A stretch of DNA of 64,000 bases from Akkermansiaceae bacterium (lineage in GTDB: Bacteria > Verrucomicrobiota > Verrucomicrobiia > Verrucomicrobiales > Akkermansiaceae): the NCBI GenBank assembly GCA_903934285.1, contig CAIZNN010000154.1, positions 6,878-70,877 on the forward strand, written 5' to 3'. Shown piece after piece: positions 1 through 64,000 of the stretch. How positions within the stretch are numbered: the first letter of the stretch is position 1; each line of letters begins with the position of its first letter. The notes beneath the pieces were generated by a model. It did no database searches. It had not been told where the DNA came from and was given only the letters and a program-made list of their open reading frames with translations. A program made the translations under genes and the position numbers.

Positions 1-1054
1 TGTCCGCATAATTGAACAACAACTCGCACACCGCGCTCTCGCCATCGCGGCCGGCGCGCCCGGCCTCCTGATAGTATGCCTCCACACTGCCGGGCACCTC
101 GTAGTGGATCACAAAGCGCACGTCCGCACGGTCGATGCCCATGCCAAAGGCATTGGTGGCCACCGCCACATCCGCCTTGCGCTGAATAAACACCTCCTGC
201 GCGCGCTCGCGCTCCGCATCGCTCATGCCGCCATGGTAGGCCACGCATTTGAAGCCCCAACTGGCGAGCGTTTCCGACACCGCCTCGACTTTCTTGCGGG
301 TGGCGCAATACACGATGCCGGTGCGATGGGCGGCGATAACCGCCCGCATCCGCTCGTTTTTCTGTGCCGCGTTATCCACCGCCGTGATGGTCAGTGACAG
401 ATTCGGCCGCGCAAAGCCGCTGACCTGCTCGAAGGGCTCGCGCAGGCCCAGCACGCTGGCGATGTCGTCCCTAACAACCGGGGTGGCCGTGGCGGTCAGC
501 GCCACGCACTGCGGGCGCCCCAACTTATCCAGGGCCTTGCCCAGGCGCAGGTAATCGGGGCGGAAATCATGGCCCCACTGGCTGAGGCAATGGGCCTCAT
601 CGACGGCAAACAACGAGACTTCCACCCCGGCCAGGGCGTTGAGAAAGCTCTCGGCGCGAAACCGCTCCGGGGCGATATAGACCAGCTTGTAGGACCCGTT
701 GCGCATGCCATCCAAGCGTTCCTTTTGCTCCGGCCACGACAAGGTGGAATTGATCATGGTCGCCTCGATGCCGCGCGCCACCAGCGCATCGACCTGGTCC
801 TTCATCAGGGCGATGAGCGGAGAAATGACCAAAGTCACGCCACTGAAACACAGCGCCGGAATTTGAAAGCACAGCGATTTGCCGCCGCCGGTGGGCATCA
901 CCACCAAGCCGTCGCGCCCAGCCACGATTTCGGCAATGACTTCCTCCTGCCCATCCAAAAACCCCGAAAACCCGAAATGCTGCTGCAGCGCCTGATGCGG
1001 CGTCATCACCAACGGCCTGGTGGCGGGAACGGGAGTGGCTGCGGCATCGCTCAT
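1..1054 (-). CDS. recQ: ATP-dependent DNA helicase RecQ, 5' part; runs off the window start
   Basis: Manual translation of the minus strand gives [41 protein letters not shown] and [18 protein letters not shown]. In-frame ATG at 1054 or 1006. Missing from the ORF track because it has no stop in the window. Confidence 0.95.
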
Positions 1055-1103
1055 GGCTTGCACAAATGAACATCAGCCCCCCCACCCATGTCAACTCCGG
1101 ACC

Positions 1104-2396
1104 TCATCCCACCAAGTCACCAATGGAACCGAAATCCGGCGCGAACAAGCGCTTGTAGGTGCGCGCGGCGTAGCCATCGGTCATCCCGGCGAGAAAATCG
1201 CACACCAAGCGCGCCCGCGCCGCAGCGTCGGCAGCGGCGGCGATTTCCGCCGCGGTGTCGGCCGGCAACAGCTGGAAATCCTGGCCATCGATGCGTCCCT
1301 GCGCGATGTAGCGCTGGGCCAGCACCTCCCACAATTGGCGCAGCATCCGGCTGCCCTTGTGCTCGAGTTGTTTCAATTGCGGCGATAGAAACACCACCTC
1401 AAAGGCCAAGCGCTTGAACAAGGCCGACTCGGCCCGCACCGCCTCGTCCACCACCAGGCGGAAGCCATATCGATGGGTCACCCCACTGAGGAAATTCACC
1501 ACGGGCTGCAACGTTGCGGCCTGGATGTAGCGGCCGATGCGTTTGCCCACAAACGGATCGACCCGGTGCTGGCGGATTGCCCGCAGCAACTCGCCCAGCG
1601 AGCTGCCCTCACCGGTTGGCTCGCCCTGGCGTTCCGCCCACGCCTCGATTTTTTCAAGGTGCAGAAAACCGGCCCGCACGCTGTCCGACAAATCGTTGAG
1701 CGAGTAGGCCGTGTCATCCGCCCAATCCATCACCTGGCATTCGATCGACTTGCACGCATCGCGCAGCACACCCGGCCGCAACGCGGCGGGAAACCCATGA
1801 CCGCCCATCGCCCACTCGAGGTGGCCACGCTGGTCGTCATACAAAAAGTGATGCGCCGGCGGGGTGCCGGTGGCGGCCCCCAGCTCGCTCCACAACGATT
1901 TGTATTTGAGCACACCATCCAGAAACGCCCGGCTCGGATCCATGCCGCGGCGGGTCGCGGAGAAAATCCGCTCCGTTAGAATCCGCAGCGTCTGGGCATT
2001 GCCTTCGAAGCCGCCCTGCTCGCGCAGCAAATGATTGAGGGTGCGCTCGCCCGCATGCCCAAACGGCGGATGGCCCAAATCATGCGACAAGCAAATCGCC
2101 TCGATCAGGTCCGGATCAATGAAAAAGCCCTCGTCGAGCGGCCCGCCCGGCCGCGTCTGCAGCCAATAGCAAATCGACTTGCCAATCTGCGCCACCTCCA
2201 GCGAATGGGTCAAACGGGTCCGGTAAAAATCATACTCGCCGCTCCAAAACACCTGGGTCTTGTTTTGTAAACGCCGAAACGTCGGCGTATGCAACACCCG
2301 GTCCCGGTCTATCTGAAACGCCGTGCGGTAATCTGCTCCCACACCCGTCGCCGCGCGCCGCTCCACATCAAATTCGCCGTAAAATCCGTTCAGCAT
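1104..2396 (-). CDS. dgt: Deoxyguanosinetriphosphate triphosphohydrolase (dGTPase, HD family)
   Basis: DRDRVLH..FRRLQNKTQV, RTRLTHSLEVAQIG, HDLGHPPFGHAGE, FEGNAQTLR and DDTAYS motifs. ATG 2396 chosen because a -10 element lies 7 nt upstream. Confidence 0.95.
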   Translation of the reverse strand: MLNGFYGEFDVERRAATGVGADYRTAFQIDRDRVLHTPTFRRLQNKTQVFWSGEYDFYRTRLTHSLEVAQIGKSICYWLQTRPGGPLDEGFFIDPDLIEAICLSHDLGHPPFGHAGERTLNHLLREQGGFEGNAQTLRILTERIFSATRRGMDPSRAFLDGVLKYKSLWSELGAATGTPPAHHFLYDDQRGHLEWAMGGHGFPAALRPGVLRDACKSIECQVMDWADDTAYSLNDLSDSVRAGFLHLEKIEAWAERQGEPTGEGSSLGELLRAIRQHRVDPFVGKRIGRYIQAATLQPVVNFLSGVTHRYGFRLVVDEAVRAESALFKRLAFEVVFLSPQLKQLEHKGSRMLRQLWEVLAQRYIAQGRIDGQDFQLLPADTAAEIAAAADAAARARLVCDFLAGMTDGYAARTYKRLFAPDFGSIGDLVG

Positions 2397-2547
2397 CGCC
2401 ACCACCCTAGCTTGTGCCCCCCGCCCGCGGCAATCCTTTCCTCACCAGCCTTGCCCTAGTCCTCCGCCACCCGCGCCCGCAACCCACCCCCCAACAAGGA
2501 CGACTCCGCCTTGTCGTGGCACGCCATGACCGGGGTCGCGCGCTGGC

Positions 2548-2808
2548 TTACGCTTGCTCGAGCAACTTTTCCACCTTGCGGATGGTTGTCGCCGTATGCT
2601 TGCCGTTGACCCGCTTGGCACCTTCGAGAACCGCTTTGACTGCGGCCAGAGCGGCCTCGGCAGCTACAAACGATTTTTTGTCGCCGCCGTATTTCTTGTC
2701 GGAGAAATACTTCGTAAACACGGTCCCGGAGCGACTGATCGACAGGCGCCAACCCTGGAACGCGGCGGTTTCGTACGTGAAGCGGGTTAGATTTTTGATC
2801 GATTTCAT
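2548..2808 (-). CDS. Small basic protein, AP2-like DNA-binding domain (86 aa)
   Basis: GWRLSISRSG..FTKYFSDKKYGG..SFVAAEAA resembles bacterial/phage AP2 domains; Lys-rich; host-like codon usage. Confidence 0.6.
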   Translation of the reverse strand: MKSIKNLTRFTYETAAFQGWRLSISRSGTVFTKYFSDKKYGGDKKSFVAAEAALAAVKAVLEGAKRVNGKHTATTIRKVEKLLEQA

Positions 2809-3006
2809 AATTGTTGGTGTTCGGTTTTTCCCTTGGGGCAGCCCCTCGGGGCCGTAAAATAACCGATTTCTAGCGGGGTTTCAAGCGGTTTTCCGCGCTT
2901 CCTAGTGAAAAATCCGGGGGCGGCGGCGATTTCCGCGAAAAATTTGCTTGGCAAGCAGGACCAATCCACCGTTAAGTCCCCGCCCCGCGAGCAATCTGAA
3001 ATCGCC

Positions 3007-3058
3007 GTTGGTCCTCCAAGTCATTCCACCCGGAATGACCGGCTCGCTGGAGGGCAAC
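3007..3058 (+). promoter_or_regulatory. Structured 5' leader upstream of rpoA
   Basis: Nested stems GTTG/CAAC, CCTCCA(3013-18)/TGGAGG(3048-53) and GTCATTCC(3020-27)/GGAATGAC(3032-39), ending 20 nt before the ATG. Confidence 0.45.
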
Positions 3059-3077
3059 CCGGCCTAACCAAGATACC

Positions 3078-4169
3078 ATGTCAACCCCTGTTAAACTGGC
3101 TCGTTTCGAGCTGCCCAACCGCCTCCTCCGCAACGAGGACACCGCCACCGATACCTACGCCCAATTCACCGCCGAACCCTTCGAGCGCGGTTACGGCCAC
3201 ACCATCGGCAATTCGCTGCGCCGCGTGCTGCTCTCCTCGTTGGAAGGCGCCGCCATCACCTCGGTGCGCATCGCCGGGGTGCAACACGAATTCTCCAGCC
3301 TGCCCGGCGTGGTGGAAGACGTCACCGACATAGTGCTCAACCTCAAGAAGGTGAAGTTCCATCACAACGACAAGGAACCGCGCATCCTCTCCATCAAAGT
3401 GGAGAAAGAAGGCGTGATCACCGCCGGCGACATCATCGACGACCACATTTACCAAGTCGTCAACAAGGAGCAAGTCATTTGCGTGCTGGACAAAAAGGTC
3501 AAATTCGACTGCGAGTTTGAAGTGCGGGTTGGCCGCGGATTTTCCACCGGCGATGAAAACAAGCGCAAGGACCAGCCCATCGGCGTCATCGCCATCGACT
3601 CGATCTACTCACCGGTGACCCGGGTCAAATATGCGGTGGACACCACCCGCGTCGGTCAAATGACCGACTTCGACAAGCTCACCCTCGACATCTGGACCGA
3701 CGGTCGCACCTCGCCGCAGGACGCGCTGTTGCAGGCGTCGGCGATTCTGCGCCACCACCTCGACGTGTTCGTCAACTACGACGAAAACGCCGTCGGCTTC
3801 GAAGCCGCCCCGGCCGAATCCAGCGAGGAAAACGCCGCCCTCAAGAAGCTGCTCAACATGTCGGTCAACGAAATCGAGCTGTCGGTGCGCGCCGCCAATT
3901 GCCTCAACAACGCCAATATCACCACCGTCGGCCAGCTCGCCATGAAGACCGAGGCGGAAATGCTCAAGTACCGCAACTTCGGCAAGAAATCCCTCAACGA
4001 AATCAAGGACAAGCTCGTCGAGCTCGGCCTGGGTCTCGGCATGACCTTTGAGCCCGCCCTGCTCACCGGCCCGGGCACCGCCTCGCGCGGACCGCGGCTC
4101 GGGGTTGAAGACGAGGCCCCGGTAGGCCTGGCCGATCTGATCGCACAAAACATCGAAGACGACGAATAA
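3078..4169 (+). CDS. rpoA: DNA-directed RNA polymerase subunit alpha
   Basis: AEPFERGYGHTIGNSLRRVLLSSLEGAAI, HEFSSLPGVVEDV and alpha-CTD ELSVRAANCL..NFGKKSLNEI. Confidence 0.99.
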   Translation: MSTPVKLARFELPNRLLRNEDTATDTYAQFTAEPFERGYGHTIGNSLRRVLLSSLEGAAITSVRIAGVQHEFSSLPGVVEDVTDIVLNLKKVKFHHNDKEPRILSIKVEKEGVITAGDIIDDHIYQVVNKEQVICVLDKKVKFDCEFEVRVGRGFSTGDENKRKDQPIGVIAIDSIYSPVTRVKYAVDTTRVGQMTDFDKLTLDIWTDGRTSPQDALLQASAILRHHLDVFVNYDENAVGFEAAPAESSEENAALKKLLNMSVNEIELSVRAANCLNNANITTVGQLAMKTEAEMLKYRNFGKKSLNEIKDKLVELGLGLGMTFEPALLTGPGTASRGPRLGVEDEAPVGLADLIAQNIEDDE

Positions 4170-4200
4170 TCCCCACCCTCACTAGAAACGGAAGCCCCCG

Positions 4201-4620
4201 ATGAGACATCGACGCAACACCACCAAGCTCAAACGCTCCGCCTCCCACCGCCGCTCGCTGCTCGCCAATCTGGCCTGCAGCCTCATCGAGCATGGGAAAA
4301 TCAAAACCACCCTCGGCAAGGCCAAAGCGCTGCGCCCGGTGGCCGAGAAGTTGATCACCCTCGCCAAGCGCGACGATCTGCACTCGCGCCGTCTGGCCAT
4401 CGCTTTCCTCCACCAAAAGGAAACCGTCAAAAAGCTGTTCGCCGAGGTGGCCCCCGCCTCCAAGGACCGCCAGGGCGGCTACTGCCGCATCACCAAGCTC
4501 GGGCCCCGCACCAGCGACGCCGCACCGATGGCCATCATCGAGTGGGTCGACCGCAGCGTGGAAGCTGAAGCTGAAGCCGCCGCCGAAGAACCAGCCGTGG
4601 CCACCGCTGCCGCCGAGTAA
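4201..4620 (+). CDS. rplQ: 50S ribosomal protein L17
   Basis: MRHRRNTTKLKRSASHRRSLLANL..IKTTLGKAKALR..GGYCRITKLGPRTSDAAPMAIIE; directly follows rpoA. Confidence 0.99.
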   Translation: MRHRRNTTKLKRSASHRRSLLANLACSLIEHGKIKTTLGKAKALRPVAEKLITLAKRDDLHSRRLAIAFLHQKETVKKLFAEVAPASKDRQGGYCRITKLGPRTSDAAPMAIIEWVDRSVEAEAEAAAEEPAVATAAAE

Positions 4621-4645
4621 CCGGCGCGCGCCACCCCATCCATCC

Positions 4646-4683
4646 GAGAGCCGCCCGTGCCACCCGCGCGGGCGGCTTTCTTT
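4646..4683 (+). terminator. Rho-independent terminator of rpoA-rplQ
   Basis: GAGAGCCGCCCGTGC / GCGCGGGCGGCTTTC stem followed by TTTCTTT. Confidence 0.75.
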
Positions 4684-4709
4684 GCGCGCGTGGTGCGGGC
4701 AGCGATCGC

Positions 4710-5431
4710 GGCGGGGTCTGGAGAATGCCGAGGCGCGGATAGAGCTCCATCACCCGCGCCATTTTCAGGATGTCCGCCCCATCCATCAGGCTGTCGGCAT
4801 TCAATACCAGCATGGCCTCATAGGCACCACCCCAGGTGCGGACAAAGTCACCGATGTTGCCGGCCCTGTGGTTTTCGTTGGTTTCACGCCGGCGGTAGCA
4901 GATGCGGCCGAAGCCATCGAGGCGGCGGCAGAGGTTGGTCCAGGCGGTTTCCTCGAGCACCCACAAGTTGAGGTCGCGCGTGTCGCTGAGGAGGAAGAAA
5001 TCGAAGGCGCTGAGTTGGCCGGTGGCTTGCAGCGAGCGGTAGATCGCCTCGATGCGGGCGCAGACGCGCACGCTGTCCTCGTTGTAGATGGGCATGACGA
5101 TGGCGAAGCGCCGGGCCAGCTGGAATGTTAGACCGTCGGTCAGGCGGGTGATGCGCGCCGCGCGGCGGCGGCCGCGGAGGGTGTCGAAGGCGCCAAACAC
5201 GGCGTGGAACGAGCCGAGCACGAGCAAGCCATTGAGCACCAGAAACACCGCCAACAACAGGCAGTGCGACCGTTGAAAAACCATCCGCCAGAACAGGTCG
5301 GCCATCCACAAACAAGCCGCGAGATTGACCAGCAGCGTGCTGCTGAAAAACACCAAGCGCCGCAGCCAGCGCCAGAAGTGCCCGAAAAACGGGCGGGTGG
5401 CATCACGCGGCGTTGGCTCGGGAGCATCCAT
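4710..5431 (-). pseudogene. opgH: Truncated glucans biosynthesis glucosyltransferase H (OpgH/MdoH)
   Basis: AIVMPIYNED, FDFFLLSDT, YRRRETNENHRAGNIGDFVRTWG, LNADSLMDG, GILQTPP. Similarity stops at about 4710 and the frame then reads through the rplQ terminator to 4535. The C-terminal catalytic and membrane part is missing. Confidence 0.8.
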
Positions 5432-5808
5432 CAGTCAAAGAAGAAGAACCACAGGGGTGCGGAAATGACTGCCAGCAGGAGGGCGACGACCATCATGCGG
5501 ACGATCGGGCGGCGGTCCATGGTATCCCACCATTGCGCGGCGCTGTTGCCAAAGGCATTGAGTTCGAGCGGCTTGGCGACCATCGGCAGGCCGGCGAAAT
5601 TCGGCCCGGCGGCCAGATAGCAACTGCGCATCGCCGCGACGAACGCACCCGGCCAGGGCGGCGGCGTGAGGAACACACTCTGCCATTGGTCGGGCATGCC
5701 GGTGAGCAGCAGGGCAAGGCGGCCACGGGCGGCGAGGCGGCTGTTTTCCAGCGGTTCGGCCAACACGTCCTGGGTCCAGGCCGAGATTTCCGCCAGCGCT
5801 TCTTCCAT
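5431..5808 (-). CDS. Hypothetical membrane protein coupled to opgH (possibly 5'-truncated)
   Basis: 125-aa ORF with a C-terminal hydrophobic helix; its stop overlaps the opgH ATG. Confidence 0.5.
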   Translation of the reverse strand: MEEALAEISAWTQDVLAEPLENSRLAARGRLALLLTGMPDQWQSVFLTPPPWPGAFVAAMRSCYLAAGPNFAGLPMVAKPLELNAFGNSAAQWWDTMDRRPIVRMMVVALLLAVISAPLWFFFFD

Positions 5809-5900
5809 GGCGAGCGGGCTGGCGGGTTGCCACAGCGTCGTGACTTAGCCGTGTTGACAACAAAATTGGCATTTGCCGTCAACCATGACCATCGGCGGGG

Positions 5901-6572
5901 TCACGCAAACTGCAACAGCGAATCGACCTCGAGAAAATCCTGGCCATAGATCAGGTGTGCCAGCAGCGGCACCCCGGCGAGGTCCTCGAGCACCCCTTTG
6001 TTGGTGATCATCGCGGTGTCCATTTCGTCCTCTAACTGGTTGAGGACGATCCCGGCACAGGTCAGGCCGCGGCTGCGAATCGCGTTGACGGTCAGCAGCA
6101 CGTGGTTGAGGCAACCGAGGCGGTTGGCGGCCACCACGATGACCGGCAGGGCGAGCGCCGCGGCCAAATCCGCCACGCGCAGGCCGGGGGCCAGCGGCAC
6201 CTCCCAGCCGCCGACGCCTTCCACCAGCACGCTGGCGTGACGTGCGGCGAGGTGTTGATAGCCCTGCATCAATTCGGCGAGCGTGATGTTGCGGTTTTCC
6301 AACATGGCGGCGACCAGCGGGGCGAGCGCGGGTTTGAGAAACACCGGGTTGACCTCATCCCGCGGCAGATCGCCCGAGGCGGCGGCCAGGATGGTGGCAT
6401 CCGCCCGATTGCCGCAGGCCACCGGCTTGTAGCCGACCGCGTCGATGCCCTCGTTGCGCAGGGTTGCCAGGATCAAGCGGGTCACGTAGGTCTTGCCCAC
6501 GTCGGTATCGGTGCCGGTGATGAATGCGCTCACCCCCAAGCCGTGGCTTAACTCGCGCGCGGCGTCAAGCAT
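5901..6572 (-). CDS. bioD: Dethiobiotin synthase
   Basis: FITGTDTDVGKT, GYKPVACG, LVEGVGG and RLGCLNH motifs. Start uncertain (6572 ATG or 6533 GTG); the track's 6725 looks over-extended. Confidence 0.92.
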   Translation of the reverse strand: MLDAARELSHGLGVSAFITGTDTDVGKTYVTRLILATLRNEGIDAVGYKPVACGNRADATILAAASGDLPRDEVNPVFLKPALAPLVAAMLENRNITLAELMQGYQHLAARHASVLVEGVGGWEVPLAPGLRVADLAAALALPVIVVAANRLGCLNHVLLTVNAIRSRGLTCAGIVLNQLEDEMDTAMITNKGVLEDLAGVPLLAHLIYGQDFLEVDSLLQFA

Positions 6573-6708
6573 TGTGGCTGCGGCGTCCTGCCGCAGGCCG
6601 TGGCGGCGCGCCGCCGGCCGCCGCGGCCATGGGACGTCCATGGTGATTTCATTTAGGGTGCCGCCCCCCAGCGGTTCCCGATGCGCGAAACTTGCCGCAG
6701 AAAACCGC

Positions 6709-6741
6709 TTGCCAATCCGCTGCACTGTATTACGGTATTAC
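6709..6741 (+). promoter_or_regulatory. Promoter and probable operator of the vapBC module
   Basis: TTGCCA-N16-TACGGT-N7-ATG, overlapped by direct repeats GTATTAC (6727-33 and 6735-41). Confidence 0.5.
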
Positions 6742-6743
6742 TC

Positions 6744-6986
6744 ATGAAGACAATCACCTTCAAAGTCAGCGATGACGAGGCGAGCCTGATCCGCCATCTG
6801 GCCAAACTGGAGCGGGTCAGCTTGTCGGGGTATTTGCGCCGGCGGGCCACTGGCATGGGCAAGGTGCCAGCATTGCCGCAGCGGGTGCGTTGCGAGTTCA
6901 CCGGGGCGATGATTTTTGCCCCGATGCCTGGCCAGAACGGGCTGACCACAGCGGCCGTGCGTGAAATGCTTGGCGAGTTCCCGTGA
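6744..6986 (+). CDS. Ribbon-helix-helix antitoxin (VapB-like)
   Basis: MKTITFKVSDDEASLIRHLAKLERVSLSGYLRR has an RHH pattern; overlaps the downstream PIN gene by 4 nt. Confidence 0.75.
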   Translation: MKTITFKVSDDEASLIRHLAKLERVSLSGYLRRRATGMGKVPALPQRVRCEFTGAMIFAPMPGQNGLTTAAVREMLGEFP

Positions 6987-7402
6987 TGAACTACCTGCTC
7001 GACGTCAACGTGTTAGTTGCGTGGGGGTGGGCGGATCATGCCGACCACCCGCGGGTTGGGGCGTGGCTTGGCAAGATGAAGGCAAAGCGTGGCATCACGC
7101 TGGTCACCTCGGCCATCCCTGAGTTGGGCTTTGTTCGCGTTTCGGTCCAGCGCACCGGCGGCCGCCTGCCGGTGTCCGAAGCGGCAGCGACTTTGGCAGG
7201 AATGTTGGGGTCGCTCGGCAAACAGCATGGGTTTTTGCCCGATGATTGCTCCACTGCCGGGGGATTGCCTCCCTGGTGTACGGCCGCTTCCCGCACGACC
7301 GACGCCCATCTTGTCACCTTGGCAGCGCGCCACGGTGGCCGTCTGGCCACGCTTGACGAGGGTATTCCGAATGCGTTTTTGATTCCCATGCACGGGATTT
7401 GA
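6983..7402 (+). CDS. vapC: PIN-domain toxin (VapC-like)
   Basis: YLLDVNVLVA..ELGFVRV..TDAHLVTLAARHGGRLATLD with the conserved acidic PIN residues. Confidence 0.88.
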   Translation: MMNYLLDVNVLVAWGWADHADHPRVGAWLGKMKAKRGITLVTSAIPELGFVRVSVQRTGGRLPVSEAAATLAGMLGSLGKQHGFLPDDCSTAGGLPPWCTAASRTTDAHLVTLAARHGGRLATLDEGIPNAFLIPMHGI

Positions 7403-7528
7403 GGGATGTCGTGGGGCGGGTGCTGCAGGAATTTCTCTCGCACATGCGCCGCGCGGTCCCGCAGACAGGCAACGAAGACGCAGCAACCACGGCCTGCCGC
7501 GGGACGCCGCAGCCACGCCGCGCACCGC

Positions 7529-9124
7529 CTACCGCCGCAGCTTGCGCAATACCATCGCGAGGGCCTCGTCGGCTTCCCTCACCCGCAGCAGCTTGGCAGT
7601 TAGAAAGTAGGCCGCCGCGGCCACGCCGACGGTGGCGGCGAGCCAGCCGAGGCGCGCCAGCTGCGCGAGTTTGCCGGGGTCCTGGAACAGGAAATGAGTG
7701 GCGGCGAGGCACACGCCAGCCATGACCGCGGCGGCCAGCAGCAGCTTGGCCAGCATGCCTAACAGGCCGGCGGTGTCCAGCCCGCCGGCGAACTTGCGCA
7801 TCACGGCGTAGAGGATCAGGAAGTTGATGCAGGCGCTGATGCTGGTGGTTAGTGCCAGCGATTGGTGGCCCCAGCGCAGCACGATGACAAACAGATAGTT
7901 GCAGCCGAGATTGACGCCCAGCGCGAAGAGGCTCACCAGCATTGGGAACCAGCGCTTGTCGATGGCATAGAACGCCGGTTGCAAGACCTTGAGCCAGGCA
8001 TAGAACAACAGGCCGTAGCCGTAGGCGCGCAATGCGATGGCGGTTTGCAGGCGGTCGTGGGCATCGAAGGCGCGGCGTTCGTACAGCAAGCTGACCAGCG
8101 GTTCGGCCAGCAGGATGAGGCCGAGGGTGGAGGGCAGCACCAGAAACGCCACCAGCCGCAGCCCCTTGGTTAGAGTGGGCTTGAACTCGGCGGAAATGCC
8201 GCCGATGGCCGCGCGCGAGAGCGCCGGCAAGGTGACGGTGGCCACCGCCACGCCGAACACGCCGATGGGCAGTTGCATCAGGCGGAAGGCGTAGTTGAGC
8301 CAACTCACCGCGCCCTCACTCACCGAGTAGGCGAACATCGCGTTGATCACCACGTTGACTTGCACCACGGAGGCGGCGATGATCGCCGGGGCCATCAGGT
8401 GGAGGATTTGGCGCACGCCGGAATCCCGCCACTGGAAGTTGGCCACGAAGTGATAGCCGGTGCGCCGCAAGGCCGGGAATTGGCAGGTCAATTGCGCCAG
8501 GCCGCCAATGACCACGCCGATGGCAAAGCCGATGAGGCTGCGCGGGCCCCAGGCAGGGTCCATCCAATAGCCGAGGGCGGCGCCGCCAAGCATGGAGCCG
8601 ATGTTGAAAAAACACGAGGCGAGCGCGGGAATGCCGAAGACATTGCGGGCGTTGAGCAAGCCCATCACCAGTGCCGCCAGCGATACTAACAGGATGAACG
8701 GATACATCACCCGCACCATCGTCACAATGAGCGCCACCTCCGCCGGGTTGTAATCCTGGCGCGCCGCGCCGCTGCGCGCCAGCACGGTGAGGATATCCAC
8801 GATCCACGGCGCGAGGGCCATGCCCAGCAGCGTCACCCCGCTCATGAACACGGCGGCGAGGGTCAGCATCTTGTTAGCCAGGTGCCAGGCGGACGCCTCG
8901 CCCTCGGTCGTGAGCTTCTTGGTAAAGGTGGTCACGAACGCCTGCGACAAGGCGCCTTCCGCAAACAAGTCGCGCAACAAGTTAGGCACCTTGAAGGCCA
9001 GGTAAAAACAGTCCATCCACTTGCTGCCGCCAAACAACGCGGCAAACATCATTTCCCGCGCCAAGCCGAGCACGCGGCTGGCCATGACGGCAGCGCTGAC
9101 TTTCCAAGTGGCTTTGGCGGACAT
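7529..9124 (-). CDS. murJ: Lipid II flippase MurJ (MviN)
   Basis: SRVLGLAREMMFAALFG, AFKVPNLLRDLFAEGALSQAFV and RLMQLPIGVFGVAVAT; multi-TM. True start about 9124 (MSAKATWKVS); the track start 9778 overlaps hisD. Confidence 0.95.
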   Translation of the reverse strand: MSAKATWKVSAAVMASRVLGLAREMMFAALFGGSKWMDCFYLAFKVPNLLRDLFAEGALSQAFVTTFTKKLTTEGEASAWHLANKMLTLAAVFMSGVTLLGMALAPWIVDILTVLARSGAARQDYNPAEVALIVTMVRVMYPFILLVSLAALVMGLLNARNVFGIPALASCFFNIGSMLGGAALGYWMDPAWGPRSLIGFAIGVVIGGLAQLTCQFPALRRTGYHFVANFQWRDSGVRQILHLMAPAIIAASVVQVNVVINAMFAYSVSEGAVSWLNYAFRLMQLPIGVFGVAVATVTLPALSRAAIGGISAEFKPTLTKGLRLVAFLVLPSTLGLILLAEPLVSLLYERRAFDAHDRLQTAIALRAYGYGLLFYAWLKVLQPAFYAIDKRWFPMLVSLFALGVNLGCNYLFVIVLRWGHQSLALTTSISACINFLILYAVMRKFAGGLDTAGLLGMLAKLLLAAAVMAGVCLAATHFLFQDPGKLAQLARLGWLAATVGVAAAAYFLTAKLLRVREADEALAMVLRKLRR

Positions 9125-9131
9125 GAGGAGC

Positions 9132-10421
9132 CTACTTTTTGAGCCGGATGGCAGTGGAGCGGCCGTGGGCCTCGAGCCCTTCGATGCGGGCGAATTCCTC
9201 GACCACGGCGAGCGACTTGGCCACGGCGCGCGCATCGAGTTTGACGATGCTGGTGCGGCGTTGGAATTGATCGGCGCGCAGGCCGGAACACGAGCGGCCC
9301 GCGCCGCCGGTGGGCAGCGTGTGGCTGGGGCCGGCGAGGAAATCGCCGACGGCCACCGGCGAGTCATTGCCCAGATAGATCGCGCCGGCGCTGCGGATTT
9401 GCGGCAGCCAGACTTCCTCCTCGGCAGTGATGAGCGAGAGGTGCTCGGGGGCGAAGGTGTTGGTGAGGGCCACGCCTTGCGCGAACGATTTGAGATGGAG
9501 CAGGAAGGTGCCGCGCTTGAGCACTTCGCGAATGATCTTGGCCCGCGGCAAGGTGGCGAGTTGTTGTTCGATCGCCTTGATGACCTTGCCGAGCAGCACC
9601 TTGGAATCGGTGGCAAAGCCGACCACGCTGTCGCCGCCATGTTCCGCCTGCGCCAGCAGATCCGCGGCGATGAAACTGGCGTTGCCGGTCTTGTCGGCGA
9701 GCACCAGCAGCTCGCTGGGACCGGGCAGCAAGTCGATGGACACCGCGCCGACGAGTTGGCGTTTGGCTTCGACGACAAACCGGTTGCCGGGGCCGAAGAT
9801 GCGGTCCACCGGGCGGATCGTGCGGGTGCCCAGGGCCATCGCGGCGATGCCTTGGGCGCCGCCCACCTTGATCGCCTCGGTCACCCCGGCGGCCTGCAGT
9901 GCGTAAAGCAAGGCTGGATTGACCGAGCCATCGATGCCGCACGGGGTGGCGGCGAGGATTTCGGGCACGCCGGCGGCTTGTGCAAAGCCGGCGGTCATCA
10001 GCGCGGTGGACACCAGCGGCGCCTTGCCGCCGGGCACATACACGCCCACCCGCCCGAATGGTTGGAAGCGCTCGCCGACCATGGCCCCCTCCGCATTGCG
10101 GGCGGACCAGTCCTTGCGCAGGCTGCGCTTGGCAAAGGCATGGATGTTTTTCAAACTGCGCGCCACCGCCGTCCGGGTCGCCGCACTCACCGCTTGGTTG
10201 GCGGCGGCAAACTCCGCCGCGCTGACAAAAATACCTTTGGTGGTGAGCGTCGCGCCGTCAAAGCGCTTGGTGTAGGCGAGCAGGGCGGCATCGCCGGTGG
10301 CGGCGACTTCCGCGATGATCTCGCTGACGAGGTTGCGCACCCCTGGCTCGGGCAGGGCGCGGCGGTTCAAACGGCGGACGAAGGCGGGGTAGGCGGAATC
10401 GCGGTGGCTGAGGATGATCAT
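9132..10421 (-). CDS. hisD: Histidinol dehydrogenase
   Basis: GVYVPGGKAPLVST, KVGGAQGIAA, FGPGNRFV, LPGPSELLV, DLLAQAEH, APEHL and GDFLAGPSHTLPT motifs. Confidence 0.96.
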   Translation of the reverse strand: MIILSHRDSAYPAFVRRLNRRALPEPGVRNLVSEIIAEVAATGDAALLAYTKRFDGATLTTKGIFVSAAEFAAANQAVSAATRTAVARSLKNIHAFAKRSLRKDWSARNAEGAMVGERFQPFGRVGVYVPGGKAPLVSTALMTAGFAQAAGVPEILAATPCGIDGSVNPALLYALQAAGVTEAIKVGGAQGIAAMALGTRTIRPVDRIFGPGNRFVVEAKRQLVGAVSIDLLPGPSELLVLADKTGNASFIAADLLAQAEHGGDSVVGFATDSKVLLGKVIKAIEQQLATLPRAKIIREVLKRGTFLLHLKSFAQGVALTNTFAPEHLSLITAEEEVWLPQIRSAGAIYLGNDSPVAVGDFLAGPSHTLPTGGAGRSCSGLRADQFQRRTSIVKLDARAVAKSLAVVEEFARIEGLEAHGRSTAIRLKK

Positions 10422-10543
10422 GGCGGCAAACGGCGGCGGAGCATGCATGTGAAACTCCGCTTCGCCAAGTGTGATCCTCAAAGAAAGTCGCGCTGCGGGT
10501 TGACGCCAGCGCGATTCTCGCGTAAAGCCATCTGGCCGCACCC

Positions 10544-11101
10544 ATGATCCTCGAAATCGTCCAATATGGCCATCCCATTCTCCGCCAGCGCTGTCGCAAA
10601 GTCACCGCGGTGGATGACGCACTCATTGAATTGATCGGCAACATGCTCGACACCATGGTGGAGGCCCACGGCGTGGGTCTGGCCGCACCGCAGGTCGGCG
10701 TGGCGATCCGCCTGGCGGTGGTGGATGTGGCTCATGATCCGGACTGCATTTCTTATCTGCGGGTCAACGGGGTGGCGGTGGATTTGGAATCCATCATGCC
10801 GCTGGTGTTCATCAATCCGGAGTTGGAGTTCGGCCAGCCCAAGGAGTTTGGCTTGGAAGGCTGCCTGAGCATCCGCGAAATCCGCGCCGAAGTGCGCAGA
10901 CCCGCCGAGGTCAAGGCCACCCTGCCGCAACTCGATGGCTCGGTCCTCGTCGTGGAAACCGACGGCTTGCTGGCCCGCGCCTTGCAGCACGAAATCGACC
11001 ACCTCAATGGCGTGTTGTTTGTCGACCGCTTGCCGGCCGTGACCAAGGTGGCCATGCGCAACCGTCTCAAATTGCTCGCCGCGCAAAACCCCGAAGAGTG
11101 A
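10544..11101 (+). CDS. def: Peptide deformylase
   Basis: GVGLAAPQVG, EGCLS and QHEIDHLNGVLF motifs. Confidence 0.97.
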   Translation: MILEIVQYGHPILRQRCRKVTAVDDALIELIGNMLDTMVEAHGVGLAAPQVGVAIRLAVVDVAHDPDCISYLRVNGVAVDLESIMPLVFINPELEFGQPKEFGLEGCLSIREIRAEVRRPAEVKATLPQLDGSVLVVETDGLLARALQHEIDHLNGVLFVDRLPAVTKVAMRNRLKLLAAQNPEE

Positions 11102-11201
11102 GGCGCGGGAGTCGGGGGCCGGCGGCGGACCGCTGTCCCGGCTGTCAGGGCCAACCGGCGGGTCGCCTAATACGGTTCGTTTGGCGCTCTTTGATAGGAA
11201 A

Positions 11202-11289
11202 ACAGGCTTCCAGCCTGGGATGGCAGACAGTGCATCCTGCCTGTCCTCCAATGTAACGACAGGCTGGAAGCCCGTCGGCCATGACAGGC
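11202..11289. repeat. REP-like palindromic cluster
   Basis: ACAGGCTTCCAGCCTG (11202-17) and its near-complement CAGGCTGGAAGCCCGT (11260-75, 15/16), plus a GACAG..CTGTC hairpin. Confidence 0.55.
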
Positions 11290-11456
11290 AACCGCAACAA
11301 CAACTGGCCCAACAACGCCAACAACCACAACGGATTCCGCCTGGCACGAGTTCAACCCGGCACGCCCGCTGCGCAGGCCCGAGGCTGACCCGGCCACCGT
11401 CCCGCCCGCGCCGCCACAAGCGGCGTGGCAAAGAGAAGATGCCCGCCCGGTGCTGG
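11290..11456 (+). repeat. DGR template-repeat-like AAC-rich tract plus 135-bp direct repeat, copy 1 (11322-11456)
   Basis: AACCGCAACAACAACTGGCCCAACAACGCCAACAACCACAACGGATTCCGCCTGGCA reads NRNNNWPNNANNHNGFRLA. The last 135 bp recur at 12386-12520 with 3 mismatches. Confidence 0.7.
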
Positions 11457-11572
11457 CAGGCGTGGTGGCTGCCGCGCCGAACGCTCCGGGCGGGTCTCAC
11501 TCGCGGCCTGCTGCGGCTTCGGCCATGGCAAGCCGGCTTGACAAGCCGGAGCGGAGCATCCATTTTTGGGGC

Positions 11573-11635
11573 ATGACAACGACGGCGACCTTGAAGAAAT
11601 GGGGGAATGGCTATTGCCTTCTGATTGCCGATTGA
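11573..11635 (+). pseudogene. N-terminal stub of an AbrB/MazE-family antitoxin
   Basis: MTTTATLKKWGNG resembles the MazE/AbrB KWGNS motif; preceded by TTGACA-N17-CATTTT-N6-ATG; cut after 13 codons where a long inverted repeat begins. Confidence 0.55.
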
Positions 11636-11730
11636 TGAATGTTGCTTTTGGATTGTTGAAGTGCGCTTGGTTAGTGCGGCCGCGCGTGGCAAACTCACAT
11701 CACAAATCAACAACCATCAATCGGCAATCA
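11622..11730. repeat. Long imperfect inverted repeat
   Basis: TGATTGCCGATTGATG (11622-37) pairs perfectly with CATCAATCGGCAATCA (11715-30); imperfect pairing continues inward. Confidence 0.8.
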
Positions 11731-11801
11731 ATTGTGGGGTAGGTGGATACCGGCGGATATCCGTCCTTGCACTCCGGCCCGCAGGGGTTCATCTTACCTA
11801 C

Positions 11802-12143
11802 ATGCAAACGCTGCGACTTCGCGCCATCATTTACCCAGAGGATGGCCTCTGGGTGGCACACGCCTTGGAAATGGATCTGATCGGCACCGGTGCGACCGAG
11901 ACTGCGGCCTTGCGGGAACTTCGTTCCAATGTCGAGGCGCAGCTATCATTTGCCAAACAGGCAAAGATCAACCCGTTCCATCCGGCACCGGTTGAAATCC
12001 AGAAGCTGTGGGATGAAACCAACCTTGCGGTCCTTGGCATGGTTCGTTCCAGAATGAAGGAACCGGCCCGGTCCACCCGGTTTCTTGAGTGGACGGATGT
12101 GCAAGTGTCACGGATCGGCAAGGATGTTTTCCAGTGTGCTTGA
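11802..12143 (+). CDS. hicB: HicB-like antitoxin
   Basis: RAIIYPEDGLWVAHALEMDLIGTGATETAALRELRSNVEAQL matches the HicB RNase-H-like fold; adjacent to hicA; promoter TTGCAC-N17-CATCTT-N6-ATG. Confidence 0.75.
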   Translation: MQTLRLRAIIYPEDGLWVAHALEMDLIGTGATETAALRELRSNVEAQLSFAKQAKINPFHPAPVEIQKLWDETNLAVLGMVRSRMKEPARSTRFLEWTDVQVSRIGKDVFQCA

Positions 12144-12380
12144 ATGGCCAAGCCGATCAAACTCCGTGAGTTCCTCAAGCGGGTGAAGGATCTCGATCCG
12201 GGGATTGAGGTTTTTGTCAACCGTGGCAAGGGAAGCCATCTCATGCTTTGCAAGACCACCCACAGCGGCAAGGTCTCCTTCCCTGTTCCGACAAGCACGG
12301 GCGAAGTGGCAGGCCCATACCAGAAGGCCGTCATCCGCAGGTTCGGATTGCCAGAGGATGCGTTCAAGAAGCTGCGGTAA
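12144..12380 (+). CDS. hicA: HicA-family mRNA interferase toxin
   Basis: LREFLKRV..RGKGSHLML..FPVP carries the GKGSH catalytic-His motif; 78 aa. Confidence 0.85.
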   Translation: MAKPIKLREFLKRVKDLDPGIEVFVNRGKGSHLMLCKTTHSGKVSFPVPTSTGEVAGPYQKAVIRRFGLPEDAFKKLR

Positions 12381-12385
12381 AACCG

Positions 12386-12520
12386 CAACCACAACGGATT
12401 CCGCCTGGCACGAGTTCAACCCGGCACGCCCGCTGCGCACGCCCGAGGCTGACCCGGCCACCGTCCCGCCCGCGCCGCCACAAGCGGCGTGGCCAAGAGA
12501 AGATGCCCGCCCGGCGCTGG
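12386..12520 (+). repeat. 135-bp direct repeat, copy 2
   Basis: 132/135 identical to 11322-11456; starts 5 nt after the hicA stop. Confidence 0.85.
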
Positions 12521-12788
12521 TAATCCCGCGGATGAAGCCATTACTCATCGGTTTGCCATGAACCTCCGGCAAGTCTGCTGGTGGGCACCTACACGGAGAG
12601 GATTTACCACCCCCCCGGCGCCCCGGAACCGGGATGCGCGGGGATGTTGATGCTTGGTATGGTGGCGACCACGCTGCGCAGGCCAGGGGGTTCAGAGCAC
12701 GGCAAAAAGAATTTTCGATTGGGTGTTTGACAGGTCGGGCGAAAGTCGGCTTATTGCCCGTGCAACCCCATAGTAACTCCGAGCGCGC

Positions 12789-13448
12789 ATGAGCGAAAAC
12801 GAAAAACCAGCCCCGGCTCCGTCGAAACAGACGTCGAGCGTCCCATTGAAAAAGGAAACCGTCCGCGTGACCCTCAAGGCTGCGGATGCTCCCCCTGCCT
12901 CGCCGGTAGCCACCGTGCCCGGCGCCCCGCCAGTGCGGCCGCCCTCGCCGTCGGAACCCCCGCCGCCGCCAGCCCCCTCACTGCCGCCGGTGGCTGGTCC
13001 GCCGCGGCCATTTGCGCCGGCTCCCACCATCGCGCTCAAGCCGGCCGGAGCGCCCACCGCCCCCGCGCCCACCATTCGGTTGGCCACCTCCGCCGCCCCG
13101 CTCGGCGGGGCGCGCACCATCGCCCTCAAAACCGCCACCCAACCGCCGGGAGGCGCCCCGGCACCCTCGTTGCCGAAGGCTACCGTGCAACTCCAGGCAC
13201 CCACCCAGCCGCTGAGTGCCGCCACTGCATCGGCCTCGCAAATGGCCACCCTCAAGATGGACGGAGAGGATGAAGAAAGCGGTGTGAGCGGCTTGTTGAA
13301 GTTCCTCTCCATCGTCGGCTTCATTGCCGCCTGCGTCGTGCTTTACTTCCAGTATGACATCAGCAACACATGGATCAATGCCGTTGACCGCGATGCCGCG
13401 GTGAAAGGGGATTTCATGCAATTGCTTGAACCGGAACCCAATTCCTGA
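12789..13448 (+). CDS. Proline/alanine-rich protein with a C-terminal transmembrane helix
   Basis: Repeated KKETVRVTLK / TIALK / TVQL motifs within Pro-rich linkers, then FLSIVGFIAACVVLYF; TTGACA upstream. Confidence 0.75.
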   Translation: MSENEKPAPAPSKQTSSVPLKKETVRVTLKAADAPPASPVATVPGAPPVRPPSPSEPPPPPAPSLPPVAGPPRPFAPAPTIALKPAGAPTAPAPTIRLATSAAPLGGARTIALKTATQPPGGAPAPSLPKATVQLQAPTQPLSAATASASQMATLKMDGEDEESGVSGLLKFLSIVGFIAACVVLYFQYDISNTWINAVDRDAAVKGDFMQLLEPEPNS

Positions 13449-13474
13449 TTTCCACCTCCCACCCCTCAACGACC

Positions 13475-13558
13475 ATGGCTCTTCCCATCATTAATTTCCT
13501 GCTGGCTGGCAGCGTGCTTTACCTCGCCATCATCTCCGGCGCCCTGCCCCTCGGCTAG
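13475..13558 (+). CDS. Small hydrophobic peptide (27 aa)
   Basis: MALPIINFLLAGSVLYLAIISGALPLG*: a single TM helix, ACCATG start context, fills the gap between neighbouring genes. Confidence 0.45.
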   Translation: MALPIINFLLAGSVLYLAIISGALPLG

Positions 13559-13615
13559 CCGCACGGCGGCCCGGATTTTTTCAAGAGCTGTTCTGCCAAA
13601 GTGGCGGGACGGCTC

Positions 13616-13644
13616 TTGACGTTTGCGCATTGTGGGTCCATGCT
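13616..13644 (+). promoter_or_regulatory. sigma70 promoter of trxA (probably leaderless)
   Basis: TTGACG-N17-CATGCT-N6-ATG. Confidence 0.55.
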
Positions 13645-13650
13645 CCGCCC

Positions 13651-13971
13651 ATGTCCTTGAAGCTTACCGACTCGAACTTCCAATCCGAAGTAATCAATTC
13701 CGCGCTGCCCGTCCTGGTGGATTTTTGGGCCGAATGGTGCGGCCCCTGTAAAATGATCGGTCCCGTCCTCGACCAAGTCGCCGCCGAGTTGGAAGGGCAG
13801 GCGAAGGTGGGCAAGCTCAACGTGGATGACTCTAACGAATTAGCGGCGAAGTACAACGTGCGTTCGATTCCGTTGCTGCTGTTTTTCAAAAACGGTGAGG
13901 TCAAGGACCAGATCGTCGGGGCCAACGTCACCAAGGAACAACTCAAAGCCAAATTGCTCGCCCTCGCCTGA
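13651..13971 (+). CDS. trxA: Thioredoxin
   Basis: VLVDFWAEWCGPCKMI..VRSIPLLLFFKNG. Confidence 0.98.
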   Translation: MSLKLTDSNFQSEVINSALPVLVDFWAEWCGPCKMIGPVLDQVAAELEGQAKVGKLNVDDSNELAAKYNVRSIPLLLFFKNGEVKDQIVGANVTKEQLKAKLLALA

Positions 13972-13973
13972 CG

Positions 13974-14011
13974 AAAAAAAACCAGCCTGCGGGAAAATGT
14001 TCCCCGCAGGC
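13974..14011 (-). terminator. Rho-independent terminator of the Gfo/Idh/MocA gene (possibly bidirectional)
   Basis: GCCTGCGGGAA / TTCCCCGCAGGC hairpin preceded by A8 on the plus strand. Confidence 0.7.
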
Positions 14012-14088
14012 CGGTGCGATGATTGTGAGCCATTGCGGCCATCCCCGGGTGCGGTGTGGACCGCGCCCGAGGCAGTCGCATGAAGGGG

Positions 14089-15507
14089 TCAGCCCAATTT
14101 GAGGGGTTCCCAGCCTTTGCGGTAATCCTTGTTGAGGTAGCGGTTGGCCTCCTCGCTGTTGGTGAACTTCATCGCGGTGGCATCATACTCGAGCTTCTCG
14201 CCGAGTTTGCCGACGCGCAGCGCAATGTTGCCTAGCAGAATCGCCTCGGTGAACGGGGCGGCATAGGTGAAGTTCGAGCCCGGATGTTTCCAGTCCTTGT
14301 CGCCAACGCAGGCGCGGCGCCATTCGGCATATTGGCCGTAGTCGCCGGAGCCATCGGGGTTGCGCGGCAGCAATTTCGGCGGTTTGCCCACCGCCGCCTC
14401 ACCCGGCGCGGTGACTATGCGCGAACTGTCGCCATAATCGCCCTGGATGAGCAGATCCGCCTTGCTGCCGAAATAGACGTTGCCGCTTTCCGGCATTTTG
14501 CGCTCCGGGTCCAATTTGGCCGGGCGGCGCACCCGCTCGAGGGCGGGCACTTCCTTGCCGTCCTTGAGCAGTTTGCCTTCATACCAATAGATGGTGAGTT
14601 CGGGCCGGGGCTTGCCGTTAGGCAGGGTGCCGGCAGGAAACACCCAGCGGAAAATCGCGCCGGCGGGGAACATGTCGGGACTGTGTTTGTAGATCTCGAG
14701 CACCTCGACGCTCTTGGGCACACCCGGATTCATCGACAAGAAAATGCTGTCCAGGGTGTGGCAGGCCATGTCGGCCAGCGCGCCGCCGCCGAAGTCATAA
14801 AACCCGCGCCAGTTGAAGTAATGATAGATGTCCTTCTTGAAAGGACGGGTGGGCGCCGGGCCAAGCCACAAGTCCCAGTCGATGTTGGCAGGCACCGGAT
14901 CCTCACCTGTGGGCCGCGGGCCGCCTTGGGGCCAGATCGGGCGGTTGGTGACGCAGTGGATTTCCGCCACGTCGCCGAGCATGCCACTATTGACATATTC
15001 ATAGATCAGGCGGTCGCCTTCGCCGGAGCGGCCCTGGTTGCCCATTTGGGTGGCCACCTTGTGTTTTTGCACGCCCAAGGCGAGTTGGCGCGCTTCCCAC
15101 ACCGTGTGCACCAGCGGCTTTTGGGTGTAGCAATGCTTGCCGGCCGCCATCGCCAACGCGGTCGGCTGATAGTGGCTGTGGTCCGGCGTCGCCACCATCA
15201 CCGCATCGATATTCTTCATCTCCTTGTCAAGCAGCTTGCGGTAGTCTTGATAGAACCTGGAGTCCGGCCAGGTGGCCGGCACGATGCCCTGGCGGGTGGT
15301 GTCAATGTCGCAGTGGGCGACGACGATGTCGCGGGCCTTATCGACGCAGTGGAGGTGGTCGGTGCCCTTGCCGCCGCTGCCGATGATGGCGAGGCGGAGT
15401 TTGTCGCCCTTGTTTTTGGCGTGCAGAATGTTGACGCCGAACTGGCTGGAAATGACAACTCCGGTGGTGGTTCTGAGAAATGACCTTCGGTTCATTTGAG
15501 GATTCAT
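14089..15507 (-). CDS. Gfo/Idh/MocA-family oxidoreductase with Tat signal
   Basis: MNRRSFLR twin-arginine motif, IIGSGGKG, ATPDHSH, CYTQKPL, TQMGNQG and WDLWLGPAP. Confidence 0.93.
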   Translation of the reverse strand: MNPQMNRRSFLRTTTGVVISSQFGVNILHAKNKGDKLRLAIIGSGGKGTDHLHCVDKARDIVVAHCDIDTTRQGIVPATWPDSRFYQDYRKLLDKEMKNIDAVMVATPDHSHYQPTALAMAAGKHCYTQKPLVHTVWEARQLALGVQKHKVATQMGNQGRSGEGDRLIYEYVNSGMLGDVAEIHCVTNRPIWPQGGPRPTGEDPVPANIDWDLWLGPAPTRPFKKDIYHYFNWRGFYDFGGGALADMACHTLDSIFLSMNPGVPKSVEVLEIYKHSPDMFPAGAIFRWVFPAGTLPNGKPRPELTIYWYEGKLLKDGKEVPALERVRRPAKLDPERKMPESGNVYFGSKADLLIQGDYGDSSRIVTAPGEAAVGKPPKLLPRNPDGSGDYGQYAEWRRACVGDKDWKHPGSNFTYAAPFTEAILLGNIALRVGKLGEKLEYDATAMKFTNSEEANRYLNKDYRKGWEPLKLG

Positions 15508-16032
15508 ATGCAGGGGGATGGGATTGATTTTGTCCAAGGGGAATTCTTGGCACAACCGGAATTAGCCATTTCACACCCGGGCTGACAATAATATTCGTCC
15601 GCCGCGCCCGCGCCCGGGGCAGGGGGGCGCCGCTGCTCCCGCCCCCTGCGGGACAGGGGCGATTGGGCGGCCGCACCGCCGTGACAAGGGGGCCATACCC
15701 CTGCGGGTCGCAATTTTTCAAAAACAAGCTTGCCCTGCCGCTGGAAGTGCTCTATTCATTCCGCTCAGGCGCACGCAGGGTGTCGGACGAATGGCCTTCG
15801 TCTGGTATCCGCCACTGCGCCACGGGCATCCAGCCACCCCATGATTTTTCCGAAACGATCCACATCAAGAACACCCGCTACCGGTCACCGCGACTGGTCA
15901 GGGCTCGCTGTCACCCACCCATGACCCGGCGTTTGGTTCATCGTTTCGCATCCCTTTTCGCACTGGCAGCATGTGGCGGCTTGGCCCGCCTCTACCCAAG
16001 TGCGTCGCATCTACCCACCGGAGGACCATACC

Positions 16033-16758
16033 ATAGCTAAGCCACAAAGAGACCAAAACAGGGGTCGTTTCCGCGATATGACGCGGATCAACGATCGAAT
16101 CCGCGCCCCGAAAGTCCGTGTTGTCCTCGCCACCGGCGAGCAACTCGGCGTGATGAGTTCCCGCGAGGCGCTGGCCAAAGCGGTCGCCCTCGGCCTCGAC
16201 CTCGTCGAAATCGCCGGCCAAGTGGACCCGCCGGTCTGCAAGATCATCGACTACGGGAAATACAAGTACGAGCAAGCCAAGCTCAAGAAACAAAAGTCGA
16301 AGAGTGCCACGCGGATGAAGGAAGTGAAGTTCCGGGTGGTCACCGGCCAGCACGACTACAACATCAAGCTGGGCCGGGCGGAGGGGTTTCTTGAAGGCAA
16401 CCACAAGGTGCGCTTCGTGCTGCAATTCAAGGGCCGCGAAAACGCCCACAAAGATCTCGGCTTTGTCGCGCTCAATCGCATCATCGAGGATCTCAAGACC
16501 ATGGCGCAAGTCGATCAACCCCCCCGCCTCAACGGCCGCGCCGTGGCGATGATCCTCTCGCCGCTGCCGCAACACCAGCGCAAGCGCAAGTTCCACCTCT
16601 TCCACGGCGAACTCATGGACGAAGACGACTTCGATGAAGATGAGGTCGAGGACGACAATGAGGTGCCTGATGAGGTGCCTGATGAGGTGCCTGATGAGGT
16701 GCCTGATGAGGTGCCTGATGAGGTCGGCGACGCGGTCGCGGCGGAAGCACCATGCTGA
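16033..16758 (+). CDS. infC: Translation initiation factor IF-3 with acidic C-terminal tail
   Basis: RINDRIRAPKVRVV, LDLVEIA..PPVCKIIDYGKYKYE, KEVKFR and HDYNIK. Probable ATA start at 16033, 7 nt after GGAGGA. Confidence 0.95.
   Translation: MAKPQRDQNRGRFRDMTRINDRIRAPKVRVVLATGEQLGVMSSREALAKAVALGLDLVEIAGQVDPPVCKIIDYGKYKYEQAKLKKQKSKSATRMKEVKFRVVTGQHDYNIKLGRAEGFLEGNHKVRFVLQFKGRENAHKDLGFVALNRIIEDLKTMAQVDQPPRLNGRAVAMILSPLPQHQRKRKFHLFHGELMDEDDFDEDEVEDDNEVPDEVPDEVPDEVPDEVPDEVGDAVAAEAPC
16658..16724 (+). repeat. In-frame 12-bp tandem repeat (GAGGTGCCTGAT)x5 encoding EVPD
   Basis: Five perfect units starting at 16660, 16672, 16684, 16696 and 16708. Confidence 0.95.
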
Positions 16759-16893
16759 GGAGTCGGTAGCTTGGACTACACAAGGTTGGACCGTCTGACA
16801 TTACCACTGCCGCCACTGAAACAAGGAATGTGATGTCGGCAGGCCCAATGCCCGGTCCCGCGGTCCGGGGCCTGAGGCGAGGCGTCGCTCGTG

Positions 16894-18507
16894 TTAGAAC
16901 TTGCGCAACACCGTGTCGTGGCACAAGCGCTGCGCGGTGGCAGGATGGTCCAGGGTGAAATGGAGGCCGCGGGATTCCTGGCGCCGCACCGCACAATCGA
17001 CGATGAGGCTGGCGGCGGTGACCAAGTTGCGCAGTTCGAGAATGTCGGCGTTGACCCGGTGGCCCCAGTAGAACTCGCGGACTTCCTTGCCCAAATTGCG
17101 CAGGCGCGCGGCGGCGCGGCGCAAGCGGTTGTCGGTGCGGACAATCGAGACGTAGTCCCACATCAGGCGGCGGATCTCGTCCCAATTGTGATAGATGACG
17201 ACCAGCTCATCGGATTCGGCGGTGTTGCCCGGTTCCCACTCGGGGATGGGTGGGGGGGCTGGCGCTTGTTTGCTAGGGGCGAAGCGGCGGAGGATGTCGG
17301 CCATGGCCAGGCGCGCCATGACATTCCCTTCCAACAGGGAATTGGAGGCGAGCCGGTTGGCGCCATGCAGACCGGTGCAAGCGACTTCGCCGATGGCATA
17401 CAACCCGGCAATGCCGGTGCGGCCGGCGACGTCGGCGACCACCCCGCCGCATTGGTAGTGGGCGGCGGGCACCACCGGAATGGCCTGGGTTTCGCAATCG
17501 AGGCCGTATTTGAGCAGGTTCTCGTAGATATACGGGAAACGCTCGCGCATGAAGCCCTGCGGCTTGTGGGTGATATCCAGATAGACGCAGTCGGCCCCGG
17601 TGCGCTTCAGTTCGCGGTCGATGGCGCGCGCGACAATGTCGCGTGGTGCCAGCGACCCGCGCGGGTCGCTCAGCAGGGTGAAATCCTCGCCCTTGCCATT
17701 GACCAGAATGCCGCCTTCGCCGCGCACCGCCTCGCTAACCAAAAACGACCGCGCCTCCGCCCCGGTCGCGCCCGGGTTGTAGAAGCAGGTCGGATGAAAC
17801 TGGATGAATTCCATGTTGGCGACCGAGGCGCCGGCGCGCCACGCCAGCGCCACCCCATCGCCGGTGGCGGAGTCCGGATTGGTGGTGTAGAGATAGACCT
17901 TGCCGCAACCGCCGGCGGCGAGCACCACGCGGTCCGCGCGGAAAATGCTCACTTCGTTGCTGCGCGCATTGAGCACGTAGGCGCCCAGCACCCGGTCATC
18001 GGCCACCGCCCCGAGCTTGGCGGTGGTGATCAGGTCGATGGCGACGTGGTGTTCCAGCAGTGTGATGTTAGGGGTTTGGCGGGCGGTCTCAATCAGCGCC
18101 CTGGCGATTTCCAGGCCGGTGGTGTCGCGGGTATGCAACACCCGCCGGTACGAGTGCCCGCCCTCCTTGCCGAGCTGGAATTGCTCGCCCTGCTTGTCGA
18201 ACACCACGCCGTACCCTATCAAATCCTCGATGGTGGCGGCCCCCTCGCTGATGATGGTACGCACCGCGGCCTCATTGCACAGTCCGGCACCCGCATCGAG
18301 GGTGTCGGCCACATGACTCTCGATGGAATCCCCGCTGAAGCAAAGGGAAGGGGGCAGCACCGTGGCGATGCCGCCTTGGGCCCAGGCGGTATTGGACTCG
18401 TAAGCGCTGCCCTTCATCAGCACCAGCACCGAACCGTGGCGCGCGGCGCGCAAGGCAAACGACAGTCCGGCCACACCGGCACCAATGACAAGGAAATCTG
18501 CGGTCAT
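16894..18507 (-). CDS. nadB: L-aspartate oxidase
   Basis: DFLVIGAGVAGL, SNTAWAQGGIA, EGGHSYRRVLH, EFIQFHPT, SEAVRGEG, LAPRDIVAR, GLHGANRLASNSLLE and ESRGLH. Confidence 0.97.
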   Translation of the reverse strand: MTADFLVIGAGVAGLSFALRAARHGSVLVLMKGSAYESNTAWAQGGIATVLPPSLCFSGDSIESHVADTLDAGAGLCNEAAVRTIISEGAATIEDLIGYGVVFDKQGEQFQLGKEGGHSYRRVLHTRDTTGLEIARALIETARQTPNITLLEHHVAIDLITTAKLGAVADDRVLGAYVLNARSNEVSIFRADRVVLAAGGCGKVYLYTTNPDSATGDGVALAWRAGASVANMEFIQFHPTCFYNPGATGAEARSFLVSEAVRGEGGILVNGKGEDFTLLSDPRGSLAPRDIVARAIDRELKRTGADCVYLDITHKPQGFMRERFPYIYENLLKYGLDCETQAIPVVPAAHYQCGGVVADVAGRTGIAGLYAIGEVACTGLHGANRLASNSLLEGNVMARLAMADILRRFAPSKQAPAPPPIPEWEPGNTAESDELVVIYHNWDEIRRLMWDYVSIVRTDNRLRRAAARLRNLGKEVREFYWGHRVNADILELRNLVTAASLIVDCAVRRQESRGLHFTLDHPATAQRLCHDTVLRKF

Positions 18508-18676
18508 GAGCGCATGATAAGAGGCAATCCAGTCACTCGAAAAGATAATATTGCACCGCGCGGGCCGGGCGGCTCAAGAAGGGCGCGGACGCGCCCGTGG
18601 CTATATGGTTAGATCCGCCCGCCGCGAGGGCGGCGTGGCGGGCAATTGCGCTTGCGCGCCCGCCACGCTCTGGCTC

Positions 18677-18784
18677 GAAGACCGCACAGAGGACTGTGCG
18701 GACTACCCCGCTGAAGACCGCACAGAGGACTGTGCGGACTACCCCGCTGAAGACCGCACAGAGGACTGTGCGGACTGCCCGTAG
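18677..18784. repeat. Tandem 36-bp REP-like hairpin repeat x3
   Basis: GAAGACCGCACAGAGGACTGTGCGGACTACCCCGCT at 18677, 18713 and 18749; internal palindrome CCGCACAG-AGGA-CTGTGCGG; no unique spacers. Confidence 0.9.
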
Positions 18785-18857
18785 CGCAGCGGGCTTCTGT
18801 CTGCTACCGACAGCCGATTCCCGGTGGCCGGGACCGAATTCGGGTGTAGTGTCGCCA

Positions 18858-20864
18858 ATGCCCAATGCGCTGATCGACGAAACCTCGCCCTATCTGCTCC
18901 AACACGCCCACAATCCCGTCGCCTGGCAGGCGTGGGGTGAGGCGGCCTTCAGCCGGGCCCGCAGCGAAAACAAGTTGGTGTTTCTATCCGTCGGTTACTC
19001 GACCTGCCACTGGTGTCATGTGATGGAGCATGAGAGTTTTGAAGACCCGGCCATCGCCGAGCTGATGAACCGCCACTTCATCAATATCAAAGTGGACCGC
19101 GAAGAACGCCCCGACCTCGATGCCACCTACATGGCCTTTGTCCAAGCCAGTACCGGCCAAGGCGGCTGGCCCATGAGCGTGTGGCTCACCCCCGAGGCCA
19201 AACCGATCGCCGGCGGCACCTATTTCCCGCCCCGCGACGGCCACGGCCGCCCCGGCTTCCCGCGCCTGTGCACCGAGCTGGCCCGCCTGTGGCGCGACGA
19301 GCGGCCGCGGCTCGAAGCGGGCGCCGCTGGAATGTTAGATGAACTGCGGCGCAGCGCGGCCAGTGTGGCGCCGGCGGCCGGACTGGCCGGGCCGGAGGTG
19401 TTTGGCGCCTATCTCGATTATTGTGAAAAGTGTTACGATGGCGAGTGGGGTGGCTTCGGCGGCGCGCCGAAGTTTCCCCGCCCTGCCGTGATCCGCACGC
19501 TGCTGCAATTGGTCGAGCGCTGCGGCCCCGCCTCCACGGCAGGTGCCAGCGCCTGGGCCATGGCCGGGCACACCCTGCGTGCCATGGCGCAGGGCGGCCT
19601 GCACGACCACCTCGGCGGCGGCTTTCACCGCTATGCCGTGGACCGCTTCTGGCATGTGCCGCATTATGAGAAAATGCTCTACGACCAGGCGCAACTGGCG
19701 CTGGCCTATCTGGATGCCTGGCAAGTTTCCAGCGAGCCGGCATTCCGCGAGGTCGCTGAGGGGATCTTTGTCTATCTTCTAACCACCCTGCGCGATGCGG
19801 GCGGGGCGTTTCACGGCGCCGAGGATGCCGACAGTTTGCCAACGGCCGCGGCCGGCGAAATGCGCGAGGGCGCCTATTGGACATGGGAGGCCGGGGAGAT
19901 TGCCGCGCTGTTGGATGGGCGCGACGCGGCGATTTTCGCGGCGGCCTACGGCATCGCGCCCACCGGCAACGCCCGTCCCGCAAGCGATCCCCACGGCGCG
20001 CTGGCCGGCCAAAACACCTTGTTCCGCGCGCTGCCGGATGCCGCATTGGCGCTGCGCTTCGAGTGTGCGGAAACCGAAATCCGCGACCGCCTGCACGCCG
20101 CTTGCCGGATTCTGCTAGATGCCCGGTCGCGGCGCCCGCTGCCGCATCGCGATGACAAAATCGTCACCGCCTGGAACGGCCTGGCCATCGCCGCGCTGGC
20201 CCGCGGCGCACGCGTCTTGGCACGCGCCGATCTGGCGGCGGCGGCCGAGGCGGCCGCCACTTTCCTCCACCGCGAGTTATGGGATGGCGCCTCCTTGTTC
20301 CGCAGCTTCCGCGGCCGTCGCGGCGCCGTCCGCGCCTTCCCGGCCGATTTTGTCTTTCTCATCGCCGGCTTGCTCGACCTCCACGCCGTCGCGCCAGCCG
20401 GCGGGTGGCTGGACTGGGCGCACACCCTCCAACAACAACTCGATGCCGGGTTGTGGGACTCCGGCCACGCCGGCTATGTCATGCGCCCCACGCTGGGCGG
20501 CGACACCTTGCTGGTCATCCGCGAGGATTACGATGGCGCCGAACCTTCCCCCAACCATCTCGCCGCGGAAAATCTGCTGAAACTAGCCAGTTTGCTAGAT
20601 AACGACGCCTACCTCAGCCGCGCCGAATCCCTGCTTCGCGCCGGGACGCGAACCTTGGAAACCCAACCGTTTGCCGCGCCGGTTTTAGTCGCCGCCCTCG
20701 ACCTCCACCAGCGCGGCGTCATGAAAGTCCAAATCCCCCCCGCCGCCGCGCCTGATGTGCTGGAACAACTGCGCGCCAGCTACTTGCCGCGCGCCGTCCA
20801 CACCGCGGCTGCGGGCACCACCGTCGTCGTGTGCGAGGGGGGCAGCTGTCGCGCTTTGCCGTAG
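18858..20864 (+). CDS. Thioredoxin-domain protein, YyaL/SPATA20 family
   Basis: [66 protein letters not shown] and [10 protein letters not shown]. Confidence 0.95.
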
Positions 20865-20882
20865 CTGCGCCGCCGCCGCCGG

Positions 20883-22553
20883 TTAGGTCGCGGCATCCGG
20901 CAGGCCGAGATGGTCGATGTAACGGTCCTCGAAGGCGGGTTGGAGATTCAGTTCGATGACCTCGATGCGACTGCGCAGCGATTCCATTTCTTCGAGTGCG
21001 CCGCGGTCCAGCAGGGCCAGCAGCGCGCCGGCCAGGGCGGTGTTGCCGACCACCTTGACCTGTGCCTCGGCAAACCCGGGCAAGAGGCCCATGCCGATGG
21101 CATGGGCCACTTCGATGTGCATGCCAAAGCCACCCGCCAGATAGACCCGGCCGATTTGCCGCGCCGAAATGCCGGTCACGTCTAACAATGTGTCGATGCC
21201 CGCGCCGATCGCCGCCTTGGCTTGCAGCAGGTGGGCGATATCGATCTCGCTGATGCGCGGGCCGCAGCCGCCGTGACTGCCCGCCAAGCGGAACGCCAGC
21301 CCGTCGCCATCCTCGATCCGATGCTGTGGCGGCACTTCCAACCAGCGGCGGCGATCAAAGCGCCCGTTGGCTTGAATCAGCCCGCAGGCGCGCCCGGTGG
21401 CGAGGAAATCGACATAAGCGGACCCGCAAATTCCGGCATCTGCCGCGGCGGGTTGGCCGCCGATGGTTTCGATCTCCACGGCAAAGGGTGCCAGCGCCAG
21501 CCGGATGGTCTCGATCGCCCCGGCTTGGGCGCGGGTGCCCGACGACAAGCCCGCCCCCTCAAACGCCGGACCGGCGGCGGTGGCACAACCGACGAGGCGG
21601 CCGTCCACGCACAACACCACCTCGCCATTGGTGCCCATGTCAACTAACAGGCTTGGCGTGAGATCGTAAGTCATGCCGGTGGCATGCACCCCGGCGGTAA
21701 TATCCGCCCCCACATAGGCGGCGAGACCCGGCAACAACTGCAACGGCATGGCTGGATCGAAGCCGCAGGCGGCCAGCCCGATGCCGGCGGCATCCAGCAC
21801 GCGGCCTTCCAGAAAGCGGGCGGTGAAGGGCGCGATTCCCAACGAGGTGGGATCTTCGTCGGCCAGAATGTGCAACATGGTGGTGTTGCCAGCCACCGCG
21901 CCACCGGCCAGGCACGCCGGATCGCGCCCCGCCCGTTCACAGGCCTTTTTCAACAACGGGGCGAGGGTCTCCTCGACCAGCGCCCGCCGCATCGCCTGGC
22001 GCACCGCCGGCGATGAACCCGCGCCGATGCGCGTCAGCACATTGTCGCCAAAGCAAATCTGCGCGTTGAAATCCCCGGCCCGCGACAGCACCTTGCCGGT
22101 GGCCAGTTCGACTAACAAAACGACCACGGTGGTGGTGCCGATATCCACGGCAAAGCCGAGATTGCGCCCCGCCGCGGGCGGAAACAGCGGCGCGATTCCG
22201 AACGGCACATCGATGATGAAAGTCTCACCCACCTGGGGCGCGGCGCCGAGTTGCGCGCGCTCGGGGATTTGCAACACCGCGCGGCCACCGGCCGGCAAGC
22301 GCATCTGGCAGGAGCGAATCAGCCCGCCGCCGGCGGCAACGAGCTCACCGGCGCCATCCACCAGCGCGCCCTCGCGCAATTCCACCATGCAGCCGCGGCA
22401 CCAGCCGCGCTGGCCGCAGCGGGCATTGAGCGGGAAGCCGTGCTGCGCCAACAGGTCGGTTAGGCTGCGCCCGGCCATGGCGGCGGGGATCTCCAAACAG
22501 TGGCGCTGCTTTGTGGCGCCGTCTTCTAACACGATTAACTGTGCATGTTTCAT
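20883..22553 (-). CDS. ASKHA-domain reductive activator of corrinoid proteins (RACo/DUF4445) with N-terminal 2Fe-2S domain
   Basis: CGQRGWCRGC..C ferredoxin motif, AVDIGTTTV, AGNTTMLH, YVGADITAG, DMGTNGEVVL, ATAAGPAFEG, GICGSAYVD and YLAGGFG. Confidence 0.9.
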   Translation of the reverse strand: MKHAQLIVLEDGATKQRHCLEIPAAMAGRSLTDLLAQHGFPLNARCGQRGWCRGCMVELREGALVDGAGELVAAGGGLIRSCQMRLPAGGRAVLQIPERAQLGAAPQVGETFIIDVPFGIAPLFPPAAGRNLGFAVDIGTTTVVVLLVELATGKVLSRAGDFNAQICFGDNVLTRIGAGSSPAVRQAMRRALVEETLAPLLKKACERAGRDPACLAGGAVAGNTTMLHILADEDPTSLGIAPFTARFLEGRVLDAAGIGLAACGFDPAMPLQLLPGLAAYVGADITAGVHATGMTYDLTPSLLVDMGTNGEVVLCVDGRLVGCATAAGPAFEGAGLSSGTRAQAGAIETIRLALAPFAVEIETIGGQPAAADAGICGSAYVDFLATGRACGLIQANGRFDRRRWLEVPPQHRIEDGDGLAFRLAGSHGGCGPRISEIDIAHLLQAKAAIGAGIDTLLDVTGISARQIGRVYLAGGFGMHIEVAHAIGMGLLPGFAEAQVKVVGNTALAGALLALLDRGALEEMESLRSRIEVIELNLQPAFEDRYIDHLGLPDAAT

Positions 22554-23290
22554 GGTTGGTTCTTGAGGGGGTCGGCGCGCACGATGGCGGCGTCCGGGGA
22601 ATGGCCGAGTTGTTGGCCGGGCGCAATGATTTGATAGCGCTGGTCATCCCAGGGCCCCCAGATCAAATCCCGCAACAACGCCAGATCGCCCTGGAGGTGC
22701 TCGAAGGTCCAGCCCAGATCCTGAGCGCAGGCCTGGGTGTAGGCCGCCTCGCGCGGGCCGGCGGCGGTGCCCAGATCGATGAAGGCGGCCGTATCGTAGT
22801 TGCTCCACATCTCCTGCTCGCTCTCGATGAGAAACTCGACATCCTCCGGCTCGAAGCGCTCCGCCAAACTCTCCTTGAGAAATGCCAGCCGGTCCGGTCC
22901 CGGCACGCGCCGGGCCAGGTTCCATCCCGGCGTGTAATAGTAACAGCCCGGGCAGGCCTCCTGCCTGCGGGCGAATTCCTCCTTGCTGCCCAGAAAAATC
23001 GCCCGGCAATCATGCGCGCGCGGAATGACCAGACGGTGGCGCCGGGTGTGCAAGCCGACCGTGCCACAGCCGCACAAGCCATACACTAACACGATCGCCT
23101 CGATGTCATCGCGCGCGTCGAGTTCCGTCACGGCCTGCTGCAGGATGCCGCGCATCACCTCCGGCCGGTCGTGCAGGGCGATTTCAAAAACCCGTTGCTC
23201 GATGATGTGGCTGGCACCCGCCGTGACCAGGGCGAGTTCGGGTTCAAACACATCACAGATCAGCAAGGCGATGGGAGGGGGCGGGTTCAT
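22550..23290 (-). CDS. DUF1638 family protein
   Basis: IALLICDVFEPE, LHDRPEVMR, VLVYGLCGCGTVGL, IPRAHDCRAIFLGS and YYYTPGW; this family typically neighbours RACo. Confidence 0.85.
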   Translation of the reverse strand: MNPPPPIALLICDVFEPELALVTAGASHIIEQRVFEIALHDRPEVMRGILQQAVTELDARDDIEAIVLVYGLCGCGTVGLHTRRHRLVIPRAHDCRAIFLGSKEEFARRQEACPGCYYYTPGWNLARRVPGPDRLAFLKESLAERFEPEDVEFLIESEQEMWSNYDTAAFIDLGTAAGPREAAYTQACAQDLGWTFEHLQGDLALLRDLIWGPWDDQRYQIIAPGQQLGHSPDAAIVRADPLKNQP

Positions 23291-24060
23291 ACAGTTGGAT
23301 CAATGGCTTGAGAAATGGCGTTGAGCTCCCCGTTGCGGGCTTGGTCGCGGTATTGTTTCGGGGTCATGCCGCGCAGCGCCCGGAACACATGAGTGAGATA
23401 ACTCTGGTCGCAAAACCCGCAGTCCGCCGCAATCTCCGCCAGCGACTGCGCGGTCTGAATCAGCAATTCACAGGCCGCCTGGACCCGCACCTCGCGCAAC
23501 AACTCCACGAACGAACTGCCGGTGCGCTCCTTGAGCAATTGCGTGAGATGGCCGGGGGAAATCCCAACGTGGCGGGCCAACTCGGTGCGGGTCAGTTCGC
23601 GCGCCATGTGCTGGCGCATGAAGCGCAGGGTGGCGGTGACGTACACGGGCACCTCGGACCGTTGTTGCAGTTCCATCGCCGTGAAAATGCGCTCCAGCGT
23701 CCCGCGCAACCACGCCGCCAGCGCCTCGTCGTCATCAATCTCCGCCAATTCCGCCAGATGGGAGAAATGCATGCCTAACAATTCCGTCTGGGACGCGCCG
23801 GCCTCCACCGCGGCGCGGGAAATCATCACCACCAACTCCAACAACAGTCCCTTGAGCAGTTCGTTGCGTTCCTCGCCCGCGCTGTAAATGTGCACCAGCA
23901 GGTGATTGATGATGCGCCGCGCCTCGCGGCGGTCGCCGAGCTTGATGGCCGCCAGCAAGCCCGGCTCCTGGTACAAATAAAACTCCCGGATCCGGTCAAA
24001 TGGATGCGCCTTGGTCGGGGCCATCGCGGGAAAATCGTTGCGGTTAGTCCGGGCGCTCAT
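23287..24060 (-). CDS. AraC-family transcriptional regulator
   Basis: C-terminal double HTH (ELARHVGISPGHLTQLLK..IAADCGFCDQSYLTHVFR..GMTPKQYR). Start 24060 or 24024. Confidence 0.9.
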   Translation of the reverse strand: MSARTNRNDFPAMAPTKAHPFDRIREFYLYQEPGLLAAIKLGDRREARRIINHLLVHIYSAGEERNELLKGLLLELVVMISRAAVEAGASQTELLGMHFSHLAELAEIDDDEALAAWLRGTLERIFTAMELQQRSEVPVYVTATLRFMRQHMARELTRTELARHVGISPGHLTQLLKERTGSSFVELLREVRVQAACELLIQTAQSLAEIAADCGFCDQSYLTHVFRALRGMTPKQYRDQARNGELNAISQAIDPTV

Positions 24061-24186
24061 GGTCCTGAATGAGGAGGCACGCCCCGGCCACCGCGGGATG
24101 GCTTGGTCGCGCCTGGGTGGAGGCGCCGGCAACGGCAGGATGAGAGGCGATCATGGCTGGGTTCGCGATCGTGGCATGCGGGCGGA

Positions 24187-25614
24187 TCACAGAATCGCCC
24201 CGGGGCAGTAGGCGGCCGCCGCCGGACTGGCCGCCTCGAGTTTCCTAACATCCATGGCGAACCTGGCGATTTGCGCCTGCGCGGCGCCGACCGCGCGCTC
24301 GGCGCTGCTGCCGCGGGCGACCACCGCGTCGAGGGTGGCGCGGGAGAGGCCGAGGCGGGGGTCGGCGGCCAGCCGCTCGATCAGATTGTTGTGCTGCACG
24401 GTGCCGTGGCGCAGGTCGCGCACCGTGGCGATGGCGTGTTCCTTGATGACTTGGTGGGCGGTTTCGCGGCCGACGCCGGCTTTGACCGCCTCCATCATGA
24501 TGGAGGTGGTCATCAGAAACGGCAGATAGCGCTGGGTTTCCGCGGCGAGCACCGCCGGCCACGCGTCCATCTGCTCCAGAATCGTTAGAAAGGTCTCCAG
24601 CAGCCCGTCGCTGGCGAAAAACGCGTCGGGCAGCATCACCCGCCGCACCACCGAGCAGGAAACGTCGCCCTCGTTCCACTGGTCGCCGGCGAGGCCCGCC
24701 GCCATGGTTAGATAACCTTTCAGGATGACATGGAAGCCGTTGACCCGTTCGCACGAGCGGGAGTTCATTTTGTGCGGCATGGCGCTGGAGCCCGTCTGGC
24801 CCGGCGCAAACCCCTCGCTGGCCGTCTCATGGCCGGCCATCAGCCGCAGCGTCTTGCAAAACGACGAGGGCGCCGAGGCCAGCTCGGTGAGGGTGGTGAC
24901 CACCCGCAAATCCAGCGAGCGGGGATAGACTTGGCCGACGTTGGTCCACACTGCGGGCATGGCCAGGTGCGCCACCACGCGTTGTTCGAGCGCGGCGACT
25001 TTGTCCGCATCGCCATCGAACAACGACAGCTGGTCGAGCTGGGTGCCCACCGCGCCCTTCAAGCCGCGCACCGCATAACCGGCGATGACGGTATCGAGCG
25101 CGGCCAGCGAACCTAACAACTCATCGCCGAACATCGCCACCCGTTTGCCCAGGGTTGTCGGTTGCGCCGCCACGTTGTGGGTGCGCGCGGTAATGACCCA
25201 GTCGGCCCACAACTCGGCGCGCTGGCGCATGCGGCTCAGGGCCGCCACGGTTTTGCCGCGGATCAGTTGCAGCGAGCGATACACCTGCAGTTGCTCGACG
25301 TTTTCGGTTAGATCGCGCGAGGTCAGTCCTTTGTGCACCTGCTCCTGGCCCGCCAGCGCATTGAATTCCTCAATCCGCGCCTTGACATCATGCCGGGTGA
25401 TTTTCTCCCGCGCCATGATCGAGGCGGTATCCACCTGGTCCTTGACCCGCTCATAGGCGGCGATCGCCTCGGCGGACACCGCCAGGCCCAGTTCGCGTTG
25501 TGCTTTGAGCACCGCGAGCCAGAACTCACGTTCCAGCACGATGCGGCCCTCGGTGGACCAGATCGCCTGCATGGCAGGGGAGGCGTAGCGTTCGGCAAGG
25601 ATGTTGGGAATCAC
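24187..25614 (-). CDS. purB: Adenylosuccinate lyase
   Basis: MIPNILAERYAS, ITRHDVKARIEEF, HKGLTSRDLTENV, ARTHNVAAQPTT and GSSAMPHKMN; promoter TTGTCA-N17-TAGGTT-N6-GTG. Confidence 0.96.
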   Translation of the reverse strand: MIPNILAERYASPAMQAIWSTEGRIVLEREFWLAVLKAQRELGLAVSAEAIAAYERVKDQVDTASIMAREKITRHDVKARIEEFNALAGQEQVHKGLTSRDLTENVEQLQVYRSLQLIRGKTVAALSRMRQRAELWADWVITARTHNVAAQPTTLGKRVAMFGDELLGSLAALDTVIAGYAVRGLKGAVGTQLDQLSLFDGDADKVAALEQRVVAHLAMPAVWTNVGQVYPRSLDLRVVTTLTELASAPSSFCKTLRLMAGHETASEGFAPGQTGSSAMPHKMNSRSCERVNGFHVILKGYLTMAAGLAGDQWNEGDVSCSVVRRVMLPDAFFASDGLLETFLTILEQMDAWPAVLAAETQRYLPFLMTTSIMMEAVKAGVGRETAHQVIKEHAIATVRDLRHGTVQHNNLIERLAADPRLGLSRATLDAVVARGSSAERAVGAAQAQIARFAMDVRKLEAASPAAAAYCPGAIL

Positions 25615-25727
25615 GGCCGCAACCTAAGTGGCCCGCCGCGGATTGACAAGTCAAAGTCTGCGCCCACCGCCACTGGCCATGAGGCGTGCCGTGGCAGGTG
25701 CCGCCCGGCCAGGCCCCGCGGCCTCGC

Positions 25728-25775
25728 CGCCGGTCTCAAGAAGGCCGGCCTCAAGAAGGCCGGCCTCAAGCCCAA
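25728..25775 (+). repeat. 15-bp tandem repeat (GCCGGCCTCAAGAAG) x~3
   Basis: gccggtctcaagaag gccggcctcaagaag gccggcctcaagccc; one frame reads AGLKK x3. Confidence 0.7.
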
Positions 25776-25896
25776 GAAGCCCCTGCTCAAGGAGGCGATG
25801 GAATGAGTCTTCAGGTGGGGGCGCACGCTTCCGGCCAAGGGCCAACACGGCGCGCCGTTGCACGGCGGCAAGCGCGTGCCCTCGCATGTGCGCTCC

Positions 25897-26105
25897 TCGT
25901 CAAGGGCCAACGGCCCGCAATATCACAGCTTTCCAAGCGCCAACGGCCGACGGAATGCCCGTTCGTCAAGGGCCAACGGCCCGAAATTCGTCAAGGGCCA
26001 ACGGCCCGAAATTCGTCAAGGGCCAACGGCCTGAAATTCGTTAGCCCAGGGCAACGCCCTGGGGTGTCAGATTCGTTAGAATAACGAGCCCTGAAGGGGC
26101 GACAC
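25897..26105. repeat. REP-like hairpin array: 25-bp unit TTCGTCAAGGGCCAACGGCCCGAAA x3 plus related hairpins
   Basis: Units at 25962, 25987 and 26012 (partial copy at 25897), then CCCAGGGC-AAC-GCCCTGGG and GCCCTGAAGGGGC. The GGGCC and CCCAGGGC stems share an AAC loop. Confidence 0.85.
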
Positions 26106-26196
26106 AACGGCATGAGGAGGGGCCCGGCAGGCGCGCGGCCGCGGGCCGCACGTCGCTTTGGTGGGGGGCGGGAAGCCGCAGGCTGAGGCGTTTGCC

Positions 26197-26493
26197 TCAG
26201 GCTTGGGCGGCGGGTTGGGCGGCGGGGATGCCTTTGCGGATATTGTCGAAGGTGGATTCGATGAGTTGCTTGCCTTGGTCGCCGTTGTTGTTATAGATGG
26301 CGGACATGGTCTGAATCGTGTTGGCGGCCGGGCCGGCAAAGTTGAAGGTGCAATTGATCACCTCGCATTTGTTGAGGACGAACGGGCCGTAGCCGAGCAC
26401 GACAAAGCGGCAGTCGCGGAATTCGCAGCTGTCGTATTCGTGGAAGTCGAGCAGGACTTCTTCATTCACAAAGGTGTTTTTGACGATTTTCAT
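26197..26493 (-). CDS. Hypothetical protein (98 aa)
   Basis: Clean ORF with host-like codons; periodic CEFRDCRF / CEVINCTF beta-rich N-terminus. Confidence 0.7.
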   Translation of the reverse strand: MKIVKNTFVNEEVLLDFHEYDSCEFRDCRFVVLGYGPFVLNKCEVINCTFNFAGPAANTIQTMSAIYNNNGDQGKQLIESTFDNIRKGIPAAQPAAQA

Positions 26494-26672
26494 GGCGTTT
26501 GTTAGGTGGGTGGTTGTTTGATGGGTGGGTACTCCGGTCCGTTCCGGGAAGTCCGCACCAGTTCAAACTGAATGGGTGAGGGGATCCCGTGAATGGGTTT
26601 GAGGGGCCATTGAAGGGGCTTTTTAGCCGCCGCGCAACCCTTTTGCCGGAAAAATGTCGGAAAAACCCGCGC

Positions 26673-27320
26673 TCAGCGGCCCAGCCGGCTGTCCAATTGG
26701 AAGAATTGGCCGGAGGTGTGCGGCAGGCAGTGGTGGAGGTGGTGAATGAAACCGGCCACCGCAGCGGGCGTGTTGAAGGCACCCAGGCTGTGGGCGGCGA
26801 GGATTTCGGCACGGCGTTTTGCAGTCACCTGGCGCGTCAGCGCGGTCTCCAAAAACCCGGGCAGAATCGCGTTGACGCGAATGCCGTGGCCGCCGTGGCG
26901 GTGGGCCAGGCGCCGGGTGAGGCCGAGCAGGGCGGCTTTGGCCGTGGCGTAGGCGACTTGGCCCGCTGGCGGCTGCAGCGCCGAAAAGCTGGAAAGGAAC
27001 ACGAGGTGGCCAGCGCCCCGCGCCACCATGCCGGGCAAAACCGCGGCGGCACAGGCGGCGGCCCCGGTGAAATTGACCGCGATGACCTCGTCCCAGCCGG
27101 CTTCGTCCAACCTGGCCAATGGCGCATCCCGGGTGATGCCGGCCGCACACACTAACAAATCGACCGCGCGTCCGGCGAAATACCCGCGCACCGCGGCGGG
27201 TTGGGTGACGTCGAGTTGGTGGCGGCCCGGCGCGGCGAGGTGCCAATGCGGGCTGTGAAAGGCGGCGAGGAGGGCGCTGCCCAGCCCGCCGCAGCCGCCG
27301 GTGATGACCAAGTGGTTCAT
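26673..27320 (-). CDS. Short-chain dehydrogenase/reductase (FabG-like)
   Basis: LVITGGCGGLG, CAAGITRD, FLSS, YATAK and VNAILPGFLET. Confidence 0.9.
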   Translation of the reverse strand: MNHLVITGGCGGLGSALLAAFHSPHWHLAAPGRHQLDVTQPAAVRGYFAGRAVDLLVCAAGITRDAPLARLDEAGWDEVIAVNFTGAAACAAAVLPGMVARGAGHLVFLSSFSALQPPAGQVAYATAKAALLGLTRRLAHRHGGHGIRVNAILPGFLETALTRQVTAKRRAEILAAHSLGAFNTPAAVAGFIHHLHHCLPHTSGQFFQLDSRLGR

Positions 27321-27408
27321 GCTCGGGGGATGTTGGGGCGGGGCGGGCGGGGGTGGCAAGCTTTTGGTGCTGGTCATTGGCCAGGGGTGTGGCATAGGCT
27401 TCGTGCGG

Positions 27409-28119
27409 ATGATCTTGGGATTGATGGAACCATCGGGCTTGATCGAACAGGGCGGACCTCTGGTCTGGGTCCTGCTCGGGCTGGCATTTGTCGGCACGGT
27501 ATCCGTGATCGAGCGCTTGTTTTTTTTCCACCGCGCCCGCATCAATGTCGGCGACTTGCTGGTGGGGCTGGCCCATCATATCCGCCGCCGCGCGTTTGCC
27601 GAAGCCTTGCACGAGGCGGCCCGGGCACCGGGACCGGTGGCCCGGGTGGCGCATGCGGCATTGCTGAGGTATTATCTGCCGCGGCAGGACTTGCGCGATG
27701 TGGTGCAGGAGGCCGGCCAGCTTGAGGTGCCGCGCATCGAAAACAACATCCGCGCCATCCTCGGCGTCGCGCTGCTGGCCCCCTTGGTCGGCATGCTTGG
27801 CACCATGGTCGGCATGGTCGAGACGTTCCAACGGGTCAGTGAACAAGGCGGGTTTTCCGGCCCGGGCGAACTTTCCGGCGGCGTCTTCACCGCCTTGATC
27901 ACCTCGGTGGTGGGGCTCACCGTGGCGGTGCCGATGTATTTGTTTTACCTGTATTTCCTCGGCCGCGCCAAACGCCTGGTGCATCGCATCGAGCGCGCCG
28001 GCATTGAAATGATCAACCTGATTTCAGATGCGCGGGAAGAGGCGGAATTCGCCCCCTTCCGCGGCGAGGTGAGTGCCGGCCAAGCCCAGCCCGGTGCCGC
28101 GCGCGCCAGCACCCCATGA
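27409..28119 (+). CDS. exbB: MotA/TolQ/ExbB proton channel
   Basis: GGPLVWVLL..IERL, APLVGMLGTMVGMV, GVFTALITSVVGLTVAVP. Confidence 0.9.
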   Translation: MILGLMEPSGLIEQGGPLVWVLLGLAFVGTVSVIERLFFFHRARINVGDLLVGLAHHIRRRAFAEALHEAARAPGPVARVAHAALLRYYLPRQDLRDVVQEAGQLEVPRIENNIRAILGVALLAPLVGMLGTMVGMVETFQRVSEQGGFSGPGELSGGVFTALITSVVGLTVAVPMYLFYLYFLGRAKRLVHRIERAGIEMINLISDAREEAEFAPFRGEVSAGQAQPGAARASTP

Positions 28120-28577
28120 AACTGCAGATGTCATTGCCTGAGCGCCCTGGCTTCCTGCACGTGTTGCCGGTGTTCAATTTGTTTTTGTTGTTGCTGTTGT
28201 TTTTCATGCTCGGTCCCTCGCTGGTCTTGCAGTCCGGCGTCATGGTCGAGTTGCCGCCGTCCAAGTTTCAATTGGAGCGGTTTCGCGACACCCTGGTGGT
28301 CACCCTCGGCCCCGGCCAAGTCGCCCCGCGCATCCATTTCCAACGCCATCCGCTAACGCTGGATGAATTGGCGGCGCGGCTTGATGTTTTGCGTGCCGAG
28401 GGCGCGGCGGCCAAGGCCATCATTTTGCTGCAGAGCGATGTCGGCACGCCGGTGGGCGAGGAGCGGGCGGTGGCCGAGATGATTCTCGGCAAGGGTTTCC
28501 GCCTCGCCATGGTGGGCCAGCCCCCGCCACCAGCGCAGGTCCAGCCCAATCCGGACACCAGCCCGCCCGATTCATGA
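28116..28577 (+). CDS. exbD: ExbD/TolR biopolymer transport protein (divergent)
   Basis: HVLPVFNLFLLLLLFFML TM helix (Asn where ExbD usually has Asp), VELP, ILLQSD; coupled to exbB. Confidence 0.8.
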   Translation: MKLQMSLPERPGFLHVLPVFNLFLLLLLFFMLGPSLVLQSGVMVELPPSKFQLERFRDTLVVTLGPGQVAPRIHFQRHPLTLDELAARLDVLRAEGAAAKAIILLQSDVGTPVGEERAVAEMILGKGFRLAMVGQPPPPAQVQPNPDTSPPDS

Positions 28578-29362
28578 GGCCCGCCCGAGCCACCGCCCAG
28601 GACCGCTCCGCCGCGCGCACCGCGTTGCTGTTCCGTTGGCGCGGCCAGCCCAAGGCCGCCTTTCCCAAGCTCCTCCCGCTCGTTTTGGCCACCCTCGCCT
28701 TCGCCGTGCTGCTCGGCTTCGTGCGCGTCAAGGTCGCCGCCCCACAATTCAATATCGCCAGCAAAGCGTCGTTGATTCAATTGCCTGCCGCCGGTGAGGG
28801 CGTGGCCTGGGCCCTGCGCGCCAAAGAGGGCGGGCCATGGCTGGCCAAATACAACCCGGCCGATTGGTCGGCTTATCCGGCGCTGGACGCCGAGGTGTTG
28901 CAGGCGACGCGGATTCCGGCGCAGCCCTATGTTCCGGTGTTGCGGCAACTGCCGCCCCCGGAACCAGCCAAACCGCAGTTGCTGGCTGCCATCGGTGAAC
29001 CGGTCTTGCCGCGCCGCATCGCCGCGGCGGCAGTGCACCATGACGCGGCGGCGTGCCACCTGGCCCCGGTGCTCTACCCGCTCTCGGCGCTGGGGGCGGT
29101 CGGCTTGCCACAGGCGTTGCCGCCGTTCACCGCTGAGATCGATGCGGCAATGGCTGCCGCCGATTGGCGCTTTCTGCTGCGCTTGCATCCCGCCGGCGGC
29201 GTGGCCGACTGCGTGTCGCTGACGAAAGCGGCGGGGGTCGGGTTGTTAGAGCGGTGGCTGCGTGGCGTGACCTTTGACCCGAAGCTGGCGGCGGGGGGTG
29301 GCTGGCTGGCCATTGGGATTGAATTCAACAACCAACCGATCAATGGAACTGACACTCGCTGA
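28574..29362 (+). CDS. Membrane-anchored Pro-rich hypothetical protein (TonB position)
   Basis: Single TM helix near the N-terminus, Pro-rich segment, translationally coupled to exbD. Confidence 0.6.
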   Translation: MRPARATAQDRSAARTALLFRWRGQPKAAFPKLLPLVLATLAFAVLLGFVRVKVAAPQFNIASKASLIQLPAAGEGVAWALRAKEGGPWLAKYNPADWSAYPALDAEVLQATRIPAQPYVPVLRQLPPPEPAKPQLLAAIGEPVLPRRIAAAAVHHDAAACHLAPVLYPLSALGAVGLPQALPPFTAEIDAAMAAADWRFLLRLHPAGGVADCVSLTKAAGVGLLERWLRGVTFDPKLAAGGGWLAIGIEFNNQPINGTDTR

Positions 29363-29582
29363 GTTTGTGCGCCTGGTGCTGGTTGGCTCGTTCGCGCTGG
29401 TGCTCGCCGCCGCCATGCTGTCGCGCTATTTGCACCACCGCAGCGAACGCCAAGCGCTGGCCCGCCGCGGGATTTGCCGCCTGTGCCTGCACGCGTTCGA
29501 GGACTCCTCGCAGGAAACCATCGTCGAATGCCCGGCATGCGGCGCGATGACCGACAAGGGCCGCAGCCGCAGCTTGGGCTAG
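29343..29582 (+). CDS. Small membrane protein with zinc-ribbon (CRLC..CPAC)
   Basis: MELTLAEFVRLVLVGSF TM helix followed by two CxxC pairs. Confidence 0.65.
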   Translation: MELTLAEFVRLVLVGSFALVLAAAMLSRYLHHRSERQALARRGICRLCLHAFEDSSQETIVECPACGAMTDKGRSRSLG

Positions 29583-29625
29583 GCCGGCGCGACCGCTGCT
29601 TGCCCATGACGCGATTCTCCCAGCC

Positions 29626-30069
29626 ATGAGTCCCCAGCAAGCCATTCAAGCCGTGCGCGCCGTGTATGCCGACTTGGCGCAGCGACCGCTGCAGCGGGCT
29701 TGCACTGCCAGCGCGGAGTGCTGTCGGTTTCGATTGACCGGCCGCACTCCCTACCTCACCCGCGGCGAGGCGTTGGTGGCCGCCGCCGCATGGCGGGCGG
29801 CCGGTCGCAGCACATTGCCACGGCCGGCCGACGGTGGCTGTCCGCTGCTGGGCCGCCACGCCCGCTGTCTGGTCTACGATGGCCGGCCCTTCGGGTGCCG
29901 CACCCATTTTTGTGCCGCGGCCGGCGGGCCGTATGGGCGCGGCGAGGTGCGGGATTTGATCCAGCGTTTGGAAGCCATCGACCACCAACTGGGTGGCACG
30001 GGTGCGATGAACTTGCCGTGCGCGCTGGCGCTGGCCCTGCCTGCCCTCGCCCGCAGCCACCGCCTGTGA
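29626..30069 (+). CDS. YkgJ-family cysteine cluster protein
   Basis: CTASAECC..GCPLL..CLVYDGRPFGCRTHFC. Confidence 0.88.
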   Translation: MSPQQAIQAVRAVYADLAQRPLQRACTASAECCRFRLTGRTPYLTRGEALVAAAAWRAAGRSTLPRPADGGCPLLGRHARCLVYDGRPFGCRTHFCAAAGGPYGRGEVRDLIQRLEAIDHQLGGTGAMNLPCALALALPALARSHRL

Positions 30070-30144
30070 GTGCCGCGCCCGTTCCGCCAGCCCTTCAGCC
30101 GTTGCACCCGAAGATTTCCTGAGCGTTGCCCTAAGATTTCCCGC

Positions 30145-30164
30145 TTGACATCGTTGTTTGTCAA
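30145..30164. promoter_or_regulatory. Palindromic TTGACA-N8-TGTCAA site upstream of the TPR/ExbBD operon
   Basis: Perfect 6-bp inverted repeat whose left arm is a consensus -35, 26 nt upstream of the ATG at 30191. Confidence 0.45.
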
Positions 30165-30190
30165 CAGCATCTCTTCAGAAACTCTCCCGC

Positions 30191-33100
30191 ATGGTTGCAA
30201 GGAAATTTCATTCTCTAACGACGCTTCTCGCGGGGGTGGCGCTTTGCCTTCCGCTCGTCCCCAACTCATCCGCCCAGGCCCCGCCACCGCCACCGGCACC
30301 GGCACCGGCACCGGCACCGGCACCGGCACCGGCAGCACCGGTGGCACCGGTGGCACCGGCGGCACCGGCGGCACCGGCGGCACCGGCGGCACCGGCGGCA
30401 CCGGCGGCACCGGCGGCACCAGCGGCCCCGGCGATACCCACGACGGTGGCCACCCTCAACAGCCTGCTCAATGATGCCGAAGCCGCCTTTGAGGCCAAAA
30501 AATACCTGGACGCCGCGCCCAAGCTTGAGGAGTTGATCAAAGCCCTCGGGCCCAACTCGAGCACGCCGCCGGAAATGCTCGAAATGCTCCATTTCAATGC
30601 GGCCCTGGCCTATCTGTTGGGTGAGAAGCCCGCCGCAGCCGAGGCCGCCTTCCTCAAGTGCGTGGCCAGGTTTCCCAAGGGCGATTACGCGATGCGCTGC
30701 CAGCTTGGAATCGGCCACGCCTGCATCAAGCAAGACACCGCGGAGAAAAAGGAGCAGGCCATCAAGTCGCTCAAGCTCGCCATGGCGGACCGCAAGTACC
30801 GCTCGGAGGCCGGCCTCATCCTCGGCCGGGTGTACATTGACTTGCACAAACGCGAGGAGGCTCTGGCGGTGTTTCGCGGGTTGATGGGTTCGGATATCCG
30901 CTCCCCGCAACAAGCCACCGCCGCGGTGGAAGTCATCGGCCTGCTGGCTGATAGCGGCAACCTCGATGATCTGGTGCATTACCTCGACCGCTTGATCAAC
31001 CAGGCCGGGGTGCGCGATGCCATCGCGTGGTATGCGAACCAAGTGATTGTGCGCGGCGATGAGGCGGTCATCGGCCAATCCTACGCCACGGCGCTCGCGA
31101 TCTATCAGACGGTGCCGACCCGCAACCAGATCATTGAAACCCAGAACCTGGCGCTGGAGGGCCAGCGCAAGATCCTCAACATCCTCGAGGCGAAGGCCGC
31201 CAAGGAAAAGGACAAACCTATCAACCAACGCTCCAACGCCTCCGAGCTGGTCGGCAGTCTCAAGCCCGCCATCGAATTGTCGCAGACGGCCCTGACCGCC
31301 ATTGAGGAGAAAAAAGACCTGGATGCGGCGTTGTTGATGCGGCGCGGCCGCTGCTTCTACTATCTGGATCGCTACGAGGAGGCGCTGGTGTGCTTCCGCA
31401 CCATGCGCGCCAAGTACCCCGCCGCCAGCGACGCCAAGGCCGCCGCCTACGCCGAGATCATCATCATTAACAAGCTCAAGAAAATCGACGAGTTGCAAGC
31501 CCTCTGCAGCGCCTACCTGCGCATCTATCCGGATGCCGAAAACGCCGAACAAGTCGCCACCCTGGCCGGCGAATTGCTGGTGCAGGACGGCAAATGGGCC
31601 GAGGTCGGCAAGTTCTATCAGCGCCTCGAAACCCGCTTCCCGAAATCCGACAGCCTCGATCGCTATATCTTTTTCCAAGCCGTCGCGCATTTCCAGGACG
31701 CCGATTTCGCCACCTCCACGCCGTTGTTCGACCGCTTCCTCAAAACCTATCCGAACAGCCCGCTGGTGGAAACCGCCCTCTATTATGTGGCGATGTCCAA
31801 TTTCCTCAGCAACGAGTACAAGAAGACCCTCGCCTCCTGCAAGGAATACCTCGCCAGGTTCCCCGATGGCCGCTACGCCGGAGATATGCGTTACCGCCTC
31901 TCGTTCATCGACTCTAACGACAAGGAGGAAAACCAAACCGACAAGATCATCCGCGACCTCGAAGGTTTCCTCAAGGAGCACCCGGACGATGCCGCCGCCG
32001 GCTCAATGCTCTGCCTGCTGGCTGACACCTATAAGAAGAAGTCCGACGAAGACGCCGCGCTGGATGCCTACAAGAAAGCGATCCGGAGCGATAGCCCCGA
32101 CGACGTCATCCAATACGGGCTGGACTCCGCCACCAGCCTGCTGCAAGGCCGCAAGGATTGGGCCGGCGTGGCCGCGCTGCACGGCGAGTTTTTGAAAAAC
32201 AAGCCCGACAGCCCGTTGGCGCTGCTGTCGGCCACCTGGGTGGCCAAGATGAAAGCGCGCGACGGCAAGAGCGCGGAGGCGGCCGCGATTCTGGCCAACT
32301 CGCTGCGCGCCCGCATCGGCAATCCGGCCTGCGAACAGGTCGAGTTTCTCATCGACGAACTCGTCAAGGCGCTCGTCCCGCGTAAGAAACCCTCGGAAGT
32401 CGATGTCGACGCCATCGACAAGCAACTGGTCGATGTGCTCAAGCAAGTGACCGGTGGCGAGGACAACCCCACGGCCAACGCGCGGGTTTACTATGCCCGC
32501 GCCCGCCTCAGTCAGTTGCTCAAACGCGCGGATCGCGCCGACCTCTATCTGAAGGGCATCGCCACCACCAATGCCGAGGATCCTTCGGTGCTGAGCCCGG
32601 CTTTGCTGGCGGCTTGCGGCGACATCCTGCTCAAGGGCGGCAATCTCGACGGGGCGGCCGCCATGTTCAAGCGCCTTACCGACCGCTACAAGGAATCGAT
32701 GTTTTCGGATGCCGGGCCGGTCGGCCTGGGGTTTGTGGCACTGGCACGCAAACAACCCGCCGAGGCCCTCAAGATCTTCGACGACGCCTTGCTCAACAAC
32801 CCGGGCACCTCCCGATTCAAGGAAACCACCGTCGGCAAACTCCAGGCACTGGTGGCCCTCGAGCAATACGAACCCGCCGGCAAGCTGGCGCTGCAAATCG
32901 TCGGTGATAAGATGTTCCGCGGCGAAACGTCCGGCAAAGCCTATCTGCTGCTGGCGGAGGTGTACCGCAACCAGGCCGCCAAGGCCAGCGGCGACGCCGC
33001 CGGCGAATTGCTCAAGAAAGCCCATGGTACCTATCAACGCGTCTATGTGGCCTATCAAAGCAGCCCGGACCTGTGCGCGGAAGCCTACTGGCAGGCGGCA

Positions 33101-33220
33101 GGCGTGGCCAAGGAACTGCACGAAGACGCGCTGGCCAGCGAGACGTTGAAAACCCTCGCCAAGCACCCCAAACTGCAGAACACCCAGCGCGCCAAGGACG
33201 CAATGAAACTCAATCCATGA
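30191..33220 (+). CDS. Large exported tetratricopeptide-repeat protein
   Basis: Signal peptide (LLAGVALCLPLVPNSSAQA), Pro/Ala linker and many TPR-like helices (AAFLKCVARFPKGDYA, FDRFLKTYPNSPLVETALYY). Confidence 0.85.
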   Translation: MVARKFHSLTTLLAGVALCLPLVPNSSAQAPPPPPAPAPAPAPAPAPAAPVAPVAPAAPAAPAAPAAPAAPAAPAAPAAPAIPTTVATLNSLLNDAEAAFEAKKYLDAAPKLEELIKALGPNSSTPPEMLEMLHFNAALAYLLGEKPAAAEAAFLKCVARFPKGDYAMRCQLGIGHACIKQDTAEKKEQAIKSLKLAMADRKYRSEAGLILGRVYIDLHKREEALAVFRGLMGSDIRSPQQATAAVEVIGLLADSGNLDDLVHYLDRLINQAGVRDAIAWYANQVIVRGDEAVIGQSYATALAIYQTVPTRNQIIETQNLALEGQRKILNILEAKAAKEKDKPINQRSNASELVGSLKPAIELSQTALTAIEEKKDLDAALLMRRGRCFYYLDRYEEALVCFRTMRAKYPAASDAKAAAYAEIIIINKLKKIDELQALCSAYLRIYPDAENAEQVATLAGELLVQDGKWAEVGKFYQRLETRFPKSDSLDRYIFFQAVAHFQDADFATSTPLFDRFLKTYPNSPLVETALYYVAMSNFLSNEYKKTLASCKEYLARFPDGRYAGDMRYRLSFIDSNDKEENQTDKIIRDLEGFLKEHPDDAAAGSMLCLLADTYKKKSDEDAALDAYKKAIRSDSPDDVIQYGLDSATSLLQGRKDWAGVAALHGEFLKNKPDSPLALLSATWVAKMKARDGKSAEAAAILANSLRARIGNPACEQVEFLIDELVKALVPRKKPSEVDVDAIDKQLVDVLKQVTGGEDNPTANARVYYARARLSQLLKRADRADLYLKGIATTNAEDPSVLSPALLAACGDILLKGGNLDGAAAMFKRLTDRYKESMFSDAGPVGLGFVALARKQPAEALKIFDDALLNNPGTSRFKETTVGKLQALVALEQYEPAGKLALQIVGDKMFRGETSGKAYLLLAEVYRNQAAKASGDAAGELLKKAHGTYQRVYVAYQSSPDLCAEAYWQAAGVAKELHEDALASETLKTLAKHPKLQNTQRAKDAMKLNP
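30283..30430 (+). repeat. In-frame GCACCG / GCACCGGCG tandem repeats (PA / APA linker)
   Basis: 6-bp then 9-bp periodic tract seen directly in the sequence. Confidence 0.9.
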
Positions 33221-34080
33221 CCTCCCGCGCCCTCACCCATCTTGCCCGCTCCCGCCAGGCGCTACTGGCCGCCTGCGCCGGCTTGGTGTTGGCGGGCACC
33301 TTTGCCCGTGGCGCCGAACCGACCCAGATCGTCTTGCTAAACGGCCGCGCGCTGCCGCTGGCCGCAGTCGCCCTGCAGGGCGACAAGTTTGTGGTCAAGA
33401 CCGACGTCGAGGGCTTCGCGGCCAACGCCGTTATTCCTGTTAGCTCGGTCGATCATGTGTTTGGTGACAAGCCGGAGGCCATCAATCAGGCAATTGCGCT
33501 GCTGCTCACCGGCCAAGCCAGAGAGGCCATCAAGTTGCTCGAGCCGCTGCTCGCCGCGCACAAGGATACCGCCAAACTGCCGGGCAATTTCTGGCTGGAA
33601 GCCGCGCGCGCCGCGTTGGTGGCCAACTCGTTGGAAGGCGCCTTCACCGCCTGCGGCCCCCTCGGCAAGGACATCTCCGACGCCACTCCCGCCCAAGGCG
33701 TCGATCCGTTCGTCACCCTCAGCAAGGCGCTGCTGTTGCCGGTTTCCACCAAGGTGGCGGACCGCGAGGCGGCGCTGCTGGACCTCACCACTGACAACCT
33801 GCCCGCCGAACTGTGTGCCTTTGCCACCTTCTTGCGGGCCGAGTTGATCCGGCGCGACAAGCGCGAGGCTGCGGCACTGGAAGCCTATCTAACCGTCCCG
33901 TGCCTGTTTCCCTCCGGCGGCTTGGTGGTCAATGGGGTGGCCCAGTTCAGGGCCGCCGAACTGCTCACCGCCCAAGGCCGCCGCGACGAGGCGGTGGCCC
34001 TGGTGCATTCCGCCATCCGCAACACCAAGGGTACCGCCGCCGAGACCCTGGCGGCCAAACTTCTCGAAAGCATCAAGTAA
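33217..34080 (+). CDS. Exported hypothetical protein with TPR-like C-terminus
   Basis: ATGA overlap with the upstream gene; signal peptide (LLAACAGLVLAGTFARGAE); AALEAYLTVPCLF..AQFRAAELL. Confidence 0.75.
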   Translation: MTSRALTHLARSRQALLAACAGLVLAGTFARGAEPTQIVLLNGRALPLAAVALQGDKFVVKTDVEGFAANAVIPVSSVDHVFGDKPEAINQAIALLLTGQAREAIKLLEPLLAAHKDTAKLPGNFWLEAARAALVANSLEGAFTACGPLGKDISDATPAQGVDPFVTLSKALLLPVSTKVADREAALLDLTTDNLPAELCAFATFLRAELIRRDKREAAALEAYLTVPCLFPSGGLVVNGVAQFRAAELLTAQGRRDEAVALVHSAIRNTKGTAAETLAAKLLESIK

Positions 34081-34110
34081 CTCCAACTCCATCCCGCCAA
34101 ATCCCCAATC

Positions 34111-34917
34111 ATGAAACCTGCCGTCAAGTTCGCCGTTTATGCGGCTCTGTTGTTCCTGCCCATGGCCGCCTTCGGTGCCGAGGTGGCCCCTCCTGCCGAG
34201 GTGAAGAAAACCTTCCTGCAAGTCCTCGCCCAAGGCGGCTGGTGCATGTGGATCATCGGCGCCTTTTCCGTCGCCACGGTGTGGCTTATCATCGATTTGT
34301 CGTTGCGCACCAACCGCAAGAAAATGACTCCCCCAGCGGATGTGCTAATCGCCAAGGAAGCCTTTCTGGCCGGCGATTATGTCGGCGCCTATCAATTGAT
34401 GAAAGCCGCCGTCAGCCCGTTCGCCAATGTCGTCCAAGGCGCCCTCGGTTCGGTCGGCTACGGCAAGGCGGCCACTGAGGAAGCGCTGCTCGCAGAAGTC
34501 GACAAGGTCAACTCCAAGCTGCAAACCCGCATCAACTATCTATCCGTCATCGGGGTGTGCAGCCCGATGGTGGGGTTGCTCGGCACGGTGTCCGGCATGA
34601 TGGGCGCCTTCAACAGTCTGCGCACCTCCGGCATCGGGGATACCGCGGCGCTCTCCGGCCACATCGGCGAGGTGCTGGTGGCCACCGCCTCCGGGCTGTT
34701 CATCGCCATCCCGGCCTTCATGGGGTTCTACTTCCTGCGCAACAAACTGCAATTCGCCGTCCACGGCCTCGAGGAGGAATCCACCCGCCTGTTCCGCAAC
34801 GCCCCCTACGAACTGCTCAAGGACGCCGATGTGGGCCAGGAGGAAACCTACGCCGCCATCCCCATCTGGATGCAAAGCGAACAACCCGCGCTGGAGTCAG
34901 CGGCCGAATCGGCCTGA
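34111..34917 (+). CDS. exbB: MotA/TolQ/ExbB proton channel
   Basis: GGWCMWII, SPMVGLLGTVSGMMGAF, IGEVLVATASGLFIAIP. Confidence 0.93.
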   Translation: MKPAVKFAVYAALLFLPMAAFGAEVAPPAEVKKTFLQVLAQGGWCMWIIGAFSVATVWLIIDLSLRTNRKKMTPPADVLIAKEAFLAGDYVGAYQLMKAAVSPFANVVQGALGSVGYGKAATEEALLAEVDKVNSKLQTRINYLSVIGVCSPMVGLLGTVSGMMGAFNSLRTSGIGDTAALSGHIGEVLVATASGLFIAIPAFMGFYFLRNKLQFAVHGLEEESTRLFRNAPYELLKDADVGQEETYAAIPIWMQSEQPALESAAESA

Positions 34918-34951
34918 CCTCCCCCCCCTCCCGATCTAACAATCCAAGGTC

Positions 34952-35386
34952 ATGGCAAGCGTCGGTGGAACGGAAAGCGGCGAACCGGAGTTTCAGATTG
35001 CTCCGATGATCGACGTGTTGCTGGTGTTGCTCATTTTCTTCATGAGCATCACCACCGCGGAAATCCTCAAGGTCGATGCCTCGATCACGCTGCCGGTGTC
35101 GCCCAATGCCAAGCCGCACGACGCCAAGATGACCAAGCACGAAGTGGCCATCAACGTCCGCTGGAGCGCGTCAGCCAACAAGGCGACCATCCTCGTGGAG
35201 GACAAGGAATACGCCAATACCGTCGAGTTGGTGCCCTATCTGCAGGGCCGCCTGAAGGCCAACCCCAAGCTGCGCGCCGTGATTCGCGGCGACAAGGACT
35301 TGCCCGCACTTGAAATCCAACGCGTGATGAACCTCGTCGGCGAGGGCGGCATTGCCGACATTGCCTTCTCCGCCTCCAACAAGTAG
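34952..35386 (+). CDS. exbD: ExbD/TolR protein
   Basis: FQIAPMIDVLLVLLIFFM, ITLP, VIRGD. Confidence 0.93.
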   Translation: MASVGGTESGEPEFQIAPMIDVLLVLLIFFMSITTAEILKVDASITLPVSPNAKPHDAKMTKHEVAINVRWSASANKATILVEDKEYANTVELVPYLQGRLKANPKLRAVIRGDKDLPALEIQRVMNLVGEGGIADIAFSASNK

Positions 35387-35392
35387 ACCGTC

Positions 35393-35878
35393 ATGAGACA
35401 ACGCCACAAACGCAAGGGTTCGCCCGAAGTCCACCTCGGTTTCCAAATCGCACCGATGGTCGATGTGGTGTTTGTCATCATGTTGTTTTTCATGGTGATG
35501 GCCGGCGCGGTCAAAGTCGAAAATGTCCACAACACCAAGCTGCCCGGCACGGTGTCCACCGCCACCGACACGCCGATGCCCGACGAAATCGCCATCCGCA
35601 TCGAGGATGATGGCCAGGTCTATCTCAACGACGACCCGCTCGACACGCCGCAAGACAAGACGTTGCCGGACTTGGCCAGCAACCTCTATCAACTCCGCAA
35701 GAGCAGCGACGCCTCGAAATCCGAGGTGCTGGTGACCATCTATGCCAACGAACTGGCCAAGTACGAACGCATCATCGACACCCTCGACGCGCTGAGCCGC
35801 GCCAACTCCGACCCCGCCGGGACCTTCTGCGCCACCAAAATCACCAATGTGAGCTTTCAAGCTGGCGCGCCGGAGTAG
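35393..35878 (+). CDS. exbD: Second ExbD/TolR protein
   Basis: FQIAPMVDVVFVIMLFFMV, VYLND, VTIYAN. Confidence 0.92.
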   Translation: MRQRHKRKGSPEVHLGFQIAPMVDVVFVIMLFFMVMAGAVKVENVHNTKLPGTVSTATDTPMPDEIAIRIEDDGQVYLNDDPLDTPQDKTLPDLASNLYQLRKSSDASKSEVLVTIYANELAKYERIIDTLDALSRANSDPAGTFCATKITNVSFQAGAPE

Positions 35879-35914
35879 GCGCGCCGGAGAGACCGCCCCA
35901 TCCCACCTTCCGCC

Positions 35915-37453
35915 ATGGACCCAACATACGAATCCGAGCCATTTCCTGCTGCTGTTGCCAAACGCAAAGTGGGCTTCTGGTACCGCCTGGGCGGCGGCTC
36001 TCTAACCATCGCGGTGGTCATCCATCTCATCGTGCTGGTCATCGGCGCCTTCTGGATTTTCCAGGTGATCCGCGAGCCGGAGAAAAAGGTCGATTTCATG
36101 CCGCCGGGTGGCGGCGGCGGCGAACGCGGCGCCGAGCATCAGGTCAACCAGAAAAAGCAAAAGCAGATCACGCCCAATACCAACGTCAAGCGGGTGTTTG
36201 CGGAAGGCGCGCAAGCCACCTTCACCATCCCCGAGCAAAATGACAACTTTGGCGAGATGTCCACCCTCAGCTCGTTGAGTGGCGGTGGCATGTCCGGCGG
36301 GCTGGGCGGTTCGGGCCTCGGCAAGGGCTTTGGCAAAGGCACCGGCAATGGGGCCGGGTTGGGCACCGGCGGCGGCATTGGCAAGCTCTTCGGGCTGATT
36401 CCGGAAAACATGCGCAAGCGCTGCTCCAAGGACGACCGCCTCCAGCGCCTCGCCGAAAACGGCGGCACCAAACAATGCGAAGACGCGGTGCTCAAAGGCC
36501 TGCGCTGGCTCAAAACCAATCAACAAGCCGACGGCTCGTGGGACGGCCAGAGCAAAGTCGCCATGACCGGCCTGGCGTTGCTCGCCTACTTCGGCCACTG
36601 CGAAACGCCGGCCTCCCAGGAGTTCGGCGAGTCGTGCATGAAGGCGATCGTCTATCTGGTTAACATCGGTGTGAAAAATGACGGGCGCATGGCGGATAAT
36701 TACACCGCCAACCACTGGTCGTACGAGCACGCCATCGCCACCTACGCGCTGGGCGAAGCCACCACCTTTTGCCGGGAAATCAAACAAGAGGTGCCTAACT
36801 TGTCGGAAGTCACCGAAAAGGCCGGCCAATTCATCATCAACAACCAGAATAAAAACGGCGGCTGGGCCTACGCCTACGCCTACGAAAACCCCCACGTCGA
36901 TGTCTCGATTGTCGGGTGGCAGGTGCAGGCACTGAAAGCGTGCAGCCACACCCCGATCAAATACAAGGGGATGAATTCCTGCATCAACAAAGCCCTCGAC
37001 TACATCGGCGCCTGCCAGAACAGGGACGGCGCGTTCGGTTATACCGGCCCGCCGCCAGTCGGCGGCAAGGTCCACTGCCCGCTCACCGGCGTCGGCATGC
37101 TCTGCCACCAAATGTGGGGCAAGGGCAACGGTTCCGACATCCGCAAGGCCGCCAAATATACCCTCGAAACCACCACCTTCGATTTCAAGAAGGGCGCCAA
37201 CCTCTACGCGCATTACTACGAATCACAAGCCATGATGCAGCGCGGCGGCGAGGAATGGAGGAAATACAATGCCCTGATCCGCGACCAGTTGCTCGCTAAT
37301 CAGGAGCAGGATGGCTCGTGGAAAGTGCCGCCCGGCTCCCCCCATATCACCAACACCGTCTTCAGCACTTGCCTCTGCTCACTGATGTTGGAGGTGTACT
37401 ATCGCTTCCTGAGCACCGGCGGCGGCGGCGCCAGAGAGCGCCCGGGAATCTGA
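35915..37453 (+). CDS. Membrane-anchored prenyltransferase/squalene-oxidase-repeat protein
   Basis: N-terminal TM helix and Gly-rich linker, then QW-type repeats (GLRWLKTNQQADGSW, QNKNGGWAY, QNRDGAFGY, QEQDGSW) and TGLALLAYFGH. Confidence 0.85.
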   Translation: MDPTYESEPFPAAVAKRKVGFWYRLGGGSLTIAVVIHLIVLVIGAFWIFQVIREPEKKVDFMPPGGGGGERGAEHQVNQKKQKQITPNTNVKRVFAEGAQATFTIPEQNDNFGEMSTLSSLSGGGMSGGLGGSGLGKGFGKGTGNGAGLGTGGGIGKLFGLIPENMRKRCSKDDRLQRLAENGGTKQCEDAVLKGLRWLKTNQQADGSWDGQSKVAMTGLALLAYFGHCETPASQEFGESCMKAIVYLVNIGVKNDGRMADNYTANHWSYEHAIATYALGEATTFCREIKQEVPNLSEVTEKAGQFIINNQNKNGGWAYAYAYENPHVDVSIVGWQVQALKACSHTPIKYKGMNSCINKALDYIGACQNRDGAFGYTGPPPVGGKVHCPLTGVGMLCHQMWGKGNGSDIRKAAKYTLETTTFDFKKGANLYAHYYESQAMMQRGGEEWRKYNALIRDQLLANQEQDGSWKVPPGSPHITNTVFSTCLCSLMLEVYYRFLSTGGGGARERPGI

Positions 37454-37555
37454 AAATCAGCGGATTTTCCCGCTTGTCAGGCGGACCCATTGTGTGGTTC
37501 ACTTACCGTTGCACATGCCCTTCGGGCGTGGCACCACCTCTTACACTCCCGCCGT

Positions 37556-38197
37556 GTGAGAACTTCCCTAACATCCCGCGCCGGGCCAGCCACGGCGGCA
37601 TTTTCGCTCGTCGAAATAGTCGCCGTCATGGCGGTCATGGCATTGCTGCTGGGCGCAGGGCTGCGGGGACTTGGCGACGCCGCGGCGTCCGCCCGCCGCG
37701 GCGCCACCGATAGTGTCATCAGTTTGGTGGAGCAGGCGCGTGCCACGGCGATCAGCTCGCGCGGCATCGTGGTGCTGGCACTGGCCGATCCGGGCGATCT
37801 GCAGGGCGGCGACGAGTGCGGCCGCCTCGGCCTGTTCAAGGTCAAGGACTGGCCCGCCGACCCCGCCACCTTGGAGGGCACCCTCATCCGCCAGTGGCTT
37901 GTGCTGCCGCGCGGCGTGCTGCTGCTGCCTGGTGCGGTCAATGGCGTCCGCAATCCGCGCGACGAGCCGCAATCCACCATCCGTTACCTCGCCGCAAGCC
38001 AACCGGTCCAAGGGCGATTCCACATCCTGGCCTTCAGCCCGCGCGGTGCGTTGCTTTGGCCTGCGGGCTCCGATCCGCTGGCCCTGCGCATCGGCGACGG
38101 CGGCCACCGCCACGGCCAACCGGTTCCTAACTCCTACGGCGAGAGCTGGGTGAAAATCGGCCGCGTCACGGCCCGCGCCTATCCATTCGATAGATGA
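37556..38197 (+). CDS. Prepilin-type N-terminal cleavage protein (Verru_Chthon cassette D-like / GspH-like)
   Basis: AFSLVEIVAVMAVMALLL type IV prepilin motif; EQARATAIS; start uncertain. Confidence 0.8.
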   Translation: MRTSLTSRAGPATAAFSLVEIVAVMAVMALLLGAGLRGLGDAAASARRGATDSVISLVEQARATAISSRGIVVLALADPGDLQGGDECGRLGLFKVKDWPADPATLEGTLIRQWLVLPRGVLLLPGAVNGVRNPRDEPQSTIRYLAASQPVQGRFHILAFSPRGALLWPAGSDPLALRIGDGGHRHGQPVPNSYGESWVKIGRVTARAYPFDR

Positions 38198-38706
38198 AGA
38201 CACCACGGTCATTGCCTGCCCGGATTGCCGGCACCTCGCTCATCGAGGTGCTCCTCGCCATGGGCGTGCTGGCAGTGGCGTTGCCGCTGGTGGCCGCGGT
38301 GCTGGCCAGATCCGGCCAAGGCTGCGCCGCGGCTCAAGCTGAAACCCGCTGCGGCTGGATCCTGCCGGCCTGCCTCGACGAAATCGAGGCGGCGCACACG
38401 GGCAGCGCGCGGTTTCTGCCTGACCTCACCCGTGGCCAGTCGTTCCCCGCACCTGGCGACGTCCTCGTGCTCGCCTTCGCCGACGACGGCCGCGCCCTCG
38501 GCTGCGTCGGGCGCGACGCGTACCTCAGCGGCCTCGGCCGGCTCCGCGGCGAATCGGTCCGTTACCTCGCCTCGCTCCGCGCCGACCCCGCCGCCACCCG
38601 GCCTAACATGCAGCCCGGCCGCGCCCTGCGCGTGACGCTGGAATTTCCCGCCGCCGTCCCCCTCGCCAAGCGCCACCACCTCGAATTTTTCACCCGGCTG
38701 CCATGA
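38194..38706 (+). CDS. Pilin-like protein (Verru_Chthon cassette B-like)
   Basis: GTSLIEVLLAMGVLAVAL prepilin motif; coupled overlap. Confidence 0.8.
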   Translation: MKTPRSLPARIAGTSLIEVLLAMGVLAVALPLVAAVLARSGQGCAAAQAETRCGWILPACLDEIEAAHTGSARFLPDLTRGQSFPAPGDVLVLAFADDGRALGCVGRDAYLSGLGRLRGESVRYLASLRADPAATRPNMQPGRALRVTLEFPAAVPLAKRHHLEFFTRLP

Positions 38707-39473
38707 TCGCCACCGGCCAGTTGCGGCACGGCTTCACTCTCATCGAGATGTTAGTGGCGATGACCCTTGGCACGATGGTCCTGCTGCTGGCCCTGACCCT
38801 GCTCGGCCGCACCCGCGATGATTGCGCACGCCTGGGTGGCGGCGTGAGTGCCGAGCGCGAGGCGCGCGCGGTGCTTACCCAGCTCACCGCTGATCTGCAC
38901 AGCGCCCGGTTTCACCAGGACGGCGTGTTCGAACCAGGCACCACCACCTGGCCGCGCGCGCGGCTCGGCTTTCTCAGCCTCCAAGCCCCCGACGCGCAAT
39001 CGCCGGCGGGGCGCATCGGCGACCTCTGTGCGATTCATTATTACCTCAAGGACCTCACCATCGGCGGCCAAACTGTGCGCTGCCTGATGCGCGGCTTCCG
39101 CGAGAGCCACGCCACCTTCAGCGCGCTGCGCCAAGACCTAACCCACACCCTGTTCACCGCCACCGCGCGCGATGAACCAATCGCTTTTGGCATCCTCGCC
39201 TTCGAGGCCCGCCCACAAGCCCGAACCGCCTCGGGCCTTTGGCAGGACTGGGCCCCCGCCACCCGGCAGGCCCCAGCCGCCCTCGCCGTGCGCCTCGTCG
39301 TCGTCCGCCGCGAATTGGCCGCCAAACTAACCGATTCAGCCGCTTGGGACGGCGCCGCGGCCGCCGCCAATCTGCTAGGAAAGGCGTCGCAAGCCGCCAC
39401 CAACCGCCACCTCGTTGTTTGTGCAACCCTCATCCGCTTCGGCCACCCAGATCACACCGCGCGCGACCGTTAG
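38703..39473 (+). CDS. Pilin-like protein (Verru_Chthon cassette C-like / GspJ-like)
   Basis: GFTLIEMLVAMTLGTMVLLL; GDLCAIHYYL. Confidence 0.82.
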   Translation: MIATGQLRHGFTLIEMLVAMTLGTMVLLLALTLLGRTRDDCARLGGGVSAEREARAVLTQLTADLHSARFHQDGVFEPGTTTWPRARLGFLSLQAPDAQSPAGRIGDLCAIHYYLKDLTIGGQTVRCLMRGFRESHATFSALRQDLTHTLFTATARDEPIAFGILAFEARPQARTASGLWQDWAPATRQAPAALAVRLVVVRRELAAKLTDSAAWDGAAAAANLLGKASQAATNRHLVVCATLIRFGHPDHTARDR

Positions 39474-39504
39474 CCCGCAGCCTGCCATCCCGCCATTCAA
39501 TCCC

Positions 39505-42480
39505 ATGCCACGTCAACCTCCTTGGTCCGGCTTCATCCTGCCCGCGGTGCTCTTCATTGTCTCCGGTTTGCTCATCCTGGCGCTCGGCCTCCTCCTCGTC
39601 GTCGCCCTCGAACGCAGCACCGCGCGCTCCGGCGTCGATTACCAGCGCGCCGATCTCGCCGTCCGTGCCGGCCTTGCGGAGGTCACCGCCAGCCTTGCCG
39701 AAGCCACCTCTAACGATACCTTCATCATCCTCCAAGCCACCCGCACCCAACCTATCCATGCCGGCCACGACCCCGCGCCCTGCCTGTTTCTCGCCCATGG
39801 CACAACCACCCCTGGCAACTCGTTGTCTTTCCATTACCTGCCGCTCTTCAGTGCCACCGCCCGCCCCCCCGACTCCTCGCGCCTCACCGCGCCGCAAATC
39901 GAGCCTCTCGTCACTGCCGGACCTGCCGCCGCCATCGATCTAACCACCCTGCCGTACCTCGATGCGGTGCGTCTCGCCTGGATCCCCATCCACAACGACA
40001 AGCAACAACTCGTCGCACGTTACGCGTTTTGGATCGAAGACCTCCAAGCCAAACTTGACCCGCAAATCGCAGGCAATGCCGCAGGCCCCAATGGCAGCCA
40101 TGCCGGCAGCCCGTGGCCGTGCCCCGCGCCTGCGCTCAATCCCTGCCCGGCTCAGCCCGCTCTCGATCGCCTCGCCCTCTATGCCATCGATCCCGCCTCC
40201 ACCGCCGCGCTTCCCGGCCCTCTGGCAAAAACCTTGATCGCCAACAGGCCAACCCTGGTTTCCCCGGACTCGCTGCTCGCCGCCGCCGCCATCCAACCGC
40301 CGCTGACCCGCGACGCCGCCGGCCACCTGGCCGACCCGACGGCCCGCGCCGTCGAGGAAAACCTAACAACGATGGTGCTGCCCTACCTGGAACAACCCCG
40401 CGTCCCCGTGCTGGCTGGCATCAATGCCGCGGTGGTCGGCGCGGCCAAACTCAACCTCAACGCCCTGCTCGCCAAGGGCGCGGCCGGCGTCGAACCGATG
40501 GCGGCTTTCATCCAACGCGCCCTGCCGGACTTTGCCTCCCGCCAGGGCGGGTTCCCCGATGCCTATCTGCAAACCCTCGCCGCCAATGCCATCGATTACG
40601 CCGACGCAGATTCCCGATCCACGCTGGTTGCCGGCAGCCACCGCGGGCTCGACGGCTTTCCGCTCATCAGCGAAGTGGTGCTGCAGGTCCGTTTCCTCGG
40701 CCAACAGTTAGTCGGCGGCCGCCGCATCCTCAACTGGCACTTCCGCTTGTTTGCCGAACTCTGGAACATGACTAACCAAGACGTCAGCGGCGTCACCCGG
40801 CTCAGTTATGAAGTGGCGCTGCCGATGGAAGGGATTGGCGCCGGCACCGGTTCGAGACGCTTCGATGACCCGGCGCTGCTCAATGATCCCGCCAGGACCA
40901 CCCACCAACTCACCCAATTCGACGGCAAATTCTGGTCGCCCGAAATCGCCGTGGCGCTCCAGCCCAATGAATACAAGTGCTTTGAATTCGCCGCTGTCGC
41001 CTACACCCTCGATGTCGGCCCCGCCGGCATCGCCGTGGCGGACCACTTCAGCCTAACCGAACCGGAGGGGGCGGCCGGGGTCTCATTGCGCTGGAACGGC
41101 CAGGAGGTCGATCGCGTGGCCGCCATCATCCGCCAGAAAAAGGGCCTCGAGTTCGAGCTTTCCCAACCGCGATACTCATCCAAGGCGACGGTCGCCGCAC
41201 TCGGGCTGGGGGCTTATGGTTCGGAAATCGACAACCCTGGCGACCCGCGCATCTCCTACTATCTGCGTAGTACCCCACTCGCCGAGAACGCCAACCCCGA
41301 AAACTCCAGCCCCAACCGCCGCAACATCCGCCGCAGCACCATCTATGATGCCGACGGGCCCCGCAAACCCAAGACCTATGGCAGGGTGCTGCCCTCGGAG
41401 TGGCCCGACGGCGGCCACGATTCCGCCGTCGGCTCGTGGCCGATCACGCACGACGATGCGGTGTGCCCCACCGATGCCAAATACCACTGGCCGCAAACTC
41501 CCCTCGCCGCCCAAGCGCCGCAGCGCCTGTCCAATGCCGGTCGCTTCTTCAGCGTCACCGAACTCGGCCGCACCTACGACCCGCTGCTGTGGCAGCCCAC
41601 CTACGACACCCCGCAGGATACCGCCGCCATCCGCACCGGCCTGATGCCCGCCAGTCGCGTTGCCTGGCCCGGGGTGATGCCCGCCAGCCCCGCCAGTGCC
41701 AACCACGGCGGCGGCAATTCACTGCGCATCGGACGGCCGGAACACGCGGCTTTTGATTCACCGGGCAAGCGCGCCGTCTATCTGCTAGACATGTTCCACG
41801 CCGGCCAGCCGCGCTCCGCCGATCCCGCGCTGCGCGAGGGCGCGCTGGTGGAAATCCGCGGCCACGTGAACCTCAACACCGCCACCACGGGCACCTTGCG
41901 GGCGCTTGCCGCCGGGGCTCTCGGCCAGGATCCCTTGCTGGCGACCGTTCCCGGCACGCTGCACCATCTGGGCGCGCCGCTCATGGCCCCGCCGGCCACC
42001 CTCACCACGCTGTACGCCCCATCCACCGCCTCCCTAACCGAAGCGGACCGCCTCGCCGCTGCCATCCTTCGCGCGCGGCCGTTTGCCAGCGCGTCGCAAC
42101 TCGCCCTCGCCAAGGACCTCGATGGTGGTTACGTCTTCGGCAACCCGGCCGTCTATCAACCCGGTGTCCACCTGCCTAGCAACACCCGCGTCCAGTGGAG
42201 TGATTCCGCCGCCGAGGAAGTCTTCGCCCGCGTCTATGACGCCGCCACCGTCCGCTCGCGCAACTTCCGCGTGTGGATCATCGGCCAGACCATCGCTCCC
42301 CCCAGCGCCACCGCCAGCGCCACCGCCAGCGCCACCGCCGCCGCCGCCGCCGCGCCGCAAGTCCTCGCCGAGGTCCGCAAGGTCTTCACCCTGTTTGCCG
42401 ATCCGGGCCAACGCACCTGCCAGGGCACCATCGATCCCGCCACCTCACACACCACGGTCATCCATGAAAACAACTTCTAG
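39505..42480 (+). CDS. Large PilX/GspK-like protein (Verru_Chthon cassette A-like)
   Basis: GFILPAVLFIVSGLLILAL, RYAFWIED, KLNLN, ELGRTYD, GHVNLNTA and RSRNFRVWIIGQ; about 990 aa. Confidence 0.8.
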   Translation: MPRQPPWSGFILPAVLFIVSGLLILALGLLLVVALERSTARSGVDYQRADLAVRAGLAEVTASLAEATSNDTFIILQATRTQPIHAGHDPAPCLFLAHGTTTPGNSLSFHYLPLFSATARPPDSSRLTAPQIEPLVTAGPAAAIDLTTLPYLDAVRLAWIPIHNDKQQLVARYAFWIEDLQAKLDPQIAGNAAGPNGSHAGSPWPCPAPALNPCPAQPALDRLALYAIDPASTAALPGPLAKTLIANRPTLVSPDSLLAAAAIQPPLTRDAAGHLADPTARAVEENLTTMVLPYLEQPRVPVLAGINAAVVGAAKLNLNALLAKGAAGVEPMAAFIQRALPDFASRQGGFPDAYLQTLAANAIDYADADSRSTLVAGSHRGLDGFPLISEVVLQVRFLGQQLVGGRRILNWHFRLFAELWNMTNQDVSGVTRLSYEVALPMEGIGAGTGSRRFDDPALLNDPARTTHQLTQFDGKFWSPEIAVALQPNEYKCFEFAAVAYTLDVGPAGIAVADHFSLTEPEGAAGVSLRWNGQEVDRVAAIIRQKKGLEFELSQPRYSSKATVAALGLGAYGSEIDNPGDPRISYYLRSTPLAENANPENSSPNRRNIRRSTIYDADGPRKPKTYGRVLPSEWPDGGHDSAVGSWPITHDDAVCPTDAKYHWPQTPLAAQAPQRLSNAGRFFSVTELGRTYDPLLWQPTYDTPQDTAAIRTGLMPASRVAWPGVMPASPASANHGGGNSLRIGRPEHAAFDSPGKRAVYLLDMFHAGQPRSADPALREGALVEIRGHVNLNTATTGTLRALAAGALGQDPLLATVPGTLHHLGAPLMAPPATLTTLYAPSTASLTEADRLAAAILRARPFASASQLALAKDLDGGYVFGNPAVYQPGVHLPSNTRVQWSDSAAEEVFARVYDAATVRSRNFRVWIIGQTIAPPSATASATASATAAAAAAPQVLAEVRKVFTLFADPGQRTCQGTIDPATSHTTVIHENNF

Positions 42481-43225
42481 CTCATTTGGCACCGCCCTCC
42501 GCGCCACCCTCCGCACCGCCCTCCGCGCCGCCCTCCGCACCGCCCTCCGCGCCGCCCTCCGCGCCGCCGCCTGCCTCGGTTGCGGCTGCCTGGCGCTGGC
42601 TGCCGTGTCGGCGGCACCGCCGCCCAAGCCCGGGTTTGTCCGGCTTGTCAATGCCGTGGCGGCGGGCCAGGACAAGTTAGAGCTGTTCATCGACGGCGAG
42701 CTGATGAACCCGGATGGCTACCAGCTGGGGGATGTCACCGGTGGCATCGGGCTCCCCCCCGGTCCTCATCAAATCACCATCAAGCGCCCGGGCGTGCGCG
42801 CCGGGGTGACGCGCCTCACCGTGGCGGCTGCGGCCACCATCACCCTGATTCCCTTTGCCGAGAGGATTCCTGCCACCGATGATGAGCCCGCCCACTGGAC
42901 CATGCGTATTTTGCGTCTCAGGCAAATGGAGCCGGTCACCAAGCGCACGGCCACCTTGGTCTCTGTTTCGCAATCCCCCGAGCACGTCGTGGAAATCGCC
43001 GCGCCCGACGGGAAATGGACCGCAGTCTTGGTCAAGCGTCTGGCGATTGCCCGAACCCCCATTCATCATCCCGAGGGTTACGTCCCGCTGCGCTGCAAAT
43101 CCGGCAAACTCCCGTCCATCCCTGTCGGGGAGCCTGGCAACTATGTCGTCGTCCTCTACGACGATGCCGCCGGCCGCCTCCAAGCTCTCAACCTCCAGGA
43201 CTACAAGTACCTCAGTGCCGACTGA
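42464..43225 (+). CDS. Exported protein, DUF4397-like
   Basis: Signal peptide, then GFVRLVNAVAAG..LELFIDG; overlaps the end of the upstream gene. Confidence 0.7.
   Translation: MKTTSSSFGTALRATLRTALRAALRTALRAALRAAACLGCGCLALAAVSAAPPPKPGFVRLVNAVAAGQDKLELFIDGELMNPDGYQLGDVTGGIGLPPGPHQITIKRPGVRAGVTRLTVAAAATITLIPFAERIPATDDEPAHWTMRILRLRQMEPVTKRTATLVSVSQSPEHVVEIAAPDGKWTAVLVKRLAIARTPIHHPEGYVPLRCKSGKLPSIPVGEPGNYVVVLYDDAAGRLQALNLQDYKYLSAD
42489..42565 (+). repeat. In-frame 12-bp tandem repeat (CGC[A/G]CC[A/G]CCCTC) x~6 in the signal region
   Basis: Encodes TALRATLRTALRAALRTALRAALR. Confidence 0.85.
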
Positions 43226-43373
43226 ACGGCGCGGGCCGCCAGTCCCACATAGGGTCAGAAAAACAATCAAATTGCGCTTGCGGACGCGTTGGAGCAAGGT
43301 AGGTTCCAGCTGTTGGCGCTGTGATTGGTGGCACCCCGCCGTTGAATCCTAATTCTACAACCCCTGTACCCAT

Positions 43374-44477
43374 ATGAGACGCGCGCGCTGGCTGGCCCCG
43401 TGGAAGGATTCCGCCGAACGGCCTGTGATTTATCACTGCATCACGCGGGTGGTGGAACGCCGCTTGGCGTTCGGGCAGAAGGAAAAGGAGCAATTCCGCA
43501 CTTACCTGCGGATGTATGAGAATTTTTCTGGGTGCCGGGTGCTGGCGTATTGTTTGATGAGCAACCATGTGCACTTGCTGCTGGAAGTGCCGCCACTGGC
43601 GGAGGGAGGCTTGTCGGACGCGGAGTTGCTGCGCCGGCTGCGAGCGATCTACAACGAGGCGGTCGTGGCCGTGGTGGCCAAGGAGTTGGCGGAGTTGCGG
43701 CAGCGGGTGAGGGACGGCTTGGCGGATGAGTCATTGGTGAGGGAACTGCATGCACGCTATACCTATCGGATGCACGATCTGGGGGAGTTCATGAAAACGC
43801 TGCTGCTGCGCTTCAGTCGGTGGTTCAACACCAGGTACGAACGCACCGGCGCGTTGTGGGAATCGCGCTTCAAAAGCGTGCTGGTGGAGGACGGGTTGGC
43901 GGCGCGGACGATGGCGGCCTACATCGATCTCAATCCGTTGCGCGCGGGGATGGTGACGGACCCGGCGGAGTATCGTTGGAGCAGTTATGGCGTGGCGATG
44001 GGCGGGGGCGCGCGAGGCAATGGCAAGAAGGCACGGGCCGGGTTGGTGCGGGCGCTCATGGCGCACAAGGGCTATCAGGCGGATGCGCGGCATTGGGCGG
44101 GTGAGGTGTCCAAGGACTACCGCATGCTTTTGTTAGCTGAAGGCGCGGAGAAGCTGCAGGAGGTGGTGAGCGAGAGCGGCGGGCGGGAGGTGAAGGTGGT
44201 TAGAAAAGGTATCAGGCAGGAGGTGGCGGCGGCGGAACTGGTGCTGCTGGAGCGGAGCCGGGATGTGGCGCTGGGCAAAATGCTGCGGTATCGGGTGAGG
44301 TATTTCACGGACGGGGCGGTGCTCGGCAGCCGGGCCTTTGTGGATGAGGTGTTCACGTGTTGCCCGGAGCGCTTCGGCACGACACGCAAGGATGGGGCGC
44401 GCAAATTGCGCGGCAGCGGCGCGGCGGCGGCCGGGCGGTTGTGGAGCGTGCGGGACTTGCGCCGGCGGATCGGTTAG
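43374..44477 (+). mobile_element. Y1 (HUH) tyrosine transposase, REP-associated (RAYT)/IS200-like with C-terminal extension
   Basis: YHCITRVVERR, AYCLMSNHVHLLL (HUH), ALWESRFKSVLV and AYIDLNPLRAGMV.DP.EYRWSSY. No terminal inverted repeats seen. Confidence 0.88.
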
Positions 44478-44537
44478 GTGAAGCCGCCAGGAACCTGCCA
44501 GAGTTGGATTTTAACAAGTGCCAGGGCAGGGCCGGTG

Positions 44538-45746
44538 TTACTCGTGGCGCAAGGCATCGATGGGATCGAGGGCGGCGGCGCGGCGGGCGGGCATGAAGCC
44601 GAAGATGATGCCGATGGCGGCGGAGAAGATGAAGGCGATGCCGTTGATTTTCGGATCGAACAGAAACGGCGCGCCGACGACTTTGGCCAGCGTGACACAC
44701 AAGCCGTAGGCGAGGAGGATGCCGCAAACCCCACCGACACAGGAGAGGGTGACGGCCTCCACCAGGAACTGCAGCAACACCTCGCGGGCGCGCGCGCCAA
44801 TGGCGAGGCGGATGCCGATTTCGCGCGTGCGCTCGGTCACTGACACCAGCATGATATTCATGATGCCGATGCCGCCGACGAGCAGGCTGACGCCAGCGAC
44901 CGACCCTAACAGGGATGTCATGATCTTGGTGCTGGAGCTGATGGCATCGGCGAGCTGCAGGGAATCGAAGACGGAGAAATTGTTTTGTTCGTGGCTGGTG
45001 AGTCCGCGGCGCTCGCGCATCAGGGAGGTGACCTCCGCGACGATATTGGCGCTGGGGTAGCCGTCCTTGCCGGAGATCATCACCTGGTTGATGTTGTGTT
45101 GGGAGCCATGGCCGGTGAGGCGGCGGCGCAAGGTGGTGATGGGGGTGATGATGTTATCGTCCAAGTCATCGCCGAACCCACCCTGGCCTTTCACGGCGGT
45201 AACGCCGACGACTTCCAGCGACATGCTCTTGAGGCGGATTTTCTTGCCGATGGGATCGCCGTCCTTGCCGAAGAGTTCCTTGCGGATGGTTTCGCCAATG
45301 ACGCAGACGGCAGCGCCCTCGACGACCTCGGCATCGGTGAAGAAGCGGCCCAGGCTGAGTTTCCAATTGGCGATTGCGAAATAGTCGGCGGTGGTGCCCT
45401 GGACGTCGGTGTTGCGGACGTTTTCAAGGTAAACCGCCGGAGCGGCGGAGTTGCCAAACGGGGCGACGGCATGGATGCCGGACACTTGGTCGCGGATGGC
45501 CCCGACATCCGCCAGGCTGAATTGCGCCACGCCCGAGGCGCTCCAGCCCTGGCCCGGGCGCAGGATCAGCAGGTTGCTGCCCAAGTTGGAAATCTGCGCC
45601 TTCACCGCGGCAGTGGCGCCGCGGCCCAGTGTCACCATGGTGACCACCGCCGCCACCCCGATGACGATCCCCAGGACTGTTAGAAAAGCCCGGGTCAGAT
45701 TGCGGCGGATTTCCCGCAGGGCAATGATGAAGGCGTTGAGGAACAT
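44538..45746 (-). CDS. MacB-family ABC transporter permease
   Basis: RAFLTVLGIVIGVAAVV, VSLLVGGIGIMNIMLVSVTERTREIGIRLAIGA and PARRAAALDPIDALRHE. Confidence 0.95.
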   Translation of the reverse strand: MFLNAFIIALREIRRNLTRAFLTVLGIVIGVAAVVTMVTLGRGATAAVKAQISNLGSNLLILRPGQGWSASGVAQFSLADVGAIRDQVSGIHAVAPFGNSAAPAVYLENVRNTDVQGTTADYFAIANWKLSLGRFFTDAEVVEGAAVCVIGETIRKELFGKDGDPIGKKIRLKSMSLEVVGVTAVKGQGGFGDDLDDNIITPITTLRRRLTGHGSQHNINQVMISGKDGYPSANIVAEVTSLMRERRGLTSHEQNNFSVFDSLQLADAISSSTKIMTSLLGSVAGVSLLVGGIGIMNIMLVSVTERTREIGIRLAIGARAREVLLQFLVEAVTLSCVGGVCGILLAYGLCVTLAKVVGAPFLFDPKINGIAFIFSAAIGIIFGFMPARRAAALDPIDALRHE

Positions 45747-45797
45747 GGGCTGGTGCTTGTGTGAGGGCTGCTAAAGAGCGGCGTCGCGGCCATTTTG

Positions 45798-46517
45798 TTA
45801 TTTTCGGTCTGCTGTGTTGCCATCGTCTGTGGTTTGATCTGATTCGATGAGTCCGTCCATGACGCGGATGACGCGTCTGGCATAGGTGGCGACGTGGTCT
45901 TCATGGGTGACCATGATGACGGAGATGCCCAGTGCGGAGTTGAGGTGGCGCAGGAGTTGCATGATGTCCCTGGTGGTTTTGGAGTCGAGGTTGCCAGTGG
46001 GTTCGTCGGCGAAGAGGGTGTCGGGATTGGTGACAATCGCCCGGGCGATGGCGACGCGTTGTTGTTGGCCGCCGGAGAGTTCGGCGGGGGTGTTGCGTTC
46101 CTTCTCGGGCATGCCGACGCTGGCCAGGGCGGCGCGGGCGAGTTGGTGGCGCTGCTTGCGCGGATAGCCGCGGTACAGCAAGGGCAGTTCGACATTTTCC
46201 AGCGCGGAGGTGCGGGCCAGCAGGTTGAAGCCCTGGAAGATGAAGCCCAAGGCGTGGCGGCGCAGCAGCGAGCGCTGGTCCTGATTGAGGGTTTCCACCC
46301 GGATGCCTTGGAAAAAATAATTGCCGGAGGTCGGGGAGTCGAGGCAGCCTAACAAATTCATCAGGGTCGATTTGCCTGAGCCGCTGGGGCCCATGACGGC
46401 GACGAACTCGCCGCGCGAGATGGTTAGGTCGATGCCGCGCAGGGCCTCGAATGCGGCATCGCCGGCCCCATAGGTTTTGGTGAGGTGGCGCAATTCGATG
46501 AGAGCTTGCGGAGGCAT
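45798..46517 (-). CDS. ABC transporter ATP-binding protein (MacB/LolD type)
   Basis: GPSGSGKST, LSGGQQQRVAIARA, FADEPTGNLDS, VTH. Confidence 0.96.
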   Translation of the reverse strand: MPPQALIELRHLTKTYGAGDAAFEALRGIDLTISRGEFVAVMGPSGSGKSTLMNLLGCLDSPTSGNYFFQGIRVETLNQDQRSLLRRHALGFIFQGFNLLARTSALENVELPLLYRGYPRKQRHQLARAALASVGMPEKERNTPAELSGGQQQRVAIARAIVTNPDTLFADEPTGNLDSKTTRDIMQLLRHLNSALGISVIMVTHEDHVATYARRVIRVMDGLIESDQTTDDGNTADRK

Positions 46518-47854
46518 CAGGTGGTGGCGGGTTTGACGCTGACGATAACCGGCATGTCGGCAGTGAGGTTGTCGCCGGAGATTTCGGTGACCCGGCCATC
46601 GGTGATGCCGGTGTGGACCAGGACTTCGACCGGAGTGCCATCCTTGAGAGCCCAGACGCGGGGGCCACTGGCGCTGGGGCTGGCTTTGGGCGGCGGGGCG
46701 TTGCCGCGCCCCCAGCGCCGGCCGCCGCCGGGCGAGAGGCTTTGGACCAGGGTGCGTTTGGTGTCATCGGGTTTGCCGATATCGGCGGCGGTGACCGGAT
46801 CGAAGCGCAGGGCGGCGTTGGGGATGAGCCAAATGTCCTTTTTGTTGGCGATGGAGATATCGACCGTGGCGGTCATGCCGGGGCGCAGCGACAGGTCCTC
46901 GTTGGCCACAGCCAGTTCGGTGCTGTAGGTCACGACGCCGCTGTTGGCGGCGGCTCCATTGTTAGGGGCGGTGGTGCTGCCTGCGGCGCCGAAGGAGACT
47001 TTTTTCACGGTGGCGGTGTAGGAGCGGGTGGGCCAGGCATCGACGCTGAAGGTGGCGGCTTGGCCGACGGCGACGCGGCCGATATCCGCCTCGGCGACGG
47101 CGACGACGAGTTCCATTTGTTTAAGATCCTCCGCGATGGTGAAGAGGGTGGGGGCAGTGAACGAGGCGGCCACGGTTTGGCCGACTTCGATGGAGCGGGA
47201 GAGCACGATGCCATCGACGGGTGAGCGGATGATGGCCTTTTCCAGATCGCGTTCGAAGGAACGCACTTCGGCCTCGGCCCCGGCGACGGCGGCCCTGGCG
47301 CTTTCGAGATCCGCCTTGGAGCGGTCGACGGTGGCGAGGGAGGTTTCCATGGTGGCCTTGGAAGGGGTCTTGCCGCCGCTGAGCAGGTGGAGTTCCTCTT
47401 GGCGGGCATAGGACGCCTCGCTTTCGCGCAGGGTGGCCTGCGCCTGGCTGACCTTGGCATTGGTGGCGAGCAAGGCGGCGCGGCTGCGTGCGGTTTGCTG
47501 GTTGAGTTTGGAGGTTTCGAGTATGGCGAGGGTTTGGCCTTTTTTCACCACATCATTGGTGTCGACCAAGACTTCCTGAGCGGTGCCCGACAGCTCGCTG
47601 CCGATGATCACCTGGTTGGTGGGGGCGAGGTTGCCGGCAGCGGTGATCACCAGTGAAATGTCCCCGCGCTTGACCGACTCGGTGACGTAATCCGGCCCCG
47701 CCGCGGTGGGGCCGTTGCGGGAGCGGTAGTAGAAAACGCCGCCGAGGATCGCGGCACCCAGGATGGTGATGAGCAGCCATTTGCGCAGCGGGCGGGAGGC
47801 GCCGCGTTGGACGATGGCAGCGAGGTTTGGAGTGGCTTCTGGAGAAGATGTCAT
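46517..47854 (-). CDS. Periplasmic adaptor subunit (MacA-like)
   Basis: N-terminal TM helix, IGSELSG, IRSPVDGIVL..GQTVAAS..PTLF, LRPGMTA and IPNAALRF. Confidence 0.92.
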   Translation of the reverse strand: MTSSPEATPNLAAIVQRGASRPLRKWLLITILGAAILGGVFYYRSRNGPTAAGPDYVTESVKRGDISLVITAAGNLAPTNQVIIGSELSGTAQEVLVDTNDVVKKGQTLAILETSKLNQQTARSRAALLATNAKVSQAQATLRESEASYARQEELHLLSGGKTPSKATMETSLATVDRSKADLESARAAVAGAEAEVRSFERDLEKAIIRSPVDGIVLSRSIEVGQTVAASFTAPTLFTIAEDLKQMELVVAVAEADIGRVAVGQAATFSVDAWPTRSYTATVKKVSFGAAGSTTAPNNGAAANSGVVTYSTELAVANEDLSLRPGMTATVDISIANKKDIWLIPNAALRFDPVTAADIGKPDDTKRTLVQSLSPGGGRRWGRGNAPPPKASPSASGPRVWALKDGTPVEVLVHTGITDGRVTEISGDNLTADMPVIVSVKPATT

Positions 47855-47876
47855 GGTTGTTAGGGTGGTGGGGGCC

Positions 47877-49280
47877 TCAGCTGGCGGACCAGCCGCCGCC
47901 GAGGGCTTGATAGAGGCGGATGTAGGCGGTGGCGCGGTCGGTGCGGGTGGCGAACAGGCTGTCTTCCAGGCCCAGCAAGGTGCGCTGGGTGTTGAGCACA
48001 TCGAGGAAGTCGATCTCGCCGGCTTGGTAGCGTAGTTGGGCGAGGGTGTCGGCCTCGCGGGCGGCGACGGTGGCTTTCTCCAAGCTGGCCAAGCGTTCGG
48101 CGCTGCGGCGGCAGGCGATGAGGGCGTCTTCGGTTTCGGCCAGCGCGGTGAGCACGGTGGCGCGATAGGCGTGGACCGCCTGTTGCTCGGCGGCGGTGAA
48201 GGCCTGGATGTTAGAGCGGATGCGTCCGGCGTCGAAGATCGGGCTGGTGATGCCGGCGAGGGCGTTGGCGCTGGTGGTTTGGGGGTTGAAGATTTTGCCG
48301 GCGCTCAAGGCGGTGAGGCCGAGCGAGCCGGAGAGGTTGAGTGAGGGGAAGCGCGCGGCATCCGCGGCACGGGTGTAGGCGGCGGCGGCCAGCACTTGAT
48401 AGCCGGCGACCCGCACGTCCGGGCGTTGGCGGAGGGTATCGGCGGGAATGCCGAGGGCGAGGCTGCGGGCGGGATTGGGGATGCCCCTGCTGTTAGATGA
48501 GAGGGCTGCATCGAGGCTGCCGGGCGGGCGGCCGGAGAGCAGGGCGAGTTGATTGCGGGTTTGGGCGGCGGTTTGCTCCAGGGCGGGGATACCGGCGCGG
48601 GCTTGTTCGAGGCTGCTGAGGGCCTGACTGGCTTCGAGGGAGTCCGCCTCGCCGGACTGTAGTCGCCAGCTGGCGAGTTGGGCGGTTTGTTCGCGGGTTT
48701 TCACGTTGCGTTGCAGCACTTCGAAGCGTGCCTCGGTGGCGCGCAGGCTGGTGTAGGCGATTGCGATTTCGGCAGCCAGCGCGGCTTGGACGGAGTGTGC
48801 GGTTTCCGCGGCGGCGCCGAGGTTGGCGGCGGCGGCGGCCACCGCGCTGCGGCGTTTGGAAAACAGATCCACCTGCCATGAGGCATCGAGGCCGGCGGAA
48901 TAGCCGGTGGTCGAGACGGTGGTTCCCGGGTCGCTGTGGAGCGAGCGGGTGCTGGTGGCAGCCGAGCCGTCGAGCGAGGGGAAAAGCGAGGCGCGCTCCG
49001 CATCGCGGCGGGCCCGTGCCTCGCGGACGCGGGCGGCGGCGACCGCGACGTCGGGGCTGGCCTTGAGGGCGTCGGTAATGACCTGGGTGAGCAGGGGGTC
49101 GTCGAAGTGGTTCCACCAGCGGGACAGATCTTGCGTTGGTGAAGCGAGCGGAAACCCGCCGGCATGCTTCCAAGTAGCGGGCAAGGCCATGGTGGGCGCG
49201 GTCTGGGGCGCGTTGAGGGAACAAGCACCCAGCCCGAGCAGAAGCAGACTTGAACAGAGCGGCAGGCGGGAACGGGACAT
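47877..49280 (-). CDS. Outer-membrane efflux lipoprotein (NodT/OprM/TolC family)
   Basis: Lipobox LGAC, WWNHFDDPLL, SWQVDLF, PADTLRQRPDVR, FDAGR and RLYQALGGGW. Confidence 0.94.
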   Translation of the reverse strand: MSRSRLPLCSSLLLLGLGACSLNAPQTAPTMALPATWKHAGGFPLASPTQDLSRWWNHFDDPLLTQVITDALKASPDVAVAAARVREARARRDAERASLFPSLDGSAATSTRSLHSDPGTTVSTTGYSAGLDASWQVDLFSKRRSAVAAAAANLGAAAETAHSVQAALAAEIAIAYTSLRATEARFEVLQRNVKTREQTAQLASWRLQSGEADSLEASQALSSLEQARAGIPALEQTAAQTRNQLALLSGRPPGSLDAALSSNSRGIPNPARSLALGIPADTLRQRPDVRVAGYQVLAAAAYTRAADAARFPSLNLSGSLGLTALSAGKIFNPQTTSANALAGITSPIFDAGRIRSNIQAFTAAEQQAVHAYRATVLTALAETEDALIACRRSAERLASLEKATVAAREADTLAQLRYQAGEIDFLDVLNTQRTLLGLEDSLFATRTDRATAYIRLYQALGGGWSAS

Positions 49281-49672
49281 GTTGAATTCGAAGGGCGCAC
49301 CAGCCATGCCGTTGGCGAACGGAATCAACCCTGCCATGGCACGCTGGAATGAGCCCATTACAACGTTGCGCAGGCCCGTGGCCTTTCAACCCGCCCGTGA
49401 TTTCCGGCGACAAGCGCCCGCCGCCGAAGATGTCGTACACGTTGAGGAGAGTGGGCCCTGGTGGCGCAATGCAAGGTGGGCACGGCCACAGCGCGGCGGC
49501 CTGAGAATGCCGGTTGGTGGCAGTGCTGGCAGTGGGCTTCAGTGTCCCGGTGGTTGATGCCGGCGGATTCGCATCGCGGAATGGCGGATTTTGATTGAGC
49601 AATGCGACGGGGTGGGCTGTGAATGGACTGGTGAGCACGCAGCAGCCCCACAATGTGTTGTCCCGGCCGGCG

Positions 49673-50293
49673 ATGGCGGGGGAGTTGGTCCCGGCGGATT
49701 ATTTCCGGCGTCTGGAGCGCGCCGAGTTGTGCCGCGACGGGCGGCCACTGGAGGTGGACCTTGGTTGTGGCGACGGGTCGTTTTTGCTGGAAATGGCGCG
49801 GGAGTTTCCGGAGCGGGATTTCATCGGGGTGGAGCGCTTGTTAGGCCGGGTGCGCAAGGTGTGCAAGAAATTGACACGCAATGATCTGGGGAATGGGCGG
49901 GTGCTGCGCTTGGAGAGTGCTTACACGGTTGAGTGGCTGCTGCCGGAGGCGAGCATTGCGCGCTTGCACTTGTTGTGTCCGGACCCGTGGCCGAAGCTGC
50001 GGCACCACCGGCGGCGGCTGGTGCAAGTGGGGTTTTTGGAGGGGGTGCGGCGGGTGTTGGTGCCGGGCGGCGAATTTTTGTTCATGACCGATCATGAGGA
50101 ATACTTCGAATGGGCGGGCGACAAGGTGGCGGAGTGTGGCGGGTTCGAGCGTTTGGAGTGGGCGGGCGAGGCGTTTTTCTATCCCAAGACGGATTTCCAG
50201 CGGCAGTGGGAAGCCGAGGGCAAGACGATGTGGCGGCTGCGCTGCCGCACGCCGCTTGCGAATTCGCCGACATCCCATTCATTGTTTCAATGA
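49673..50293 (+). CDS. trmB: tRNA (guanine-N7)-methyltransferase
   Basis: VDLGCGDGSFL, FIGVER, CPDPWPKLRHHRRRL, TDHEEY, TDFQR. Start uncertain (49595-49673). Confidence 0.92.
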   Translation: MAGELVPADYFRRLERAELCRDGRPLEVDLGCGDGSFLLEMAREFPERDFIGVERLLGRVRKVCKKLTRNDLGNGRVLRLESAYTVEWLLPEASIARLHLLCPDPWPKLRHHRRRLVQVGFLEGVRRVLVPGGEFLFMTDHEEYFEWAGDKVAECGGFERLEWAGEAFFYPKTDFQRQWEAEGKTMWRLRCRTPLANSPTSHSLFQ

Positions 50294-52549
50294 CTCGGTG
50301 CGGCGCTTGAGGCGCCGCACCGAGTGGTCCACAAATCCTTCCAGCAGCAAGTCGCCCGCCTGGTCGATGGTTAGGGTGACTGCGCCGCTTAGTGCTTGGT
50401 CGAGCACCTCAATGCCGCTGGCGCGCCAGAACGCGGCTTGTTGGGCGTTGAGCCGTTCTGCGGCTGGAAACGGCTCGTTGGAGGCGATGATCGCCAGGGG
50501 CCGCACCCGTTCGAGAAACGCGTCGCACAGGGAGAGGTCGCTTTGATGGTGGCCGGCGATAATCACATCGGCGCTGAGGTCGCGCGCGCCATCTAACATT
50601 TTAAGCTCGGTGCCCATGCCGGCGTCGCTGGTGAAGAGGATTTTCCAATTCCGCCAGTGGAGCCGATAGATGGCGACGCGGTCATCGGCCAGCGTGACCG
50701 GGTTGTGCGGGTCGGGTGCGTAGAGGATTTCGAGGCGGGCGCCATCCGGCATGGGCAAGGCGGTGGTGGTAGTGGCGGCGGCTTGGAGGGTGCGGATGCC
50801 GGCGGTGGGGGCGTGATTGAGCCATGCCTGATAGGTCGGGCTGCGCGAGCGTGCCACCGGGAGCAAGGCTTGGCGGATGGGAAAGGCGGCCCAGACTTGG
50901 GCGCCGCCGCCGAGGTGGCGGCCATCGGGATGGGTGAGCACCACCGCATCCGGGGTGACGCCGAGTTGCCGCAGGGAGGGCATCACGCGACGCTTGAAGC
51001 CGGAGCGGTCGCCACAATCGAACAACAGCGCGCCATCGGCACCTGCGGCAAAGCATGCGGCGGCGGCACCGTAGTCCAGGGCGTAAACCAGCAGGAATGG
51101 TTGGCCGTGGCCGCGGATGCTGAAATGGCCACCGGGGATGGCGGCCAGGGTGGTGGCGGTGGCGACGCAGGCGTTGGCCACCACGGCATTGGCTTGATTG
51201 AGCCAGCCGGCGGCGCGCGGCGCGATGGGATGCAGTGCGGTAGCCAGCAACGCCACTGCTAACAGCACGAACACCAGCGGCATCAGCGCCAGATTGGCCA
51301 CAATGGCAATCGGGGTGATGAGGCCGAAGTGATAGGCCGTCAGCGGGGTGGAGCCGAGCAATGCGGCGAGCGACACGGCGAGCGATTGAGCCAGGTTTCT
51401 GCGGCATTTGAGCCGGCGTTTTTGCCAGCGGGTCATGAGGGTGGTGGGCAGATAGAGTTCGGGCTGGGCGAGCCAGGCGAAGTAGCGGGAGGCCCAGCTC
51501 GTGCCGAGGGCGATGGCGGCCACCACGCCATAGGAGAGTTGGACGCCCGGCTGAAACAGCAGGTTGCCATTCCACAACAGCACGACGAACAACACCAAGC
51601 CGAGGGCGTTGAGCAAGTCCGGCCGCCGCCGGAACACAAAGGCCCCTAAAAACACCGAGGCCATCCAAGCGGAGCGCAGTGCCGGCGCGCTGTTGCCTGA
51701 AATCCAAGTGTAGCCGAAGATGAATGGCAACAACACCAGCACCGCCCAGCGGCGCGGCACCCCCGCCATCCGCAGCAGCAACCAGGCGATGCTGGCGACC
51801 ATGGCCACATGCATGCCGCTAACCGAAAAGATATGCAGGGTACCGCTGTTGCGGAACACCGCGATCAATTCATCGGCATCCGGCGGGATGTCGCCGATGA
51901 CCACTGCCCGGATGACCATGGCCGCTTGCGAATCGTCCGCCAAGCCGGCTGTCACCGCGGTGCGGAATGCCAGCCGCAGGCGGGCCCCAAACGCTGCCAG
52001 GCGGCCGGTGGTCACTTCGCTGTTGCCCGGGGCGGAGTGAAACACGGCGGCCACGCCCTGGCGGCGCAGCCAAGCGCCGTGATCGAACTCGCCTGGATTG
52101 CGTCGCACCGGCAGCGGCAGGAAATTGCCCCGTGCCCGCAGCCGGGAGCCGGCCACCGGGGTTTCGCCATGGCCTTCCCACCAGACTTTAGCACCGGTTT
52201 GGGGGCCGCTGCGGAGCCTGGCCGGCGCGACCCATGAGCCGTTGTCGCCTTTGCCATCTGCCAACGCCTGGCCATCCACCAGTCCGCCGCCGGACTCCAC
52301 CAAGGCCGTGGCGGCGTGTTCACGCTGGTGGTTGCGCCCGGCAAAAACGCCCACGCTCAGCCCGCCGCAAAGGGCCCAAGCCAAGCCGCGCCGCCAGTTG
52401 CCCAACCAGACGCCGAGCCCCCCGAACGCGCCTGCGGCCAGGAAGCCGGCGGTGAGGGACTGATTGGCCAGCACGAGGCAGCCAGCCATGGCCAGCGCTG
52501 CGGCAAACACCGGTTGGCGTGCGAAAAACGCGGTGAGTCCCGCACGCAT
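50279..52549 (-). CDS. comEC: ComEC/Rec2 competence protein
   Basis: RRNPGEFD, GTLHIFSVSGMHV, SAPALRS, GVQLSY and a C-terminal MBL-like domain (LTHPDGRHLGG, ILFTSD, IIAGHH). Confidence 0.92.
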   Translation of the reverse strand: MRAGLTAFFARQPVFAAALAMAGCLVLANQSLTAGFLAAGAFGGLGVWLGNWRRGLAWALCGGLSVGVFAGRNHQREHAATALVESGGGLVDGQALADGKGDNGSWVAPARLRSGPQTGAKVWWEGHGETPVAGSRLRARGNFLPLPVRRNPGEFDHGAWLRRQGVAAVFHSAPGNSEVTTGRLAAFGARLRLAFRTAVTAGLADDSQAAMVIRAVVIGDIPPDADELIAVFRNSGTLHIFSVSGMHVAMVASIAWLLLRMAGVPRRWAVLVLLPFIFGYTWISGNSAPALRSAWMASVFLGAFVFRRRPDLLNALGLVLFVVLLWNGNLLFQPGVQLSYGVVAAIALGTSWASRYFAWLAQPELYLPTTLMTRWQKRRLKCRRNLAQSLAVSLAALLGSTPLTAYHFGLITPIAIVANLALMPLVFVLLAVALLATALHPIAPRAAGWLNQANAVVANACVATATTLAAIPGGHFSIRGHGQPFLLVYALDYGAAAACFAAGADGALLFDCGDRSGFKRRVMPSLRQLGVTPDAVVLTHPDGRHLGGGAQVWAAFPIRQALLPVARSRSPTYQAWLNHAPTAGIRTLQAAATTTTALPMPDGARLEILYAPDPHNPVTLADDRVAIYRLHWRNWKILFTSDAGMGTELKMLDGARDLSADVIIAGHHQSDLSLCDAFLERVRPLAIIASNEPFPAAERLNAQQAAFWRASGIEVLDQALSGAVTLTIDQAGDLLLEGFVDHSVRRLKRRTESLKQ

Positions 52550-52552
52550 AGC

Positions 52553-53248
52553 TCAGGCGATGCCCCACGCACGAAGTTTGTGGCGGGCATTGGCCGAGTG
52601 CCGGGTTTCTGGAAACTCCTCGATGACCTGCTGCATAATCGAGACGGCGGTGGTCCGGTCATCGCGGTCCTCGTCATACAGTTCGGCGAGTCGGAATAAC
52701 AAATAGGCGGCATCGTTGACTTGCCATTCCTGGCTTTCCAAAGCGGTGCGCAGGGTGTGAATCGCGGCCTCGGGGTTTTCCTGATGCGTGCGTTGGATGC
52801 GTGCGATTTCCACCCAGGGCAGGCGGTTGAGTGGCTCGTTGGCTGCGGCCGCTTTGAACGCTTCGATGGCCTCGTCATATTCCCCTTGCGCCACCAGCGA
52901 GCGGGCGTCGTGCATGGCGTCTTTCTCAAGCAGTTCCCCGCTGTCATACACCAAGTGGGCAATGCGATGGGCGAGCATCGGCAAGACCAGCGTCACAAAC
53001 AAAATGCCCACCAGGCCGGCCGTCAGAAACGTCAGCAAGATGCCGCCGAAGGTTTTTTCGCCGGCCTTGCCTTCGGCCTCGCTCTTCAACTTGGCGATCT
53101 GTTGGTCGTTGTCCTCGTCGCGTTCCGGGCTTTTCTGCAGCTGCTCGATCTCGCGGCTGATGCTGTCTTGTTCATTAACCGCAGCCTTGTAGTACAGGAA
53201 GCTGCCCAGCACCAGCACGGCAAGAATGAGGTAGGAAATCCATTTCAT
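52553..53248 (-). CDS. Membrane protein with TPR domain
   Basis: Two TM segments, then ARSLVAQGEYDEAIEAF..IEEFPETRHSANARHKL. Confidence 0.8.
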   Translation of the reverse strand: MKWISYLILAVLVLGSFLYYKAAVNEQDSISREIEQLQKSPERDEDNDQQIAKLKSEAEGKAGEKTFGGILLTFLTAGLVGILFVTLVLPMLAHRIAHLVYDSGELLEKDAMHDARSLVAQGEYDEAIEAFKAAAANEPLNRLPWVEIARIQRTHQENPEAAIHTLRTALESQEWQVNDAAYLLFRLAELYDEDRDDRTTAVSIMQQVIEEFPETRHSANARHKLRAWGIA

Positions 53249-53303
53249 GGGGGCAGGAGTCTGTCACAGCGGGCGGGAGGAAAAAAGGCAAATCCGCAGA
53301 AAA

Positions 53304-53666
53304 TCACCTTCGTCGCGCATTGCGGCCCTCATCGATGAGTTTCCAAAAGTGTTTGGATTGGGCCAGCGCCTCGTCTTCCGCCATCGGCATTTTCGAGCGG
53401 AACAGGAAATCTGAAAACGTCCCTTTGTGCAACAGGCGGTGGACCACCACCGCGCCGCTTTTCACCTCGAAGTAAAACCGGTAATCCTTGGCCCGAAACC
53501 GGTACAGCACCTTGCCATCGCGGCTGATCTTGCCAAAGCGCACGCCGTCGAGGTTGTCCAGATCGGTCTCGGAAACGCGGAACGAATCGAGCAAGTCGAG
53601 TTGCTCGAGGGTATCCAAGCGGGAGATTTCCGCGGCACTGATTTCATTGAAGACGATCTGCAACAC
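53304..53666 (-). CDS. RelE/ParE-fold-like hypothetical protein
   Basis: QIVFNEISAAEI..LYRFRAKDYRFYF..VVHRLLHK resembles the RelE beta-sheet signature; no adjacent antitoxin. Confidence 0.55.
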   Translation of the reverse strand: MLQIVFNEISAAEISRLDTLEQLDLLDSFRVSETDLDNLDGVRFGKISRDGKVLYRFRAKDYRFYFEVKSGAVVVHRLLHKGTFSDFLFRSKMPMAEDEALAQSKHFWKLIDEGRNARRR

Positions 53667-53801
53667 GCCGCTAGTCTACGGGGGCGACGGGGTCCTGCAA
53701 AGCCGAAACCCCAAAATTCCGCTGCGTGCGCCGATTGTCACTGGCAGGCGCAGATTCGGATTGGAATGCGGCCGGTTTGGCTGTTGAGTGGCGCGGCGAG
53801 C

Positions 53802-54716
53802 ATGCGTTGTTTTTATTCTCAGGATTTGGAGCTTGAACTGCCCGTGGGACATCCGTTTCCGATGGACAAGTTCCGCGTGTCCAAGGACATGCTGGTGGAG
53901 GGCGGCATTCTCAAGCCCGACGAGATCATCGAGGTGCGACCGGTGGCGATGCATCACCTGTGCCGCGTCCACGCCGCCAGCTACATCGCCAAAATCGAGA
54001 GCGGTGCCTTGGACCGCAAGGAGCAGATTGTGCTCGGCTTACCCGCCTCGCCGCACTTGTTCAAGCGCAGTGCCACCGAGGTGGAGGCCACCCGGTTGGC
54101 CTGTCACGCCGCTCTGGCCGAGGGCGTCGGGGTGTGTTTGGCCGGCGGCACCCATCGCGCTTTCCACGGTCATGGTGAGAGTTTCAGTGTGTTCAACGAC
54201 GTCGCGGTGGCGATCCGCGATTTGCAGGACCAGCAGCCGAACATCAAGATCATGGTGGTGGATACCGCCGCCCACCAGGGCGACGGCACCAATGTCCTGC
54301 TGGCCGGGGATCCGCGGGTGTTCACCTACTCCATTCATGTGCCGGCAAGCTTGCTGGCGCGTGACACCCACGGCTCGTTGGATGTGGAAACCATCCGCTA
54401 CGTCGAGGGCGAGATGTATTTGAAACAATTGTTCGCAACGCTCGCTGGGGCGCTGGATGCGTTTGCGCCGGATTTGGTGATTTGGATTTCCGGAGCCGAC
54501 ACGCACCGCAATGACCGGGTGGGCCACATGCATCTAGCCCTCAAGGACATCCAGCGTCGCGATGAGGTATTGCTCGGCGCGTTGATCAGGAACCGCATTC
54601 CGGTGGCCGTGCTTTACGGCGGCGGCTACAACCGCCAGCCCGAGTTGACCGCCAAGCTGCACCGCAACACCATCGCCACGGCCAAGAAACTCGCCGCCGC
54701 GCACCGCGGTTTGTGA
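53802..54716 (+). CDS. Histone deacetylase-family protein with degenerate motifs
   Basis: HPFPMDKF, RVHAASY, AGGTHRA, SFSVFND, DTAAHQGDGT, SGADTHRND, GGGY. Confidence 0.88.
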   Translation: MRCFYSQDLELELPVGHPFPMDKFRVSKDMLVEGGILKPDEIIEVRPVAMHHLCRVHAASYIAKIESGALDRKEQIVLGLPASPHLFKRSATEVEATRLACHAALAEGVGVCLAGGTHRAFHGHGESFSVFNDVAVAIRDLQDQQPNIKIMVVDTAAHQGDGTNVLLAGDPRVFTYSIHVPASLLARDTHGSLDVETIRYVEGEMYLKQLFATLAGALDAFAPDLVIWISGADTHRNDRVGHMHLALKDIQRRDEVLLGALIRNRIPVAVLYGGGYNRQPELTAKLHRNTIATAKKLAAAHRGL

Positions 54717-54782
54717 GACCGGGGGGGAAGGTCGATAATTCTCGGGCTTGACGGTGCGCCCCGGCGCTGCGGAAACTCGGGC

Positions 54783-56003
54783 ATGGCATGGCGGATCGAG
54801 CAAGCAGTGATTCGGGGTGATATCGACAACACCGTCGAAGGCCGCACTACCGGCACCATCTGGCTGGCGGGCTGCGACGCCCCACTGCACTTGTCGCTGG
54901 ATGGCGATTGCTGGCGCGATCTGGCCGGCACCCGGCTGCACTTTGAAAACCCCGCAGCACGCCCCGGCCCGGAAACCGCCGGCTTGGCCGTGGACCAGTG
55001 CGGGGTCATCGGCGACATGACCGCGTCGCGTAAAGTCAAGCTCCCGCTGGTCAGCGACGAGCAGTTTGAGACTGGCTGCCGCGACCAACAGGAAATCCCG
55101 TTTGAGTGGCGCAACACCCTGTACCTCGAATGGTTCGACGAATTCAACGGGCGGGTGGTCATCGAGGCATCCACCTTCACCCTCACCATCTCGGCCTACG
55201 AGTGGCAACTCGACGAGGATGCCGAAGTGGCGCAGAAACTCGCCAACTTGCATGCGATGCGGGATTTCATGGCGCTGGTGATCCAACGCCGCGACGTCGA
55301 TGCGCCCGGTGCCGAGCCGGTCGGTGAACTCGATGAATTCGCTTGGGAAGAACGCCTCAAGGAAAGCGACCGGCTCACCGATGCCTATCAAGAGGTGCTC
55401 GAGAAATATGCGGATGACGACGATAGCGAGCGCAAGGAAGCCTTCGTCATGGGCTGGGATGGACTGCTCGATGCCTTGGCCGAACGCGATGAGGCCGCCG
55501 CCGTGGGGGATTTCGACGATGAGGATGACGATGACGACTCGCTGCCGGGCCATGGCTTCGACGACGACGACGACGAGGATGACTTCGAGGCCGGGTTTGG
55601 GGACAGCGGCGAGGCGGCGGGAATTGCCTTTGATGATAGTGCCAGCCACCCCCTGCAAGCCAGCGCGCAGGCCGTGGCCAGCCAGGCGATGGACTTGATC
55701 GAGAACGATGACGGCCCCGGCTCCCCCTCGTATTTGCTTGTCACCAACCTCCTCCAGGTCAGCGGTAAACTCGCCGGCGCGCTCAATGGCCACGGCAGCG
55801 GCTATCAACCCGAGGCCGGTTTCGTGCTGGCCGTGCTCAAACGTTGCCTCAATTGGCTCAACGAAGCGTTGGGCGCCTGTCAGGAATTGTATGAAGCCAC
55901 CGACGATCCTGCTAAACGCGCCGGCTTGAAAAAATTGCAGGCTGCGGCGTTCCAGATCCGCGACCAAATCGTTGGGCTCCGCCATAATTTCAGGAAAACT
56001 TAA
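54783..56003 (+). CDS. Acidic hypothetical protein (406 aa)
   Basis: Long ORF with host-like codons, beta-rich N-domain (RGDIDN..G.IWL..LDGDC.RDLAG), Asp/Glu tract and helical C-domain. Confidence 0.8.
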   Translation: MAWRIEQAVIRGDIDNTVEGRTTGTIWLAGCDAPLHLSLDGDCWRDLAGTRLHFENPAARPGPETAGLAVDQCGVIGDMTASRKVKLPLVSDEQFETGCRDQQEIPFEWRNTLYLEWFDEFNGRVVIEASTFTLTISAYEWQLDEDAEVAQKLANLHAMRDFMALVIQRRDVDAPGAEPVGELDEFAWEERLKESDRLTDAYQEVLEKYADDDDSERKEAFVMGWDGLLDALAERDEAAAVGDFDDEDDDDDSLPGHGFDDDDDEDDFEAGFGDSGEAAGIAFDDSASHPLQASAQAVASQAMDLIENDDGPGSPSYLLVTNLLQVSGKLAGALNGHGSGYQPEAGFVLAVLKRCLNWLNEALGACQELYEATDDPAKRAGLKKLQAAAFQIRDQIVGLRHNFRKT

Positions 56004-56047
56004 TCATTGCGTTGCCATGGCGATGATGCTACTTGATGCCTGCGCCC

Positions 56048-56227
56048 ATGAAATCAATCCTACTAATCGCTGCTGTTGCTGTCGCCACCGCGCTCAGCTC
56101 GTGTAACACCATGATCGGCCTGGGCCGCGATATGCGGATGGCGGGTGATGGCGTGGAAAAAGCTGCCAATAAGTCCCAAGGCAGCAAGGGCGGCGGCGGC
56201 GATACTTCCGGCGCCCCGGTGTATTGA
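56048..56227 (+). CDS. Entericidin A/B-family lipoprotein
   Basis: LSSCNTMIGLGRDM..G.GVEKAA lipobox and entericidin signature. Confidence 0.85.
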   Translation: MKSILLIAAVAVATALSSCNTMIGLGRDMRMAGDGVEKAANKSQGSKGGGGDTSGAPVY

Positions 56228-56245
56228 CCCGGGGGGGCACGCTGT

Positions 56246-57136
56246 CTAACTGATGGAGCGCTGCTGCTGCCGCGCCGCGCGCAAGGCCGTGGTGGCATAG
56301 ATGGCGATGGCGAGCCAGATGACTGCGAACGACAGCAGGCGGGCCGGCGTCATCGGCTCGTGGTAAAATTTCCACCCAATGAGGAATTGCAGGCTGGGGC
56401 CAAGGAATTGGAGGATGCCGAGGGTCGAGAGGCGGAGGCTGCGGGTGGCATGGCCGAAGCATAGCAACGGGAGGGCGGTGGCCACCCCGGTGCCAACGAC
56501 CAGCAGGGCATGGCCGGGGCTGCTGCCGAATGCCGCCGCCGGGGTGGGGCTGCTGACGATCAGCCAAACCAGCGCAAGCGGCGCCAGCAGCGCGGTTTCC
56601 GCCGTGAGCCCGGCCAGCGCGCCGAACGGGGCGCGCTTTCTAACAACGCCGTAGAGGGCGAAGCTGAGCGCGAGGACGATGGCGACCCATGGGAAACGGC
56701 CGAGGGCGGGGATTTGCAGGGCGACGCCGCCCAGCGCGAGGGCGATGGCGGCGAGTTGGAGGCGGCTGTGGCGCTCGCCAAACCAGAGGGCGCCGAAGAG
56801 CAAGTTGAAAAACGGATTGAGATAGTAGCCGAGCGAGCTTTCCAGGATGCGTTGGTTGAGGGTGGCCCACACATAGAGCAACCAGTTCGACGATAGCAAC
56901 AGCCCGGAGAGCAATTGCCAGGCCACGGCGTGTGGCGCGCGCAACGCGGTGAGCAATTGGCGGCCCTCGCCGCGCCACCACAGGATGGGCAGCAACAGCA
57001 GCAAGGACCACAGCATGCGCTGCGCGACGATGGCGGTGGGCGGCAGAAACGCCAGTTGTTTCCAATAGATCGGCAACACGCCCCACATGAAAAAGGCGGC
57101 AAGCGCCGCGAGCACGCCAGGGCGGGAGGGATTCAT
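56246..57136 (-). CDS. rarD: RarD/EamA-family permease
   Basis: MWGVLPIYWK, NWLLYVWA, SLGYYLNP, ALSFALYGVVRK, LGILQFLGP. Confidence 0.93.
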   Translation of the reverse strand: MNPSRPGVLAALAAFFMWGVLPIYWKQLAFLPPTAIVAQRMLWSLLLLLPILWWRGEGRQLLTALRAPHAVAWQLLSGLLLSSNWLLYVWATLNQRILESSLGYYLNPFFNLLFGALWFGERHSRLQLAAIALALGGVALQIPALGRFPWVAIVLALSFALYGVVRKRAPFGALAGLTAETALLAPLALVWLIVSSPTPAAAFGSSPGHALLVVGTGVATALPLLCFGHATRSLRLSTLGILQFLGPSLQFLIGWKFYHEPMTPARLLSFAVIWLAIAIYATTALRAARQQQRSIS

Positions 57137-57897
57137 TCCAGCATGTCGCGGGTGACGATGTAATTGGCGGCGCAGCGCGGGCATTGCACCGTGATCGAGT
57201 CCGCGCCGTGGAACAGTTCATCGAGGCGGTGCTTCCACCCCCCAAGCACCGGCAGAATGCGCGTGAGGTCACAGCCGCAATGAAACCGGAAACGGCGGGT
57301 TTCTAGCAACTTGGTTTGTTCATCGGCGTCGAGGGTGGCCACGCTCGTCTCATCCAAGGCGGCCAGCCATGCCAGGTCACAATCCGGCTGTGCGGCCACC
57401 AAGGCGAAGGATTCATCCTCGAGGCGGAAAGCGCGGGCGGGGCGTTGTTCGGATTGCGCGTAGAATTGCGCCAGCCAGCGCACCGGATCGGTGCCGTCCA
57501 CTTCCATGGTGGAGAGGCGGGGGGCGATGCCTTCGATGCTGGTGGTTTGGGAGTAGAAATAGTTGCGATCCGGTTCGCGCACCCCTTCGGTGAAGATGCG
57601 GCCGGTGACGGCTTCTGCCAGCGAACCGCCGGTGACGAAGAGGTTGATGCGTGGCGCGCGCAGGTTGACGGTCCAGGCGAGGGTCTCCGCCCACGGCCGG
57701 GCGACGAGGTGCAGGCTGAGGATGGCCAGCGCGTCCTTGAGCATTTGGTCGAGCTCCGCCGGCGGACGGATGGCATGCTGCATGAGGTGCAGATAGTAGT
57801 CGGTGTAAAGCGGCGTGAACTGCCCGCGCACCAGCAGCGCGTTGCGGTGGCGCACAAAGACGGATTCAATCGTGGTGAATTCTTCCGGGGTGACCAT
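57133..57897 (-). CDS. hslO: Hsp33-like redox-regulated chaperone
   Basis: C-terminal FHCGC..CPRC zinc centre; FYAQSEQRP; N-terminus divergent. Confidence 0.75.
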   Translation of the reverse strand: MVTPEEFTTIESVFVRHRNALLVRGQFTPLYTDYYLHLMQHAIRPPAELDQMLKDALAILSLHLVARPWAETLAWTVNLRAPRINLFVTGGSLAEAVTGRIFTEGVREPDRNYFYSQTTSIEGIAPRLSTMEVDGTDPVRWLAQFYAQSEQRPARAFRLEDESFALVAAQPDCDLAWLAALDETSVATLDADEQTKLLETRRFRFHCGCDLTRILPVLGGWKHRLDELFHGADSITVQCPRCAANYIVTRDMLE

Positions 57898-58037
57898 GAT
57901 GGCAAAGGGTGGTGTGGGGCGGCGGGCCATGACCGACAGCGGCGGCGCCGCAGCCCGCAATCCAAAGTCGGAATCCCGCTATGAAGAGGGAAACCACAGA
58001 TTGTGGCGACGGTGACAGGCCGCCGCCGCAATGCTTG

Positions 58038-60263
<2,226 letters not shown>

Positions 60264-60547
60264 GGAGTGGAAAAAAGAAGAGAGGCGCTGGACTCTGGAA
60301 TGAGGCTACAATTCACCCATTATGGGGCAACGCCGGCATGCCGTGAGCGGTGAGAATGAAAGGGCCTAACCGGATGGCGTCAAGTTTTTATTGGTAATTT
60401 TTTGAGATTGCGCTGCGGAGGGCGGGGATTGGGGGATTTTAGGGGATTTTGGCATTTGCGGTTTGCAAGTGGCCGGGGGCGGGTTACGACTCGGCTGGTT
60501 GCATTGCGATGCGGCCTGCGAAAGTCGCGCCGACCTGCCGAACTCCC

Positions 60548-61288
60548 ATGCCACGCCTCCTGGATGAGCCCAAACCGCGCCGCCCCGCCTATTTTTGGTG
60601 GTTGCTGGCCAATGCCTTGGCGCTGTGTTTTGCGGTCATTAGCTGGGCGGTGTGCCTGCATGTGTTTCGCAATATCGAGATTCCGAGGAATTATGAAATC
60701 CTCCGCAAGCTGCACCGGCTGCCGGTGCTGCAAGCCTACTCGGTGTTGGAGGTGCCCAACGGCACGGCGCTCGGACCCAAGGAATTGTACCAGAAGTTTT
60801 TCGGCTTGGCACCGAAGGATGTGGAGCGTGTCAACACCCTGTTGATGCGGAATTATCTGACGAATTTCGCGCGGCCCTTACTGCTGACGTATATCGAGGG
60901 GGACTATCAGGTCGCCAAGGTCCGCCACCTCGGCACGGCCGATTTTTGCAATCCGGGCTTTGTGATTCGCGCCCAGGCTCTGGTCAAACCCGACGAGTTT
61001 GCCGCGGCTGCGCCGTATCCGCTGCACCTTGAATATGTGTTTCCGACCAGCGACGTGGCGGCGGCGGCGTTCTTCAAAAGCGGGGATGTGCTGGGGGTGA
61101 AAAAGAGCCCGAATTGCGCGGCGGTGGTGCATGTGTCCAAGCTCAGCGTGGAGGGCGAGGCGGTGCTGTTGCTCACGGTCATCCCGCTTGCCTACGGGCC
61201 TTACCAGATCGGCGCGGTGCGCTCCTTTGATATTCAGCCCCCGGAGCAGGTGCGGCCGGGGGCGACGTTTCCCATGTTGGGCAACTGA
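60548..61288 (+). CDS. Membrane-anchored hypothetical protein
   Basis: AYFWWLLANALALCFAVISW TM helix; host-like codons. Confidence 0.7.
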   Translation: MPRLLDEPKPRRPAYFWWLLANALALCFAVISWAVCLHVFRNIEIPRNYEILRKLHRLPVLQAYSVLEVPNGTALGPKELYQKFFGLAPKDVERVNTLLMRNYLTNFARPLLLTYIEGDYQVAKVRHLGTADFCNPGFVIRAQALVKPDEFAAAAPYPLHLEYVFPTSDVAAAAFFKSGDVLGVKKSPNCAAVVHVSKLSVEGEAVLLLTVIPLAYGPYQIGAVRSFDIQPPEQVRPGATFPMLGN

Positions 61289-61496
61289 GCGGCCGGGCGG
61301 CCGGGTGGCCGGGCGGCCAGATGGCACGGGCTGGGCACGAGGGTCTTGCACTTGTGCCGCGCGGACCGATGCCGGGGACCTTCATGCTTTTCCGGCACCC
61401 ATGATGCTGCGGAGCACCAGCATGCCGGGCAGGGACAGCGCGGGGCCGCTGTTGGGGGGGCGAATCCGTGGCTTGCCGGGGTGCGATGTTAGATCC

Positions 61497-61724
61497 TTAG
61501 CAGCCGCATCCACAGCCGCCGCCGCAACCAGCGCGTGGCGCGGGTTGCTTGGTGGACTTGCCGCTGCCCAGGATGCCGAAGCCGCCAAGGATGACGCGGC
61601 GGACCGCTTCGCCGGTTTCCGGGTGCCGGGTCAAGGGCGGGTCCTGCATGCTTTGTTTGAGTTCGAAATAGCTCGGGTCCTCGCCGGGCGTTTGGGGGAT
61701 GGTGGCGTAAACGTAGGTGGTCAT
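61497..61724 (-). CDS. FmdB-family small protein (Cys-less ribbon variant, Cys-rich tail)
   Basis: MTTYVY..FELKQSMQDPPLTRHPETGEAVRRVI.GG; ends CGGGCGCGC. Confidence 0.7.
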   Translation of the reverse strand: MTTYVYATIPQTPGEDPSYFELKQSMQDPPLTRHPETGEAVRRVILGGFGILGSGKSTKQPAPRAGCGGGCGCGC

Positions 61725-61735
61725 GTGAGGTGTGG

Positions 61736-62224
61736 TTAGGTTGCGCTTGGAGATTCCATGTGGCTTGAGCCGCCTGCGCCCGCTTTCGCGGCGTCGCGCC
61801 GGCCGTCGGCGTAGGCTTCGAAAACCCTTTTGATTTCGTCGCGCACGCGGCGGAACACGGCGAGTTGTGCTTCCTCGCCGCCAGGGGCGTTGGCCGGATC
61901 GTCGAAGCCCCAATGATGGCGGTTGAGTTGGCCGGGAAACATCGGGCAGGCCTGGTCGGCATTGCCGCACACGGTGATCACGGTTTCCACATCCAGTTGG
62001 AGATACTCGTCCAGATGCTTGCTGCGGTGGCCGGACAGATCAATGCCGATCTCGGCCATGGCCCGGATGGCGAGCGGATGGACGTGGCCGGCCGGCTTGG
62101 AGCCGGCGCTGCGCACGTCCAACAGGTCGCCTGCGGCATGGCGCAAGATGCCCTCGGCGAGGTGGCTGCGGCACGAATTGCCGGTGCACAGGATCAGGAC
62201 GACGGGTGGGGTGGGTGGCTGCAT
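61736..62224 (-). CDS. arsC: Arsenate reductase, LMW-PTP (thioredoxin-coupled) type
   Basis: [42 protein letters not shown]. Confidence 0.92.
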
Positions 62225-62250
62225 GAATTGTGGGAATTGTGGCAATTGTG

Positions 62251-62619
62251 TTAGACCGGGTGGGGGCCGCATTGGCTGCTGCGGATTTTCCCCAGGCGTG
62301 CGAGATCGTCCTGGAAGACCTTGCCTCTGAAGATGCAGTCCTGCAGGCAGGCGAGGTTGGCCGCCAACTCCGGCCCGGGCTCGGCGGGCAACGCGTACAC
62401 CCGCCACGTGCCGCGCACTTCGACCTCCACCATGGCGTGGCGGCGCAGGTAGGCGAGTTGCTGGGACGTTCTCACCGCGCCGATGCCGAGGACTTGCTCG
62501 ATGTGGCACACGCATTGCGGCCCGATCCGCAGCAGGTTGAGGATGCGCAGGCGCTTCACGTCGCACAGGCACTTGTAGATCGCGACGACTTGCTCGGAAT
62601 TGTTGCGCGTGGCAGGCAT
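62251..62619 (-). CDS. arsR: ArsR/SmtB metalloregulator
   Basis: [35 protein letters not shown] with the CVC As(III)-type site. Confidence 0.92.
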
Positions 62620-62724
62620 GGCGGAGGGGGTGTTTAAGCGAGAGATTAACTAAGCGCAAGAGGAAATAGTGATTTCGCGCGGAAAGTTTTTGAGTCGTGG
62701 CGGTTAACCTAGCGAGGCTTCGCC

Positions 62725-62945
62725 TCAGACCCAAGACCACAAGACCCAAGACGCAAGACGAAGAAATTTGACCTGACGACAACACATTCGTTTTTTCAAG
62801 GACTCTAGATGGGAAAAAGAGAAACCACAGATTACACGGATTCCACAGATAATGAATGAGTTATGAATTATATGGCAGACACCTTTAGGATGAGCCGAAG
62901 AGTAGATAGATTGCGGTCTTATTTTCCGTGTAATCCTCTTTAATC
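62725..62945. repeat. AT-rich relic with short CAAGAC tandem and an inverted repeat
   Basis: CAGACCCAAGACCACAAGACCCAAGACGCAAGACG (62726-60); GATTACACGGA (62830-40) pairs with TCCGTGTAATC (62925-35). Confidence 0.6.
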
Positions 62946-63137
62946 CGCGAAATTTGCCTGAGGTTGTTTGAATTGCAGCCAAACGCTGAGTTCTGGTCCC
63001 TGCCATTCGCGCGAGTGGCGGCGAGCCGCCGCCGCCGCCACGGCCTGCCGCGAGACGCGGCAGCTACTCGCCCGATGCGCAGTGGCCGGTCAAAACAAGT
63101 GACATTTCCCACGCATGGCTTACAAGAGTCGCCCGTC

Positions 63138-64000
63138 ATGGTTGCCACCGCTGAATCAGTCTCGTCATGCGTTGCTCCGCTGGGTTCGTTCGGATTGACT
63201 CCGGGCGGCGTGGTGGTCTGCGAAGATCCGCAAGGCGTCGTGTGGCAGGCCTTTGCGGAGTCCGAACCGGCGGGACTCATTGCCCTCGGTGGCCAAGCCG
63301 CCGCACCCGGTGCCGACGCCGCATGCCTGTTTTGGAAATCGGTGGCCGACCACTTCATCCGCAGTCTGTGCCAAATCCCCGAAACTGGCGATGCGATCCC
63401 CGAGTTGCCGGCGCCGCCCGACGCCGCCACCCTCGCCACCTGGACGCTCAATGCGCCCCCGATGCGTGGCGCGGAATACCTCTCGCCTGACATCCTCCGC
63501 GGGCTGTGGGAGCGCCTTGTGGTGTGGACTCGCGCCCGGGTCGCCAGCGAGAAAAACATTGCCGCGTTCCTGCAGCGCCACGCCCCGGCCTGGTCGCGGG
63601 TCGGGCGCGTCACCCTGCACCTCGCGGAAAACAAGCACGACCCGGAGTGCCCGTTCGCCTTCATGGCCTCCTACGCCTCCGGCCTGTCGCAAGCCGGACG
63701 CCTCACCCAGTTGCCGCTCGGCAAGGCACTCCAGGAATTCAGTGGCGCGAAAAACAAACCCGCCTTGCTCAAACTGCTCACCCCGCTGCATGCCGCCGCC
63801 AAATCCTGCCCGCTGATGACCTCGCTGGTGGACTCCGGCGATGTCTTCCACCCGCTCGCCTGGACCCCGCAGGAAGCCTACGAATTCCTCCGCCACATCC
63901 CTGCCTACGAGGACGCTGGCCTGCTCGTGCGCCTGCCGAATTGGTGGCAAAAACGCGGCACCCGTCCGCAAGTCGCCGCCACCATCGGTGAAAAACATGG
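63138..64000 (+). CDS. SNF2-family helicase, N-terminal part; runs off the window end
   Basis: Manual translation is open to the end: NAPPMRGAEYLS, GRVTLHLAENK.DPECPFAFMASY, LPLGKALQEF, HPLAWTPQEAYEFL, GLLVRLPNWW. This matches the N-terminus of SWIM-associated SNF2 proteins as I recall it. Alternative start 63075. Confidence 0.8.
   Translation, partial: MVATAESVSSCVAPLGSFGLTPGGVVVCEDPQGVVWQAFAESEPAGLIALGGQAAAPGADAACLFWKSVADHFIRSLCQIPETGDAIPELPAPPDAATLATWTLNAPPMRGAEYLSPDILRGLWERLVVWTRARVASEKNIAAFLQRHAPAWSRVGRVTLHLAENKHDPECPFAFMASYASGLSQAGRLTQLPLGKALQEFSGAKNKPALLKLLTPLHAAAKSCPLMTSLVDSGDVFHPLAWTPQEAYEFLRHIPAYEDAGLLVRLPNWWQKRGTRPQVAATIGEKH

Follow-up and report, generated by a model that had tools for sequence, protein, structure and literature searches.

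CTAAC is an over-abundant short word of native DNA in an Akkermansiaceae bacterium and in one clade of freshwater Verrucomicrobiota

Over-abundant words have been explained mechanistically in only a handful of cases, namely USS, DUS, Chi, and partly HIP1, and each of the explained words exposed a machine that separates a cell's own DNA from foreign DNA. The uptake sequences DUS (Neisseriaceae) and USS (Pasteurellaceae) occur at about one copy per kb, equally on both strands, are written into genes in all frames, are rare in recently acquired genes, and form lineage dialects. They contain 9–12 informative bases, and their close inverted pairs are enriched as terminators. In both DUS and HIP1, true sites show good conservation (PMC2397512, PMC5861425). 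Chi, which acts with RecBCD or AddAB (e.g., AGCGG of Bacillus subtilis), is short, non-palindromic, species-group specific, and over-represented in native (core) DNA, and its leading-strand polarisation is a defining property in computational Chi searches (bioRxiv 10.1101/2020.08.13.249359). HIP1 (GCGATCGC) and the alternate highly iterated palindromes of cyanobacteria reach hyper-abundance via codon choice, and are patchy over lineages, with replacement words. HIP1 is a palindromic octamer with cognate orphan methyltransferases, and is position-conserved and quasi-periodic (PMC4390886, PMC5861425); its function was long unknown and is now linked to transformation (PMC13756078). VSP repair of E. 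coli, which enriches CCWGG and depletes CTAG, illustrates that repair can raise a functionless short word genome-wide.

CTAAC is a different, very short, asymmetric word with the same genome-wide signature, found in an uncultured-dominated clade of freshwater Verrucomicrobiota. It shares with DUS and USS the copy density, the strand balance, the use of all frames, the dialects, and the rarity in acquired genes, the last judged from a GC3 proxy and a DISARM-bearing contig. It differs from them in having 5–7 informative bases, in a level of conservation no higher than that of control words, compared with the stringent conservation of DUS, and in the depletion of its close inverted pairs. CTAAC resembles Chi in being short, non-palindromic, species-group specific, and over-represented in native DNA, but not in polarity, which does not exceed what composition gives; divergent AddA/AddB-like genes are present, but AddAB also occurs in relatives that lack the CTAAC trait. 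Whereas HIP1 is GC-rich, palindromic, conserved, and tied to orphan methyltransferases, CTAAC is an asymmetric AT-rich pentamer (5–7 bp) that has no cognate methyltransferase among the enzymes compared and no excess conservation. VSP repair converts T:G to C:G at a single position and depletes its precursor, whereas no CTAAC precursor is depleted and the genome encodes no ORF with canonical C5-methyltransferase motifs.

The genome under study (G000) is a fragmented 4.8 Mb assembly of an Akkermansiaceae bacterium. The window is the whole stretch of 64,000 nt that was analysed, and CTAAC was counted as CTAAC plus GTTAG.

1–64000, both strands: CTAAC/GTTAG copies, 44 on + and 46 on −, 90 in total by exact count

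The initial annotation had estimated 85–90 evenly split sites, in agreement with this count. Eleven of its twelve example coordinates are correct; the remaining one, given as 46348, is at 46349. Its estimates for the sibling words CTAAG, CTAAT, and CTAAA (about 7, 7, and 10) are matched by exact counts of 7, 8, and 10, and its zero-order expectation of about 70 sites by a computed value of about 76. Dinucleotide-preserving shuffles of the window (n = 100) yield 28.05 ± 5.7 sites, with a maximum of 44, and none of the 100 reaches 90; the CTAAD siblings number 25 against 77.9 expected from the same shuffles. Our own crude gene calls place 25 of the window sites in spacers and the others in genes, 36 of them sense and 29 antisense.

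The excess in the window is part of a genome-wide signal: the genome contains 6307 sites on both strands, which corresponds to 1.3 per kb, or about one per 760 bases. An excess of this kind could arise from codon usage, from amino-acid composition, from TA avoidance, or from artefacts of assembly, as the zero-order O/E of CTAAC is just 1.03 and its Markov-3 O/E just 1.74. The latter is, however, the highest of all pentamers, and the zero-order value stands above both the siblings (0.11–0.26) and the median of all TA-containing pentamers (0.43). Under a synonymous-codon shuffle of the genes, in which all pentamers were scored, CTAAC (O/E 3.93, z 66) and GTTAG (3.21, z 59) are the two highest pentamers, and the siblings remain at 0.17–0.42. 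Both the Markov and the codon-preserving comparison had been proposed in the initial annotation. The word is also enriched on both strands relative to genes and in spacers, is 5.6 times more frequent than in a congener of equal GC, and is likewise enriched in a cultured type strain and in independent metagenome-assembled genomes (MAGs) of separate studies. The by-product reading was therefore rejected, and we give it next to no weight. The seven hexamers with the highest z in the synonymous shuffle all contain or overlap CTAAC and define the consensus Y-CTAAC-A. The information is held in five bases, with weak preferences at positions −1, +1, and +2, and the 6–7-mers carrying the word are 3–5 fold over the base-composition expectation.

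All four permissible coding frames are used (CTA-ACN 1358, NCT-AAC 1034, G-TTA-G 1440, and GTT-AGN 387 sites), and a further 1778 sites of the genome are in spacers. The word draws on codons that are otherwise rare and distorts codon usage, with 42% of CTA and 60% of TTA codons located inside it, and biases the stop-codon context. The coincidence with stop codons noted in the initial annotation extends genome-wide, where C-TAA-C accounts for 224 of 680 TAA stops (33%) and GT-TAG for 87 of 542 TAG stops (16%) in the crude gene calls. The sense orientation is in moderate excess (58% genome-wide). Two features of the window illustrate these properties:

44473–44477, − strand: GTTAG formed by the TAG stop (GT-TAG) of a Y1_Tnp (IS200/RAYT-like) ORF at 43374–44477
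30215–42034, + strand: 21 copies on + and 5 on −, an example of the sense-orientation excess

The level at which the bias operates is DNA rather than RNA or protein. The enrichment extends to every frame, to both strands, and to spacers; together with its survival under the codon-preserving null and the near-absence of the word from the GC-matched congener, this indicates a DNA-level, sequence-specific process. The initial annotation is thus partly supported: its observation of CTAAC enrichment is confirmed genome-wide, and its general inference that a sequence-specific process maintains the motif stands, whereas the example that it preferred, repair-coupled methylation at a Type III/IIG/BREX-like site, finds no support in the neighbour-word and methyltransferase comparisons given below.

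The congener (G015), which served as the reference for enrichment and neighbour words, has 5.6 times fewer CTAAC sites, and the enrichment in G000 is 3.6–9 fold for any flanking base. The siblings are equally rare in the two genomes, which speaks against an excess explained by avoidance of a sibling word, as the initial annotation had considered. None of the single-substitution neighbours is depleted in G000 relative to G015 (O/E0 of 0.21 and 0.13, respectively, for TTAAC, and of 0.20 and 0.16 for CTAAT); a route of the VSP or deamination type would predict such a depletion. The flank-independent enrichment, together with the lack of a depleted neighbour, indicates that the whole word is recognised. 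The trait belongs to one clade of freshwater Luteolibacter-like Verrucomicrobiota and is graded within it:

AddB-defined clade, upper O/E0 values: G014 1.39, G431 1.24, G000 1.03, G017 1.0, G429 0.96, G018 0.82, G001 0.81
AddB-defined clade, lower O/E0 values: G430 0.71, G004 0.64, G013 0.52, G005 0.41, G012 0.32, G009 0.22, G007 0.15

In the sister clade, O/E0 is mostly 0.08–0.29, and two small low-GC samples are higher (G006 0.40, G003 0.69). Among the 401 sampled genomes of the phylum, G000 has the highest CTAACA/control ratio. G014 and G001 are additionally enriched in CTAGC(A), and ten CTAAC sites of G000 align with CTAGC in G001.

The density of the word is maintained, whereas its individual copies turn over. 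The four closest genomes all contain 0.9–1.7 sites per kb, but of 75 site positions that were aligned, 47 are occupied in one genome alone. At 78–81% nucleotide identity, 38 of 123 coding sites are conserved (0.31), which does not differ significantly from the 0.285 and 0.265 obtained with control words whose third codon positions are A/T; neither do the intergenic sites (12 of 35, control 106 of 361). Loss at a rate comparable to that of other words, mostly private copies, and a constant density resemble replenishment rather than conservation, a line of reasoning modelled on Xu et al. 2018 (PMC5861425). A bias of repair or mutation that is specific to the sequence, resembling VSP repair or the methyl-directed repair proposed for HIP1, might keep making CTAAC from near-cognates, with the word itself functionless. 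The commonest aligned alternatives, CTGAC and CCAAC, are one-transition neighbours, and codon choice within the word context is close to the base-composition prediction (CTA 16.8%, TTA 6.4%), both of which are in favour of such a bias. However, it would have to create the word from many neighbours and at all five positions while depleting none of them, and to raise the 6–7-mers 3–5 fold. Enzymes with canonical C5 motifs or of the PF01555 family have no match in G000, and independent mutation is not expected to space the copies as described below. We consider this explanation rather unlikely.

Sites are spread nearly evenly over contigs and genes (chi2/df 1.22), with a median density across contigs of 1.31 per kb and a 5–95% range of 0.85–1.9. 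One run in the window appears regular:

21182–25113, + strand: eight copies, 414–868 bp apart

Regular spacing as a property of the genome was rejected, as the genome-wide spacing is close to exponential (CV 1.07) and the density of same-strand pairs is flat. At 6–50 bp, site pairs are depleted 3–4 fold in every orientation, relative to a null in which the amino-acid sequence and the per-gene site density are kept constant. By about 150 bp this interference has faded, and pair spacings of up to 3 kb show no order at longer range. The depletion points to saturation, which an independent mutational process would not yield, although it could alternatively reflect the cost of clustered rare codons. 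The even spread, the presence of both orientations, an interference range compatible with a protein footprint, and the lower density in foreign DNA would also fit a preferred site of an abundant nucleoid-associated or chromosome-organising protein, with selection acting on the site density of native DNA. Against such a protein are the lack of conservation of single sites, the short reach of the interference, and the lack of a candidate that tracks the trait: the AP2-like miniprotein encoded next to rpoA is kept in 17 of 20 relatives irrespective of it. This role for the word is quite improbable.

The word is less frequent in foreign-looking DNA and is a mark of native DNA. With the GC3 of genes used as a proxy for foreign origin, genes with GC3 below 0.6 carry 0.5 copies per kb, and the figure increases to 1.66 in those with GC3 of 0.85–0.9. 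Seven contigs are site-poor, including one with a DISARM island. No replication polarity was found with GC skew as the sole leading-strand proxy in this fragmented assembly: 41.9% of CTAAC is on the G-rich strand, compared to 33–50% for words of the same composition (10-kb windows, |GC skew| >0.02).

CTAAC could instead be the target of a DNA methyltransferase, orphan or of Type IIG, BREX, or DISARM type, with an epigenetic or repair role of the methylated word driving a HIP1-like accumulation. The A at position 5 of the 6-mer YCTAAC fits the target-site layout of PglX, MmeI, and DrmMI-type enzymes. G000 encodes three Eco57I-type methyltransferases, of which the first is the DISARM enzyme DrmMI, the second is MmeI-like, and the third adjoins a small ORF that by eye resembles a PD-(D/E)XK nuclease and with which it possibly forms a type II restriction-modification pair. 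Further N6-methyltransferases are present, and the abundance of HIP1 tracks its cognate methyltransferases (PMC4390886). However, the Type III/beta-class family PF01555 has no matches in G000, and thus there is no Type III Mod. Close homologues of the MmeI-like enzyme occur in G008 and G020, which lack the trait, but not in G014 and G017, in which it is the strongest. Apparent counterparts of DrmMI, ORFs of similar size but weakly similar in sequence, occur in the non-trait genomes G015 and G007, and the DISARM contig of G000 is itself site-poor. The methyltransferases of G000 either are part of defence systems or, in a comparison of relatives that covered Eco57I-type enzymes and left aside PF02384, PF02086, and PF00145, do not follow the trait, and restriction-linked sites are normally avoided, not enriched. 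A methylation target is, in our view, unlikely.

The explanation that we tentatively favour, with a probability of roughly 35%, is a bias on the whole word that is weak, saturates, and is tied to DNA uptake or recombination. A DNA-processing machine of the cell would recognise CTAAC on incoming or broken DNA, much as uptake signals or AddAB/Chi-like protective signals are recognised, and alleles carrying a copy would be fixed slightly more often via recombination. We infer both a protein as the reader of the word and recombination or uptake as the route. The spaced-out copies would fit the idea of one copy per fragment put forward for DUS and USS (PMC2397512, PMC2817400). The window encodes ComEC, and the genome has divergent AddA/AddB-like ORFs, which score below the NCBIfam cut-offs (best matches addA_alphas and addB_alphas), so that candidates for the machines required by uptake or recombination exist. 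Nevertheless, a search of 31 genomes found ComEC in 29 and the AddA/AddB-like ORFs in all 31, regardless of the trait. A fixation bias that gives a fivefold enrichment should protect the copies, yet they are conserved like control words, and 5–7 bp hold too little information for good discrimination between self and foreign DNA. The lack of replication polarity argues against a Chi-like role, and to our knowledge natural transformation is not known for this group.

More speculatively, CTAAC might be a previously undescribed bacterial 'self word' of 5–7 bases, the same system in several lineages of Verrucomicrobiota, read by a conserved or horizontally shared DNA-processing protein. We regard this wider proposal as doubtful. 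This reader would be a receptor for uptake, a nuclease that processes DNA ends (AddAB, for example), or a nicking or repair enzyme with strand specificity, and word-guided self-recognition in recombination would then be far wider than the two classical families of uptake sequences and Chi. The differences between sister species and the dialects make a phylogenetic-correlation search for the reader feasible. The cultured type strain Haloferula chungangensis CCUG 61920 has a moderate version of the trait, which makes bench tests possible. The word can also be used as a marker for binning and for detecting foreign DNA in these genomes.

As the initial annotation had noted, there is no copy within rpoA (3078–4169) or rplQ. 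One copy precedes rpoA:

3064–3068, + strand: sense-strand CTAAC in the leader, 10 nt upstream of the rpoA start (3078)

In a metagene profile, sense CTAAC peaks at −30 to −10 before start codons. The leaders, which are without a Shine-Dalgarno signal, are C/A-rich.

The window contains 44 copies of the pentamer CTAAC and 46 of its reverse complement GTTAG by exact count, giving 90 sites, together with 7, 8, and 10 copies of the sibling words CTAAG, CTAAT, and CTAAA. These numbers bear out the site and sibling counts of the initial annotation and the even division between strands that it claimed; its example coordinates were correct, apart from one that was wrong by one base. Dinucleotide-preserving shuffles of the window predict 28.05 ± 5.7 sites, and none of 100 shuffles reached 90. 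The three siblings pooled occur 25 times, compared with an expectation of 77.9. The host genome (G000; a 4.80-Mb assembly of 282 contigs with 62.7% GC) contains 6307 sites, which is 1.3 per kb. Ranked by the third-order Markov observed-to-expected ratio, CTAAC is first among the pentamers of G000 (1.74). Its zero-order ratio (O/E0) is 1.03, compared with 0.11–0.26 for the siblings and 0.43 for the median TA-containing pentamer. The density is even among contigs of at least 10 kb, with a median of 1.31 per kb and a 5–95% range of 0.85–1.9.

Rough gene calls from a codon model trained on G000 itself (3265 genes, 77% coding) show that CTAAC fills all frames in which it does not introduce a stop codon, in both the sense and the antisense orientation. 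The CTA-ACN frame holds 1358 sites, which account for 42% of all CTA codons, and the G-TTA-G frame holds 1440, accounting for 60% of all TTA codons (631 of the 1440 are TTG-TTA-G). The NCT-AAC and GTT-AGN frames contain 1034 and 387 sites, respectively, and 1778 are located in spacers; the siblings have 30–90 copies per frame. The coincidence of sites with stop codons described in the initial annotation extends to the whole genome, where C-TAA-C forms 224 of the 680 TAA stops and GT-TAG 87 of the 542 TAG stops according to the rough gene calls. The excess, for which a codon-preserving comparison had been proposed, persists when synonymous codons are shuffled within genes 30 times: CTAAC is observed 2393 times and expected 608 times (O/E 3.93, z 66), GTTAG 1918 and 598 times (O/E 3.21, z 59), and the two are the top pentamers by O/E. 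Since the shuffle retains the inflated CTA and TTA counts, this null is conservative. By z, the seven leading hexamers all include or overlap CTAAC: TCTAAC (10.8×), CTAACA (9.2×), TGTTAG (7.3×), TTGTTA, CCTAAC, GTTAGG, and GTTAGA. Codon usage and artefacts were rejected as explanations of the excess, and a sequence-specific process acts on CTAAC at the DNA level. The sites have the consensus Y-CTAAC-A-(A/G). The flanks contribute little, because the enrichment over the control genome is 3.6–9-fold for any flanking base. A longer repeat or mobile element bearing CTAAC was rejected, as the flanks are almost without information.

The control genome, G015, is a complete genome from the same genus with 60.9% GC and without the genome-wide over-abundance of CTAAC (the trait). 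Its O/E0 is 0.17, with 0.23 sites per kb in the 189 kb sampled. The siblings are equally rare in G015 and G000; therefore, the difference is a gain of CTAAC in G000, with no special avoidance of the siblings, which disposes of the possibility that the excess is due only to avoidance of CTAAG. Of the words one substitution away from CTAAC, none falls below its G015 level in G000. Depletion of a source word, by VSP or deamination, was rejected, as no depleted precursor was found. No word of G015's own stood out in 180 kb of its sequence.

The RpoA/RplQ tree was too poorly resolved, and an AddB tree, which splits the genus into two clades, was used in its place. Genomes of the trait clade form an O/E0 gradient: G014 1.39, G431 1.24, G000 1.03, G017 1.0, G429 0.96, G018 0.82, G001 0.81, G430 0.71, G004 0.64, G013 0.52, G005 0.41, G012 0.32, G009 0.22, and G007 0.15. 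Values in the second clade are mostly 0.08–0.29, and higher in the small low-GC samples G006 (0.40) and G003 (0.69). The cultured strain Haloferula chungangensis CCUG 61920 has a moderate trait: 120 kb of its sequence contain 84 CTAAC, compared with 23, 12, and 20 copies of the siblings; the trait was not seen in a 60-kb sample of L. marinus. Across 401 sampled genomes of the phylum, CTAACA relative to its reversed control was most frequent in G000 (ratio 2.0, compared with the typical 0.05–0.4). Low ratios were obtained in L. algae and Luteolibacter sp. AS25. The ratio was rejected as a proxy for the trait because it is misleading in low-GC genomes: it reaches 1.05 in L. pohnpeiensis, a small 9-kb sample of which has no enrichment of CTAAC over the siblings.

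CTAGC(A) is likewise enriched in G014 and G001, and in G001 the word CTAGC stands opposite 10 sites of G000, chiefly as G-CTA-G facing G-TTA-G. CTAGC is a dialect at position 4 of the word. CTAAC is recognized as a whole word: depletion of a precursor is missing, sites with any flanking base are in excess, and there is a dialect.

In windows of 10 kb that have a clear GC skew, 41.9% of CTAAC copies are on the G-rich strand, compared with 33–50% for words of the same composition. Chi- or KOPS-like replication polarity was rejected, since there is none beyond composition in these windows. Site density climbs with gene GC3 from 0.5 to 1.66 per kb, the reverse of what composition predicts, and CTAAC is a mark of native DNA. 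In seven contigs, including C201, CTAAC does not exceed its siblings. Contig C201, which lies beyond the window and has a lower GC content (59.8%), carries a complete class 1 DISARM system (DrmB, DrmA, DrmMI, DrmD) at positions 11864–28790, probably a defence island acquired recently. Gene islands or deserts of CTAAC were rejected for G000, as per-gene counts are near Poisson given the opportunities (chi2/df 1.22).

Sites in spacers are sense or antisense in a ratio of 359:149 (2.4:1), and sites peak 10–30 nt ahead of start codons in G000. Some leader copies stand immediately after a -10-like hexamer, and only 49 of 346 form the stop codons of upstream genes. Throughout the genome, no Shine-Dalgarno signal is visible ahead of start codons. 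The sense excess and the peak fit A-rich leaders with more C than G and without such a signal. A Shine-Dalgarno-like role of the leader copies was rejected, because their positions are broad (-24 to -5) and the sense excess matches the C>G composition of leaders. Genome-wide, leaders are C/A-rich, with 35–55% C at -5 to -1. In many genes, a TA-rich -10-like hexamer stands just 6–20 nt upstream of the ATG, consistent with leaders that are short or missing.

The raw spacing of sites is near exponential (CV 1.07) and the density of same-strand pairs is flat, and regular spacing was therefore rejected. The pair density was compared with a null that fixes the amino-acid sequence, allowing all synonymously possible positions, and each gene's own site density. 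Pairs at 6–25 bp occur at 0.22–0.39 of expectation and pairs at 25–50 bp at 0.42–0.52, in same, convergent, and divergent orientations alike, and the density returns to about 1 past roughly 150 bp. Nearby copies of CTAAC interfere with each other. YCTAAC and GTTAGR resemble the integron core sites RYYYAAC and GTTRRRY, a resemblance that was dropped. The raw counts contain no excess of inverted pairs, whatever the spacing. Pairs of the attC-like or terminator-like form CTAAC...GTTAG were rejected, because inverted pairs are depleted at short range.

Three closer relatives, all trait-bearing, were aligned to the window at 78–81% identity. The conserved fraction of G000 coding sites is 0.31 (38/123), compared with 0.285 for control 5-mers of the same codon phase with A/T in the third position and 0.265 for those in which TA is required in addition. 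Between genes, 12 of 35 sites are conserved, as are 106 of 361 controls. Neither coding nor intergenic sites have a significant excess of conservation over control words in the window alignments. At 47 of the 75 site positions aligned across all four genomes, the word is present in just one genome, and at only 2 is it present in all. The aligned alternatives are mainly the synonymous neighbours CTGAC, CCAAC, CTCAC, and CTAGC, and more distant trait genomes give the same picture of turnover. Individual site positions are not kept.

According to an argument developed for HIP1, such unprotected copies favour continual replenishment of the word by a biased repair or mutational process (PMC5861425). 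Replenishment fits poorly with the missing depletion of precursors and with the short-range interference between copies, and we consider it unlikely. A weak fixation bias linked to recombination, uptake-signal-like or Chi-like, matches best, and we tentatively assign it a probability of about 0.35. The bias would be tied to the recombination of incoming or broken DNA. The recognizing process is inherited within the clade, is variable in strength, and operates on resident DNA over time, and a second copy of CTAAC nearby brings it little extra gain. The main counter-evidence to the fixation bias is that existing copies are not protected.

The initial annotation offered an asymmetric Type III/IIG/BREX-like methylation site coupled to repair as an example of the process. 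G000 has no PF01555 (N4/N6 beta-class) methyltransferase and therefore no Type III Mod. The canonical C5-methyltransferase motif set was found in no G000 ORF of at least 150 aa, which is moderate evidence because the search was regex-based; methyltransferase candidates derived by regex were mostly false positives. The Eco57I-type methyltransferases listed for G000 include DrmMI of the DISARM system and also Type I HsdM-like proteins. DrmMI-sized ORFs with the same Pfam match and only weakly similar sequence are present in the non-trait genomes G015 and G007. Homologues of an MmeI-like enzyme occur at 52–69% identity in trait and non-trait genomes alike, with only 27–29% matches in G014, where the trait is strongest, and none in G017. 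A third Eco57I-type enzyme adjoins a small ORF that by eye resembles a PD-(D/E)XK nuclease, with which it may form a type II R-M pair. The MmeI-like enzyme (g324), DrmMI (g191), and the g862/g3064 pair were rejected as readers of CTAAC, since none tracks the trait. A methylation-linked model of CTAAC is weakened, and we regard it as improbable; that CTAAC is a nucleoid-protein site appears quite improbable. The MmeI-like enzyme, of about 1070 aa, is encoded beyond the window on a 3.8-kb contig (C155:118-3333) and was assigned by eye as a type IIL restriction-methyltransferase. Its homologues are scattered patchily through the genus, with a further one of 66% identity in a different family; this pattern suggests a mobile R-M gene.

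The competence channel ComEC is encoded in the window (757-aa ORF; about 51083–51874, minus strand). Searches of 31 genomes from across the order recovered it in 29, and AddB- and AddA-like genes in all 31. Because they are present in nearly all genomes, ComEC and AddAB do not discriminate and were rejected as readers that explain the trait. None of the candidate readers examined tracks it. AddB evolves fast, with 37–64% identity within the genus compared with about 90% for RpoA. The addA and addB genes are unlinked in this genus and adjacent in other families of the order.

CTAAC has its place among the over-abundant genome words, which include USS and DUS, Chi, and HIP1. It lacks at least one of the features that define each of these. 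A literature search found no published description of CTAAC over-abundance in Verrucomicrobiota. The present analysis contributes the gradient within the clade, the dialect CTAGC, the finding that precursors are not depleted, the interference between nearby copies, the negative results on methyltransferases, and a trait-bearing cultured strain.

The most avoided short words in G000 are CTAG (O/E0 0.12), CTAAG/CTTAG (0.11), and TTAA (0.27). GGCGCC and TGCGCA are far rarer in G001 than in G000, which hints at restriction pressures that differ between the species. A sequence of about 110–140 bp at window positions 11148–11291 and 11621–11730 has dozens of matches (73–91% identity) in the three closest relatives, G429, G430, and G431, and belongs to a dispersed MITE/REP-like repeat family common to the clade. 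Two ORFs of the window also have additional copies among these relatives:

43374–44477, plus strand: Y1_Tnp (IS200/RAYT-like) ORF, 367 aa, with the domain at its N-terminus
2545–2830, minus strand: Lys-rich ORF divergent from rpoA, 86 aa, no Pfam match

The Y1_Tnp ORF, the TAG stop of which forms a GTTAG site, has at least 7 copies at 73–78% identity in G431 and only one strong match in G430. The Lys-rich ORF is kept beside rpoA in 17 of 20 relatives, and several extra paralogues are located elsewhere in G429, G430, and G431 (73–82% nucleotide identity).

Follow-up and report, generated by a model that had tools for sequence, protein, structure and literature searches.

Likely fossil copies of a DGR non-coding RNA gene around a HicBA-like gene pair in an Akkermansiaceae bacterium

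Results

The window, which is the whole stretch of 64,000 nt that was analysed, lies on a 71-kb contig (C154) of an Akkermansiaceae genome that is 97% complete. The locus is located between def and a gene for a Pro-rich protein, and the ORFs between these two genes are a HicBA-like pair and a MazE stub, with nothing else. An earlier note had reported an AAC-rich tract, a direct repeat, the MazE stub, an inverted repeat and hicB-hicA-like ORFs, and each of these features was found at its reported position. The AAC-rich tract was confirmed at 11290-11346 of the plus strand (NRNNNWPNNANNHNGFRLA) and is the sole site with at least nine AAC per 60 nt in a scan of the 64-kb window. Its codons are AAC CGC, three AAC, TGG CCC, two AAC, GCC, two AAC, CAC, AAC and finally GGA TTC CGC CTG GCA. 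This is the form of an AAY-rich TR ending in a ..GFR.. frame, but only of its 3' half, and the tract was annotated as TR relic copy 1, the 3' half of a TR of the formylglycine-enzyme/C-type-lectin type of DGR. A GC-rich structured stretch is found directly 3' of the tract, and the part closing in CCCGCCCGGTGCTGG...CGAACGCTCCGGGCGGG is at 11441-11495.

The direct repeat consists of a left copy at 11322-11456, inside TR relic copy 1 and the RNA element that follows it, and a right copy at 12386-12520, both on the plus strand (135 nt, 98% identity, spacing 1064). The three mismatches between the copies are G/C, A/C and T/C. Only one of the three is at an A, and the two copies are therefore not a TR/VR pair; this candidate was rejected for lack of A specificity. 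The second copy reaches 5' to 12381 (AACCGCAAC), beyond the reported repeat start at 12386, and corresponds to copy 1 from 11290 minus 27 nt, an in-frame AAC-to-AAC deletion. TR relic copy 2 is thus the 30 nt at 12381-12410 (plus strand), with the hicA stop codon directly 5' of its start; the same junction of the hicA TAA with AAC...TR was found in G710, another species of the genus, and in metagenome contig L166. A genome-wide search gave two copies of the repeat only. Exact 24-mer and 21-mer scans of the genome and the metagenome contigs with pieces of the repeat returned nothing or chance 21-mers without extended homology, and when 60 relatives were searched with it by a BLAST-type method, only AAC-rich low-complexity sequence or TR was matched. 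Homology of the repeat became detectable only through a structure-aware model.

Two small palindromic repeats are adjacent to these features. A REP/MITE-like palindromic repeat at 11156-11289 belongs to a separate family, lies outside the DGR relic and is truncated at its 3' end, at the boundary with the TR relic: elsewhere the repeat continues ...GACAGGC and then AGGATGCCTGTC, where the window switches to AACCGCAAC. Copies of this family with 83-85% identity are on C254 and C3 (two copies), with partial copies on C81, C5 and C124 and at contig ends. The second, an ORF-less palindromic element at 11622-11730, cuts mazE and lies at the duplication junction. Its inverted repeat arms (11622-11653 and 11699-11730) are 32 nt long and 84% complementary, and copies are present on C20 (85%), C278 and C264. 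The same palindrome arms flank a 118-aa ORF of the Avd/23S-IVS protein family (PF05635) in metagenome contig L166.

Between the repeat copies are two abutting plus-strand ORFs of 113 aa (11802-12143) and 78 aa (12144-12380). The first is an antitoxin-like, hicB-like gene and was annotated together with its upstream region (11743-11801) as 11743-12143; the second is a hicA-like toxin gene, annotated from its fold match and context. Nucleotide identity to G710 is 87% over 11743-12386. Differences in the hicB-like gene by codon position are 7/4/24, which indicates purifying selection, and the third-position bias is seen in both genes. Neither protein gave a Pfam match at E <=0.1 or an NCBIfam match at E <=10. 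The hicB-like protein has a weak sequence match to TTHA1013 (E 0.45), and its structure model (pLDDT 47.8) was too low for use. For the HicA-like protein, 40 homologues were found, none of them with a name, with G-S-H invariant, and the model (pLDDT 85.6) had HicA3 (4p78_C) as its top PDB match with a probability of 0.98 but an E value of 0.043 (TM 0.52/0.59), followed by the ADAR2 dsRBM. Conserved copies of the pair also occur in unrelated surroundings, among them a PIN/UPF0175 TA cluster. The abutting gene pair named hicB-hicA in the earlier note is present, but without a Pfam or NCBIfam match the name is taken from fold and context only. A functional toxin-antitoxin module is probable, as both genes are intact and evolve under purifying selection. 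A related hicBA pair adjoins a tRNA gene with a partial duplicate of the tRNA 3' end.

The second TA system is represented by two fragments on the plus strand. The left fragment (11538-11635), which aligns with G710 contig L134, has a TTGACA at 11538-11543 that resembles a promoter, followed by a mazE stub of 20 codons (ATG at 11573, TGA at 11633-11635), and the stub product MTTTATLKKWGN matches the N-terminus of G710 MazE. The right fragment (12543-12583) contains the last ~20 nt of mazF (stop TGA at 12559-12561) and the right end of the island, and aligns with L134 2257-2297. The G710 proteins match Pfam PF04014 (MazE, 31.8 bits) and PemK/MazF (PF02452, 84.8 bits); no intact gene of either kind is in the window. 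Judged from these alignments, mazEF is destroyed, with 20 codons of mazE and ~20 nt of mazF left. A generic sigma-70 promoter scan of 11050-12850 found no site, a result that is uninformative for this organism.

The sequence 3' of the TR relics was compared with post-TR sequences of RT-linked DGRs. RNAalifold of 12 such sequences gave two helices with 17 pairs, 15 of them with compensatory changes, and a covariance model (R1) was built from post-TR RNA elements beside DGR RTs of 12 genomes, with the window excluded. R1 matches copy 1 over its full length at 11384-11497 (60.3 bits, E 1.8e-11) with all modelled pairs standard, and copy 2 at 12448-12587 (40 bits, E 3.3e-7), where the closing helix has non-standard pairs and is not formed; the next best match in the window has 12 bits. 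The only other R1 match in the whole genome is at the intact DGR of C98. Element copy 1 (11347-11497, plus strand) is complete. It starts with a linker, CUGACCCGGCC..GUCCCG, a hairpin, the A-rich GGCAAAGAGAAG and the 5' arm of the closing helix, and continues with UGGCAG, an inner hairpin, CGAAC and the 3' arm of the closing helix. Element copy 2 (12411-12534, plus strand) is truncated, running through UGGUAAUCCCGCGGAUG without the 3' arm of the closing helix. An internal-loop GUAG is near-invariant, being present in 36 of 37 elements from other loci (the remaining one, L116, has GUAA); in copies 1 and 2 its place is taken by GCAG and GUAA, respectively. Across the genus, 24 of 201 genomes have the element, frequently with no RT beside it, and there are many solo elements. 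The best-scoring orphan is the undamaged element of G710, with 101 bits.

The relic aligns end to end with the TR plus element of three same-genus species with RT-linked DGRs (G724, G695 and G694), and in all three the RT is immediately upstream; the homology to RT-linked TR and element sequence extends over ~210 nt. Homologues of the repeat beside an RT, which the earlier note had suggested looking for, are thus present within the genus. The note's reading of the locus as a DGR TR plus spacer remnant also gained support, since the tract aligns with RT-linked TR 3' halves and the ~150 nt after it match the covariance model with 60.3 bits. A complete DGR is present on C98 of this genome, with a target with VR, an HRDC-type accessory gene, RT, TR and element, and the tract has 75% identity to the 3' half of its TR. 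An RVT_1 search of the genome gave three matches, on C110, C56 and C98, and none on C154, and Avd-like (PF05635-type) tblastn matches are on C250, C16 and C176 only, with none at the locus, in agreement with the earlier statement that no RT, Avd or target gene is in the window. A VR scan of the genome with every A free and 8/36 non-A mismatches tolerated found the tract alone, and BLAST of the genome with the TR 3' end and flank gave no other match. The VRs differing only at A positions that the note had suggested looking for are therefore missing from this 97%-complete genome.

An intact island in the order hicB-hicA, 5'-truncated TR with RNA element (TR'-element), mazE-mazF is carried by G710. 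The 5'-truncated TR abuts the hicA stop codon and mazEF comes after the RNA element, which bears out the earlier suggestion that TA modules occupy a DGR locus. Besides the mazF end, three window segments align with L134: 11743-12386 with 745-1388, 11290-11634 with 1398-1752 and 12449-12534 with 1502-1589. The locus in the window has the layout TR'-element-mazE stub, palindrome, hicBA-TR'-partial element and last bases of mazF. The flanks of the island differ, being def and the Pro-rich protein gene in the window and genes for a PBP and a trypsin-like protein in G710. From the aligned segments, this locus is evidently a rearranged derivative of a G710-type island.

The same structure was found with >=99.8% identity in at least five independent metagenome assemblies and is fixed in the population. 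Exact matches to the Def, Pro-rich, HicA and HicB proteins were confined to contigs that are collinear or that break off within the repeats, and no empty site or alternative allele was found among contigs carrying the flanking genes. Synteny is not kept downstream of def; even the closest species has infA there, so no orthologous 'empty site' can be defined.

Discussion

The repeats are likely to be fossils of the non-coding RNA gene that belonged to a now lost DGR. They comprise the TR 3' half and a structured RNA tail and would have been duplicated as a small island of hicBA, TR'-element and mazEF was rearranged. This reading is based on the homology to RT-linked TR and RNA elements, the absence of an RT and a VR, the intact island elsewhere and the positions of the breakpoints. 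In the proposed sequence of events, the DGR would have lost its RT, accessory gene and target gene, and the TR 3' half and the structured RNA element would have remained. In the window lineage, the composite island would then have been partly duplicated and eroded. Unit 1 would retain TR'-element, the mazE promoter and 20 mazE codons, and unit 2 would retain hicBA-TR' and two thirds of the element, fused to the last mazF bases, with the palindromic mini-element at the junction of the two units. The order and mechanism of the rearrangements are inferred. One route would be unequal recombination at the palindromic element, between two of its copies, with later deletions, and replacement of the mazEF interior in one step by a hicBA-TR' segment is another; the history needs at least two to three events, for which the data give no order. 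The starting base is the same in the two copies (AACCGCAAC), which is not predicted by a model of random breakpoints and may stem from slippage in the AAC repeats or from gene conversion. Over 135 nt the copies have 98% identity, and beyond that they are sharply different while both still resemble natural element variants; a mosaic origin, or recombination of two related elements, may fit this pattern better than a simple duplication does.

Other explanations of the repeats were weighed against this reading. That they are merely a dispersed MITE/REP with a TR-like AAC part arising by chance is almost certainly wrong: two genuine small repeat families do occur in the region (11156-11289 and 11622-11730), but the 135-nt repeat has just two copies in the genome and belongs to ~210 nt of homology to the TR and element beside RT genes. 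The R1 match, the genome-wide distribution of R1 and the RT-linked homology refute it. The earlier note had also proposed an excisable or accreting cassette; in this reading the 135-nt repeats would be att- or attC-like recombination sites around TA genes. Direct repeats do enclose a 1-kb unit of small genes, similar tandem TR-element relics surround small genes in G705:C194, TR-element fragments are repeated in contig L166, and the tRNA-adjacent hicBA pair would also fit. Such a cassette is nevertheless very improbable, because each end of the repeat falls on a breakpoint of the G710-type island, the TR'-element that this island already has behind hicA accounts for copy 2, here fused to the mazF remnant, no tyrosine recombinase is on the 71-kb contig, the repeat is not a symmetric attC-like hairpin and is limited to two copies in the genome, and contigs with the flanking genes, from at least five assemblies, are all filled with no empty-site or alternative allele. 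The narrower attC/integron reading was rejected on the hairpin and on the lack of a PF00589 match on C154.

Use of the orphan TR-RNA in trans, also raised in the earlier note, would require the C98 RT and accessory protein to copy it and diversify a remote target gene. The genome does hold one complete DGR, and every modelled base pair of the element is kept in copy 1. It is extremely unlikely even so, since the tract has no genomic match with all A free and up to 8/36 non-A mismatches, the TR 3' end and flank have no other BLAST match, the TR is without its 5' half, copy 1 has GCAG instead of the near-invariant GUAG, and the C98 element is of a different sub-family with a TR of only 75% identity. 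A TR'-RNA module kept to serve the TA island is distinctly unlikely here, whether it would insulate hicBA from mazEF or form a 3' UTR between them, divert a MazF-type RNase as an ACA-rich decoy or promote local duplication through its long GC helix. MazF of E. coli has ACA specificity, and many ACA triplets lie within the AAC repeats; the linkage of hicA and TR'-element-mazEF is conserved in two species and a metagenome contig, the G710 element is undamaged, and tandem duplications are recurrent at such loci. Both window copies are damaged, however (copy 1 at the TAG base, copy 2 in the closing helix and by the loss of 27 nt of TR), which is evidence against constraint here, and mazEF itself is destroyed. 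A wider form of this idea takes the truncated TR and RNA element as a retained part of a mobile two-TA island (hicBA, TR'-element, mazEF) moving between genomes as a unit, with the element as insulator or 3' UTR, as a MazF-type RNase decoy or as a structure-prone site seeding the tandem duplications and Avd-family palindromic insertions that several such loci show; we consider it unlikely. Retention of the relic for some function may hold, because the G710 orphan scores so high and solo elements are many in the genus. An element functional outside a DGR would be new biology, if true, and nothing here shows that.

As probable fossil copies of a DGR RNA gene, the repeats are most likely inert today; as a DGR the locus is inactive, with no sign of activity. 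It illustrates the death of a DGR, in which the RT and target were lost and TA genes are found instead, while the structured RNA and the TR tail survive and may even become duplicated. The island of hicBA, TR'-element and mazEF recurs in a second species. The value of the locus is mainly for annotation, as pipelines calling DGRs from TR-like sequence alone would mis-call it. A by-product is the covarying RNA element that follows the TRs of this bacterial order and is related to Rfam RT-3 only below the threshold.

Comparison with known systems

The closest known systems are DGRs of the FGE/C-type-lectin-fold type, with the order target-VR, accessory gene, RT and TR, as on C98. The window shares with them an AAC-rich TR 3' half ending in ..NNxGFRxA, the same structured RNA element 3' of the TR and whole-length homology to the RT-linked copies of the genus. 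It differs in having no RT, accessory gene, target/VR or TR 5' half, in the mutated GUAG of copy 1 and in the lost closing helix of copy 2. In the DGR of Bordetella phage BPP-1, the TR is flanked by a spacer, an Avd-binding stem-loop and a cPRT-stop stem-loop followed by adenosines, and such elements are downstream of the TR in 207/278 DGRs (bioRxiv 10.1101/2023.10.23.563531). The likeness is a structured RNA immediately 3' of the TR with a stem-loop and then an A-rich run, with no sequence similarity claimed; the DGRs here have an HRDC-type accessory gene instead of Avd, and the helix roles are inferred. By analogy with the Bordetella phage DGR, the RNA element in intact DGRs is presumably the downstream segment positioning and priming cDNA synthesis.

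Rfam RT-3 (RF03068) and RT-17 (RF03020) are candidate RNAs described beside RT genes that may be those of DGRs (Weinberg et al. 2017, PMC5737381). L111, an intact member of the family, has a full-length RT-3 match over exactly the post-TR region with 22.2 bits against a gathering threshold of 40.5 bits, and 24.9 bits with RT-17 (thresholds ~40.5); an Rfam search of window positions 10900-12900 gave no match of relevance, and none to RT-3 or RT-17 at E <=10. With a sub-threshold relative and no match in the window, the element would at best be a distant variant of these motifs. The HicBA-like proteins differ from HicAB in failing the Pfam and NCBIfam models, and resemble it as a small abutting gene pair conserved across contexts, with HicA3 as the top fold match of the HicA-like model (E 0.043) and the invariant G-S-H. 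Although reduced to 20 codons and ~20 nt, mazE and mazF can be recognised by homology with the Pfam-validated MazEF of G710.

Layout of the repeat

The AAC-rich tract and the 135-nt direct repeat (3 mismatches, 1064 apart) were both present as the earlier note described them. The tract lies at 11290-11346, reads NRNNNWPNNANNHNGFRLA and is written in AAC-rich codons. It was the sole stretch with at least 9 AAC per 60 nt in a scan of the 64-kb window. The direct repeat (11322-11456 and 12386-12520) has an identity of 98%. The true start of copy 2 is 12381, abutting the stop codon of a 78-aa ORF; this copy reads AACCGCAAC then CACAACGG... and equals copy 1, taken from 11290 onward, less 27 nt between AAC repeats. 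Since the three mismatches between the copies are G/C, A/C and T/C, a reading of the two as a template repeat (TR) and variable repeat (VR) pair was ruled out.

Between the copies are the remainder of a long GC hairpin, a 20-codon ORF (MTTTATLKKWGNGYCLLIAD) and a TTGACA box, a palindrome at 11622-11730 whose arms are 32 nt long, and two abutting ORFs of 113 aa and 78 aa. Upstream of copy 1, at 11156-11289, is a member of a separate REP-like repeat family, the 3' end of which is truncated precisely at the start of the AAC tract. Members of this hairpin family are also located about 110-180 nt from the ends of many contigs (C231, C233, C26, C205, C138, C136 and C133) and are probably one cause of assembly fragmentation.

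Contigs collinear with the window (≥99.8% identity), with both repeats present, were found in at least five independent metagenome assemblies. Short-read unitigs break within the repeats, as a 135-nt duplication would predict. No cassette-less allele was seen among the metagenome contigs matching the locus.

Relation to DGR loci

The host assembly of the window's contig (C154, CAIZNN010000154.1) is 4.8 Mb and 97% complete. It contains one complete DGR, on the minus strand of contig C98 at about 3300-7300, with a formylglycine-enzyme (FGE)-type target carrying the VR, an HRDC-type accessory gene, RT, TR and an RNA element. The window tract and the 3' half of the C98 TR are 75% identical. A TR and element near-identical to those of C98 are found on a short contig of another species of the genus (L016, G019:C11), which suggests that the whole C98-type DGR was transferred horizontally in recent times.

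DGR RT loci were gathered from the family and order for comparison. The TR is just 3' of the RT in all of them, and the 3' half of these TRs follows ..AACCGCAACAACAAC..CC...AAC...AACAACAAC..GGxTTCCG. From AACCGCAAC to the element end, the relic can be aligned with the TR and element of three same-genus genomes (G724, G695 and G694), where an RT is directly upstream. RT-linked homologues therefore exist, against the possibility raised in the earlier note that none would be linked to a DGR RT. Its proposal of a DGR TR plus spacer remnant is well supported by this alignment together with the covariance match described below.

Structured RNA element

The 150-200 nt 3' of the TRs at the collected RT loci share a common architecture: CUGA(A/C)CCGGCC..GUCCCG and a variable hairpin, an A-rich run (GACAAAAC), the 5' arm of a 9-12-bp helix followed by (GC)UGGUAG, and then an inner hairpin, CGAAGG and the 3' arm of the helix. 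RNAalifold predicted 17 pairs from 12 post-TR sequences, 15 of them with compensatory changes. A covariance model (R1) was built from those 12 sequences with the window left out. The best match in the window was full-length (11384-11497, 60.3 bits, E 1.8e-11) with all modelled pairs standard, the second (12448-12587, 40 bits) had an unformed closing helix, and the third-best scored 12 bits. The two window sites and the C98 DGR were the only matches in the whole genome.

In a 39-sequence alignment including both window copies, GUAG was found in 36 of the 37 elements from other loci and GUAA in the remaining one (L116); at this site, copy 1 has GCAG and copy 2 has GUAA. The 3' arm of the closing helix is missing from copy 2. 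The relic is a slightly damaged member of the RNA-element family defined here. An intact member matched Rfam RT-3 and RT-17, motifs described near RT genes (PMC5737381), only below threshold, and the element is not represented in Rfam as such. Work on the Bordetella phage DGR leads one to expect a structured RNA downstream of the TR (bioRxiv 10.1101/2023.10.23.563531), to which the element may be functionally analogous.

HicBA-like gene pair

Neither the 113-aa nor the 78-aa protein matches Pfam or NCBIfam. The 78-aa protein has 40 homologues, all without assigned names, with an invariant G-S-H. Its predicted structure is a confident model (pLDDT 85.6); the best PDB match is HicA3 of the HicA3-HicB3 complex (prob 0.98, E 0.043, TM 0.52/0.59) and the next is a dsRNA-binding domain. 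The 113-aa protein matches TTHA1013 alone, weakly, and its predicted structure is unusable. The gene-pair layout is kept in unrelated contexts, one beside a tRNA gene and another within a PIN/UPF0175 TA cluster, and nucleotide homology to these pair copies does not extend past the second gene's stop codon. Differences between the pair and its counterpart in another genome (G710) are concentrated at third codon positions. 'HicBA-like' appears a reasonable label, based on predicted fold and context, not on family profiles. In metagenome contigs L070 and L076, a related pair is directly downstream of a tRNA gene; in L070, hicA is followed after about 330 bp by a degenerate tRNA 3'-end copy, which resembles what an integrated element would leave behind.

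Origin of the arrangement

A search with R1 over 201 genomes of the genus brought up contig C253 of G710 (locus L134). There the hicA homologue ends ...CAGTAA and is followed directly by AACTGCCGTGTCGCGAACCGCAACAAC..., a 5'-truncated TR (TR'), then by an undamaged element (101 bits), a TTGACA box and two genes matching Pfam MazE (31.8 bits) and PemK/MazF (84.8 bits). Metagenome contig L166 is 97% identical to this island and also has the hicA-TR' junction. The window aligned to L134 in four pieces: 11743-12386 to 745-1388 (hicBA and upstream region, 87% identity), 11290-11634 to 1398-1752 (TR', element, mazE promoter and first 20 codons), 12449-12534 to 1502-1589 (first two thirds of the element), and 12543-12583 to 2257-2297 (mazF end and 24 nt beyond). 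On this alignment, the arrangement is (TR'-element-mazE')-palindrome-(hicBA-TR'-element 5' part)-(mazF end). The MazE stub of the earlier note was borne out, its first 12-13 residues matching the Pfam-validated G710 MazE.

The direct repeat may be the leftover of a partial island duplication followed by deletions; alternatively, a second hicBA-TR' segment may have replaced the mazEF interior, with deletions thereafter. The palindrome is placed exactly at the novel junction. Both copies have the same start base, of which a simple model gives no account. They also split abruptly after 135 near-identical bases, each still resembling natural element variants, and this divergence is likewise not explained by such a model. 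The genes next to the island are not the same in the two genomes (def and a Pro-rich membrane protein here; in G710, genes for a penicillin-binding and a trypsin-like protein), so either it has moved or it represents what is left of a mobile element. Compared with the closest species (L045, G019:C87), gene order in 11101-12790 is broken right after def, which is followed by infA in that species and by the REP-like repeat, the island, the Pro-rich membrane protein and thioredoxin in the window.

The palindrome in the window corresponds to a small element without its ORF; in L166 (70-845), the same inverted arms surround a 118-aa ORF of Pfam PF05635. To this family belong DGR Avd and the proteins of 23S rRNA intervening sequences. 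Upstream of hicBA, L166 carries two tandem copies of the element, one full and the other with an internal deletion. In the window's own genome, a related PF05635-type ORF is preceded by a similar arm (C250:17320-17592), and ORF-less copies are found on C20, C278 and C264. Within positions 1-900 of L166, the RNA element 3' end (CGAACGCTCCGGGCG) occurs as three fragments (starting at 2, 321 and 876), interleaved with the palindromic element to give tandem units of 319 and 555 nt; this DGR-relic locus, too, has undergone local tandem duplication.

Distribution in the genus

R1 gave 36 matches in 24 of the 201 genomes, and an RT match adjoins the element in about twelve of the 28 loci fetched. Orphan element copies are common in the genus, and in at least one further genome RT'-TR-element relics form a tandem pair that encloses small genes; the window therefore exemplifies a pattern of decay that recurs.

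Among loci L134-L162, solo elements without TR were seen in L141, L147 and L162, and L145 has an element after a 5'-truncated TR without RT. L163 (G705:C194, 3094-5810) has a VR and then two copies, 1730 bp apart, of a unit made up of a 300-nt repeat, the last 22 codons of RT, a full TR and the RNA element. Between these copies are a small ORF and a gene for an HNH endonuclease (Pfam 44.9 bits), and the locus has lost its RT and accessory genes. With a size of 12.6 Mb and 6% contamination, G705 could be a mixed bin. In L136 (G705:C576, about 1300-1615), a top-scoring element (101 bits) is preceded not by a TR but by a diversified, VR-like tract (..YRNNGYPPDYSNYRMGFRPA..) at the end of a target-type ORF, with no RT within 1.5 kb. 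Either VR/TR flank homology spans the element in some DGRs, or the element moved with TR information.

Comparison with active DGRs

There is no evidence that the relic is active today. Contig C154 has no RT and no tyrosine recombinase, and Avd-like matches are confined to other contigs. The VR partner differing only at A that the earlier note envisaged did not appear: a scan of both genome strands that let each A of the tract vary and tolerated up to 8 mismatches at the 36 other positions returned the tract alone. The 5' half of the TR is absent from both copies. What novelty is left concerns the RNA element as such and the conserved linkage of hicBA, TR'-element and mazEF, for which a function is improbable. 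In contrast to active DGRs, the window locus yielded no RT, VR or accessory gene when these were looked for and so falls outside that set; it represents a known kind of system, the DGR, in fossil form inside a decayed toxin-antitoxin island.
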